From positions 3,410,001 to 3,474,000 of the forward strand of contig JAYWIR010000007.1 in NCBI GenBank assembly GCA_036172245.1: a DNA stretch of 64,000 bases, given 5' to 3'. This document shows positions 1 through 64,000 of this stretch, piece after piece (the first letter of the stretch is position 1; every line of letters begins with the position of its first letter). Under the pieces are notes generated by a model. That model did no database searches and was not told where the DNA came from. It saw only the letters and a list, made by a program, of their open reading frames with translations. The DNA comes from Raillietiella orientalis. Its lineage: Eukaryota. The position numbers were made by a program, and so were the translations under genes.

Positions 1-2340
1 AAGCTGACGAGAGAGGAAGTGGGCCTCTTGCCTGCGCTTCCGATGATGACCCTCCTCGCCTGTCTTGTCCGCTTGGTGCGCCGCGCGCCCGGCGTTCCTC
101 TGGTACGCATCTTGTGCCCGTCCGAAAAAGCAGTTCAACTGTAGCTCCAATATAAGTAAATAAAATAGAATAAGTAAAAAAAAAAACAGACGTTTCTAGA
201 AGCGCCTGGTGTCTGTGTTGCGTTGTTTGTCGGGTACGCCGTTTTCTGTTTTTCGTTCGTCTGCCTGCAGGGTTTTTTTTTTTTTTGGATGGCGAGTGTA
301 CGCCTGAGGGAAGGAACTCCACGACGAGGTGGTCGCCGTGGAGTTCGTGCCTCAGGGCACGCGTTCCCGTCAACCCAACTCCGTCGTTGGGCTGACATGC
401 GAATTGTGCCCGCGAACCGGAGGAGTGCACGCATCTCGGGGGCGTTCCCGTTTTCTCCAGCGTCGGTCCGTTCTCGCTCGCGTCTCGCTGCCGCCTCCCC
501 TCCATCTTACGAACTTCTCCGCGGCAGCGTTGAGAGGGTGCCCGCAGGGCACCCTACCCTCATCGCCTCCTCCACGGTGGCAAGATGGCGGTGGCGAGCA
601 CACTGCTCGACGATGCCGCGAGGCGCCTGCCGTCGGGGGAACTCTTCGGAGGGGGGGAGGGTTGCGGGCGCTCCTGACTTTTTCGAGGCGGCGGCTTGTT
701 GTCGTCTCCGCCGTGGTCACGTGGCTCTCTTCCCGTGATGGGGCTCCCTTGGCTGGAAGGAGGGCTTCTGCGGCGTGGAATCGGCGGCCCTGCCGACGAC
801 GGAGCCAAGAGGGGAGCGGAGCAGAGGACCGGCCGCCAAAGCGAGTCCGACGGGAATGTGCGGCGAGGTCACGCCGGGCTTGCTTGCTGCGCGTGCGTCT
901 TGGAGAAGGATCAGGAGGCGGCGACGCGGAAAGACGTCCTTGGCGGGGGATTGAGGAAGGAGGAGGGCCGCTGGGAAACTGCGTGCAGCGGCAGCAGATC
1001 GAGATGAAGAAGGACGGAGGAGGCAACGTCCGGGGATGCCACACGGCCTCTGCAGTCGCACCTGGAAGAGGTCCGGCAGGTGTGCGAGCGTCTGAGCAAC
1101 CGCGGGAGAGCCGAATCCACGGAAGGGAGGAGAGGCGCCGCTATTTCGCGTCTGCGCGAGGGAGGTGCTGCTGTTCTGAGTCTCCCCGCACGGACCGAAG
1201 GCTCGCAGAGGAGGAGGAGGAGGTGTGGGGTGAAGGCATCTATCCTTCCGGTGAGGACCTCCGGAAAAGGCGCCGTCTCGCGGGCGCGCGTGCCCGGAAG
1301 GTCTCGGCCCTCTAGACCCTTCCGACTAAAGAAAGAAAGTTCGGAGGAAGGAAGGAAATCTGCCGAGATCCTCCCTCGCCCCTCCTCTGCAAGGAAGAAA
1401 AGTCAGTTCTATCCTCGTCCTCGGGTCAGTTCCTTTATCGTCGGGGAGCGCGAGCGGGATGGGGAGGGACGCAGAGCCGAAAAGAAGGAAAGGGGCGCCT
1501 CCGCAAGGTGGATGGGCGGGGTGGAGGAGATCCCAACGGGTTCCCCTCCCTTCCTCCTTTCGGCACACCTAGGCGTGCGGAGACCCCACAGGGCGCGTCA
1601 AGGTGGTCTTCGTACCGCTGCGCGTGCCATCTGCCTTTCGGAGAGGAGAGGAGGAAGGAACAGCTCCGCTTCCCTTACCCCTTCCGTGCTTCCCCGTCGT
1701 GGCGACCTGGGAATGTGGGGCGAATCGGCGAATCCTCTCCGTCTCCTCCCGACCGCTTACGTGCAGGCACCAATGGAACCTCCAGCTCCCCCTTCTACTC
1801 CCCCCACGGACGGATAGACGGGGTCGAGCAGTCTTTTTTTTTTTTTTTTTTATTGTTTCCGTCCCCTCCCCCCCACTCGCTTCCCCCTCCCCCTCCATCC
1901 TCCTCCCGTCCAACCCCTTCCCGGTGAGATTCTTCCGCCGTCACCGCTGCCGCCACACCCCTCGCTCCCCGCCTGCTGGCGCTGCTCCTCGTCCGTTCGC
2001 GCGCGTCTCCTTTCCCGGACCATCCAGCGTCCGAGACCGTGGGGGGTAGGGGATGGGGATCGGGGCGGCGGCAGCTCCTTTGCTGACGGGGGTGCTGGCG
2101 ACCGACGGCGCTGTGCCCAAGAAGGGGACCACCGCCGCCGGCGGGCGGAGGCTGTGCGGAGACGGCGGGACACGCTCCCGGAGAGGGGGAGGAGGAACGG
2201 GGAAGAGGGGGGGGGAGAGGAGGGGGAAACTGGCGACTGGGACGACGACGGCGGCGGCGATGCCGGCAGGCGGAGGACGAGGAGGAGCACGGGTGGGGGG
2301 TGGGATGGCAACCCCTTCCTCGGGCCTGCCGGCGGTCCGA

Positions 2341-2863
2341 TCAGCAAGGGATCTGCTCCAGGAGTCCTCCGTTCGTGCAGGACGCCCTCCTCAGCTGGCA
2401 GGAGTTCCTGTAGGTGGCGCCGTCGTTCCCGCAAACGTCCTCCCCGCCCTCGTCGGGGCAGAACTCGGGGCAGACGCACTGGAAGCTGCCCGGGGGGTCT
2501 TCCTGGCAGGACTCGTACACTTTGCACCGCAGGGCTTCGCAGGGATCGGCTGCACGTGGTCCCACCGGGAAGAAGAAGGAGAAGAAACGGGGAAAGAAAG
2601 GACGGGGTGAGCGCGCGTTGAGGCGCCCCCCGCCGCCGAGAGTTCCGCCCCTCCCCTCCCCTCCCCTCGCGCGCCACCCACCCTCGCCTGCAATGGCAAC
2701 ATCGAAACAAGGCGCACGTACCGTGGGTCCGGTTCCTCAGGGGGAAGGCTCTCCCGGGGGACGCGGCGCCAACCAGGAGGAGGAAAAGGAGGAGGACGAG
2801 GAGGAAAGGGAGGGAAAGGAGGAGGGGGGGTGCGGCGAAGAAAAGGCGTGGCTGCGCCGCCAT
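2341..2863 (-). CDS. Small secreted follistatin-like/Kazal-domain protein (2 exons: 2863-2722, 2549-2341)
   Basis: Exon 1 encodes a hydrophobic signal peptide (MAAQPRLFFAAPPLLLSLPFLLVLLLFLLLVGAASPG...). A phase-1 intron (G|gtacgt...gtgcag|CC) leads to exon 2, which has the FOLN+Kazal Cys pattern CEALRC..ESC..QCVCPEFC..VCGNDGATYRNSCQLRRASC..PC-stop. Alternative upstream ATG at 2911. Confidence 0.85.
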
Positions 2864-3517
2864 CCGGACTGCCGGGGAACGGGCACGGAAGAGCAGTGAT
2901 GTGAGCAACATGCCTGCTGCCGGCGCTCCCGGACGACGGAGGCTCCGAACTGCTGCGCATCGCGGCTGCGGGGCGCGCCGGAAGTCCGCCCACGCGTAGG
3001 TCGGTCCTTTCGGTCGGAGGCGGAGGCAGTAAGGAGCGGGAGGGCGGCGGGCGGCAGCGCTGTCATCTTTCGGGGAGCTGCGAAACGATACCTAGAGTTT
3101 TCGTCCCCGGAGAGAAGGGACGCAGGGTAAGGAGAGCTGCAAGCGGAAGGTTGGGGTGACGGGAAAAAGAGGCAGGGAAGAAGCAAAGGGGGAACTTTCC
3201 CTCCTTGGTTACGGCAGTAAAGTGGTGAGGGAGGCGCAGAAAGTAAGAGAGAGCAGCGGCGGAGACAGCCGGCGCGAGACCTCCCCATTGCCTGGACCGG
3301 TAAGGAACGGGGTGTGCCGGGCTGCAACAGTGTGGGACTCACCCACATTGCTACTTCCCCTCCCCACCTCTTTCCGCAGGCACCGCCGCACCCCCTGTTG
3401 ACCTAAAACCGCCTCCAAAGGAGGAGGGAGAGCGCGGAAACCTGAACTTGCGCTCCTTGAAGCAGGGAGGAGGAAGAGGGGAGGAGTCTCGGTTCCCGGA
3501 GAAGCCATGACCGCCTG

Positions 3518-4105
3518 ATGAAAAGTCTCAGAGTCTGGGTGCTGCCACGACTGCAATTCGCTTGCAACTCTGCCGTCGCCATGATCACCATCGTCCTGCT
3601 GACGAGCGTTTGGATGGCTGCGTGGTCAGGGGCCCCCGCGGCAGAAGCAGGTAAGTTCCCACCCCGATCAGAAGATGCGGGAGGAAGGGAGGGTGGAAGA
3701 GCTCTTCGTTTCGCTCTCCCCTCCCTCCTCCCTCCCGCATCTCCCTTCCTCCTCGTCACCGTCCTTCCACGGTCCAACCACCCTCGTCGCGTCTTTCCAG
3801 CGCCCTCCACTTCCTGCCAAGGGTTCTCCTGCGCCCCTTACGAGGTCTGCGAGGTCGGACCCCGGGGTCCCCAGTGCATCTGCAGCACTGCGTGCCCGTT
3901 GCTGTACTCTCCAGTGTGCGGCACCGATGGGGTGCTCTATGCAAACGAGTGCACCCTCAAGGTGAAAACCTGCCAGACCTTCGGGGTCGTCCGCAAGAGC
4001 TTACGCAACAACTGTGGCGAAAGGGCAGCAGCAATCACGCACGGTCAGCCCGTCTCGGTCAGCTCCACTTCGAGCACCACCACCAGCACGAGGCAGCGCT
4101 CGTGA
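3518..4105 (+). CDS. Small secreted follistatin-like/Kazal-domain protein (2 exons: 3518-3650, 3801-4105)
   Basis: Signal-peptide-like exon 1 (second possible ATG at 3581), phase-1 intron CAG|gtaagt...tttccag| (3651-3800), then CQGFSC..EVC..QCICSTAC..PVCGTDGVLYANECTLKVKTC..NC and a Ser/Thr-rich tail. Confidence 0.85.
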   Translation: MKSLRVWVLPRLQFACNSAVAMITIVLLTSVWMAAWSGAPAAEAGKFPPRSEDAGGREGGRALRFALPSLLPPASPFLLVTVLPRSNHPRRVFPAPSTSCQGFSCAPYEVCEVGPRGPQCICSTACPLLYSPVCGTDGVLYANECTLKVKTCQTFGVVRKSLRNNCGERAAAITHGQPVSVSSTSSTTTSTRQRS

Positions 4106-4849
4106 TCGCCCCTTACCCGAGGTTGGCCTCAGGGTGGGCAGCGCTGTGGTCCTGCGCAGCAGTAGCTTTCGCAAATAAAAAATGAAAATAAAAAAGCGCA
4201 CTGCTGCCGTACACGTCACTTCCTTCCCAACTCTCGCCTCAGGCCGTGCGGCGCGTTCCGAGAGGGCGGGAAAGCATGTCCGTCCTGATGCACCGACACG
4301 AGTAAAGTCCGTCATAGAGCGTTTCCAAACCATACGTGCTCGAGCGACCACCGATCCACGGGTGGAATGATCCTCCGCGCATGCATGCGGCGCACAGACG
4401 GACTCGCTTTGGGGTCTCCGCTTCAGGCCACCAGTTGTGGGAAGGGCAGCGGGCGGCAGAGCGAGGAAGAGAAAGGAGGGGGAGGGAAGAGCAAGAGCGA
4501 ATTGGTTCTCGGCTCGCCCCCAGAGAGGAGGCCTGCCTCATCCTCACGTCGCCTGGTCGCCGACGAAAGGGCTTGACTGCTGGCGCTGCTCGGACCGGGA
4601 GTTGCATTCTTGTGTAAGGGTGAACAGGAAGTGCTGGAAAGGAAAGGAGGGTAGCCGGAAGGGAACCGGGGGGGGGGACAGAAAGGTGAAATGTCCCCTG
4701 TTCCGACAGAAGGGGCGGGAGAAAACTGGAAAGGAAACCAGTTGCTCCCAGGGGGTGAGTCCTACGATGGGAGAGTTTCCATTCCCCAGGAAGCAGTCGA
4801 AACTTCGGCCGAAGTCCACCCGCCGGCGATCTCCGTGAGAGTCTGAGTA

Positions 4850-5880
4850 CACCGTCCTCCTCCTCCCCTCCGCATCTGAAACGGCGAACAATGCCTTTCT
4901 CCTCAAACACGACAACCTTCAACACCTCGGTCAAGCGTTCCTGTTACCAGGAGTTTCTTCTCCAAAGGGGAGATGCGTCCAACCCTACCCTCATCCTAAA
5001 GTCATGGCTCTCCTCCCTGTTCGCTGCCAGCGGCTGGTATCCTCACGCCCGCAGGAGCTGGGTCGTTCGTCGACGCATCTCCGTCTGCGTCCTCAGCGAG
5101 CCGCAACGCAGTCTCGCTGAGTTCTCTTTCATGGCCTCCTCCCCAGCGGGGAGGGTCTAGCCAGATTTGTTCGCTGATTCCTCCCGTTCATCAGGTGCCT
5201 CCCTCGGTCACCAAGTGCCTCGTGGGGTCGATTTCTCCTGCCACGAATCAGTGAGGACCCACATTTTTCGCTCAGGAAGCCTCCTGGTCCATCCAATTTC
5301 TCGAAGCGTGGCCACCAGGATCTCCGAGAATCGACCTAACCTCGTGGACCTACGATTGCCTTGATTCAAAGTTTGGCACTTTCACATCCCTAACCATCCA
5401 GCATCATGGTACTCTACGGAATCCGTTTCGGAAGCAATCGGTCATCTATCGTTCATTATCCTTCAGGTAATAGGAGTGTGAGGGGGGTTGTTGTGAAGCC
5501 CCCTCTCTTCCTACGGCCAGTGACTGAGCCCTAGTGAATACCCCAGTAGTGTATACCCCAATCTGCTCCATCCAGTAGCAGTTGCAACCTGTGCCTCTTT
5601 TCAGGAGCCACCCAAAGATGATATTTGGCAGGCTATTTTCGGATAGCAACTCACCTTGTTACCCCATCAGATCGCCTTGCACTCCTTCAGCCCCTGCCCC
5701 ATCGTCAGATCCAACTTGCTCATCCGTCTCCTAAAGACCCTTCAGCAGCAGGATGCGAGTTCGCAAGCCAAGCGCTTCCTGGTGATTGTATATTGTTCAG
5801 GCTCTATCCGGGATTCTGTTTTCTCATTGCTCTTCTGCCGATCGGAAATTCATTTGAAACACTCAGAGATGCTGAAGACA
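4850..5880 (-). mobile_element. Highly degenerate RNase H-containing LINE (I/R1-like) 3' portion
   Basis: Across frameshifts on the minus strand, in the expected order: TGVFTRAQSLAV (TGAFRTxP-like), TDCF (TDGS-like), SEILVATL, WVLTDS, GRNQRTNLAR (GNExADxLA-like), then VGLDASPL..GEETP (zinc-knuckle remnant). Confidence 0.4.
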
Positions 5881-5889
5881 ATGATGGCA

Positions 5890-8280
5890 GTGGAGTTTTA
5901 TTGTTCATATTCACAGGTTACATGGAGGGCTCTGGATATTCTTCAGCAGTTCCTTCTCGGTTCATCTGGCGCGCTCGTCGCCCTCATCATATTGCTTCTT
6001 TCGTTTCTTGTCTTCTGTATGGTAAGAGCTGACCGCTGGGGTTCTCCGGCTGGTTTCTGCCTTGACGTGGACTGTATAAATATCGCTGGAGTACCGGATG
6101 CACGAAGCCACCATCGAGTGCCTCATTTGTCACCAATTGCTTCTTCGGATTTCCTGAATCTTGCAGCACTTCTTCATCCCCTGGATCCCAAGGACTCAGA
6201 GAGCCAATGATGAATGCATGTACTTTGCATTGTTTTTCCCTCCCCTCCCGGCTGGAAGTAGCTCCTTGTATGTTTCCCTCTTTGTTTCTTCTAGCTGTGC
6301 TGAACGTCTCTCTTTCCCATTTTCGTATGGGTAGCGGACGTCTAGCACGATTACCCGGTTTCCTTTTTCCATTACTGAGTCCGGTCTTGGGAAGGAATTT
6401 GTTTCTGGAACTCTCTGGTTACTGGATACACAAGGGTCCATTTCGCTTCATCCACCGCGGTCTTTCTGATTCTCTCTTGAATCGCGACATCGCTTGCCAT
6501 GGACAGAGGAGAGTGTCTCCTGTATCTGTTCTGTATGTGAGACAACGTTTCGTCTCCTGTCCGGCAGAGCCAACATGCGCTGGTTCTTCCAGTTTCATTC
6601 TTGGCCCCGGCCCTGATCGGTGATACGTTTAGTCTGGCTGAGTAGATGAATTTGTAGTTCTGGAATCTCAGGAGGCTTCCGTTGGTAAGAAAAAAGCTTG
6701 AGTCGTGCATGCCCTTACCCTGCATGGCTTTCCCTTGGCTGGTGTGTTTTTGAACTAGGGATTGCCATGCGTGTTTCCTCTGCAGTGCCCTCACGCCGCC
6801 AAATGCTGCTGCTGAGGATGACACCGTCAATCGTTTTGTTGGGTTCTCCATCGTCGAATTTCCAGTGAGCTTTTGCTCTTCTTGAGACCTTTCTTCTTTT
6901 TGACCAAAGGCTCTTTTGATGTCCCTGCCGCGTTATGAGAATTTCCCGGAGGAAATCCCCGTCATGAAATCCCTGAGATTTTCGTCCGCCACTGGTTCGA
7001 GGATTCTTTTCTGGACCATTTCCTTGAGCGTTTCCTTTGCTAATTTCTTTACCATGTTGTCTGGGGAGGTGAGTAGTTTGAAGCAGCTGTCAATGGTCAA
7101 CGTGTTGGACTCGTCCGCCAGCTTTATCTCTCCCAGACAGCCTTTTCTTCTTTCTCCGTAGAGGTAGTCGTTGGGTGTCCAGGAGGGGAGCCGCATAAGT
7201 TTTTTTATTCCCCGTTGAACTTCGTCGACGTACTGTCATTCTTCTTCCTGATGTCTCTAGAGCACGAGGCTGGGGAAGAAAGTCTTCATGACATCGATTT
7301 TCTGCCATTCCGATTGTACGCTATCCAGGATGCACTCGTCTTCTGGCAGATTTCTTCTTTCGCTGGGCATGAGTTGAACATCTTAATCCCAAAGGATTAT
7401 CCCAAGTATTTGTATGCCTCTTGTATGCCAATACAAGAAATTTTCCCTTTCCTCGCCTATATTTCTATCTCTTTGGGTCCATTCGGAGGATTCCACTGTA
7501 GTATGCCTAGGCGCATTTTACCGCGTTGATGGACAAGCCTGCTCGATCCACTAGTGCTTCCAAATGGGCTACTTTTGTTTTTGATTCCTCCGCGTCTTTC
7601 TCTAAGATAACGCTGTCGCCGGCGTATGTCAGGATCACCTGATCACATCTTTTCCATAGCTCTCTCTTATCGAACGAAGGATGGGTTCCATTGCCAAGAT
7701 GAAGAGGAATGAGTTTAGTGAACAGCCCTGCTTCACTCCTCGCCGCACGGAGAAGGTTCTTGTAGATTTCGATTCCAACTGGGTATAGGTGGAGCTTCCA
7801 GAGTATATGTCTTGGATAGTGCTGATAAACTCTCTGCCTGCCCCTGCTTCCTTTACTGTTCCCAGGATCATCTCATGGGAGGCTGTCCCGAAGACGTTTA
7901 AAAAGAGGACCCAGAAATCCTTCGACCAGCGACGAGCAGAGTCCAGTGTTGACTGGAAAACGAAGTTTTGCTCCGCTACCCCATTAAAGGGTAGGAAACC
8001 CTTCTGCTGAGTGCCTATGATTTCGTTTTCCAGGATCCAATTTCTGAGTCTGGAGGCCAGGCATTTGGCGTATAGCCTGTATGCGCTGTTTCCGATAGAT
8101 ATTGGCCTCCAGCTGAATATGTCTTCTGCTGCTGAGGGGTTCTTCGCTATAAGTACACTCCTGGAGCACTTCTTCTCTTCCGGAATTCGACGAAATTTTC
8201 CTGAGGATTGCCGTAAAGTCCAGCCGATCCAGCCGACTCTCGGAATCGATGCGGTTCCGCTTTCACTCATAACTCCCTTA
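5890..8280 (-). mobile_element. Degenerate RLE-type non-LTR retrotransposon, NeSL/Utopia-like (RT, zinc knuckle, restriction-like endonuclease)
   Basis: RT motifs WRPISI, QKGF, GVKQGCSL, YAGD (decayed YADD), YKYLG. Then WQKIDVMKTF, DYLYG..GCLG, IDSCFKLLTSPD, YKFIYSARLN, CWLCRTGDETLSHI, the RPD..IVLDVRYPYENG nuclease motif, and the C-terminus GSLSPWDP..IRYSSDIY..H. Many frameshifts and stops; AATAAA near 5895. Confidence 0.85.
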
Positions 8281-11200
8281 ACTCATAACTCCGGCATCTC
8301 ACCCTTCCCATCCCGTCAACAGACGGTCAACTCTCCTGCTCCCTCCCTTCTGCTCCTCGCTCGTGCTGGGATCCACACGGTAACGGCAGCGCATCCTCCG
8401 AACTCTTTCCAATCACGCGTGACTCCTCTCTCCGAAAAGAGAGAACGTTTACCCTGAACCAAGCGGATGGGAGGAACCTGAGCTTACACCACAGGTACCA
8501 GCTTGGTCTACGGCGCGACCCCGTGGGCGTACCGCTTGCATAGTCCGAGAATGGAGCAAAGAGCGAGTTCACGTTTCAGCCAAGGTCCCTGTCCGCGATA
8601 CGTGCACTTGAAAGACAAAGTGAGTGGGGACCAGATCTTCCTGATGGGAGGCCTCTCGAGCCACCTCAAGCAACGGAGAAGCCGCTGTTCAATGGGTGGC
8701 GGTGATGGCCCAACTGGATGAAGAAGAGACGTCTTCAGTTGGGATAGGGCCATCGAGACGCGCGGCCCCGGTGAGCGTGGATTCCGTCCTTCCCTGAGAC
8801 CACAGTACGTGTTTGCCCTCTTTTTGCATTGATGCACCCCTTGCAACGCGTTTGCACCCATCATGAAATTCGAGATAGCACCAAACTCGGAAAGATGTGG
8901 ACTAACGAAATCGGTGTCTCCTCTAGGGTGCGTCCTCACAGCAGAGACGGAAACGGGTGGCGCAAGCACTCCCTATCCTAGCAACAGGCCTGAGGATCTC
9001 ATCAGGCGATTCTTCCGAGACAACGCTTTTCCCCCAAGAGCGGCGATAGAGATGCGTTTCGTCTGTGGGCAAGTGAGAGAGAGAGAGAGAGAGAGAGAGG
9101 TACGTGCTGCAGACGGAGAGCACGAGGAAGGAGGCCCTTCAGTGGCTTCCTTAACGTACGGAGTGGCAGAATCGCCACCACCTCGACCACCAGAGAGGAA
9201 AAGACATTGCTGTCATTGTGCTGGAAACCCTACGACAGAGGGCTGGAAGACAATATGCATACCACCCACATTTCGCTTCCTCCCTCCCCCCTCCCCGTCC
9301 CCTTACAGTTTATCTCTTTTATTGATTTATTGTATCAACTCCCAGTACAAAAGCTGCCCTCATTTAAGACTTTCCCCACAGTGGACACTTCGCCTTCTTG
9401 TCTTCGTCAGCGAGAGCTCCAGTTCTGAAAGAGTTCTTACAGTTGGATAGTTTATGAATATGTTTAGGTGTTGATGTTTTTTTGCTTGTTTCCTTGCAAT
9501 AAGGATCAAGACGCAATCGATCTGTAGCCATAGGTGTAATCTGTGAGGTTCCATGCCACATTCGAGGTCTCTCAAAGACGGATCGCTCCCGGCTTCTTTA
9601 CCAGTGGCTTCTACCAATGGCCTTCGACTTTTCACTTCTGATCCTCTCTTCCACAGATTGACAGCGATCTCACCAAGGACATAAGAACCACCGCCGACAC
9701 GAGCAAAATTATGCTTTTGCTCATGGAGCAGATGCGTCTACTCCCGTTTTGACTCCGTTGATCTTTGATACATCACAGTCTTCTCTTTCCTTTTCACCTC
9801 TTAACTCCTATCAACACACCAGAACAGCAAAAAGAAAAAAAAAGCCCCTCATCCCTATTCTTCATCCTTATTACAGTCATTGTCCTTTGCCTTTCCTCAA
9901 CTTGCTGAGCGCTTGCACTTTGCTGCTGCACTCCATTCTCCATCTCCACTTTATGTTATCCAGATTGTATGGGTCTCACGTGATTTTAGCTCTTGTCTCC
10001 CTCCCTGCTACTCGCTTTCGTCGGGCAGTTTCACCCTAGCCTCCCAACGCGTTCCTGCAGCTCGTAAACTCCCGCCTGAACCCCGCTCCAGCTCGATGAC
10101 ACCTCGCAGATGCAATCTAGCCTGCTCCATTCTTATTTCTAGCTTTTGACTGGGCTGCTCTCTCAGTAAGACTAACGAACCCATGCGCCGATAAAGGGAG
10201 AATCCTCTCAACAAGAATATTTCGGGAGTACAGATGGAGGCAGATCGAAGACTGAGTTTATCGCAGGCGCACTTCTGGCACCACACTACTGGTCGGTCCC
10301 CAATTACTCTTCGTTCCGCTTACGTTCCGTCTGGCACATTGGCCGTCGTCATCCTCAACCATCTTAGTGTATACTGGTTTCGGCAAACAGTAGGTTCTCC
10401 CACACTCCAATAGACATCATCAGTATCCAGTAGTTGCCTTGAGAAGGCATCACCAAGATCTTTCTCAGCTTTAAATTGCCCTAGTGAGACAAGAGTCTCC
10501 TGCTCACCTCTTCCGCCCTACTCAGTCTTGCTAGGGTCTGCTTTGGGGAACCCCATGCAAGGCACGCCTTCATCATTGGACCCGTATGGATGCTCGGTGT
10601 GATGGGTGCAGGGGAAAGAGTCGCTCACGCTCCTTCTGCTAAAATGTACTGTCCTTCCAACGATCGTCTCGCGACGATCGTTGGAATCCCGGCGAGCAGC
10701 CCAGGGACATTATTCGACGCTTCGTGCATGCCGCAAATGCCGCCAGCCGCGTCCCTTGCATTGCTCTGCTTGCTGTCTTCGTAAGATCGTGGCGGCGTGG
10801 AAGGCCAGAGGAGTGCAAAATGGGTAGGACGACATCCACTGAGCGACAATCTCCTTGAAAACCGCCTCAAGATAGTTCCACCAGGACAACCTTCGGACAG
10901 AACTTTTCGGCAGCCTGGATAGGATACTAAGGACGTCTCCCAGGGAAGGGTGATCCCATCCCGTCCTCTCCCCCACCCAGTTAAACTTGCCTTTCCGTAT
11001 TTCTTTTGCGTTTGTTTCTTTTCTTTTCTTCCTCTTTTCCCTTCTCCGTCGCCATGGAAACGTACCTCGCCGGTTCACGTACCGGTCATGGCAAGTTCCC
11101 AACACGCGGTGTAACCAAGTGTTTCACCACAGTAGGACATTTAAATGTACGTTTATTATTTTTTCATTATTAATGTTCCGGAAAAATCGGTTGGAAAACT

Positions 11201-12044
11201 CCGTCTCGCTCTCTCATGTTCAGTATCCATGCTTTAACCTTAGCATCGCACTCCATCCGCATAGGAATCTCATCCAATGGCTAAGTTCTCAGTCCCAAGT
11301 CCCCAGATTTCTCTGTTCGTCGCCATGTGTCTAGTTTACAATGTGGATCCTCTAGTTCAGTGTCCAGCAATATCGCAAGTTTAGGTCATCTTTAGTGTAC
11401 TCCATTTCCCACGACCTCCAAAGCAGCTCAGTCCTTTTCCTCCCAACGTAAGGGATGATTCCTTAGTCCGGTCCTCCAGGTCATCCGTATTAACTATATA
11501 CATTAAATCTTTGGCAACTGCGACGTTGGACACCTGTGATTATTGGTTAAGGCTCTTGAGGCCTGCTTCGCGTCTTTCTTCTTCATTCCTAGATTTCAGC
11601 CTCAAGTTGGGACTCTTTTATGAACTCTTTTTCATTAGCCAACACGTCAACCGTGATAAAGTCATGCAGTAGCCACTGAGAAGCAAATGACCGTGTCCGA
11701 AAAATTTTGGCCTCTCCCTTTAGATGATGGAGAGTTTAACTTCCGCTCTGACTGCACAGTGATTTCGATTCACTGCAGTTTCCCGGAGGATGTATTGTTT
11801 ACGAATACATCTGGGATGAACCGACGTAAAAATGAAGGCGAGGAATCTTCAAATGCAGTATTGCCCGATGCAATTCCGTTTCATCAGATGAAGACAGTAC
11901 TGACTATGATTTACTTTCAGGCGATGATTTCCCAATGGATTTTTTTTTAACTTTAAAAGGGAAAAAACAAAAACATCGTAAACGATCGTCTTAACACTTC
12001 CATTGAAAGCAACACGCTCTGTTTATTCCTCATCTTCAACTTAC

Positions 12045-12836
12045 CTCCTTCTTTCTGCCGAAGAATGCAACGCTGATTTTTCTCCTAGGTGCGCGTAACG
12101 TTATTTTATTCAGCCCCTTGCTAGAAAGGGCGCACAGTTTACATTCCATCACCAAACTTCCTTCTATCAAGTAAACAGACAGCTTAATGAGCTCAAAGGC
12201 GCTCTTGGAAACACTTACCTGCTCTCTGATCTTGATCTTCCTCGTAAGCCTGCATAGCAACGAGAGGCAATAATTGCTTAAGGATAGTTAAAGAGAATGT
12301 CCGACTTCGACGTCAACAACAGGTGAAGTTAAACAGGAAGCACACCAATCTTCAACGAAATATGCAATCGTTCTTTTCCCTCCACAAAACTCTGTGCAAA
12401 TTGGCATCATTAACGGATTGTTCGACATTCCCTGTTCATCCCTATTCCGTACGTGCACGGGTACTCACGAAACAAGTCATATGTTGTTGTTCTTTCCAAG
12501 ATATGACCATCCTTATGGGTGTTATGAAAGCTAGGAATTCCCATCAGTGCATCCCGTACAGCTCACGTTTCATTTCATCAACATAAATCCTTCACAGAAT
12601 ATTCATTCATGACTACGGAACAGAGGAATGTTAATCAAATCATATCGTACCGTGTACGAAGGTTACCAATTCTCTTGATAAGGCGAAGAGAACCATCCCA
12701 CCCATCGAGATCCCGCACAGTATCCACCACCACGTGATTAGATTAGATCTCTCGTCGCGTGATACGTTCTCTGGAGGCTGGTCTCTAGGAAGAAGGCGAG
12801 ATAGGGCATGAAGTTGCACTCCGATCATGATGGCAA
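12045..12836 (-). CDS. Partial multi-exon gene for an unknown membrane protein (exons 12836-12651, 12249-12219, 12084-12045)
   Basis: Three exons with canonical AG/GT sites (two with GTAAGT donors) join in compatible phases into an open frame: AIMIGVQLHAL..WWWILCGISMGGMVLFAL..HGLRGRSRSESRRKISVAFFGRKKE. Start and stop are unresolved. Confidence 0.4.
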
Positions 12837-13969
12837 CTGCGGATGATGGTTTGCAGTTTATGCATGGAATTATTATGTGTAAACTGATTGGTCAGGGAGA
12901 TAGAGGAAAGCATCCAGAGTGAATGGGATGAAAGCGCTGTGCGTGTACCTTTTCTTTAGCTTCAAAAAAGGAGGGATACCTTTTCTAGCTTCTACGGATG
13001 CTGAAGAGGAAGCGGAATAGAATCTGGCATGATATAGCAAAGTTTTTTTTTCAGATCTGGAGTTTGAAAAGAAAGGAAATAGGCGTGAACTTGTCCTCTA
13101 AGTGCAAACCACAGCAGAGAAATACTTAGCAACGAAGCTTCGATCTGAGATGAAGCTTAAGTGATTGAAGAGATTTAAGTGGTTCTGAGATCATTATGAA
13201 TAGAGAATCTGATGTTTCCATGACCTCTATCCAGGAAGATGATGAATGAGGGAGGCACAGCAGGGACCTAAACCCTCCCTAATTCATCTTCAACCTGATT
13301 CTTCGCGCGCTCGCTTGCATCGGTTCGTGGAATACCTGCTGAAACTTTCGCCATTTTGCTTTTGCTTCGTCTCTGGTTTTGTCCTTATCCTGCATCCAGT
13401 GTTTCCTCTCACGCAGGTTTTAAAATCTTTGACGCGACAGCTAAATGTTCCTAGGCCACACATGGGATGAGTCTTGCCTTCAGCTGGCTGATCCTTGCTT
13501 GTCAGATTCGACGATCTTCATTCCCCTCACGGAGGGAACCACTTATAATGGAAAGAGACGGGTGGGCACGAGAGCGCTGAACGAACATTCTTAAGGAGGA
13601 AGAGGTGGTGAAATTATTGTTAGAGGTACGCGCTGAAGGGTTTCCAAGAGGAATTGGTTTTCGTTATGGTAAGTCGTGATGAGTGGATATAACGAGAGGG
13701 GACCTGCTCAGAGAACGATAGGTGACGGCGATGTCAGAGGTCTTCTGCGCTAAACTAGCCCGATAAGCGGATATCTGATGATGATGACCTGCTTGAACAA
13801 TACCTTCTACCCTACTCTTCTTCCCTATTTTGTGGAAAATCTGCAAAACACACACACACACACACATACATGCAACCCGCACACATGAAGCCCTAAAAAG
13901 AACTGAGTATTTCTTTTCTTTCGGGTTTGCTAAGTACTCGAGAATAATCATCACCTGGTTATTCCAGGC

Positions 13970-14138
13970 ATTTATTATGTAAATAATGAAAATGCATTGG
14001 CTTGGTAGAACACCTGGTTCTACCACGTGCAACGAACCTGCCAGGAGACCGGCCAGGTCCGCTTCGGCAGCGTGGGGGAAGGGAATACAAAAACAAAAAT
14101 AAACAAACATAATAGGGGAGAAAGAAAGTGGACTTGGA
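13970..14138 (-). mobile_element. Inverted 3' UTR of an L1/Tx1-like element, related to the tail at 14820-14995
   Basis: Minus strand: T-rich tract, hairpin TGGTAGAAC-N5-GTTCTACCA, then ATTTTCATT..AATAAA. This parallels GTGGCAG..CTGCCAC..ATTTTCATT..ATAA in the plus-strand tail. Confidence 0.5.
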
Positions 14139-14995
14139 CAGCAACCTTACGGCTAGATGGAAGGTTACTGTGGAAATTCCGGAAGGAGCGGGCAGGACTG
14201 GGCGAGTGGACGACGGACCAGCTCACTGACGTTGCGACCCCGAGCGCTCGACCACACTGGACTTTTAAGATGGGGCGTGCTACTGGGTATTCCGGAGAAA
14301 GACCTGCAGTGGACCGCGGTGCTCATGAACACCCGCACCTTCCTCTTAAAGTTTCAGGAGATGGTGATGCCGCTTCTGCACTGGGGCCTCCCATGCAACG
14401 CCCGCCGGCATCTGTAGACATGGGGTGTGTGGACCCAAACTGTGGAAGGTGCGGAGAGCGGGAATGCCTCCCGCACCTCCTAGTGGACTGTGTTGCCTCT
14501 TTGGGGACGCTATGCTGCGACCCTTGGAACCACCAGAGGCAGAGCCAGAGACGTTTCAAAGCGCCCCTTCCTGCGCGACGCTCTCACCCCGGTAGGCGGC
14601 ATCTCCAGCAGCACTTTGCTGCCTCCGCGGCGGGACGATGTGTGCATGAAGCAGCGCAACAGGAGGCCAGAACGACAAGCATGCCATCCATTTTGCTGTC
14701 CTCTTCATGAGGACAGCGTCAAGATGGCCCTAGCTGGGAGTCTTGAAACAGGAACTTGCGGGCATCCTTACAAGGATGCAGAGAATATTCTCCAGCACGC
14801 AGTGATCCCTTCCTGAACTCCCTCCCCCTTTCCATTTTTTTGACCGTATGTTTTTTGTTTTATTTTTTTCTTTTTGTTTGCCGAGGTGACCCTGCTGACC
14901 TGTGTGACAGAACCCGGCAGGTTCCTTTTCGTATTCATAAGTAACGTGGCAGCATCAAACGTATCCTGCCACAGACATATATTTTCATTGTATAA
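14139..14995 (+). mobile_element. L1/Tx1-clade LINE 3' fragment, copy 1 (ORF2 C-terminal zinc finger and 3' UTR)
   Basis: W..LGI..W...LLHWGLP then, after a frameshift, CGRCGERECLPHLLVDC (CCHC zf-RVT-like). Nearly identical to 35674-36530 (offset 21535; ORF-track translations are identical). Confidence 0.8.
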
Positions 14996-15190
14996 ATAAA
15001 CGCTCCAGGGTGACCGGATGTCCACCAGTGCTTCCGAAGCCAACCAGCGTCATACTGTGGGGAGGACTCGAAATCCACCACGATCCATTCACTTCTCGGC
15101 GTGGATCCTTCCTCGAGTGAGATTCGAACCCTCAGCGCTTGGCACCACGTGTGGAGACCATAGGCACACGGCCTCTAGCGCGGGCTGCGT
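14996..15190 (-). mobile_element. tRNA-derived SINE-like repeat, copy 1
   Basis: B-box GGTTCGAATC on the minus strand (~15121-15130). Homologous to but diverged from 36531-36745; shared core CAGTGCTTCCGAAGCCAACCAGCGT. Confidence 0.6.
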
Positions 15191-18100
15191 GCTTCCCGGA
15201 TGCCAAAGGCGGGGAGATAAGGTAGAGTAGAGATGATGAGTAAGCGTTGTCTGGGACAAGGAAGCTCCGTCCGTGAGAACGAGCAGATCTTCGTGGTTCA
15301 CCGACATGCAAAGGAATGATGGCTACTTGGAGTGCCTGCGGCGTAGAGCAGCTCCACCCAACAACGCTCATTCATCCTACGCACGGGTCACCAGTTCTTA
15401 ATTGTGATCTTTGACTTTTGACACTCCACGCAGATGCGCTCAAGGTCCACTCCCGGTCCGAATGGTGCGATCGTCTTTTGAGCACAGGCGAAATGTCCGG
15501 ACGCACAATTACACCTTCTCAACCCTGAAGTGGGTTGGAAAGGTGCGGCAGGGAGGCCAGCAACGAACCTGTACGCTTCCCTTTATAAACGGTAGCTCAC
15601 CCACCCTTCCTTTCACACGGTCCTGGGGAAGGACACGCGTCCTCTTCCCCTCTCATTGCCGTCTTCACTTACTGTGCATGGGACTGTCTGCTGTCGGGCG
15701 CTTGAAGGTTCTGCCGAAAGCTAGAGGAGCGGGCGCCGTCCGTGCGCGAGCCCCAGGGGCGGTCGTAGGGCGAAGAGGATCAGCGGCCACCTGCCCCGGG
15801 GCGCAAACGTGCTCGAACCTGTCATTCCTCCGTAGTCGGGGGACCCTTCCAGCAAAGCACAGCTCCTCCGGCTGCTGGCGGCGCCCTCCGGCAGGCAAGA
15901 AAAGATGGGAGCAGCCTCCAGGGGAGGAGGGGACGGATGTTTCCTCTCGGCGCGCATCACGGCGCGAACTGATGAGGTCCCGGCCACGTCAGGGGACGCC
16001 CGGATGCTAATTGTGTCTGCAGATTTCCCTACTTGCCTAACTGCCCCATGACGCTCTGGGAAGAAACTCCGTCGTCCGTCCGCCGGAAGAAGAGGTTCCC
16101 TTGCAGCCACGCAGTCTGGGTCATCGCTCGCAATTCGCCACCGTCAACAAAACAGAAGCGTCTACACCTACGCGCCCTCCAGTGAAAGCAGAACCAGGAT
16201 ACCAGACTTCGCTCCGCGATCCCTCCAGCTCCGACTGGGAACCTCCCTTTCTCCTCCTCCTCTTTTCTTCTTCCTCCTCCTCCTTCTCCTCCTCTGGATC
16301 TAGGAGGCATCTCCAGTCGAAGGCGTGAGGAAGGGACAAGCTTCGGAGAGAGATCAGGCCGCCGGCATGTGTCCCGATGGTCCACACAGAGCGGGAGGAA
16401 GAGGGAAGATGGGGCGGCGGGAAGGAACTGCGCGAGAGACGGCATGAGCGAGGAGGACTTCCCGGAGGGGAGACGAGGAGAGAGTCGCGGGAAAGAGCAA
16501 GCGCTGAGACATGGAAAAGGAGAGAGACGGTAGGCGGGGATCACCGAGGTGCCGCAAGAGTCTTTACTCCGGCGGAACCCTTCCCGTCCGCTCCCCCTCC
16601 TCTTCGCCCTGAAGCGAGGCCGTGCGACGAGCGAAAGCTCAGGTTTCATTCCCACCGCATGGGAGCCCCAGATCGGACCCTAAGGACATCGTCTATAGGC
16701 AATGGAAGAGTCTTTCCTCGGCGGCAGCGGCAGCAGCAGCAGAAGAAGAAGAAAACTGTCAGGGAACGATTCATCAGTCACGAACGTGACGTACGCAGCG
16801 AGCTCTCTCCCGCCGTCTCCAAGTAGACTGCTCCGTAGGTGGTTTTCAACCTCCTCCTCCTCTTCCGCCTCGTTCCCCTCCTCCCACGCTCGCGCTGCGT
16901 GGGTGCACCAGAGATACCAAGTGCAGCGAAGAGATGTGAAGAGAAGGAGGAGAGATACGAAAGGGGGGAGCGGCGGCGGCTCCATTCAACCTCTACTGCG
17001 TGCCGGGCGGCGCGCACACTTCTTGGAAGCGAGCCAGATGAGGCGGCGCCAGCAGTTAGAGGCAAGGACATCCACCCGCCTGGAGAACTGCCGCAGTGCT
17101 GCCGAGTTGCTCCGGACCGACGCACTTCTTCAAGATGCCGACGAAAGGTACGTACGCACGGGTTCCTCTTCCCTCCAACCCCTCCCCCTATACCCCCGCG
17201 GGTCAGCACGGCTGCTCCTCCACGACAGAGCGAACGGACGCGCTCCTCGAAGGAGACCCCTTCCTGGAAGACTCCTCCTTCCCTCCATCCTCTACACCCT
17301 CGCTTCCGAGAGGAAAGAGGTAGGAGCTCGTCCGGGGAAATCCCTCCCTCCCCTCCTCCCAGGCCGAAGGTCCTCCCGCTGCTGCAGCTTGATGCTTTGC
17401 GGTCCGAAGAGACCCATCGAGCGTGGCCGCACGCAGACCAGGTCGTGTGCCTTTCTCGTCCGCTGCCATCCGTGCAGCAGGACACGTGTCGAAGCCGTGA
17501 GCGTTGACCTGTCCCTCCCCCACTCCCAGGATCACCTTTCACCCAACCACAGCTCTGGATGGTGTTTTCTTTTCTTTCTTTCTTTTTTTTTTGGCGAGAA
17601 GAGTCGTGAGCAGCGGAGGACCGAGAATGCCCAAGGCACGCAGGTCAGGACGGAACTCAAGATCTCCCCAGCTTCCTCCTCACAGGAATCGAGTGGGGAA
17701 GATAAGGGAGGGGAGGGTGAGGTGACCATCGAGGAAAGACAACACCTACATACGAGTGCGAAAGGAAGAGAGGAACCTCCTCGTCGCCAGAGACTCCAGC
17801 CTCCACCATCAGTCCAGGAACCTGGAACGGAGGTCGCGCCGGCTTGGTCCGAGATTGCAAGAGAAAGGTGGGCAGAAGTTCACTGCGCTAAAGAGGGTTC
17901 GAGATGGGAGGCAAAGAGGCCCACGCGAGGGTCACACTTCTGAGAGAGGGAGGGGGAGTAAGCGAATGAGGTAAAATCGCGGGCGAGTCGCCTGGTAAAC
18001 GGAAACCGCCGCCGCAGTGCTGCTGTTGCCGAGACGGGAGAGCTCACGCAACGGTCCGTAGCTCCCCCGATGCACCGCGCCGCAAGCACCTTCGCCCACG

Positions 18101-20149
18101 CACCTGCAGGGAGCTGTGCGGCTCCCGGTTCCTCCTTGCGTGCCGACCTCCGTATCCGCCGCCTTCGCAACGCCCGAGCTCGCGAGCCTCCCCCGCGAGC
18201 AAACCAGAAAGAGGGCACCCGTGAGTCATCCCCTAGAAGTCTCTCTGGGAGTCGAGGGAAAGAACGTGTGCGAGTCGAGTGCCGGCACGTGACCCTGGAT
18301 GAACCTCGATGACGGTGCCGGTCGTTGCTTCCGGCGTCTCGCATGCACAGGGATCTTCGTCATCCTCCGTGTCTTCCACTTCTCTCTCACCTTTGCAGAA
18401 GCGGATCCGGGCAACTTCCTGGCGATCGGTACGCCATCTCGGGATTTTCCTTTCCATCCCCCTCCCCTCTCCCCCGTGCCCCCGATGTAGCCGTCCGCCC
18501 GACTTCTCTCCGTGGTCGTTTCGCTTTTTGCGTCGCGGCCATCCACGCAGTCGGCTACGCCCGCATGGAGAGTCGCTCGCCGAGAGTTGAAGATGGAGGG
18601 GGGAGGAGGGGGGGGGGCCGAAAGCGGCTCCCTGCTGCTTCCTCGCAACCTTTCTTTTCCCGGAGCGACCCGGATGGGAGCGCTTCGTTCACGCTTGTGC
18701 GAGCCACGCATCGCACTTGCCGCGTCCCCGCCCACTCGTGGACTGCGCCCGCGACGTCAGGACGCAGCTTGCTGCAGAAGGGGGAAGAAGGCGCAAACAC
18801 GCAAAACACCTGATCTGGTTTTGTTTTGTTTTCTTGTGGGGCATTCTTTTTTTCAATCTGCGTCCCGTTTATGGCATTCGCGCGCCAGACCTGCGCCTTC
18901 CCATCACGTACGCTCGAGGTGTTCGCGGGTCGAGCCAGGCGAGGAGGCGAAGCTTCCTGAGAAGGGGTCAACTTTTTCCTGCGACAAAACATCGATCCGC
19001 TTCCCGGAGATTATCGATTTAGATCCGGTGAAGATGAACGCGTATGTCTGAATACCACGGGACGAATACGCCAGGGAGGTGGGTTCGGAATGTTCCAGAG
19101 CTTCGGGGATTCCAAAGGGCGATGCGACACTGCACGACCAAGGCAGTCGAACCTCCTCCCCGGCAGCACCTGGATGCGGTGCGTTTCCGCCAAGCAGAAG
19201 CCACGTATCAGTTGCAATCCTTTTCCTTTTTTTTCTAGGAGGGGGAAGGAGAAAGAGGGGGGGGGGGGGGGGAAGCGCGTGCGTCCGTAACATCGGGAGG
19301 AAGGGGAAGAAAACGATGAAAAGCGTGCAGAGAGATGCAGAAAGTCGTTGGCATTTCTGACGAAGAATGGCTCTGCGTCAGGCGGTTTGCGGCGGATAGC
19401 TGCCACGCGCCTGCGCGCTTAGCGAACGAGCGGAGGAAAAGGAAAGCGCCGCGTGGTGGAAGGTGGGGGTGAGGGGGGGGGGGGTGAGGGCGAACCTCTT
19501 GTTATCTTCTGGTTACGTTTGCGGAGAGCACGAGCAAAGTCGAAAGCAAGTCGGATTCGGGTCTCTCCCTTCCGCCAAGAAGGTGGCATCGGCTGGAGGA
19601 GGAGCAGAAGGAGCCAGCAGGTGCAGAGCAAACAAGCAACGCCCCGCGCGACGGACGACCTGCACCAGTTGGCAATGGAACCTGGCGGGGTTGACAGCAC
19701 AGTGCCTGGCTTCCCTACCAAGAGCGTGAGTTCCCGAGGGCAGCCTCCGTTCTGCGACGCACATTCGTAATGCATGGGAATCAGAGGGTTCGAAGACGGC
19801 AGGCGTCGCCGAACCCGCTGGGTGGCTGAGGGCGGGAAGAGGCGAAAGACGCTTCCGAATCAGCCGGTCGCAGCTGATACTGCGGAAGGCGGCCTGGTGG
19901 CTGGAAAGGTGAGAAGTAACTCCTCTTCGAAGGACCGGCAGCATGGCGGAAACACGGGGGAGGAGGGGGGGGAAGCGCGTACGAGGAAGAGAAAGAGAGA
20001 ACCGAGGAGAAAGCAGAAAGTTAGGCAAACGGAAGATTTCAAGGTCTCAGCAGCGCCGAAAGCACGACGACACAGATGCTAATCATCTGAGCAAACGGAA
20101 CCGGGCAATCCCGCGCACTCTTCCTCTCACGTTCAGACGAAGAAAACAT

Positions 20150-20700
20150 TTCTGAGGCCAGTTGGCGCGCTGTTGGACAAAACCGAGGGGGCGCGCCATC
20201 TGCGAAGCAGTGGATCCGCTCGAAACTTTCGAGTGCTTCTTCGTGGACGAGGAGGTGCGGGACCTCTGTTCGTTCCTGCCCTCTTCCAGAGTGGGAAAAG
20301 CTCCAGCGAGAAGGAAGCAAGCGTTCGCGACTTACCGGTGTTGAGCTGAGCGCGGCTGCTGCACGGGAGGGCACAGAGTATGCGCACCCAGTAGAAGAAG
20401 CCTCACGTGTGCTGCTCGGCCCACTGGATGAGCTAAGAGTGAAAGCAACGGCAGTGAGGAATTGACATGAGCCTTCGTGGGCGCGCGCGCCTGGGCTGCT
20501 GCGTGAGGGACAGGTGCTACACCATTGGTACATCGACAGGAAGAAATGAGAGAAGACATCACCACCCATCCACCAAGAAGGCAGAAGAAGCGCGTCGCCG
20601 ACGCTACGCGAAGCCGCGTTGGCTCACCTGCCATCCGATACGCGGCGCGACAAGCGAACCCAACCTTTTTCGCCGCGAGCAAAAGTGACCGAGGAAGAAA
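20150..20700 (+). mobile_element. Possible piggyBac-like transposase remnant
   Basis: VDPLETFECFFVDEEV resembles the piggyBac N-terminal PxxxFxLFxxDE motif, and a decayed Cys-rich stretch follows. No DDD core or TIRs found. Confidence 0.22.
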
Positions 20701-21443
20701 ACGGGAGATACGGGAAACACTAGCTCCGTGGAACGACGGCTGCGCGAGTACAGTCGTCCCTCGGCTTGCTCGTTTTCGGGAACAATCTGCAAAGGGTGGA
20801 AAATGTGCCACACCAGCAGCTGCCCTTGAGAAAGATTCATCCACAGAGACTGCCGACTCGAACAAGAAATCGCAGAGCTACGTCGACACCCCGAGCATTG
20901 AGCATGCACACAGGCGGCAGTCCGTGAAGGAGGAAGAGGAGAAAAGGGGATTCTTTTTCATTCTTTTTATTTTGAGGGGGAGGGGGAGGGGATAGAGACG
21001 GTGCGATTCACGCGCTGCCACGACAGAGGTAGTAGTTTCTCTCTGTCTCCTCTTTTCCTCTCGGATGATGACGGCAACGCAGAGATGATGCGGTGGCAGC
21101 TGCCTGGGAGCTCTGATGCAGCCTGCTTCCCGCGGGAACCGACGGAAGGGGCTTCCCGAAACCACGCTGATCTTGCCCGCAGTCCCGGTTCGCCTCAGCT
21201 CGCAGGAAGCGGATCGTTCCCGCTTCTTCCACGCGTTCGCTTCCTACCTTTCAAGCAAGGAGAGAGAGAGAGCCTGAGAAGCAGCAGCGCCTCCTCCGCC
21301 GCAGTCCCAGAGGTCGGTCCTCGCGCGTGAGGAGAGTCCCCTTCTCAGGCTTCGACCCGGGGACACCCGCACACCTGACCTCCCTCCCTCGCCCCCATCC
21401 CTTTCACACATTCTGCTGACGACCACATCTGCTCGTCCGACAG

Positions 21444-22587
21444 CCAAGTACGCGCTTCCCAGCTGGAAGGAGAAATCTAACGGGGACGTCTCCCAGCACT
21501 CGGTGTTGGCGGGCGAAGACAACGGATCGGCGGTGTACGTTGGCATCGCTGAGCACAGCGGCGACGTGATTCCTGGGAAGGTGATACCTAACCACAACAC
21601 GATGTACATCTCCTTCGAGGGAAAGGAAATTTGCAAGGACCATTACCAGGTCGGTTTTGCAGCAGCAGGCTCTACAGGAAGGAAGGGGGTGCAGGAGGGA
21701 AGAAAGAGGCACGGACCTTCCTTCTGTGCATTGCTTAGGTGCTGCACAACCCGTCACGCTGCGCTCTGGTCTGGATAGAAGCTAAAGACGGCAGCATACC
21801 GACTGGAGCGCTTCAAGGAGGCCAGACGTCTTCAGGAGAAACCCTATACATCGCAAAGTGCCAGATAGATGGGAACTGCGTAGTCGGAAAAGTATGGACC
21901 TTCCCTATCCCCACCGGTTTCGTGAGCGTGGCAGCGAGAGTTCGTCTCGGTTTTCGCGATTCACCTTCCGCACGCATGCACGCCTCTCTCCTCCCAGCCT
22001 CCTCTCCCCCCCCCCCCCATCCCCGACCACGCGCACACCTTTGTTCTTCCTGAGCCGGTCTCGTTGGTGGCGGCATCAGCGCCCTCTTGTTGCCCTCCAC
22101 ACGGAGCGCGAGACGATCCTTGCTTCCCCCACGGTGTGACGATTCGTGGGAACCTCGAATTGAGGATCCAGCCAACTCGGAATCCCCGCTCAAGAGCTTC
22201 CAACTCGCACCTCTGATTCACGCGCGCGCGCACTTCCGATCTGCTGCCGCCTTTCACCACCGCATCATCTTCCTTGTTCAGTTGGCAGCTTCCGATGCTT
22301 CCCGATGACTCGTCCCGCGCTTTGCAACCCTCCGTGCGTCAGAAAGGGGGATCGAAACCCAGGTGCATCCGGCCCTGTTCCCACTGCGCTGCGATTCGTA
22401 GGTCCTTCTCCCGCCCAGCGTTTATTCGCCCGTACTGTGTGGTACGCTGCCTCCGTTCCAGGTGCATCCTAGCCACGGAACAGCATACTTTCCTTACGGC
22501 GGAGAAGAAATTGGCAAATCGGAGTACGAAGTTTTGTGCATGAAGGAGTGCAACTTGGTTCGGAAGGAAGAGCATGACGATGACTGA
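21444..22587 (+). CDS. DM9-repeat protein (exons 21444-21649, 21739-21891, 22462-22587; 5' exon unresolved)
   Basis: Two DM9 repeats: W..GDVSQHSVLAG..VYVG..GDVIPGKV..YISFEGKE..YQVL and W..GSIPTGALQGG..GETLYIA..VGKVHPSH..YFPYGGEE..YEVL. GT-AG introns keep the frame; TGA at 22585-22587. Confidence 0.88.
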
Positions 22588-25500
22588 AAACCAACAGCGC
22601 ATGAGGAAACGCAAAAGGGTTTTCCCATCCACAAAAAGATATTTCGATGAATGCTGGAGTTTCAGGCGTGTCTAAATGGAAAGGATTCGGTTTGTTTTTC
22701 TCCTTAGTGGAAATAAAAAACAACACCAAGTCTAAGATTCGAACAGTTTAGCAAAGTTGCTGAAGTTCCTTTCCTAAGGCGTCGTCGTTTCGTCTGTGGA
22801 CACGAAGGGTGCTTACGTAGGTCGCTTGCAAAAAACACGCCAGAGTCACCAGGTAGCCCAAAAACAAGGCACCATGAATCATCCGCCGTCACCATGTGGT
22901 CCAGCAGCACAGATTGCGTTTTGTTCTTTAATGCAGCAAGTGTAGAACAGTTGCTGTGTTGATTTATTTCGTGTGTGCTCATCGTTTAGACAGATTAAAA
23001 TGACTCCTTCCCATCCCACTGAGTTTTCCAACAGCAGCAGACACGCTCACGAAAGGGGGGGGGGGACACTTTTAACGCTTTGTTTGCTTACTGTCAAACC
23101 TGAGTAAATTTAGTGCATCGCACGGCTTTAATCGAATTCTGCTGGTAGGCTCTGATTTTTTTTCCAGCATGAAAACAAATCCCATTTCTTTCATCCCTTA
23201 GAACTATAAGAGTGTCACTCCTTCACTCCTTAGTTCATAGCTGCATGAAAGAGCAGCGCTGCAACGAAAAGCGAACGGAACCATCGGTCACTGGAAGGAT
23301 AGCTGAAGCAGGGTCACCTTTGTGCACAATAAGAATCTTCAAGAGTAGTCGGCTCAAACATGGGCTACAAACCATTCATTACTTCCATACTGTTCGTACA
23401 TAATGTAGGTAGTATCTAGAAAAACCCGTTTCAGCGTTATAAAGTCTATTACTTGTATGCTGGTTGCAACTACTGCAAAAGCAAAATGACTTGCAGCTGA
23501 CTTCGACCTGAGTTGAAAATCCTGCCTGATCCCTCTCGCGGCCACTTTTATGAGGAAAAACAAAAGCTCTCGAGTCGCAGGAAGATCACCTCGCCGAAGA
23601 GAAGCAGACGGTCGCTATGCGGGCTGAGCAGAGAGCAAACCAAACAGAGCAAATGGAACCGAGAGGTTCCCTTCCCAATGATTTCGTAGATTACGGTAGT
23701 CCTCGTCTGACCTTAATTGAGTTCCAAAACGGAAAAGCCTTTTCCTTAAATAAGAGAAAACGGCACGGACAACATCCCCGGGTTCTAAGGAAAGTGAATT
23801 TCATGCACTCACTTTCCCAATGCTCCCGGGAACTTTCAAAACCTCACGAACCCACCACCTCTTATCGGATTTCTGTGCCCCTTGGACACGGACATTTCCC
23901 CAACTCCAGCTGGGCATTTTGTGACACGATGGCGTCTCAGGAACAGGCCGAGCCGGGTTTCCATTCATTCATTTTCACTTACAATGTATTTCCTCACGAA
24001 TTTTCCTCCCTAGACCAATCAAGTAATCTCGGTACTTTTTTTTCTTTTGAAAAAAAATCTTGATAGTAAAACATGGTAAAACCGAGGTAACGGAAGCTGT
24101 CGGACACTATTTCGAAACGTCAAAAAATGAACACCCGAAAAGACAAAAAAAAAGGGGGGCGGGGAGGGGGATCTCTCCACCGAGCAGCTACAAACGAAAA
24201 ACAAAATACGTCAGCTATCAAATAGTCGTCAAAAACAAAAAAGCGGAACCCTAAAAACTTGCTGTTATCTAAAATATTCCCTAAATATTATGTCCCCGTT
24301 TTCAGGAACTTGAAAACATGAAAAGCGTGTCGACCGAATACCAATGGGAGACAAACACAAAGGAGGCGCCAATCTGGCAAGGGTTAATGATTAATTACAC
24401 TTAACAGCGACACGAAACATGTGAAAAACTCGAGATAAAGAATTCAGGTCGCATAAGAACCGCACAGCCTATTTAAGACTGTGGAAACTTTGATGCTAGC
24501 AACAATAATTTCCGAATAATTATAGAAGCTCAACTGTTTTTTTTTTTTTTTATTTCTACAAAAGTCACCCAGTTTTCCGGAGGTAGGCATAAAATCTGAG
24601 ACTTTTGGGGAAGCGCTTTTGTCAGTGGATGGTTTCGTGGAACGAATGATAAGGTCTGATTTTTTCAGTAAGATCAATTTATCCTTTTTGTACACTACTA
24701 AAAAACCTTCAAAAAGTCGCTCTGAAACCATTGTGATAGTAAGTATTAAAGCAGTGAAGGCAGTTTTTGGCTGGCAATTCTATTGAAATAAAACATGCGA
24801 TTTTTGTATCGGAAAAAATTAAAAAAAAAAAGGAGGTTGCAGATGAAAACGAAAGTTGACCCTTGAAACAATCAAGTCATAAACCACCACAGCATCACCA
24901 ATGCAACAAATCACGAATCACAACATACTTGTCAATCATTACTTGCTCTAATTAATACAAAATTCATGAACGCACAATCACTACACTAACTACCAAGGAA
25001 CAATAAAATAAGTTGAAAAAGCAAGGAAATAATAATAATAATAAAATCCATCTACCAATGATCTTTAATACATTTTTTGGATACAAACAAGTGCAAACAC
25101 TCATAGTGACTTAATTCATCCATTATTTCCAGAATGATTTGCTAATTCAACTATGGTTTTTTCAGCATATCTTCTGTATACTATTTAATAGTACATTATC
25201 AATCAACAACGTTCTGACTATTTAAATTACTCACAACTGGGACTCTTGAAAATGCCAACACATGCACCTAGCAAACAATAAGTATCTTGTGTTTCTTTCA
25301 GGATAATACTTTGTACTAGTTCACAGAATGAAAATTCTGCTCAGAAAAGTGCACTCCTAATTTTGCAAGTAGATTGATGTGATCACAAACCATCACAACA
25401 TACTAGCATATTTGTTGTAAAGACAGTTCAGTTTGTTTTGCTACTACAATATGTAAATCTGAATCATGATCACATTGTACACAAATCACAGGAACATTCC

Positions 25501-25612
25501 ACAGTGCTAGCAACCACAACCACTAGGTCCAGTTAAAACAGTACAAACATAGGATTCTATCCATTAGCTGCTAGCATATCACAGAAAAACATAGGTAGAT
25601 AAATGTAAACGG

Positions 25613-27042
25613 TCAGAAAGTATGCAATCCATTATATATAGTATACTGAGATCTTTGGTTTAATATGTGTGACAACTCTGAAAATTACACATGCAGAAAG
25701 AGGTGGTATATGTACATCAACTTACGTTCTTTGTGCTCAGCAGTCAACTCTCCTTTAGGAAAATCCACATCAAAGGTTACAAACAGAGACCCAAATTCAT
25801 TGTTGTTTTCATAGTTTGGCATGCCCTGGCCTTTCTTTTTTATCTTAGCACCAGGCCATGTAATTTTATCTCTTTTAATTGTCACCTGATGACCATCTAA
25901 ATGTGTTATGTTGACTTCAAAACCCTTCAAAGCATCTTCCAAAGTAATGGTTACATTAGTAAAGAGATCATCTCCACGCCGCTCAAACAGTTTGTGTGGC
26001 ACTGCAGAAATACGCAACAACAGATCACCAGGTTCACCATCAATATGTGGTTCTCCTTCTGCTACAAATTTACTTTCTTGTCCATCTCTCATGCCAGCTT
26101 CAATTTCCACTTCCAGCACATGTTCCTCATTAACAAGCCTAACAGCAGACATACACTTTTCTGTATTTCAGCTCTGGTTAGCTTACTTTACATTAGGGCA
26201 CTCATCACAGATCTGCTGCTGAGTCATTTGAAATCGGCCAGGACCAAGTTGTCTAGTAACCATTTCCTGACGGCAGTTACACTTCCTAGTTCCTTTTGCA
26301 GGCCGTATAACTGGTTTATTGCGAGCTAGCTAGTGGGAAAAATAAATTTTCTTACTCCTCTTTAACTACCTCGACAAAATTGCCAACATATAATTCCTCT
26401 AAGGTGACAGGTAGAGTCATTACTATATCAGCTCCTCTTGGAGTCCCTTCACTTTTGCTTTCGCCAAAATGAAAACCGAAATCTCCGAAAAAACTGGCAA
26501 ATGAATCCATGCCACCTCCATAACCACCTTCTTTTTTAACACATTCCTCTCCACACTGATCATACTGTTGTCTTGTATCAGGATCAGAAAGCACTTCATA
26601 CGCAGCTCCTAAATCCTGAAACCGGCTCTGTGCATCTGGATCGTCCTTATTAACATCTGGATGAAGTTCTTTTGCTAACTTTCTATAAGCTTTCTTGATT
26701 TGATTCGTATTTGCTGATCGTGGCACCCTCAGAATCTTATAGAAATCCCTTGTAAAAACATTATTATTAGGCATATTTCACTTTAATGCTTGAGCTCAAC
26801 ATGCACAACGCAATGAAGAATGCTACTTAAGTACACTCTCATTCATGAAGAGCAACAAGATAACCTTAAGACTAGTAGTTAGCTTTGCCATAAAATCTCA
26901 CGGGGGATGCATGTTTTCGCACGAGAAATTATAACCAAATTATGTTACAGAAAAGAAACTTAACGAGAAATCATTATTACCTGGATGATTCCAATACCGA
27001 CACACATGCCAACAAAAGGAGTCCCACGTAACTGCAAAGCAT
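25613..27042 (-). CDS. DNAJB11: DnaJ homolog subfamily B member 11 (ERdj3); exons 27042-26981, 26748-26370, 26329-26187, 26138-25726, 25677-25613
   Basis: Signal peptide [13 protein letters not shown].., J domain RDFYKIL..HPD, the [28 protein letters not shown] Cys-rich insert, a DnaJ C-terminal domain and a YNGL terminus. All splice phases are consistent. Confidence 0.95.
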
Positions 27043-30000
27043 TTTGTAGATTTCTTACAAAAGCGTGTAGCCTCCAATGTGCAATCGAACAACCTGCTGC
27101 GACTGCACAACTCGGTGAGCCTATACAACTCTGACATACCACTTGAAACCACTTTTGAAGTTTACACCTATGCTATGCCAATACGTGGCACGCCATTCGA
27201 ACACCATGTAGTGATGGTGATGGTTTCTGCCAGTATCAACGGAACGGATCCTGAATCAAAGTTTTCCGAAATAAGTTGTAGTAATAGGAAAGATACAGCG
27301 GGCCCAACAATTATATTATATCAAGAAAGGAATGCTACTTTTCTGAAATTCCATTCCACAGATCTTCCGTTGAGAAAACTATATATGCAAGAGTCTTATT
27401 TTCTATCATGCTAAAAAGAAAACAAAAATACACTTATAAATAAGAGCTTCTGTATTCCTTATTGATGATCAGCACGTAGTTATTCCAAAGAAATAACTGA
27501 TAACCTTTGAGCTCATGAATACATATCCATATGAACTCAATCTTATAGACGTATACCTGCTTATCGAATATGAAAAGTTTCTTCATACTTATGAATTGGA
27601 TTGCTTCCAAACATTTTTGCATACATTCGAGCTTAGAGGCATCAGTATTTCCAATAATGTCCCTTTATGAGTATAGAACTCTTTAGAATACAATCTATAA
27701 ATTAATTATACATCATGGTGAACAATGGCATAATTCCTCTGTAATTGCATCGACCATGTTTTGGTATTCAAGTACATCCGGAGATCAAGACAAAAACGAA
27801 ATTTCCACCAAATGTATATACTTTAATGGCAGAATTGAGAAAGTCTATAACAGTTTTGACACATTTACCATTTTCTTTTAAAATTATTATTCAGAGCTAA
27901 AGGATTTCTCTTATTTTATTTAAGCTTAATTAGCATCGATATGTGGCTGCAATGATACTGCTGAATTGGCTGCTATCATTTAAGATAATTATCGTGATGA
28001 TGACTGGAAACATATTATTTTTTTTTTTCTTTCGTGGCTATCACTGGAAACGCCGAAACCATTCACGAGCACTCTTTTTATTCTGCGCTACAAATCGTAC
28101 CCTTCATTTGGAGTATATATTTCATGTATATTTGTAATGAAAGTCTCCTGAACATGAAATATGATCATATGGATAAATTTTATTTTCGATCCTTCCTGTC
28201 GACGTGGTCTATTTTGCTTATTAATATTATATGTTCCTCAGTATCTTTCTGAAACTTATTCCGTATGAATGGATAGTTTGCATGTGCCGCTCGGCCATTC
28301 TTCGAAGGTTCTCTTTAAAGGTCTGCAGGAAGGATGGCTAACAGGGAAACGTAGTTGGTTCACTTTGGTTGCCTCTTGATTTCTCGAACATCTTAAAGAC
28401 AAAAGAGGATGCTTTCGAAAAGTATAACTGTTTGGATTTGCTAACAACCAATGTTCTTTGAATTTTTTCCAAATTCCTTTTTGCTGGGAAGCATTCGTAT
28501 AGTTTTGTCCTTTATTTCGATTTTCAGTAATTCCGACGTAATTCAAATTAATAATAAATCGAAATGCTCCGTTGCGTTCTAAGAAATCCAGTTTCTTAGC
28601 ATAGTTTAAGTTTGAAGGAATAGATTTAGTTTAAAAGAATAGCAAAGTTAATATTAGATAAAATACCCACGTCTAATCCACGCAGAATATGTCCTAATAT
28701 GTCCTAATTTCATTCTAATGTGCTGGACATGAATATGAATTGAAGGTGTTCGCATAGCGTTATTTCAACTGTATTTAATAAAACTTTAATTACATTGCGG
28801 GTGAAACTCAGTAAATTGCTTAATTTATTGTGGAACTATCGGTTACAACCTATTTTGTTTGGCGGTTACTCTTAGCCCATTTTCAACATCCAGTCATCAC
28901 ACAGATTGCTTGTTATTGCTTGTGATCATGTGATGGGCCTTAAATTTATACGGCTTGGGGCGAGATTCAGTTTGAAAGCAAAGCCAAAACAAAATTATAG
29001 TTGTAAAAAAAAAAAAAAAAAAAATGCTACTGTCTAACTATACGCAAACAACAGAATTGAAACAGAATTTCAGCACATCATTCGGTCAAACAAATACTTA
29101 ATTTCTCCTAGATTTATTCGTAAACATTAAAATAAAACATACCTTTATTGTGTGAATGTGAGAAATGGAATTTTATTCTCCCCTTATGTTGATGGAGACT
29201 ATAGAACATTTTAATGCCTCATATTCCATCAACAAAATTTCGCGTTTGAAAAACACGTCTGAGATTCCTTCTCACCACATAACCTTCTTATTACTATGCT
29301 AATTTGTACTTTCACTTCCAGGACTTCTCCAGAATGCCATCCTTACAAATACAAACAGTAATTAGGACTGGTTTCTTGTGCAGTCAGCTTGTAATCTGTC
29401 TCCAGGTCCAGGTGCACTAATTTTACCAAATCTGTCAAGGTCGTCATTGCTAAAAGATGAATCCATTAGAGATGTTACCCCATTGATAACAGCTTTCCTA
29501 TTGATTTATAAGAGGACCTGACAGAGAGGGAAAAGGATGAAAACAAATTAAGAGTGGGAAAGAAAGGATGTTTGTCCGTCCGTAAGATGCGAAGTGTTTC
29601 TGTGGAGTGGCCGAGGGTTCTGATACACTGTGCTAATGCAAGAGGATCCTAATGGAAGAAGTAGATTTGAAAGATGGTGCTTTGGGAGGAAGATTCGAAA
29701 GAAATCAGGGTATTTGCATAGGCTGATGAAAGGGAGCCTTGAATCGGCGTGACGTTTTGAGAGGCTGACTGATTAAATTGGAGCTGGAGTGTGATTTTTG
29801 TCGTGTAAAAATCATCTCCAGGGTTTTTGAGGGGCCCAAGGAATTTGTCGAGAATCCCAAGAATCATGAGCAATCATCACCATAATTGCCAACGATGTGA
29901 GTATTTTGGAATTCCCCGTCATTTTAATTCTACTTATGACGTTTAAAGGATAACTTTGAAAGCCTGCTCGAAGAAATGCCGAGAAAAATTTGTCTGGAGA

Positions 30001-30734
30001 GGGAGGAACCAGACAGGCATATCAGCAAACGTAAAACTTACTGGAGCAAGCCTTCTTTTCACATCGGCAGCTCGTAAAAATGTCTTAATGGCTCTCTGGG
30101 ATAAAAGTGCAACCTTCACTTATCTTACGAAACGAAAAGGTTTGCGGAAGGTTCTTTTCTTGTGAGCTATTCGATAAACACAAACAAGTGATAAGGGTTG
30201 CTAAATACGTTTGAATGAAACATTTAATCCGTCAGTTATTGAGTTTTGACATGATGCATAATGAAGAATGTTCAACGGAAAATCTTTGCTTTTACAACTT
30301 TGCCTGCACTATTTTTCTTATCCTACTGGAGATCATGAAGTAGATTTAAAGTAACCCTTTCGTATCTGCGTGGGAGAAAGCGGAAAATGGGGATGGTTTT
30401 CAATTCAGTTGTATATCAGTCGATTTCCTGACTGTTGGATAGCTTTCTCTGTAAGTAGCTAGAAACACTGGAATAAAGTGCATTTGCTGTTCACTCATCG
30501 TTCCCGTTTCAAGCTGCCTTCCGTTTTGTAACCTTCAGGGTACTTCTCGAAACCCAGGCGTTTCCGCCCTTCAGATCAAATCTCCTGGATGTCATGTTTC
30601 CCACAGGACTCACATGCTTACATTCAATCCAATTAAAGATATCGCTCGACACTCCAGAAACGCAGTCTCACACTAAAAGAATCTGAACGGTTGCAATCTA
30701 AAACTGCCAAATGAACAAATGAATGACAGGCAAT

Positions 30735-32990
30735 GTCAGGAGTTCAGCACCAAGAGGTTGCCGTCTTTCTGGCCTTCCTGTTCCGTCAGTGGTGACCTCG
30801 GAGTGAGCGAATCGAGAGGAGTAGCCACGGGCGTGGGTGTGCCGGAGGAACATGCGAACGGCCCCAGACTCTCGCAAGCAACGCGAAAGAGAGCACCCTC
30901 CATGAACGGCAGAAATTGGTGGATGCAGAAATTTTCTTTGACGCGGCTGTACCAAAGGCTGAAACCTTCGCAGAGGTGACAAATGAAACTTTAGAAACTT
31001 AAAGAGGATTATATTTGTAGAAGCCGAAAGAAAAAAAAAAAAGAGGAGGGGGGGGGGATGAACGAGTGTATCAAAGAGTGTGCGTGTCCGTGAAACTTTG
31101 TTCTCCCTAAAAGAAAAAAAAAGGTTCGCAAACTTGTTTTGCTTTGCAAGAGAAAGGGATGGAGTCAGTAAGGAAGAAATGGGAACTGCTCAAGTTCCAA
31201 TAAGATTCCCGATAGTACTGAAAATGGAAAAAATCCTCCATGATCTCCGAATAAGAATTTAAATGTTCTTAAGAAAACCAGCTTTCATTATGATTCACAA
31301 GTGAGACAACTAGGCTCCATCCAAAGGAAGAGCAATGTGCACAAGCATAGTGAAATAATTATCAATATTTATTGATATGCATATTATTAACGGTGACATT
31401 ATTTTAAAATATGCATTTATTTCTATTCATAGACGTGCATATTATTAACATGATTAATAATGTGTTTATTATATATATATATATTTGCATAAATATGGAC
31501 ATATGGATTAATATATATTCTAAAGTTTCTAAAAATTTTGATCAAAAATTGTCATGAAGGGGAAGACTTAGATTGCAACTGAGTGCTGGCTTGTTCTTGT
31601 GTTGCGATGTCTTTAAAGACAACTACGAAGGGACTCAGTGGAACTGATTCTGGGGTCGAAACCTGTTCCCACTGCAAGTGGCTGATCTTTGCATCACTCG
31701 AAATGATCAAGAGGTTCGAGGACACGCACACCTGCCAAGGACCTCTGTCCTGGCAGCAAATTAATAAGCCGTTTTGTGCCTGAGATGTACGAGTGGAGTT
31801 GTGAACCACGGGAACGTGGGTCCATCTTGGTCCAAGTTCCACACTCTCTCAGTAATCCCTCAGTGGCGCTGAACAGAAGTGTTCCATTAGAATGTTCAAA
31901 GGTACGAAGCAAGTGTTGAACTTCCAGCTGATCAACGCTAGAAGGCAACCAAGCCGTACTCTCAGAGGTGCCAACCAAAATCCCGAAAGATAATAAAAAA
32001 TAGATACATTTGTTTATTGCGTGTATTGATACGCATACATTTATATATAGATTAACACGCAAAGTTATTTTAACTTGCATACTTATTGATATACGTATTA
32101 TTAACAGTGACATTATTTTAATATATACATTTATTTGTATTTATAGACATACATATTATGAATGCCATTAGTTTATTAATATATATTTGCATAAAGATTG
32201 ATATACAGACTAATACATAATGTAAAGATTATAAAAACTCGTTTGATCGTTCGGGATTTTGAGCCAAACTCCACTTTGGTATACCCCCGTGCCTCTTCGC
32301 TCTTCACCATCCGTCCAAGCGTTTTTAAGTCCAGGGAAGGTTCCAAGAGACTCCTCGTGCCCTTTGGGGGCACTTCGAATTGCCAGCTTTTGTTCTTCTA
32401 TACCTCCGACCGCAAGAGAATCCGAAAGTTCACGTGCCAAAGCGCCTCATCGACGTGCTGAGCTTATGGTCGCCGTCCGTGAAGGCACCAGAAACTCTTG
32501 TGAGAGACGGACGCGACCGCAGACCAGCAAGGGGCTGCTGTTATCCGTCCCCACCCATCCATGAAAAGGTGAGAACTCCGCCGCCGTCCGTCGGGTACAG
32601 TCCCTCAACGTACATCCTACCATTTTTAGTATATGTACAGACGAACCGTGTACGTATACTAAAATACATCGTACCATGGTACGCATTTGCCTGCTAATTC
32701 TCTTGACTTTCGAACCTCTAAGCGAAGATTTCAGTCTTTGGTACAGCCATGTGAAAGAAATTTCTACATCCACCACCTCGCCGAGTTTCCGGAGAGGTTT
32801 GCCATTCATGGAGGGTGCTCTCTTTCGCGTTGCTTGCGAAACTCTGGAGCCGTTCGCGTATTCCTCTGGCACACCCACATCCGTGGCTACTCCTCTCGAT
32901 GCGCTCACTCCGAGGTCACTACTGACGGGACAGAAAGGCTCACAGAAAAGCCAGAAAGACGGCGGCCGCGCGATGCTGAATTCCTGACGC
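30735..32990. repeat. Nested inverted repeats plus an AT-rich direct repeat
   Basis: Outer arms ~30735-30975 and ~32715-32990 (e.g. TCGCAAGCAACGCGAAAGAGAGCACCCTCCATGAA and its reverse complement). Inner diverged arms ~31877-31991 and ~32245-32377. AT-rich direct repeats ~31366-31540 and ~32079-32248. Confidence 0.75.
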
Positions 32991-34094
32991 TGGCTGCGGC
33001 AGCTGGGTCAAACCCGACTGCGTGGCTCCACATCCTCGGGTGCTGCGAGACAGAGACGAAAATGCGACCCTCCGATGTCTGCTCGCAGGACTCGGCTCTT
33101 TCGCTCTCGCAAAAAAGGAAGAATCTTCCCGAGCCGTGTCACCATCTGGGGAGGGCAGAGTCCAGGGGAGTGAGGAGAATTGGGTTGGCTGTGAATCATC
33201 GGCACCCTCCAAGTTCCAGGAAGAAGCCAGAGGCATTTTCCTAATGGGAGGGACTGCGGGTGGCTTCGGGATTGGTAAACAACAGCCACACTGCAAGAAA
33301 AGTTTCCTGGATGCCGAGGCGAAGGACACGAGATTGATGTGTTTTCCCGTTGCTGACAACGTGCTTCCTGAGCAGATGGGATGTGGGAGAGGCCGGAGGA
33401 GAGGATAAACAAGGGTGAGCTGAGTCACCTAGATCCACGAAAGGGACAACAACGGTAACACGAACAGCTGGAAGACGTGTAGCGGCATACGAAAGGGAAA
33501 AAGAAAGGAAGAAAGGAAAGACAGAGGAAGAGTAGAGAAAAAACGAAACGAAGACGAAAAGGCAACGAAAACAAGATTTCAATCACATCAAGGAATTCAG
33601 AAGCCGAGATCGCAAAAATGCAGTTCGCTCCCGCGGGGCTAACGAGTCGGGAAGGTCGCTCGTGGTGCACAAAAAGTAAAGATCCCCATTTTCCCCAGAT
33701 CTGACAAATGGTGAAGATGGGAGGGGGGGAGGGAGAAGATTTATCAATGCGAATGATTTTGACAACACCAATCAACGCCGTGCGTCTTTTAGGGTGATGA
33801 ACTCTCAATCCTCTGGGGTTCTCCTGTTTTGGTCGCTTTCCTTACAGCTTTTTTTTTTTGGCTTCGCTGACTGCTGAAGAACCGTTCGCTTCCTTGGGGA
33901 GGGACTCACGAAGCTTTTTAACGATACCCACGCCACCCGAGGGTGAGTGTAACCCTTCGAGCTATGGGAGGTGACACCGGAAGGGGACCACCCTATGAAT
34001 CCAGGAAGGCTCCGGAGGAAGGAGAGCCTGGTAGGGAACCCCGAAGGGAACCCTCCACCCTGGTTGTCTTCGATTTCCGGACACGCCGAAACGT

Positions 34095-35670
34095 ATCTTA
34101 AAATTAAAAAGAACCTCATATCCTGTGGTAGAACACGTGGTCCTACCACACAACGTTTGTCCACGGATCTGTCGGGTCGCCGGTGAGCAGACCGGTGGGG
34201 GTCACCTCGACAGCGGGAGGGGGATGGGAGAAACAAAAAGAAAAAGAAAGAGAATTATAAATAAAAATCTCTGGAAGAGTCTGGAGGGGACCCCTGTCCG
34301 CTGGAGGGAGTCTGCATCCTTTCCTGCATGCCTGCTAGGTCCGTCCAAATAGGTCCCAGGTGGAGCCATCTGGATGCTATCCGTATAAAGCGAATTGAGA
34401 ACTGGACGGCTCCCCCCTCGTTCCTTCTTCTGTTGCTCCAGGCCGCCTCAATCCCGCGGATGCAGCCAAGCGCTGCTGGGGCTGCGGTTGCCTGCAGGGC
34501 GTCCCGCACAAAGAGGAGCCGCAAAACGTCCTTAAGGACGCCAACCGGGATCCGGAGGATCGTTCTGGATCCCAGTTGTTTCCGAAAAGAACCTCTTCCT
34601 TATTCTCTCCTGAGAGATCCCCGAAGGGGGTCATTCCTCATTTCTTCTACGAAGGGAATCCACAAGGAACGGCTCCTTGTTTCCTCCTTCTCTGAAGAAA
34701 ACCCCGAAAAAACACTTCCAAATTTCTATGAAGAGCTCTCATCGAAGGGAGTAGTGCTCTTCTTGACACTCTGGAGAGGAAACCCCCCGAGGGATGTACC
34801 AACCAGCCCCATGATACGCGATGAAGGGCACCACAGGGGGAGGACGACTCCCTTTTCACAACTGGAGGGGATCCCCAAAACCAACTGACTCCTTGGTTCC
34901 TGGAAGGACCCCGGAGGATCAACTTTTTAATCCTGACCAGTCAAAGGGGGCTTCCGGTTTCCAGCTTCCACCAGTGCCGCCCCATAATGTGCCAGAAACC
35001 GCCTTCAGAAAGCACTGCAGGCGCCCGGCCTGTTCCAAAGAGGTAAGTTTTACCTGTCGGAACAGACCGCAGTGTGGAATGCCTTCGTGGCCCCCTCCTC
35101 TGCTCCCTGATTTTTGTTTGCCACCGCCATGCAGCATTAGGAAACAGTCAAAGGAACTCCTCCGGATCGCCCTCTGAGGCAAAGGGAGGCCCCGAGTCCG
35201 CCTAAAGGACTTGTGTGCTCCGCGCTGGGACGGCGGCCTAGGCCCTCTGACGCTAGAGCGAATGGAGCTGCAGCCCCAGTTTTGAACACTTGCCCTCGTG
35301 GAAAAATTCTGAAGCACCGCCTGGTGCCAACCTGCATGTCTTCTCGTCCAGAGAGCCACCGGCAGCGTGGGACTCGCGTCCTTCCTTGAGCTCCCTCCAT
35401 GCAGTCTCATCCACGGTGGAATGCACCTTCGGCAGATGACCACGCTGGCGAGGCAAAACGGATGGATCTCGTGCCGTCCCGAGAACTGTAGTGCCTGGTT
35501 GCAGGAAACCGTTCGCACATGGGTGAGGATCCAGGAGCCTAACAGGTGCGACGTTTCCTGTACGCGCCCCACAACTGCATGTTCCGGGAGATCCTGGAAG
35601 ATCCCGCGAAGAGTGCGTGGGAAAGCAGAACCTCATTCGCCGCCGCGCCGCCCTCCCTTAGGAAGCATAT
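34095..35670 (-). mobile_element. Degenerate L1/Tx1-like 3' portion with 3' UTR, inverted relative to the adjacent copy
   Basis: Minus-strand tail: T-rich tract, CGAGGTGACC (shared with the plus-strand tail) and hairpin GTGGTAG..CTACCAC. Upstream is a decayed ORF2-like C-terminus (ECQEE..IWK). Confidence 0.5.
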
Positions 35671-35673
35671 AGT

Positions 35674-36530
35674 CAGCAGCCTTACGACTAGATGGAAGGT
35701 TACTGTGGAAATTCCGGAAGGAGTGGGCAGGACTGGGCGAGTGGACGACGGACCAGCTCACTGACGTTGCGACCCCGAGCGCTCGACCACACTGGACTTT
35801 TAAGATGGGGCGTGCTACTGGGTATTCCGGAGAAAGACCTGCAGTGGACCGCGGTGCTCATGAACACCCGCACCTTCCTCTTAAAGTTTCAGGAGATGGT
35901 GATGCCGCTTCTGCACTGGGGCCTCCCATGCAACGCCCGCCGGCATCTGTAGACATGGGGTGTGTGGACCCAAACTGTGGAAGGTGCGGAGAGCGGGAAT
36001 GCCTCCCGCACCTCCTAGTGGACTGTGTTGCCTCTTTGGGGACGCTATGCTGCGACCCTTGGAACCACCAGAGGCAGAGCCAGAGACGTTTCAAAGCGCC
36101 CCTTCCTGCGCGACGCTCTCACCCCGGTAGGCGGCATCTCCAGCAGCACTTTGCTGCCTCCGCGGCGGGACGATGTGTGCATGAAGCAGCGCAACAGGAG
36201 GCCAGAACGACAAGCATGCCATCCATTTTGCTGTCCTCTTCATGAGGACAGCGTCAAGATGGCCCTAGCTGGGAGTCTTGAAACAGGAACTTGCGGGCAT
36301 CCTTACAAGGATGCAGAGAATATTCTCCAGCACGCAGTGATCCCTTCCTGAACTCCCTCCCCCTTTCCATTTTTTTGACCGTATGTTTTTTGTTTTATTT
36401 TTTTCTTTTTGTTTGCCGAGGTGACCCTGCTGACCTGTGTGACAGAACCCGGCAGGTTCCTTTTCGTATTCATAAGTAACGTGGCAGCATCAAACGTATC
36501 CTGCCACAGACATATATTTTCATTGTATAA
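35674..36530 (+). mobile_element. L1/Tx1-clade LINE 3' fragment, copy 2
   Basis: Same sequence as 14139-14995 apart from three substitutions noticed in the first ~55 bp; same frameshifts. Confidence 0.8.
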
Positions 36531-36745
36531 GTAAACGTCCCAGCGTGACTGGGTGTCCATCAGTGCTTCCGAAGCCAACCAGCGTTATCCTGCGGGGGGA
36601 GAGGAGCTCGGAACCCACGGCTCAGAGGTGTGGATCCTTCCCAGAGCAGGATTCGAACCAGCGACGCTTGGGCCACGCACAGAGAGCAGAGCCGATGCGG
36701 GCCGTAGTCTCCCCTTTAGGTCCACACTGCGGCACTCAGTCGCTT
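36531..36745 (-). mobile_element. tRNA-derived SINE-like repeat, copy 2
   Basis: Minus strand has an A-box-like GTGCCGCAGTGTGG and B-box GGTTCGAATCC; homologous to 14996-15190. Confidence 0.6.
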
Positions 36746-36899
36746 CACAGGTTGCCGTTCTGTTCGAAGCTGAGGTCCAGGCCTGTCCGTTTTCTTCCAA
36801 TATGTTCCTCAGCGTCTCCTTCCACCTCATCTCTGGATGCGACCTGCTTCTCAGTTCCAACGGATCGCTTCACTTCAGGAAGGGGATGATAGGGACGCC

Positions 36900-38085
36900 T
36901 CGCAACCGCCCGACCACCTGCAGCTTCCGAGGGATGTATCCGAACGCCCAGGCTGGGCATCCGCCCGCAGCTGTGGACGGGTGTCCATCTTCTTCGCGAG
37001 CAGTCCTCGCAAGGTTTCCACTATTGGCACGTCCTTCCCGTGGCGGTGGAAGCTTCCATTTTCTTATCATGGCAGTCGCGACGAAGAAGCCGCCCGCTAC
37101 CATCGGGTTGTTTGCCGGAACCACCCCGTCGTCGTGAAAGAGATCACGCGGGAAGGAATTGCGGTCTTCGGCGTGTCCCGAGGGTCCGCCGAACCGCGCT
37201 CCGGTCTTGGGCCAAGGTTCAGAACGCCTGGCGTGGGTTCCGCCTTTCTCCGCGTGCTCTGCTGGCCTCGTCCCCCCCCCCCCCCGACTCTTGTTGGGCG
37301 TCGGGGTCGACCCTCGCTTTTCCTGCAAGAGTAACATAAGAAGGTATCCCGAGACGTCACTTCGCTGCCAAGGAGCGAGCAGTAAGGAGGCTGAAGCGCT
37401 TCCTCATCTCCCTCGTGACCGGCATCGGCAACGTCCAGCAGGGCGTTGGCGGGAGGCCGTCTTCTTGCAGGGATATCAGCCGGCGCCGGAGCCATCTTCT
37501 GGAGGCGTCCTCCCTCCGCCTGGGTGCGAGCCGCTTGCCCCGGGTCCTGAGGGCTCCGACTAGCGAAGGCAGCGTATGAATCCCTCGCGCTCAAGAAGCC
37601 GAGGTCCGCCGTGGGTCCCTGAGCAGTGTCGAGGTTGCCATGGACTTTCAGCTGCAATCCTGGGGGCCCTTCCCTGTACGCCGCTAGTGGAGGCCCAGCG
37701 TCTTCCCGTTTCCCGTCGTGCAGCCTCATGCCTAGGGCAGCTGAGCGGATTCGCACGCCGAAGGCCAGCGGCGGCTCCCCGTGGGAGACTTGTCCTTCCC
37801 CCGTTCCCTTCGCCGTCCTTGCTCTGCCCTCTCAGCAGCGCTCCCGGATGCTCCGGTTCTCTTTGCCATGAGCGATGTGGGCGGAGGAACGATCGCTCCG
37901 CTCTCTCACCTCCCCCCTCCCCATTTTCCACCCTCCCTTCCCCCTAGCGAATGCTGTTGCCGTGTCCCCTGATCCTTTGGGGTCGCCCTTCCTCCTCCGC
38001 AAAGAACCCTCAGCCCTCATGCATCCACACCCGCTTCCCGGGGAGAGGGATTCCAGCTCCCGTGTCTCCATCCCGGAGGCGGGAT
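36900..38085 (-). mobile_element. Possible decayed GC-rich L1/Tx1 ORF2 C-terminal part, left of the bacterial insertion
   Basis: W..L..PCWTL..REMRKRFSLL..L..RLGI resembles the region preceding zf-RVT; weak. Confidence 0.3.
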
Positions 38086-38087
38086 AA

Positions 38088-38400
38088 TAAGTAGCTCTTT
38101 AGCTTTGCTTTTAGATACTTCCAAATAGTCACTACCTTAAAACCTTTTCCTATATTTCTTAATTCCTTATCCTTTCTCTAATATATGCTGCTGCTTGTTG
38201 TAATGCTAAAGGGAAGCACCCCAGTTCTTTTACGAACTTCGTTACTTGTCCGTCTTGTAAGCCATCTTTTATATTTAAAACCTTCTTGACAAACTGTACA
38301 GCTTCCTCCTACTCTAATACGCTTAACGTTAATACTTTAATCTCGGATGACACCATTTGTTGTAAACTCACTTTTTCTCGATTTTTTTGTCTACTCACAA
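38088..38400 (-). pseudogene. NB-ARC (STAND NTPase) domain fragment of the type found in Wolbachia NB-ARC/TPR/ankyrin proteins
   Basis: IKVLTLSVLE*EEAVQFVKKVLNI..VKELGCFPLALQQAAAYI (GxPLAL motif); internal stop; truncated. Confidence 0.7.
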
Positions 38401-38516
38401 ATAATATTTTAATTATTATATATGATGGCAAAAATTCAACTCGTCTTTTGAGGAGTTCAAAACCCTTCTGCCGATTAATACAAGCAAAATTCAACATAAC
38501 AACTAACACAGAAATA

Positions 38517-39726
38517 CTACACTTTGCTTCTAACATCAGTAACCTCTTGTTGTAAAGTTTGTATATCCAGTAATGAACTTGGTAACTGATTATCACCTCT
38601 ACCATCTGATTGCTTGCCTCTAACTACAGTCAATACCTCATATTCTGACTCATTGAATTTCATAATAAATTGCATTTCCTCCTAACTAAGAGAATTAATA
38701 ATTTCCAACAATACTTTAACAGCTTTGTGCTCCTTGATGGGATGGGCAATTAAAATCTCTAGATGACAATCTTATGCTTAGATTATGTAAATAGTGTTGT
38801 TTATGAATTTCAAAGCCAGGATGATTCCACATAGAGGTAAGCATATCACTACTAGATTTAATAAAACTATCATCTGGAATGGAAATAATTGAGTTTAATG
38901 CCACAAACATTGACGTAGCATACTCCTCAGTAGATAAATCTTCTGTATTTAAAAGCTCAAATAGCTTTTTGGCACTTTAAAAAAATTTCTTCTTAATATA
39001 CTTAAAGTATGATAACATCCATAAAATCTCTTTTCAGTAATTCAGTGTATTTACCATAACAAAGATGATGTAGACAAAAGTCAACCATCCCAACATCATC
39101 AGTAGAAAAATGTTCTTTAGTATATGCTACTTCCATCTTTGCTTTCTAAGGATACAGAATCAATTAATTGTAATTTGTTCGAAAAGAACTCTAAGCTTCT
39201 ACGTGCTTTTCTATAATTGCACATTAAAAGCATAACCATATGGTTGCTCATTATCTAATTCTAACTGATGTTCCTCATTATTCATAGCATGTGACTGGTA
39301 AATCATTAAAGCTCCTTTATTACATCCTTTTACTAAACTCTCTACTGGCCTACTACCTGATGTTGATTTAAACTCCTCAAAAATAGCTTTAATTTCATCT
39401 TCAAAGAAACACCGGGAAGCAATCCTGTAGCAATCCAAGCTATCAAGGAGATTTTCTTGTCCATTTTCAAATTTCAAGGTTAACAACTTCCTTCCCACAG
39501 AATATCTGTTGAGTTTAACTTGATCTGAAGTATCTCCTATTTCCCAATAAGTTTCATCCTCTAGACTTTTCTTAAGAAAAGGTGGTATTATAGTTCCATC
39601 CCATTTACGCAATAATGTCTGATATGCAATACAATACCTCTTAATCTCTAACTCCTTAAATCCTTTATGGGGATCATCTTTTGTGATAGAGGTTAATAAC
39701 AACCTTTGTATATTTTCGTAATCCAC
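38517..39726 (-). pseudogene. Wolbachia-type hypothetical protein (~400 aa originally), frameshifted
   Basis: ORF 39211-39726 continues through broken frames to ..DNQLPSSLLDIQTLQQEVTDVRSKV*. Intronless and AT-rich; the family assignment is from memory only. Confidence 0.5.
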
Positions 39727-40218
39727 ACTTACCTAACAAGATTGAACATACTTTAGGCATACTACCCCACCTTTAAAACTCATCAACCACTATTTTAGAC
39801 AAATCTTTTAGTTTGGGGTTGTTTTTGATAAAAGCCTCTTAGCAGGCTCAGTATAGGATCTTTTGTTGCTTTATAGGTTCCGTTTTTTTATAAGTTTATC
39901 TTAATTCTTCTGTAACTTTCTTAAATAGATTAATGTTAATTTGGCAAAATATATCATTAATAATTTAAACATCATTTCCAGAGTCCAAAACGAGCAAGCG
40001 TGAGAACAAATTTTGTTGCAATCACTTGGGCTACCGCTAGATTCGTGCGAACTTCCCTATATAATAATAATACTGTATCATAAATTATTTACATTAGCCT
40101 ATTTTCACCACATATATATACGAACTAATGTGCCTAACTTCGTCGTAACAATTGGATGTTTTTATTTTCACAACCCTATTTTTACGCAACGCGTTCTCAC
40201 AAATATACGTACCTACTC

Positions 40219-40770
40219 CAGCGGAACACAATTTTATATGCATGTCTCTTTTTTGGCAAAAAACCCGAAAATTATCGTTATGCACACAGAAGGTTACTCT
40301 GCCGGTTAGTAAGTCTTTTTCCCTGTGTTCTTTCAGACGATTCTGACAATATTCTGCTGTCGTTCAAAGTTAGCTCGCTATTGAACTTCACACTTGCCTT
40401 CGGGAAAAACTCAGCAGAATGATTATGTCTTGTAAGATTCCTAAGACAGACAACCGCATACGTAGAAAATCAACTGCATTGACAGCCATTATGTTTTCAA
40501 GGCTGGAGAGCCAGTGGTCGTCCAAAACGCTTTCCCTAAGCAGTCTGCTCAGCTCGTATTTGGCCTTTCTGTGTTTTAAATAGCAGGAAGTGTAATTTTC
40601 TTCAAATAGTGAAACTATACGGTCTAAAAATTTCAACCTGTCACTTGGGGAATCAGTCATACTACATTGGATATTCTATATAGACATGCATAACTTGATT
40701 GCATTTTTCCATCAATTTGTATTACTTATTAAAACTTTGCGATATCAACTGAATTGAAATCTGTTCCATG
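40219..40770 (-). pseudogene. recF: DNA replication/repair protein RecF, internal fragment
   Basis: IDGK..V*LI..SPSDRLKFLDRIV..SRLL..WLSSLENIMA..REKD..GRVTFCVHND..LCSAG (start of the STGEQK signature). Frameshifted; both ends missing. Confidence 0.85.
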
Positions 40771-40775
40771 GATCA

Positions 40776-41508
40776 CGTGTACCAATAACAAAAAATATTG
40801 ATGATATACTAAAAGGCAATGTTATAAACGATATCAAACGTAGAGGAAAGTATGTAATCTGGCATATAGACAATAATATGGTTATAATGATGCATCTTGG
40901 CATGAGTGGAAAGCTGATATGCCCTGAACATAACCAAGCGCAGAATAAACATGACCATGTGGTGTTTTTGTTTTCTGATAATACTTCAATAATTTTTAGT
41001 GACCCAAGAAGGTTTGGATTCGTTATGTTTTAAATAAAGAACAAGAAACGGATTTTTTTTTAGCGATTTCGGAGTAGAACCTCGCACAGATGAATTTAAT
41101 GGAGGCTATTTACAGAAGTTGCTGAAAAATAGAAAAGTAAATAACAAATCAGCATTGATGGATAATAAATTAGTGGTTGTAATGGTCAATGTATACGCTC
41201 ATGGGTATTAAAATTGCATCCTCTATACTTTCAGGGCTCGCATATCACCACTTAGTCTAGCACAAGATTTGACGTATAAAGAGTACAAAAAAACTCTCCA
41301 CTGAAATAAAAAATACTCAGAGGGATGCAATCACTGCAGGCGGTTCCACGCGGAAAGATTATGCACAGCCATCTCGGTCTGTTGGATACTTTCAAGATAG
41401 CTTTCACGTACACAGTAAAGCACAAAACTTTGCAAGGTTTGCAATATCATAACACTTATACCGCAAAATGGTCATAGTACTCATCTCTGCAGTGTGTGTC
41501 AGAATCGA
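40776..41508 (+). pseudogene. mutM: Formamidopyrimidine-DNA glycosylase, 5'-truncated
   Basis: RRGKY, HLGMSG, KHDH, DPRRFG, GVEP, KSALMDN, NVYA, FRARISP, AGGST, GYFQ and a C-terminal zinc finger (CKVC..CSVCQ); several frameshifts. Confidence 0.92.
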
Positions 41509-41524
41509 AGTTTTACCTTTGAAT

Positions 41525-42098
41525 ATGATGTTTTCACCTAAAAAAAAAAAAAAAAAGTTTGTTTTCAAAGTGGTATAAAGCAGTACTTAACTCTTTATGT
41601 AAAGAGCCAACAGCAATGATGCTAGCAACCTGTAGCAAAGACTGCATCCCATCTGCAAGAGTGGTATTGCTAAAGGAATACAGCGAAGAAGTCTCAGCGT
41701 AAACAGTAGAAAAGGAAAAGAATTGACCGAGAGCCCTATTAGTGTTTCACTGGATAGAATTTTCTAGACAAGTACGAACTGAAGGAGATGTTAAGCTTCT
41801 AAACAAAGGAAAGGCTGACGAATATTTTTCTTCTCGAGCACGCGATGGTCATATTAGCCCATGGTGCTCAAAAGAATCGAGCCTTCTGAAAAGTTGGCAA
41901 GATTTTGAACAAGTTATCGAATTGAAAGAGAAAGAATTTTTCAATACACAAATTCCCCGTCCCGACTTTTGGGTAGGATTTTGTGCCATACCAAGAGTAA
42001 TTGAATTCTGGCAAGAAGGTGAACACAGAAGACATATCAGATTTAGGTACACCCTTGTTCATGAAAGCAATTGGAAAACAGGACAGCGATATCCTTAA
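41525..42098 (+). pseudogene. pdxH: Pyridoxamine 5'-phosphate oxidase
   Basis: [57 protein letters not shown]. Poly-A expansion at ~41540, small deletions and frameshifts. Confidence 0.92.
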
Positions 42099-42243
42099 AT
42101 TATACTATTTGAAATAAGTTCTTGAGTAAAGAGAGCAAGGCTCCTTTCATGTTTCCAACTACTAAAATACCATCATTGACCCACCTAGGAAAGAACTTGA
42201 ATGACAGAAAAAAAATAAGTTACTTTTTATTTTTGAGTAGCTC

Positions 42244-42380
42244 ATGGGTAATAAAATTGCACTCCCTATACTTTCAGCAGATTTTACGAGGTTAGGAGAA
42301 GAAATAAAACAAATTAGTGACTTAGTGAATGTAGATTATATACATATAGGCATTATGGATGGAAAGTATGTGCCCGATTT
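42244..42380 (+). pseudogene. rpe: Ribulose-phosphate 3-epimerase, 5' fragment
   Basis: MGNKIALPILSADFTRLGEEIKQISDLVNVDYIHIGIMDGKYVP matches the Rpe N-terminus (SILSADF..HxDxMDGxFVP), then breaks into GC-rich host sequence. Confidence 0.88.
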
Positions 42381-42384
42381 CGAC

Positions 42385-43600
42385 CCACACTAACTGGGAG
42401 GCAACGCGTCCAGCTTTTTCCCCTACCCCGCACACGGACCCTTTCGCTCCCTCCGCTTCCGGAGAGATGTTCCGCCTCTGCCTCGCTACTCCACCCAGAG
42501 AGAGGTTGCCAGCTTGGGGGACCGACCTCACCCAGCCAGCCCCAGCCCAACCCTCTCGAAGCAGGGAGCGAGGGGTAAAGAGGTCACGATTGCTTGCGAG
42601 ACCCGCGGCCATCTCCCCTCCGAACTCCTTCGCTCCTCCTGGAGGTGCGGCCCACCCTTTCTTCCGCACGAGGACAGGGGAGAAGAGCGATGGGGAGGCG
42701 GCGCGTCGCCCTTCGACGGCGCTTGGTCAGCGTGAATCAGCTCTCCCCACGGCAAAGAAACCCTGAGGCCTTCCCCTTCGACCTTCTTGCGGCAGAGGAA
42801 GGGGAAGGAGACGGGAGCTGCAGGGCTCAGCTCCCTCCTACAGAGTGGCGGCGCGCCCCTCTAGCCGGAGGCGGCGCCTGCGACAGCCCCTTTCCCAAGC
42901 TCATGAGGCCGTTTCCCGCAGGTCCACGGGGGTTCGAGGAGGGGCGCTCTCCCTGCCTCGACCCCTCTTGTCCCCTCCGGCACCCGCTGCCGGCATCGGA
43001 CACCCCTTCCTCCCCTTCTTCTCGTGGGGTGAGTCCGTCCTCGCGCTGCTTCGTGCGGATGATGGGGTGACCCACCCCTTCCATCTCGGACGCCAACGAT
43101 GGGGCCGCGCCACCCGTCCTGCCTTCCCCGTGCACCCCTGATCCCTGCTTCTGCCGCTCGGCTTCTACGCCCACTCCAGGGGGGAGGAGAGGAAGACGGG
43201 GGGTCCCGTGGTCGCATCCGGGGCGACCTTCCCCTCGTGGCATGCGCGCCCGCGCTCCTCCTGGAGTGCGCCCCGAAGCTGTCAACGCGCGGGCGGAGGG
43301 TGCGGCTGGGTCCAGGAGCCGTTCGCAAACCTCCGCGGGATGCGCGATCCTCGGGTCCCTGGACCAGTGAATTCCTTCCGTGACTCTCCCTCCCTTGACC
43401 CCTCCTTCCCTGTTTTTCTTCCCGAATTTTCCCGTCTCCGGACAGCGCGCGCGCGGCTCTCGCCCGCTGGTCCTGTCCGGGGAGCAAATCCACGAAGAGA
43501 GGAGGGGGGGACCGCCGTCCCTGAGGGCCCGAAGGGGGTCTCCGAGTTCCCCCATGTTCGCTGACCCGATGCCCCCACACTTCACCCTGCAGCAGCGTTC
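42385..43600 (-). mobile_element. Possible heavily decayed LINE RT region, right of the bacterial insertion
   Basis: Remnants in the expected order on the minus strand: RGV(fs)RQG (~42955), IHADQ (YADD-like, ~42730), LFTPR..GWAG (PxxxGGLG-like, ~42560). Confidence 0.3.
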
Positions 43601-43934
43601 CCGGGAGGCAGCAACGAGGTGGGGAGAATCCCCCTCTCCCCCCCAGTGACCGGGAGTTGGGGCGGGGATCCGGATATCCGCGAGGCAGCAGCCCTAGAAC
43701 AACGAACGGAATCCCTAGAGGTGGAGAGCGGTGCAGGGGAGAGGAGGTGCTCCTGGGAAGCAACGGGTGTGTGGCGCTTCCTGTCACCCCATACAACCTC
43801 TTCAGAGACCCCGATCCGGTCAACGGAACGCCGGTGTCCCGGATGGCAGGGGCAGGAGTGCGTCCCTCCGGACACAAATGACCGCGCATGGGAGGAGGGC
43901 GGCACAGGAAGGGTGGGACACATGAGCAGGAGAG

Positions 43935-44282
43935 GGGACGGACCGGAGGGCACTTGCCTATTCCCGCCTGGGGTCTCTGCAAGAGGTCGAGAAGGGAAGA
44001 TGAGATGCTGCCCCCGGGCGCTGCCCTTTCCTTGGTGTGAGAGGTCATCCGGGTTCACTTTCTGTGGTTCCGGTCGCCCAGGAGGGTGCGCCAAGGGTGG
44101 AAGCTCCTTTCCTCCACGCGAGGGGGCACGTCACCTCCCTCCCACCCGTTCTTTGCATGTTATCGCGGATGACCTCTCGCATCGTGGAAAGAGCGGTGCC
44201 CAGGGGCAGCATCACACCTTCCCTTCTCGACCTCTTGCAGAGACCCCGGGCGGAGGTGGGCGAGGGTCCTCCGGTCCGTCCC
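43935..44282. repeat. Inverted repeat, ~117-bp arms (43935-44051 and 44166-44282) with a ~114-bp spacer
   Basis: The arms share GGGACGGACCGGAGG, GGGGTCTCTGCAAGAGGTCGAGAAGGGAAG and GAGAGGTCATCCG in opposite orientation. Confidence 0.85.
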
Positions 44283-47200
44283 TTCCATCGACAACGAACG
44301 GCTGGGCAGAGGGAGGTTGCTCCCGGGACCCTCGTACAGGTAGGGCCGGCGGCCCGTAGACCCCAGATTTCCGGCCTCTCCCGGGCAGGGAAGCCATGAG
44401 CCTCCACCCTTCGCGCTCCTGGGCGGCCGGGTCCACGAAGAGGCTGCGCGAGCACCAACCGAAGCTTTGAGTCCATCTGGGAGGAGCAGCGGAGCGCGCA
44501 CGACCGGATGCTGCTCTACTCCGGACGCCCGACCGGGAATCCGAGACACCTCGCCAGCGAGGAGCGTCAGGAGGAGGAGGAAGAGCGGTTGCCTAGGAAC
44601 TGGGCCGCCCTTGGGTACCTCTCGCCCCCTCTCTCGCGCGGTCCTACAGACCCGGGAGGGTCCGCCGGGGCTGCGGTGTGCTCTCCGCCCTGGCCTCTGG
44701 AGGCGGGTGAAGCGAAGAGCGCAGCGGCTATCTCGGGCCCACCCTCGGACAGACTACCCCGTCCACCCCGTTCCGGGAGAGCCGCGGAAAAGAAAGGAAG
44801 GCGGCGATCCCCGTGGCGCGCCATCCGTCGCTCCTCCGGGGGCGCTGCACTGCAGAGGAGAGAGAAGGGGAGAGGGTGGGGGATGAGGAGTCCTGTCTGC
44901 AGAACGTCCACCGCTTGGGTCCCTTTTAGGTTCCTCCTTGAAGGCGCCCGGCTCACGGGTGCAGCGGATGATTCTGCAGATTACCAACTTCGGATGCTGC
45001 GCCCTCGAGTGCTGCTTCCCCCCCCCCCGCGCGTATCCCCCGTCGTCGACGACGGCAGCAGCGGCGTGCAAAGGGAGGCGGGAAAGTCCGGGATCATCGA
45101 CAGCAGTCTCTCTCGGGTCTCCATGTTTCTGAGGAAGATCTCTTCGTGGGAAGCACACCCGGGAGAAGCTCGCACAGGGCACGGGGGCGAGTTGGTCCGG
45201 CGCCTCTCGCTTGCCTGACGGCTATCTCGCTTGCCTTGGGTGCTGCTGCGCGCGGCAGAAAGGTCAGGGCAAAGCAGCACGCCCTGCCGGCGCGGGTCGT
45301 CGGCAGCGAGGGAGTCAGAAGGAGGGTGGAAGACGTAGTCTTCGGGCGGATGCACTTCCCCAGGCTCGCCGGCGGCGAGCCGTGCCGCACGGGTTCCCGG
45401 AACCGGAAAGTGTCCGTTAGGTTCCCCTGTTTGACGACGCGCGTAGCAGTTCGCTGCCGCCGTTTCCGCAGGGGCCGTCGCCGCGTTGGATCGCGAAAGG
45501 CAAACGGTTGGAAGCGCGGGCAGCGCCGCGCGGGGCTACGCGACCGCCCCGAGAAGAGCGACGAAGAGCTTGCGGTTTTCTGGTTGCGAACGGCCGCCCT
45601 CCTGTTTGCCACCTGCGGCTCGGAACAAGCGGACGGCTGGGGCCCCTGAAAGAATTTCCAGCTCACGACGAAATGAGGATCCCCGGTCAGGTTGGAAGGC
45701 ACTAATCACCTGCTTGTTTATTATCTCTGCTCTATCTTGCGATGCCCACATGCGATATAACGAAAGGGAAATGATCCTTTCTTTGCGCGACCGAAAAATA
45801 ACGAGCGGAGTAGTAGGTTACAGTCATCATTATCATCATTCAGGGAACCGAGGTTGATTATCCTTTTCGCGGAGTGTGTGTCCAATAGACGTCGGGATCT
45901 TCCTGCGATTCCGTAAATCGAAAGCTTCTCACGTCCAGGCCTTTTTTTTTTCTTTTCGAAAAAAAAAATCCTTCCAGTGTCTTGGAAGTGCATTTAGATC
46001 TTTGAAATGGGGAAGATGCAGCGAGAGGTGAAAATAAAGTTTGGAAAATTCAAGTGCACCTTTTCATTTTTCATGTTCCAGTTTTTCTCTCTCTCTCTTT
46101 TTTTTTTTTCTTTTGATGTCATTATTGAGTGGCCTTGACATTTGAAAGTCAAGGCAAGACTGGAAGAGAAAGAAAACAAAGATGGTTCCCAGCAATTACA
46201 AGAATTCTTGCCCCGCACTGCATGACAGTTGCATTATGCAATTATTGCAAAGTCGAATGGGAATAATCGTCGGGCTCTCTCAGCTTTCACGAAAATAATG
46301 TGCAGCCAATAAGAACGGCAAGCGAACCAACAAAAGTCGAGTCACCGTGGTAGCAGGATTTATCTTCTGGTGCATCTGCAAATGATGACAACTGACGTTT
46401 CTCCGGCAGAAAATGCTCGTTGTCTCGGGCAATAAATTACGAGAACGTCTCCTGGATTTCAAATTCCTTACACAGAGTCGCCATCGCTTTTCCTCGAACT
46501 CTGACACACACACGCGCGCGCGCGCGCACACACACAAAAAAAAAACAAAAACAAAATCCTTGAGTAGAAATATCTGATATCTGCCCAAATTGTTCCCTTT
46601 CGAACCCAGAGGAATCGGATCATGTCAGGCTAAAAGTTCTCTGATGGATGCGATGCATCTTCAAGAGAATGCATTCGATGCTGACCGAAAACACCGGTGC
46701 ATTCCATTCAAGGAACCGATGCATTACAAACAAGCATGGCAACACTTTTGTGTGTGTGTGTGTGTGTTTGCCAGAAAGGTTTCCCACTCTTAGGGGATCG
46801 CTAGGAAATCCTCTTGTGGATGAATTGAAGCTGTGTTTGTTCGTTTGATGCCGTTGCTGACCCAAAATAAACAGTAAAAATTTAAAATATGAATGCAGAG
46901 CTGATGGTTCTTGGTCCAGGAGAGCAGCAGCAGCATATGAAAAAGAGATCCAGGAAACATGTGGCTGATGTCGAGGTTAAAAAAAAAAAAAAAAGAAGAA
47001 AGAAAATCAGCAGATATCAGTTCGATGTGCACTGTGTCAGCACGACGCAGAAATCACATCGAACCGATCATTAAAGGTTTGTTCTAAGTGCAACCCATGG
47101 ATTGAACGATCTGTGTGTGCGCATCGTCCCAGAGAGTATTTAATTTGCCCTATTTAATGATCCTCATCGATCCATTCGATTCCACTACATTTATTCATTC

Positions 47201-48381
47201 AGCGCTCCACATTCTCCGCTTTTTGATTAAAAACGTGTTTGGCAAGGAACTTCAGCCCCTATGTTTTCAGCCTCACGCAGTACCGATCTCGAGGAGGGAA
47301 AATGCAGAAAGTGGTTTCATACGAGCACGGTCTCCTCCTGCCGTTCTCATGAATGAACGTAAAAGCGGTTATAAACCAATAAAGAAAGAGAACAGTTTTG
47401 ACCCTATCTCTTCCAGTAAACACCATGGATGGTGAAATGTTATTTAAGGGACTAACTGTCTAATGTCTATACTTCTCGTAAATGTTTGGTGTCGTTTAAA
47501 CAATACATCGCTGAAATGTTAATCTTAATAAAGAGCAAACCCAACAGTTTCTGGTGCGAGATGATCACGCTGTTTTTCTTGGTGAGTTTTTTTTTGTTCT
47601 TGTTTTTTTCTTCCGTTAAAGATGCGTTGGTATGGGGGGCGGGCAAAAAAAAAAAAAAAAAAACGTAGCCTGTGTAAAAGAAATGGTTTGGTGTTTCGGA
47701 AGAGAAATCTCGGGGGTATGCTTCTTCTGATTCGAGAAACGTCATTCGGGTTTATTATAGACTCGTTGCATGGGATATCCGAAAACCGGACCAGTCTTTA
47801 TTAATTAAGCACAGTCCGGGGTCCAACGACACATTGCCTTTTTTTCGAGAGAATTCGGCAGAATTGCTGTCTTGAGCACCACATACTGCCGGAATTTCCT
47901 TGTTACCTAGGAATGCTGCTTCAGGATGATGCTGATGGATTAATCCACAGATAGGGAATGACCAAAAATGAGCAGCGCACTTGACTTTTTTTTTTTTTTT
48001 GAATATATCAGCAGCACCTTAAAAGTGTGAGAATTCCATTGCGTTCTTAAACGAAGCAACGGACTTACGTGTACGAGAACGGTCGCATCTCTTTATTAAA
48101 AATATGCATTTTCAGCATGTTTCCCATGTTTCATTGCTCGCATGAATGTATGTGGGGGAGAAGGGGAGAGGGATTCTTTGCATACACTCAAAATAACCGA
48201 CGAAGGAGCAAAAAAAAGTGTATTACTCAGCAAGGTTGATAAACCAGCAAAGATCGAGGAGGAAATTAGATCGCATCCTAAACTGGTGATGGCCTTTCAT
48301 TTCTTCCATCTCATCCACGAACCGAAATTTAAGGTGCATTTAGTGTCGTCCCTAGACGCACCCACCCACCTCAGCAGCTAT

Positions 48382-49550
48382 ATGGTGTGCATCCGGCGCA
48401 AGAAAAAGTCCCATCTTTGTATTCTGCTTTTACTTGTTGTATGCGTGGCTTTTTTTTTTTTGTTGTTTTCGTTTTTTCCCTTTCTCCTCCTTCGATCCCG
48501 GGACCCCTGATTTCGATCTCGATTCCTGCCGCAAGTTGCATTTGTAATCTTCAGTTTTGAGATGAGAACACTTCCAGGTATTATTTGCTGCTTGTCAGGG
48601 AAGACCAGATCACAAGAACCACAGTCATAGGGACAGTGCAGGAGATGATGGTTTGGAGAGTCGACAAAATACCTCGCAGGTAAGCAACATGTGCTTGCTC
48701 ATCACTAAGGTCGCGATGCGAGCACAATGTAGAGTTCTCTTCCGGATTATCCTAATAAACAGTTGCAAGATATTTCCGGTAGATGCTTTTTTGTTTTGTT
48801 TCTAAAGATGATGTAATACAGAGAGCACACTGTCAATGCATTCAACTTTGAATCTTTCAAAGGATCTAAGCGCTGGAGGTGAAATCACAGTGGAAAATAC
48901 GGAGGTCCCCGATGAAAATTTCCTTCCTGATGTGGCAAACAAAAGCACTCAACAACTCTTCGGTAAGTTTCCTTTTCGATAATCTGGCTTGATTGTGAAA
49001 AAATGCTGAACCAGAACAAACCGAATCCTCTCGGACATGCGTCGACAAGGAAACCCTCGACGGGTTGCTCGATCCAAGTTCTGCAATATTCATAGAAACC
49101 GAGAGAGAGTTTCAAGAAACCATTCGTCAAGCGGAATACGATACTATGGAGACATTACTATCCCAAGGGGATGAAGCTAATGGAGATTTCGACAAAACTG
49201 AAATTCTGCATACTGATAGGAACGAAAGTTTGCCCCTACTGCCTTTAAGAAGAGAAAAACGTGTAGTGAAAGCTGCGCTGCTATTAAAGGGAGCAGCTTT
49301 GGTCGGCATACCAGCGGCTATCGCTGCCAAAGTCGCTATTGGTATACCTGTAGCTATTGCTGCAAAACTCGCCCTTGTGTCAGCAATACAATACAGCCAG
49401 CATCAAACTCTACCGGAAAAGGAACACATTCCTGTTCAACCAGTCGGAAAACTGGTTGTGGAAGACAACATTGGTCCATTTGGTCCCCATGGACCTCACG
49501 GAAACAATTTCTTTGCTCCTGGGCCTGGCTCTCCTTACTATAACTACTGA
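48382..49550 (+). CDS. Orphan secreted precursor, ~264 aa (exons 48382-48438, 48578-48679, 48863-48962, 49015-49550)
   Basis: Four GT-AG exons join in frame: signal peptide MVCIRRKKKSHLCILLLLVVLFAACQG, acidic pro-region, RREKR furin site, then a 95-aa Ala/Lys-rich hydrophobic segment plus a Gly/Pro/His/Tyr tail. Confidence 0.78.
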
Positions 49551-51498
49551 TTCAGAGAATTCAATGAGAATTCATCTCCTCGCAAAAATATTCTGCTAAT
49601 TTTCATAGTTACTTATTGAATAATCGCAAAAACTGATACCCTGTTGTCGGACAGTGTCCAGTCCGATTTAAATTGAGCTTATACAGCACCTCCCACCAAG
49701 CTTGCAGTTTGTATTTACCATTAGTTCCAAAGAAAAACTCATACATTTATTTTTTTTGTTTTCTTGCAAATTCTTAATTGAATAAATTATCATTTTATCT
49801 ATTTGCCTGAGAATACCTTCCTTCAGCCATTCAGGATTATATCTGCAGCAAACATTGGTCTTTTTGATCATCATCTACTTTATGCGTGCAGTTTGAAACT
49901 TATGGAAACTTTAGAATTGATCGAAAAATCACATAATTAAAAATATGGCTACTTGCAGTTTCTGCTGACGAAGTGAAAGTAGCTCAGTTGGAACTTATGA
50001 GAAAAGTATAGGGTGGAGAAAGCTGAAAGCATGTGAACTGCTGTTCCATTCAAAATTGTATTATTCCCGACAAACAGTCTTTCAACTACACTCTGGGATT
50101 CTTGTTAGGTCTTGAAACCTCTGGAAATAAACTTGAACTTAGCCCTTGCACGATATGCGTATTGATATCAGATTTCTGGATGCAGCCGTTTTTTAAAAAG
50201 ATTTAAAAGATACGGATTAAAAGGGTCTCAATGCTGTTTTATTATGCTAGATATGCCCGAAAAACTACTCATAGTCATTTATTTCAAGGAACGATGTACA
50301 TAAAACATTTAGAGCTATCTTTTTCAAAATAACATATGACATAAAATGCCTAAATGCTTCTACCGCTTGGAGGAAGCAACTCTTGAAGCCACTGTTAAAT
50401 GATTGGGTTTCGCTTTTTCCGTTATTATGGATGGTTAGAAGGTCATCAGATAGACTTTTCAGCTCTCTTTTAATTCTGAGGAACAGGAAAAAATCTATCT
50501 GAAAAATCGGCGGAATGTAAAGGGTGCACATCACAAGACGACTTCTTTCCGCTGACGATTTTTGAATGGAAACAGTATGTGAAAGAGAGTTTCGGTGATG
50601 GCGTAGGCATCGTCACAGTGCTTATGGTACTTTTTCCATAACCTCATTCTTCATTCGAATTTCGAAACTCTTTATAAAAGACCTGCTTTAGTTGTTCGAT
50701 TACTTTGTTCAAATTCACAATGAATGATACATGAAATGAAGTTTTAGAACTTTTTCATCACGTTTTCGCACATTCAGGTCTTGCAATTTCGCTTTGTAAA
50801 AACCAGAAGTAATCTGGTCTAATGTGTTCTCTATCATATTTCTATTTATACCATATTTAATTTCATGAACTCTACGCTAACTCCACTTGATTATTTATCA
50901 TCCTAGAATCAGACTTTGTGTATAGAATTTAACGAAACGTTCTGCGAAGTAAAAAAGTAATAATTTAATGATTTTTCATATCTTTTTGAATCAGTGCATG
51001 TTCGAAGTATTTTTGTGATGATAACGAAATTAATGCACTGTTCCGAAGGGTGGTGATCTTAATTTCTTATTATCTGGAAATTTGGAACCCTGCAGCCTGC
51101 ATGTAGGGTTATGCCGAAGAAACCCCGAGTCTCCAAACGGCCTTTCGCAAATCGTCTGCCTGCAGAAGTAACGGAAATTTGCGATAACTTTCGTCGGTTT
51201 TTGGACAAGCGAGAGTCCGCGTATGGCATTTTTGCTCACTGGATGTGAGGAAGCAAATTTTGGGAATCTTTTGTTTTTTTAAGCATAAATTCAAGCTGTA
51301 ACGAGCATCCGGAATCAGAGAATCAGAAAGGTAGTAATACTGCACGAAATCAGTAATATTTGACGGAATTCGTTTTTTGTTAACGTGTTAAAAACGATAA
51401 CCTGTGGAGAAAATTAAAGAGTACTGCGATTAGAATTCATAGTAGCACTTTCTATTTTCTTTTGCATTCTTTTTTTCGTGTGTATTAGTGCATCGGCG

Positions 51499-52505
51499 AT
51501 GGAGGAGGTGCAACGTATTTCTTCAAAAATAAAGGAGGCAATCGAACATGTATTCAAAGTATTCAATTGTTTAGTGGAATTGCACCCAGGTATTTGGAAA
51601 ACTATTCTGTAGTATTGCAGTGTTCAAATCCATAGGATAACTGCTTTTTTGAAGATAATTTTTTTTCCTATAGAACGAAGTGGTGAAGAAAATATAAACT
51701 TACTTAAAAAAATCTTGACTGCATTACTTATTCAGGATGAAGTTTTGAGAGAGTACAGCACCTCAATGAAGAAAAAGGTTGCAGGAATCAGGAAACAGTA
51801 TGAAGGAAAACCAGAGCTTATAAACAAACAGTTCATACATACAGTAAGTTTTTGTAATGAAAGATTGGGATTTTATGCACAGAAGCACAAAATCTGCAAA
51901 ATATTGAAACTCTTTCCAACTTTTTTGGAACACCTGTGTATCCTAGGAAGTGATGAAAGTTGTTGATGCTTGCATAGCAGGATCAGCAAAGTTTGCAAAG
52001 GGAACACAAACAAATCCCGTTTACACAAAGTTGGAAAGGCTAATTGCAGCTAATTGCGAAAGTAAGCCGTAGTTTTCACTGTGAATGAGACACTAGCAAA
52101 TTAACGTTTTTCTGATGCTATTAACATTCATCTCTTCAGCAGATCATGAAACTCAACCTTGTGTTGATAGTCATGTGGATGTTACTGTTACTTCTTCTCA
52201 ACAAATTATTCTTGATCCTTTCACCAAGCAAATTATGAAAAGACCAGTTAAAAATATACATTGTGGACATTCTTATGATTACGAAAGTGTGAAAACTGTC
52301 ATGAAGCAGAAGAGAAACCTCAAGTAAAATGAAGGTATGTAATGTAAACTGTATTTACATGCTGCTATTCAGGTGTCCATATGCTGGGTGCAAAAATTCT
52401 CGTGTATTAAAAGAAGATGATTTGACAGAAGATCTTCAGTTAGCAAAGTACATTAGAGCAATTCATCTCCAAAAACTTCCCAAAACAAATCTTTCCAGAA
52501 ATTGA
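51499..52505 (+). CDS. NSMCE2: E3 SUMO ligase NSE2/Mms21; exons 51499-51589, 51674-51843, 51947-52061, 52140-52323, 52373-52505
   Basis: SP-RING DPFTKQIMKRPVKNIHCGHSYD..KCPYAGC preceded by a helical N-terminus; all splice phases are consistent. Confidence 0.9.
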
Positions 52506-52567
52506 TGCATGTTTACAATTAACTGAATTTGACATGTATGCTCTTAACAGTATTGCCTTCAATCTTT

Positions 52568-54212
52568 TTATATATTTGGAATAGATAAAAGTGTCTGTTG
52601 GCCTTGAGGGAGATAAACAATATTGCGAGAGTTTGAAAGTTGAAAAGCAATGTCTTCAGCAGCTTCCATTCTACGTAATTCAACTAATGCCTCTCCAACA
52701 TCTGAAAAGGCCTTTGCAAGTAAAGATGCAGCTTGTGCATCTCCTTCAGCAGATATAATGGCTGCTTTTTTGACTTCCTCTGCCTAAATAAGCATATTTA
52801 AACTGATCTTCAAGATATTTTATCTTACCTTCTCCACCAAATACTTTGCTCGCTCAGCATCCTGCTGGGCCACTTGTTTTAACTCCACAGCTTGTGTAAA
52901 TTCTTTTCCAAAAGTCAAATGTGTCTGGGAGAAAACAAGCATATTCAATTACCCTGGCATTGTGTTCCTTACTAAAGAAATATCATCTAAAATGAAACCA
53001 AACTGAGATGATCTTTCTGTGAGTTCTTCAGAAACACGCTGAGATACAATCTCTCTTTGTGTAATTAACTCACTAGCATCAAACTGTGCCTACAATACAA
53101 CATATATTGAGCTTCTGAAATAACCAAGTTAAAAAGTCTGCTTACAACAACTGCTTTAAGTACTTCTGTAGTAATGGAAGGCAACACTCTTTCTTCATAA
53201 TCCAATCCCAAGGTAGTATAAATATTGGGCAGTGCATCAGGTAAAGGTCTGTATAATATTCTTAAGGTAATGTTTACATTTTGCAAATCTGGAGAATCAA
53301 TATACTTTTCAGAACTTGCGAATTTTGCTGAACTTATTACGATGCATCACAAATATAGAATTAAAAAAGCTTACAAGAAATAATACAAAATTTCTGATAA
53401 TCAAATTAGAAAGTTGAAGGAAGCACACAAAAGAAAACTTCAGATCAATTTACATATTCTTCCATTTAATACACTTACCTTTACTGCCTGTGATTACAGG
53501 GACATTTTTGGGTCTTGCTCGAATATCATAAATGATGGGTTTTTGCACCCAGGGAATAAAGAAATGTGTTCCTTCTCCTATGACGGTTTTCTTTACACCA
53601 GCAAATCGATCAAAAATTACTGCCCTTTGACCTCCATCCACTACATAATGGAGAAAATAAGTACTTCAAAAACTTGAAACACCAGTCATTATTCCAATGG
53701 CAATAAATAGAGAACTCCCAACTGGTATGTACTGTGCCAAATCATTGGAAAATCTGAGACAATTGGCTTTAAAACATTTTACGATCCCCCTGCTTAAAAT
53801 ATTGTAGCTATTGAAAAGATTACAGTGCGACTGGTGACAGCAGATATTAATTTGTTTGCACATTCGGTAGTTATTTGAAACCACAGCATGCTTACGCATC
53901 TCAAAATCCATACTGCCCAACGAGTTACAATAATAAGTTATATTCATCTTAAGTTAAATAGAGTTTTAACTTGCAAGAATGAAACGAAATAACCCACTTG
54001 AAGACTTTCAATGATACAGAATACGCTACAGTTTGGCTACTGGTTCTTCGTCAGTTACCAGACATATTTATAATTTTCGGTATTTTGTGTACAATTCCTT
54101 CCAAGTACTCGCTCTTAGTATTACCATTATATAAAGCAGAATTAACAACGCCTCCAGCAATTGCGATTCCCAAACCTATCTGACCGAGACGATTCAATAA
54201 TCTTGCAGCCAT
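52568..54212 (-). CDS. PHB1: Prohibitin 1; exons 54212-54125, 53640-53479, 53288-53146, 53089-52973, 52924-52829, 52783-52568
   Basis: 273 aa: [68 protein letters not shown]. Confidence 0.97.
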
Positions 54213-57200
54213 GTTGAGTAAGATCTAAATGACACCATGTAACAGCACATGTACACAGAGGCCCTATTTCAGGATATGAATCGTACCCTCATGCGCATCA
54301 GGGTTGCCATTTTCCTTAACAACTATTACGTTTTCATGGAATTTGCTATTTGTTTGTACAGAAAATCCACTGATGACTAAATTAGTCTCTGTACAAGAAA
54401 ATATAATAATTTATCAACAAGTGCTTTTGAAAATTAATAATAAATTATAGAATAGATTTCACAAATTCACAATTTCTTTACTTAAAATATTGTGATATAT
54501 ATTGATCACATTTGAAGAGGAAACTTCAAATGTGGGATCTAAAAGGGAAAAAAATCAATTTGACACATGAATTTGCTTATGTATATCGTATTATTCATTA
54601 TGATATTGCGTAATTCCAACCTTGGTATCCGCGTTATAGCTTATAATATAAGTTCGGTTTTCTTAAGTCATCTAAGGAAACTGAACTTTTCTTCTTATCA
54701 TTTAAAGAAGTCTTTTCAATGCATCAAAGAAATTATTCTTGAGACCGATTCTTCAAGATTTCAAATCATTTCATTCCATTCAATGAGCTGAATTCAACCT
54801 TGCTTCTCTTTGATATTTCTGCTTAATCCCCACAGATCTTCTTTGAGCTCAAACGGATTTCTTATTAATATGTGTGTCTCCTAGTGATCTAGATCCCAGA
54901 AATTTGCCTCAGAGTTGTTAATGTATAGTAGAAATTAGCATGCTAGTAATTTGTTTTAGTTCTAAGCTTTCTATAATTTGTATTCTGTATTAGTTTTTGT
55001 TTCTTGCAGAAACAAAAACTGAAATCATACGTAAATTACTATGCTTATATCTTCAGAGAAAAATTATAAAAATATATGATACATATTTTTTTAAAATATC
55101 TACATCAGTATCATATGATATTATATGAACGCTTAATGGATTAGCTGTGCTTGTTATTAATCATCTTATCGAATTATTTTTTATAATAACTATACTCTAT
55201 ATATATATCAGGGGAATCACTGCTTTCAAAATTATCATCATACATTATTTATTAAGAAGGATGTATTTACAGCGTCTTCACAAAGTGGACTACACTTGAA
55301 ACACTATTAGATTTGCAAATATAATATTCCTTTATCAATTAAATAAGATCTTAAAAATTGTATGGAAATAACGAATTGACCAAGAATTCTTTCGTTAATG
55401 TATATGAAATTTCTTTTGTTCTCAAAATAGTATTTTAACTTTGTTTTGGTTTTCATTCTTGTTTACAATACTTCTGTTTCGGAAACTGCAATCGGTGCTA
55501 TCCGATGTCCAAACCCCCTTATCCAATGAATCAGGTTCCGTTCATGTGGTTGTTAAAACATTTTTCAGTATGCATACCGCCAAAGCTTATGAAGAAACCA
55601 TTGCTTGGATGGCTCAAAAATGGCCATCTATGCAATTGTTTTCAGTGACAAGATGCCGTGGACGTACGTGAACTTTTGGATTTGTTAAGCCTCCCTAGAC
55701 TCTATTCTGCTTGCCGCTTTGGTTGTTCTGTAGAAATTTCTGAAATTTGCTTGCTTGCAAGACTGAAACAAAAATGCTTGGAACTTTCGTCGAATTAAAC
55801 ACGCGATCGTCCATCAACTATAATTCTCCCCCTAGCCGATGCCAAATTTGAGAATAAATCCTTGGTTATGCTTTTTGTCTGTGTAGTCTGTGCAGTATTC
55901 TTCAGTAAAACGGGGGAATGAAATTCTGAGGATGCCTCTTCACTCAGTATTACGCTATGCTGTCCAACTTTCCCTGCTAGCTCAAACTCTCGGTGTCTCC
56001 ATGCATCTAAGGGAATTTATACCAAATGAGAATTCCTCGGGATTTCTTATTCCACTGAATTTGGAAAGGCAAACTCAGCTAATACATCACTTTCAGTAGA
56101 GTCGGAATTCAGGCAGTGCCTTTTTCTGTTTTATTTATTCAAGTCTCGTACCATTCAGTCATCATAAAGCATGAAGAACCCTGGGATGCGTTCTTCAATC
56201 CCACGCGAGCTCTTTAAACTCACATGAACTTTCGATTGAATGAGTAGCCATTAATTTTATAACACGTCGTGGTTCGTAAATATTTGCTTTATTTATCTGC
56301 TTGGGAGATGAATGATGTCGGAAAGGAATCAGGAAACAAAACTGTAGCTCATGGAAAATCACAGTCAGAGTGGTAAAGAAATACTGGACCCGAGACAAAC
56401 CCTCTGAGGTCTGTTTCGGTCCTCCCTAAATTCAGAGACCAAAAACGGTGACACGAACGGTGAATTTCAGAAACCACTAAAGTGAATGGAATATTAATGT
56501 ATCTCGTGATAACAGGTTGAAAACTTCACCTGAAGGTACGATAAGACTGAGGTAACCTTCGAATGCATCCAAGTCACATGATGAAAAGCATTCACGAGTG
56601 TTTTATTATGAAGGAAACAAAAAATGGGTCACTGAATCCAGTGAGGTAACAAAACTGTTAGTGTTTCGACACTGAAATGAAACAGCGTGCTTATGTTTTT
56701 AAATGCTGTATAGGCTGTATAGGCGAAAGGAAGAGTTGCTTCCCTAGTTTGGTATTCCTGCAAAAAGAAAACATTTTCCTTTTGACTCAAGTGTTGTGAG
56801 TGTAAAATCGGTCAAGTGCCAAGATTCTCAAGTGCAAGTGCGAGACAAAGTGTCCACTGTTAGCTGACACACTAAGTGATGGTGTACAACACCGGGTCTT
56901 AACAAAGGCGCGTTAGATGTTAAAGCTGCAACTTCCCAGTCATCTGCTGTAAACGTGCCTACTCCTTCAAGAGGTGGAGGTTGCAAAGAACATTTCATCC
57001 CAGAACCATGGAAAACGAATTGCATGTGGATCCACATGCACGTGTGACCTCTGTGTTGTGAGCACTGTCCCAAGCAAAAGTAAATAGCTGACCCATGAAA
57101 TGTGTGTCCCTTTTCTGAAGACGTGCCGTAGTGATGTATGTCTCGAATGCAAAATTCACCAGGAAGGCTTAAGGCTGGTGGCACCTGTCTGCCGAATTTC

Positions 57201-59634
57201 AACAAAAGCTAGCCGAAGATCCGATTCTGATTTCAGTCAGCTTGGTATTTTAAGTGGAGATGCGTGGCTCATTCTTCATGTTTACGTCGGTTGGGACAGT
57301 TTGAATCATGCTTTCTTGAAAAGTTAGATGATGATGGCACTGGAGGCATCTCAAAGGGTGCAGTTCAACCGGTTGCATGGATGGATATTATGCTGACCCC
57401 AGCGACATCTCAGTAGCTGCTTATCCTTGGGACGAATTCTATTCTGGAATGCTCTAAACGGATTATACTATGAATCGTCCTGGAAAATGACCTTTCGTTC
57501 ACTTTCCAACTAACAAAACTGCATATGCTTTGATTGCTGGAACGCTATCTCGATGTTACGAAGAGTAGATCTTTATAAGTAGTGAAGGAGTGATGATCGA
57601 TCTCGCAATGGAGAAAAAGTTAAGGAGTAAAAAGCAGCGTAATTTTTGATTCACTTTGTTCTGGAACTCAGGATCAAAATTAATGCAGAGACGACATTTC
57701 CTGTAATTGGTTGGGTAATTTAAATGGTTTCTACACTCAAACAGAAACCATTCAAATTGCCCAGTCATCTCTGTACATTGCATCTTCCATTACTAGAGAC
57801 TACACCAACGATGGCTGACTCCCAGTCTACATCCATGCCAACAGCTATCCTTCTGTAATCCATCTTCACCTCCTGAGCACCGTCCATTTCTTGTACGAGC
57901 AGCTGAAAGCTCAGGATTGTCACTTCTCCTTCTCCTGATAATGGTAGTCATGACCTAGCTATATCCTTTTCTGAGGACAAATATCATTCCGAACCGCAGA
58001 AGCCAGTCGGTCAGTCACGCCAACGTGCGTTTCAACTCTGCAGCTGAATTTTCCTGTTTGTTTTTCGGGTTGAGCATTTTTTTTTTTTTTTTTTTTACTA
58101 CCTCACCCTGAAGAATGGGAACTGGTCTGAAAAAGAGAACACGCCTGTAGACATTTACGGCCCTTTGATCTCACGATCCGTCGCATCGTCCATCGGAACA
58201 CTGGAAACAAAGGGTGAGAGGCTGCTGTCAGAGTTCTTCACCACAAACAACAGCCCATAGCAAAAAGGCACGTGAGCGTGGCAAACGAGGAAGAACACGA
58301 AAGCAGCAAATTATCCGGATGGTTTTCTGGCATTTGAAAGCAACAAGCCGCTTCCGTCAGCCTTTCGGTTGCCCGTTGTCCTGTAATGACATCCGGCTAA
58401 TTAAAATGTCATTCATCCTTCCTGCAGTCAGACTCCAGCCCGGGATGTGTGACCTGACGATTGGCCGCCATCAAACTTCCTCAGGTGGATCCCTCTGAAC
58501 GGGTGATCCACGGGCGCCAGAAAGAAACGCGCACGTGTAAGCGGCACGCCGCTACACTCCGTGTAGGCCCCTCACTCGGTTCCGTTCCCCGTGTTCCCGA
58601 TGCAAGGTACACCCAGAGCAGCCCGCACCTGTGCATGCGAGCTCTCCTCAGCCTGCCGAGCCCCCCCCCCCTCTCGAGTTTCGCCTCACGCAGTCGGTGT
58701 TTTACGCACGTAACGCACGTAAACGCTCGGCAACGCTTTGCTTACCCATGGAAATCATGATTTTTCCAAGCCGTGGAACAAGGAAGAGGAGGATGCAGGA
58801 GAGCGGCGGAGAAGGAAACCCGACGCTGACGCCAAAGTCGGAACGACCTGTCGTTCTGTAATGAGAAGATCCAGAGTTCCGTTCGCTCCGAGAATCCAAT
58901 GATGCCTTGCTGCTACCACGACGACAGTGGCCATGGTAAGATATTATGTTACGGGATTTCTTGTGCTAGAGGACGCGGGATTTTCGTTTCGAAAGTAACC
59001 GCAGCGGATTTCTGATGAAACGCACATGGATGCTGATTGATCGATAGATTTTTTTTTGTTCTGCCATTACGAGAATTTCTTCAGAACTGCACAGTTCCAT
59101 ATAATGTCATGCATAATCATAATAATAATGATAGTAATAATAAAACGTCCTGCTTCCATAAGGAAGATAATTAGCTTGTTGGCAAGGCGCTGCCTGTTTT
59201 CCTAATTTACATGCAGCATGGTAAGTATGACACAGAATGAAAAGTAGTTAAACGTACATTTCTTGCGTGAGGAGCAAGCAGGAAGCTTTGAGGACGAGGA
59301 GGAGTTGGCTGGAGGACGCTTTTTTCGCATTGTCCTACCAAAAAGGTCTTCACACTTGAAATCTCTATAAAGTTAGGAGCCGCAGCGCGCCTCGTAAACA
59401 GTGTAGCCACACGCTCTTCCGCACGCTCCCATAATCACCGACCTGAATCCAAGTCGGAGATTTTTTGTTACTGAAATTTTCGAGAAGATCAGCACCGAAA
59501 GTACCATCAGCAGTCTGCGTTTTCGTTTGCTCGTGCCTTCCTGCTGAAAGTGCGAAACCCAAACGTTCGGAGGGATTCTGGCTGTTCCACTTCTTTCATT
59601 TGCTGTGCTCAGAGGGCGAGACCACTTTCTAAGG

Positions 59635-61226
59635 CCGAAGAAACCCCATTTTCCACGAAGACATTGCCAAAAAAAAAAAAGAAAAGAAAAATTCGGCTTC
59701 TGAAGAGAGGCAGCTCACTTGCCGGCCTGCCGCTCCCGAGATGCCTCCGAAAATCCTCGCGTTTCTCCTTGTGGGAAAACATCTCCCTTGCCGTTCTTCA
59801 CGCCGAACGGTCTCACTCGTCTCTCTTGGCACGAAAGAATGCCGACTTCTCTTACCTCTTCGCACAGATATCTCGCTAGATCTTGTTTTTTTTTTTTTTT
59901 TTTTTGCGACTCCGGTCCTTCGATTTCCGCTCTTCCGTGACAAAACAAGCCCCCTTCATCGGTGCAGCCACAGCCCTCATTCCGTGGAATCCCAAGTCTG
60001 CTTTTCCCTCAAGCCGTGCACCTCCCCCCCTTCCCGCCTCAGACCTCCCCAGTTGCAGTTCGTTTAACAGTCTTCCTTCTCGCTGCTCAAAGCTGTTGCT
60101 CACTGTTGCGGGCAGTGAACGACGTTCCCCTCATAGCACGATGTTCGTTGAGAACGCAGTCGCTTCTGAAGAGAACGTGGAAACGCTTCGGTTGCGTGGC
60201 ACTCGCGTTTGGAGGGTCCGTCGCGGCACGCGTCAGGGAAGAGCGCAACGCGCTTGGTGGAAAGTGGCAAACGTCGAGGGTTCGCGCCCGAAAGGGGTTA
60301 CTCCCAAGGCGGAACGCAGCCAAGAGGATATCAGATGAGCAGTGGAGTCTGGAACAAGACGGACAAGGCTTGCTTTTCCCGGCAGCAGCTTCAAGGGAGT
60401 GTTCCTGTTGCCGTTGTCCCCTTTCCTGCTTCATCCCGAACGCGTTGCTTCTTCGTCTGGGGGAGCGTCCCTGTGGCGTCCTCGTTTTCGGAAACGGAGG
60501 TAACGGGATGCGTAGCGCGTCCCGCGTTCGCCGCCTCGGAGACGGGCGGGGGAGGATTCAGGGAGTGGAGTCTTTGAGCCCGATGTGCTCCCGAGGTGGG
60601 AAGACTTCGTAAGCTGCCTCCGTCGTTGCCCTCGGTCGCGTTCTGCGGCCGAGAGAGATGTCCTCTTGATGCTGCAGCGCCGCGTGGGCGCGTTCTCGGA
60701 GCAAGCAAGAGCAGCAGGTGAGACTCGCTCGCGCCGCTCGATACGCCGCGCGCCTCCATCCGCATCGACCGCCTGTCTCCACGCAACGAACGGAGCGCTG
60801 CATCATCGGTGCATGGGAAGGGTACGCCTCCAACCGGTTTCGAGGAGCGGCAGCTCCTGGGAGTCGGTGAGATCCGTGCAGCCGATGATCGCAGCCTTTT
60901 TTCACTCCCAGCGGCTGCCATCGTAAGCGTGCGTGCATGCAGCCGGAGGCAGTGGATCCCTGTGAGGGTTTGCCAAATTCAGCCCGTGGTCACTTCGCGG
61001 AAGGAAGGAAAAAAAAAAATCAGATAGCTGACTGAACCCGAAGGCGTGCACGAGGCAGGATGCTTCGAACTTCCTATCACGAAACAGGTTCATGTAGGGA
61101 TGTCGGTTGAGAAAGCTGGAATGTGGGCAGGGTCTCCTGACTTCGGCAAGAGTTCCCTCTCTTCAGAAGCTGAGCTTTTTTTTTTTTTTTTCCTAATCTC
61201 TTCGTGGAAAATGGGCTTCTTCGGAA
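59635..61226. repeat. Inverted ~90-bp repeat pair (59635-59725 and 61143-61226)
   Basis: CCGAAGAA..CCCATTTTCCACGAAGA-(A-tract)-GCTTCTGAAGAGAGG..CTTGCCG is present in opposite orientations ~1.4 kb apart. Confidence 0.7.
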
Positions 61227-61497
61227 GGAGCATGCAAGTGTCTGAATCCTCCCGGTCTGAATGGTTTACTCAGATCCTTCTGTGTCGAGTCTTTCGGCAG
61301 AATCACTCCACACCCGGAACCTCGTATCCGTACGGTCAAGGCACAGCGAAAGTCCTCTGCCCTTGCTCTGGACCACGGGAGGCGCGCGTTGTTCTCAGCG
61401 TTCTTCAGATCTACCAGCAACGTCGGGTATCGCGGTAGAGGTCTTGCCGCCCGCTTCCGCGATCTCTATCTTCAGAGTTAAGCGACTAATTTCAAAC

Positions 61498-61511
61498 GTT
61501 GCCATAACAAC
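61498..61511. promoter_or_regulatory. Candidate RFX X-box
   Basis: GTTGCCATAACAAC fits GTHNYY-AT-RRNAAC; no target gene identified. Confidence 0.25.
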
Positions 61512-64000
61512 GCACATCGAATATTTTGCTCCCGTGACGAAAACGGTAGGGGAAAAAAAAAAAATTCCGGAAATGTTTTTCCTCCGAGTCGTTTGGTATC
61601 TGAACTTCGTTTTTGAGCAGCTGTCCATGCTGCCGTGGAAGTGATATGGCACCGTGGAAGACCGGGATGAAACGAAGCATCTCATTAAGTAAATTAGCCG
61701 GATTTTTCTTTTTTCTTAGAAAAGAAAGAAAGAAAAATTAGAGAAGAAGAAGAAAATTCGAGGACTACTGAGATCATCAGATGGCCATGTCCTAAGATCA
61801 GTTCTCAATTGCAGTTTCAGGATCTCGAGATTTTACGGGAGAAACCGAGAAAAAGAGAAAGAGAGAGGGAAAACAACTTTTTGCTTCCCTGCAGACCGCT
61901 CGTCTGCGATTCGCGGCGCACTTTGCACCACTGCGGTCCAGATAGAGTAGCGAAAAAGAAGAGAAAAGAAAGCATGCTGGTACAGATTTCACTCTCAGTG
62001 GTCACCAAGTTCAGTCAATCTTGCTGGTGGTTCTGTCGTACTGGTTGGGGACTTCGCATACTCATTTTTTTTTATGGCTGGGGGTGTTTCCTTTCACGGG
62101 AATCCATCTGGGAAGCGATAATGCTTGGTTCGGGTACTGATGCAACACGTTGAGGCACCGAAAGACCAGTGGTCATGCGACGTGTGGGGGCTCTTAATTT
62201 CCGATTCGGTTCTTCGGGACACGAGTTCGTTCGTTGAACCGTTCAGGGCTCCCGATTCGTCTTCCTCGGAGGAGACTTTTGCCCGAGGGATTTTCTGTTT
62301 AGCGACACGCGCAAAGTACAACGTGGTTGCCTTCAACTGCGCTTCGTTTTTCACGATGCCGTTACTGAAGATATGAACTTTCGTTGGTGCCAAAGAGCTG
62401 CACGGTCTGCGGCGGCTGAAACTTCATTCAAAGTAAAGGTCTCTGGGAAACAAATAGAGAGGTCAGGGAAAGAAACCGTCTCGATTTACAGGGAAAAATA
62501 CGAAACGGATCGAGTGGATTTGCCGATCGGTGCAGAAAAGGCATTGTAATCACTTATCTCTGGAGTGTACAGGATATTTCCCAAAATTATGCTGAACACG
62601 AGAATGTTTTATGATTCGGAAACGATGTCAGTGCTTGCTAGCCATCATATGACCGTCGGTATTGTGGACATTCAATGTTTATTAGTGACGAAATTATACA
62701 AAACACGTTAATGGAGATTCAGGACAAATACAGGGGGGGGGGGGGATTTCCATTATCTTATCAGCCTATCTGTCCTCTTCTTCCGTTCATTTGATTAAAT
62801 GCAAATCCCCGAAAACCAAAGGTAGGGATCGATGTAAATGTATGTCAATCATCATATGACCGTTGGCATGCTGCATGGTCGAGATACAAAGATATGTTAT
62901 CCGAACACTCTCTCGGGATTCGCATATCCCAGCTCGACAACGTGATTGTTATCTATTAGAGCATAGGTTCCGATGTGATGTAAGTGAACACCTAATCCAC
63001 AGATAGAAAGTGGCGCCGAAATCTATTTATCTCCGTCGGAAGCAGGAAAGTGGCCGCCGGCATCTCAGTTTGCAATTGTAGATGCTGCCTTGCCTTCCGC
63101 GCCAGCATCCACCCCGTGCTGAACTTTCTTGCTACGTGTGCCATTTCCTGTTCGTGGCATCCTTCCCTGTCTGACCGCGCCTCTTTTTGAGAAATCGAAT
63201 TCCTATCGAAACGGCGCGTAAAACTTTATTGTGCGACCCACTTGATTAAACCTGCCAGTTTCAAGCGCAGGTCCCTATTGGGACCCCCATACTGCGTCTC
63301 GTTTCGGAATAAGAGAGCAAATTCGGCGGATGAGGATGAAGCCTTCTAAGATTCGCTGATGCTTTTTTGGTTGAACCTGGTGGCGTCATGACAGCAAGAG
63401 CCGGGCCACCTGGTGGTGATGGGAGTTGTCGGTTAGGGAAACGCCTCAACTTCCCTTTTTAAACCACTTGGCTCATGTGTTTCGGCCTACAAATCACGCG
63501 CAAGAAGTGGCTGTGGAGGCAGCGACAGACTGAGGAGAATTAATACCTTAAAACGAAAGCGCTTGCACAGCGGCTGCATGGTCTCACAGCAATCTTTTGC
63601 ATCCCGATTGAAACCTTTGCTGTGTGCTTTGCTAAGGATCCTCTGAGAAATAGTCTTTTGCGCAGAAACGAATGTGTTCAACAGCGAACACAAAAAAAAC
63701 TCGGATCCATGATTTTTTCTGTTTATTTTTTCTCCAACGATGATTATAGAATATATCATTTCTTTTTAAATATCCATTCACCTATGTGTCTGATATGATC
63801 TGCAATGCACTGCATGCAGTGCTCAAAGATGCAAAACAAACAAACAAAGAAAAGAAGCTAGAAAAAAACACACACACCCACACACGCTCAAAAGACACGT
63901 TTCGCGAATTTCATGTGGGAAGTGCGTCGGCATAAAGTAGGAGTTCCTTGGAGCAGTGCTTTTGTTTGTTTTCAATGGTGTCGACTAGCACGTGGCTGGT

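What the first reader, a model, noticed from the sequence alone, without database searches (positions are those of the whole stretch)
13970..36745. Twice-repeated composite: inverted LINE tail + near-identical LINE 3' fragment + antisense tRNA-SINE
Seen: two loci 21.5 kb apart (13970-15190 and 34095-36745) share one architecture. An 857-bp L1/Tx1 3' fragment has the same 5' breakpoint and the same frameshifts in both, and is almost identical. On its right, identity drops sharply at CATTGTATAA| into homologous but diverged tRNA-SINE sequence in antisense. On its left, each copy is fused head-to-head to a different but related LINE tail (same terminal hairpin type, GTGGYAG..CTRCCAC). Known: Tx1 elements are often target-sequence specific, and SINEs borrow LINE 3' tails. 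Inference: this is either a non-autonomous Tx1 derivative that targets a SINE at a fixed site, or a chimeric retroposon reading tRNA head > antisense LINE > sense LINE tail, or the product of priming by two RNAs at one target. This is the best candidate here for an undescribed mobile system.
Basis: partly seen in the sequence, partly recalled or inferred. Interest (0 to 1): 0.72.

Follow-up and report, generated by a model that had tools for sequence, protein, structure and literature searches.

The report
Three LINEs share one SINE target
The two look-alike loci are not one new chimeric element but two old copies of a tRNA-headed repeat that three related jumping genes (LINEs) each hit at their own fixed spot, and their near-identical middle most likely comes from later copying between neighbouring copies.

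Summary
The repeat is real: 854 of 857 bases match, with an 806-bp perfect run. The reading is different. The host is a ~0.85-0.9 kb tRNA-headed, SINE-like repeat on the minus strand; 34 of 40 sampled copies are empty at the first site. Three related L1-group LINE families insert into it at three fixed sites with target-site duplications and variable 5' ends: LINE1 antisense near host base 165-175, LINE2 sense near 550, LINE3 sense at the host 3' end. Locus B is one host hit by LINE1 and LINE2, with 0.4 kb of host between them. Locus A is a host hit by LINE1 and LINE3 that lost its middle. The 'shared 5' breakpoint' is wrong: B's LINE1 runs 690 bp further. Both copies are old (88% to the family consensus). 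Near-identity among such copies falls with distance (6 of 7 pairs under 25 kb, 0 of 2826 across contigs), which points to local gene conversion. No reads were available to exclude polishing. The scan noted SINE-targeting LINEs and conversion on other DNA of this genome before. A new variant of known Tx1-type targeting.

The parts
13911..13944 (-). Locus A: last fragment of the host repeat (host positions 733-767)
   Evidence: Local alignment score 36 against the host consensus, 0 of 1000 shuffles reach it; 16 bases identical to natural host copy L221
13945..14127 (-). Locus A: 3' tail of LINE3 (about 180 bp, hairpin 14005-14026), in host sense, at a secondary site about 90 bases before its usual one
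   Evidence: 39 other matches at 76-82%; alignment with 13 copies
14133..15023 (+). Locus A: 5'-truncated LINE1 copy (end of ORF2, 3' UTR, two terminal hairpins), joined head to head to LINE3 with under 10 bases of filler
14190..14995 (+). 806-bp tract identical to 35725-36530 (inferred conversion tract)
15024..15184 (-). Locus A: host head (positions 2-175), B box 15120-15130; site-1 target sequence at 15024-15035
   Evidence: nhmmer E 2.6e-32
33819..34071 (-). Locus B: 3' part of the host (positions 536-794); 34058-34071 is the downstream copy of the site-2 duplication
   Evidence: nhmmer E 2.6e-50
34072..34570 (-). Locus B: 5'-truncated LINE2 copy (about 500 bp) in host sense at site 2; a degenerate upstream copy of the duplication lies at 34571-34583
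   Evidence: sequence
34580..34983 (-). Locus B: host body (positions about 153-567); 34970-34981 is the left copy of the site-1 duplication
   Evidence: nhmmer E 1.5e-118
34984..36558 (+). Locus B: 5'-truncated LINE1 copy, 1.57 kb, ORF2 residues about 700 to the end plus 3' UTR
35725..36530 (+). 806-bp tract identical to 14190-14995
36559..36692 (-). Locus B: host head (positions 22-174), B box 36649-36659; 36559-36570 is the right copy of the site-1 duplication (9 of 12 bases match the left copy)

Best explanation
A tRNA-headed, SINE-like repeat of about 0.85-0.9 kb spread first. Three related LINE families of one L1-group radiation (APE endonuclease, RT, zinc finger) then inserted into it by ordinary target-primed reverse transcription, each at its own site: LINE1 antisense at CTTCC^ACCAGTGCCGCACC, LINE2 sense at CTTC^GGAGACAACC, LINE3 sense at TTTCC^ATCATC near the host 3' end. 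Shown: fixed 3' junctions, duplications of roughly 10-15 bp, variable 5' truncation, empty hosts. Inferred: the endonucleases choose the sites, helped by a shared TTC(C) motif before the nick. Locus B is a host hit twice (LINE1, LINE2). Locus A is a host hit by LINE1 and LINE3 that lost about 560 bp of host and the 5' parts of both LINEs, at the second insertion or later (inferred). The two LINE1 copies, 21.5 kb apart in direct orientation around a DnaJ gene, were then kept alike by non-allelic gene conversion, which copied shared frameshifts and left the edges to diverge (inferred).
For: LINE1: host head directly after the 3' end in 25 of 30 loci, host on at least one side in 27 of 30 (includes A, B and one duplicated pair); 3' junction matches the site at 8 or more of 12 bases in 19 of 29; duplication at 8 or more of 12 bases in 12 of the 16 loci where both ends were found; 107 exact junction 17-mers genome-wide, control 0; 5' ends spread over more than 1.3 kb. 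LINE2: host on at least one side in 28 of 30, junction match in 19 of 30. LINE3: host reaching position 770 or beyond upstream in 18 of 30, duplications starting in CATC in 6 of 29. Empty hosts: 34 of 40 run through site 1 uninterrupted, 5 hold LINE1, 1 lacks the head. Conversion: A and B are 88% identical to the family consensus like other copies (range 86-92%), the tree is star-like and its best-supported groups are same-contig neighbours; outside the tract A-B identity is 77%, 85% and 67%, within or at the top of the background; best 300-bp identity of 95% or more in 6 of 7 pairs under 25 kb, 5 of 16 at 25-200 kb, 2 of 30 at 0.2-1 Mb, 0 of 51 beyond, 0 of 2826 across contigs; four other pairs have tracts bounded inside the repeat with unrelated flanks.
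Against: No reads were listed, so the last 1-2% of identity could come from polishing. Loci are top search hits, not a random sample; the distance bins mix families; two of the close pairs (L004/L005, L033/L036) run into flanks and look like local duplications. Some copies lie outside the host (3 of 30 LINE1, 2 of 30 LINE2, at least several LINE3), so targeting is a preference. No intact master of LINE1-3 was found; the closest intact relatives are about 68% identical, so the endonuclease step is untested. Locus A has no left duplication, so the order of events there is not shown. No target-site duplication was detected for the host itself.
Confidence: 0.85

Rival explanations
1. The 806-bp identity is an assembly or polishing artefact (collapsed consensus); targeting is real but conversion is not.
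For: 100% identity over 806 bp between old copies; no reads to check.
Against: Identity is graded with distance and patchy: L003 at 150-175 kb is 90-100% per 50 bp, L032 at 320 kb peaks at 96% and falls to 70-76%; 3 differences sit in the first 51 bases; copies 20% diverged are not normally collapsed (own knowledge).
Confidence: 0.07
2. Locus A arose in one event by priming from two RNAs: LINE1 and LINE3 nicked opposite strands 560 bp apart and the two cDNAs joined head to head, replacing the host middle.
For: A has two outward-pointing 3' ends, each joined to host sequence, and under 10 bases of filler between the 5' ends. The family does make 5' inversions (L003, L045, L047).
Against: Hosts hit twice with the spacer intact are common (B, L074, L076, L080, L101, L217, L224), and single insertions with loss of adjacent host occur (L018, L020, L059). 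Sequential insertion plus deletion needs no new step. It explains neither B nor the identity.
Confidence: 0.12
3. A chimeric retroposon (tRNA head, antisense LINE, sense LINE tail) or an 857-bp non-autonomous element was copied recently.
For: Read on the minus strand, A has no run of four T between the head and the LINE3 tail, so Pol III could cross LINE1.
Against: A and B differ in left partner, spacer and LINE1 length; the tract excludes the LINE's own last 28 bases; no unlinked copy is above 79% over the core; five copies with 5' ends near one position are not a clade (82% within, 81% background) and sit at an internal mimic of the target sequence; the T-rich LINE2 and LINE3 UTRs hold five-T runs before the terminal hairpin, which should stop Pol III (own knowledge).
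Confidence: 0.03
4. The LINEs are guided by the Pol III machinery bound to the tRNA head (position-specific, as recalled for Dictyostelium TRE elements) and not by sequence.
For: All three sites lie in one Pol III-type repeat; site 1 is about 100 bases after the tRNA-like part.
Against: Three distances and two orientations; base-precise junctions; LINE2 also uses a second CTTC^GGAG near host 494 (L065, L074, L079); off-target L008 sits at CTCC^ACCG with its own duplication and no host.
Confidence: 0.08

Closest known systems
Tx1-clade LINEs that target other transposons: Xenopus Tx1L in Tx1D (piggyBac); crocodilian Tx1-Mar in Mariner-N4_AMi, Tx1-9_AMi in Harbinger, Tx1-8_Crp and Tx1-4_AMi in LTR elements (PMC4494074, passages read)
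   Same: L1-group APE-RT LINE, fixed site inside another interspersed repeat, several related families on one host, target-specific by that paper's 20% criterion
   Different: The host is a tRNA-headed SINE-like repeat, not a DNA transposon or LTR element; three base-precise sites in two orientations; RT lineage is a long separate branch, 30% or less identical to any database hit
Kibi, Koshi and crocodilian Tx1 families that target (TC)n, (TTC)n, (TTCC)n (PMC4494074)
   Same: All three sites here have TTC or TTCC just before the inferred nick
   Different: Targets here are single sites in a complex repeat; kinship to these families was not tested
Non-allelic gene conversion between neighbouring TE copies, e.g. 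Alu, raised under 10 kb (PMC6598467, passages read)
   Same: Identity depends on distance, mosaic tracts, tree groups neighbours
   Different: Here perfect tracts of 300-800 bp persist between copies otherwise about 20% diverged, and raised identity reaches 100-700 kb
SINEs with LINE-derived 3' tails (PMC3747384, passages read)
   Same: Sense insertion of LINE2 or LINE3 yields tRNA head plus LINE tail at the DNA level
   Different: Here each such join is a separate insertion with its own duplication; none was seen to have multiplied

Membership tests
L1-group LINE | ORF2 with APE endonuclease, RT and C-terminal zinc finger | tested here: met
   Intact relatives: Exo_endo_phos, RVT_1, weak zf-RVT; best solved relative human L1 ORF2p E 1e-42 versus R2 E 7e-13; window fragments align to residues 702-1148. 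Shown for relatives about 68% identical, not for LINE1-3 masters.
L1-group LINE | Fixed 3' end, variable 5' truncation, target-site duplication, 5' inversions | tested here: met
   inversions in L003, L045, L047
Tx1 clade | Target preference (one sequence type in over 20% of flanks) | tested here: met
   27 of 30, 28 of 30 and 18 of 30 loci for LINE1, 2, 3
Tx1 clade | RT groups with named Tx1 elements in a tree | tested here: inconclusive
   No labelled Tx1 sequence was returned; in a quick tree of 36 rows the six own ORFs form one long branch with no supported sister
Tx1 clade | ORF1 with zinc knuckle | tested here: inconclusive
   One of two ORF1 candidates has a weak zf-CCHC hit, E 2.6e-4
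tRNA-derived SINE (host) | tRNA-like head with internal Pol III boxes | tested here: met
   Host consensus 1-76 folds as a cloverleaf at relaxed ARAGORN thresholds (85-90%), not at default; aligns to genomic tRNAs at z up to 7.4, parent not resolved; single copies score nothing in ARAGORN (0 of 25 loci) or Rfam
tRNA-derived SINE (host) | Dispersed, many copies, defined 5' end | tested here: met
   95 exact 19-mers, control 0; most copies start at the same base
tRNA-derived SINE (host) | Target-site duplication around the element | tested here: inconclusive
   Best 10-mer identity 6.0 vs 6.2 control (11 copies) and 6.2 vs 6.3 (6 copies): none detected; short or decayed duplications are not excluded
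tRNA-derived SINE (host) | 3' tail (A-rich or shared with a partner LINE) | tested here: inconclusive
   A minority of copies continue about 45 bases past CATCATC to a T run and A tail; most stop raggedly near CATCATC. No partner LINE tail found.
tRNA-derived SINE (host) | Pol III transcription | not testable with these tools
   No sequencing runs listed
Non-allelic gene conversion | Tract inside shared homology, unrelated flanks, identity decaying with distance | tested here: met
   not confirmed by reads

The most novel reading that the evidence does not exclude
One Pol III repeat has served as a shared safe harbour that a separate, deeply branching L1-group LINE radiation partitioned site by site (three sites shown, a fourth near the tRNA 3' end hinted), much as R elements partition 28S rDNA (recalled). 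The host may not be an ordinary SINE: it shows no duplication of its own, has a modular body with seven CUUCGG units, and mostly ends at LINE3's own terminal motif, so it may have been spread by the very enzyme that targets it. Sense insertions would then be a DNA-level route by which SINEs gain LINE tails.
Probability: 0.15. Interest if true: 0.72.

Novelty: new variant of a known kind. Interest (0 to 1): 0.45.

Why it matters
It extends target-specific retrotransposition to a SINE-like host used by three sister families at three sites. The genome also holds many intact young relatives with different 3' junctions, so it offers a natural series for asking how APE endonucleases switch targets. 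It also warns that in this genome near-identity of neighbouring repeats does not mean recent transposition. Six paper searches listed no SINE-targeting LINE, but Repbase entries and most subscription papers are not in that library and no supplements were read.

Tried and rejected
Sequencing runs for 13500-16500: none was listed, so the long-read and RNA checks were not done. Rfam: nothing in the window at gathering thresholds, no family for the host in 13 loci. ARAGORN at default: 0 of 25 loci. Host target-site duplication: not detected in two tests; the idea that LINE3 mobilised the host gained no support. Host as structured RNA: consensus body folds at z -2.3 only (40 shuffles) and the alignment shows block indels of a degenerate internal repeat; covariation was not counted. 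A composite subfamily with a shared 5' end near LINE1 position 486: rejected. Helitron-like host: considered for CTAG near the 3' end, rejected because the ends are ragged and the 5' end is not TC (defining features recalled). Tx1 placement: no labelled reference. Search of earlier scan notes by sequence: nothing. PMC8869645 had no relevant passage. Rows dropped: L005 as a duplicate of L004; L031, L061, L091, L116 as repeats of places already held; copies covering under 550 bp of the core.
Full report
Observation. A self-comparison of the window finds one long repeat, 14139-15142 against 35674-36671. The first 857 bases differ at three places, all in the first 51 bases; 14190-14995 equals 35725-36530 exactly. 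The fragment is the end of a LINE ORF2 plus 3' UTR, with the same frame changes in both copies. Three details are not. B's LINE continues about 690 bases further left, matching other genomic copies at about 80% and ORF2 back to residue 702. The LINE's 3' end lies about 28 bases to the right of the drop in identity, after a second hairpin shared by the whole family. And in B about 400 bases of non-LINE sequence separate the two LINEs.

The host. Searching the genome (210 Mb, 491 contigs) with that spacer gave 41 matches among 40 scored candidates; in many the tRNA-like head joins the spacer directly and continues into the sequence left of B's inverted LINE. The three pieces are one repeat of about 0.85-0.9 kb on the minus strand. 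A profile from 18 such copies maps B as head 36692-36555, body 34987-34580 and end 34072-33819, and A as head 15184-15019 plus a 34-base end fragment at 13944-13911 (0 of 1000 shuffles). The consensus head folds as a tRNA only at relaxed thresholds, and its parent tRNA is not resolved. I fetched 40 of the 95 places with an exact 19-mer across the first site (taken down the list, not at random, and biased towards empty sites): 34 run through uninterrupted, 5 hold LINE1, 1 lacks the head. I found no duplication around the host itself, and most copies end raggedly near CATCATC while a few go on to a T run and A tail. I therefore call it SINE-like.

Three families, three sites. LINE1 (the core): in 25 of 30 loci the host head follows the 3' end in antisense, and 27 of 30 have host on at least one side. 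The junction matches ACCAGTGCCGCA at 8 or more of 12 bases in 19 of 29 loci; 4 gave no terminal motif and 6 scored lower. The same sequence recurs at the 5' junction at 8 or more of 12 bases in 12 of 16 scorable loci; in B it lies at 34970-34981 and 36559-36570. An exact 17-base junction occurs 107 times in the genome, control 0. 5' ends are spread over more than 1.3 kb. LINE2 (B's left tail): host on at least one side in 28 of 30, junction GGAGACAACCAG matched in 19 of 30; the target module is present in only about 5 of 20 empty hosts. LINE3 (A's left tail): the host's 3' end lies upstream in 18 of 30, with duplications starting in CATC in 6 of 29. In A it sits about 90 bases earlier than usual. 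Read in LINE sense, the three empty sites are CTTCC^ACCAG, CTTC^GGAGA and TTTCC^ATCATC; a common TTC(C) before the nick is my inference. Off-target copies exist, for example L008 with its own duplication.

The LINE lineage. A protein search of the genome gave 150 scored matches, many with long open frames. Fifteen fetched stretches hold ORF1 and ORF2 of up to 1212 residues with endonuclease, RT and a weak zinc finger, closest among solved structures to human L1 ORF2p. They share the terminal AATAAA-CCCGG..CCGGG hairpin but differ in the bases after it, and are about 68% identical to LINE1. Database relatives are 30% identical or less, none labelled Tx1; the quick tree leaves the lineage on a long branch. 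It works like Tx1; membership is open.

Why the two copies are identical. In a tree of 32 LINE1 copies the family is star-like and A and B are 88% identical to the consensus, like the rest. They are old. The best-supported groups are neighbours on one contig: A, B, L003 and L032; L011 and L025; L007 and L009. Beyond the tract A and B are 77%, 85% and 67% identical, against backgrounds of 60-86, 52-88 and 53-73%. Among all loci in hand, a best 300-base identity of 95% or more occurs in 6 of 7 pairs under 25 kb, 5 of 16 at 25-200 kb, 2 of 30 at 0.2-1 Mb, 0 of 51 further and 0 of 2826 across contigs. Of 11 pairs inspected, four (L102/L108, L072/L075, L078/L082, L011/L025) have tracts bounded inside the shared repeat with unrelated flanks; two (L004/L005, L033/L036) run into flanks and may be local duplications. 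This is the pattern of non-allelic gene conversion described for Alu and other elements (PMC6598467, passages). A DnaJ gene lies between A and B, so a crossover would delete it while conversion would not (inference). No reads were listed; polishing could add the last few percent but would not give graded, patchy identity.

Locus A. It is the only true head-to-head join: LINE3 sequence reaches about 14127, LINE1 begins about 14133, and host positions 176-732 are missing. Hosts hit twice with the spacer intact are common, and insertions with loss of adjacent host occur, so two insertions and a deletion are the simpler account. Priming by two RNAs in one event cannot be excluded (about 0.12).

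Comparison. Tx1-clade LINEs that target other transposons are known: Tx1L in Tx1D, Tx1-Mar in Mariner-N4_AMi, others in Harbinger and LTR elements, and families on TTC or TTCC repeats (PMC4494074, passages). Six searches listed no paper on a SINE as target; Repbase and supplements were not seen. The scan's own notes record the site-1 type of targeting in at least eight other windows of this genome, on two to four copies each, and conversion in others; my reading was written before I saw them, and I tested it here on larger sets. What this report adds is the empty hosts, the second and third families, and the distance effect.

Verdict. Not a new chimeric mobile system. It is a well-supported new variant of target-specific LINE insertion, overlaid by local gene conversion. 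Interest 0.45.

Noticed in passing
window 6000-8300, minus strand: Broken non-LTR element of another type: RVT_1 hit at 7638-8282 (E 5e-12) and a downstream CCHC-like motif, R2/NeSL-like by eye; no Rfam target nearby.
   Followed up: partly
window 10544-11120, plus strand: A further 3' fragment of the same LINE radiation, more diverged; its target was not examined.
   Followed up: no
L222 (host 64-97), L227 (host 74-90), L221, L120: Insertions or breaks just after the tRNA-like part of the host suggest a fourth site; L222 holds LINE tail pieces in antisense there.
   Followed up: no
L149-L163: Many young LINE subfamilies with open ORF2 of 940-1212 residues lie nested in each other in clusters; they share the terminal hairpin but have different 3' junctions, a possible series of target switches.
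   Followed up: partly
L007, L010, L016, L017, L057: Five LINE1 copies have 5' ends within 12 bases of each other, at an internal sequence that mimics the target duplication: a microhomology hotspot for 5' joining, not a subfamily.
   Followed up: yes
host 3' end, 26 motif occurrences: Most host copies stop within a few bases of CATCATC, which is also LINE3's terminal motif and target; a few run on to a T run and A tail. Unexplained.
   Followed up: partly
L004/L005 (C12) and L053/L054 (C14): Near-perfect inverted pairs 2-9 kb apart; the C12 pair includes tRNA genes next to the LINE1 insertion.
   Followed up: partly
window 3461-4102, 21278-21775, 25688-26777, 41727-42095: Exons with Kazal, DM9, DnaJ/DnaJ_C and pyridoxamine phosphate oxidase domains.
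   Followed up: partly
window 30727-30977 vs 32714-32996; 31365-31535 vs 32079-32237: Two other repeat pairs at 77-78% identity, one inverted, one direct.
   Followed up: no
L041:551-660: A decayed 28S rRNA fragment (E 4e-6) near a host copy.
   Followed up: no
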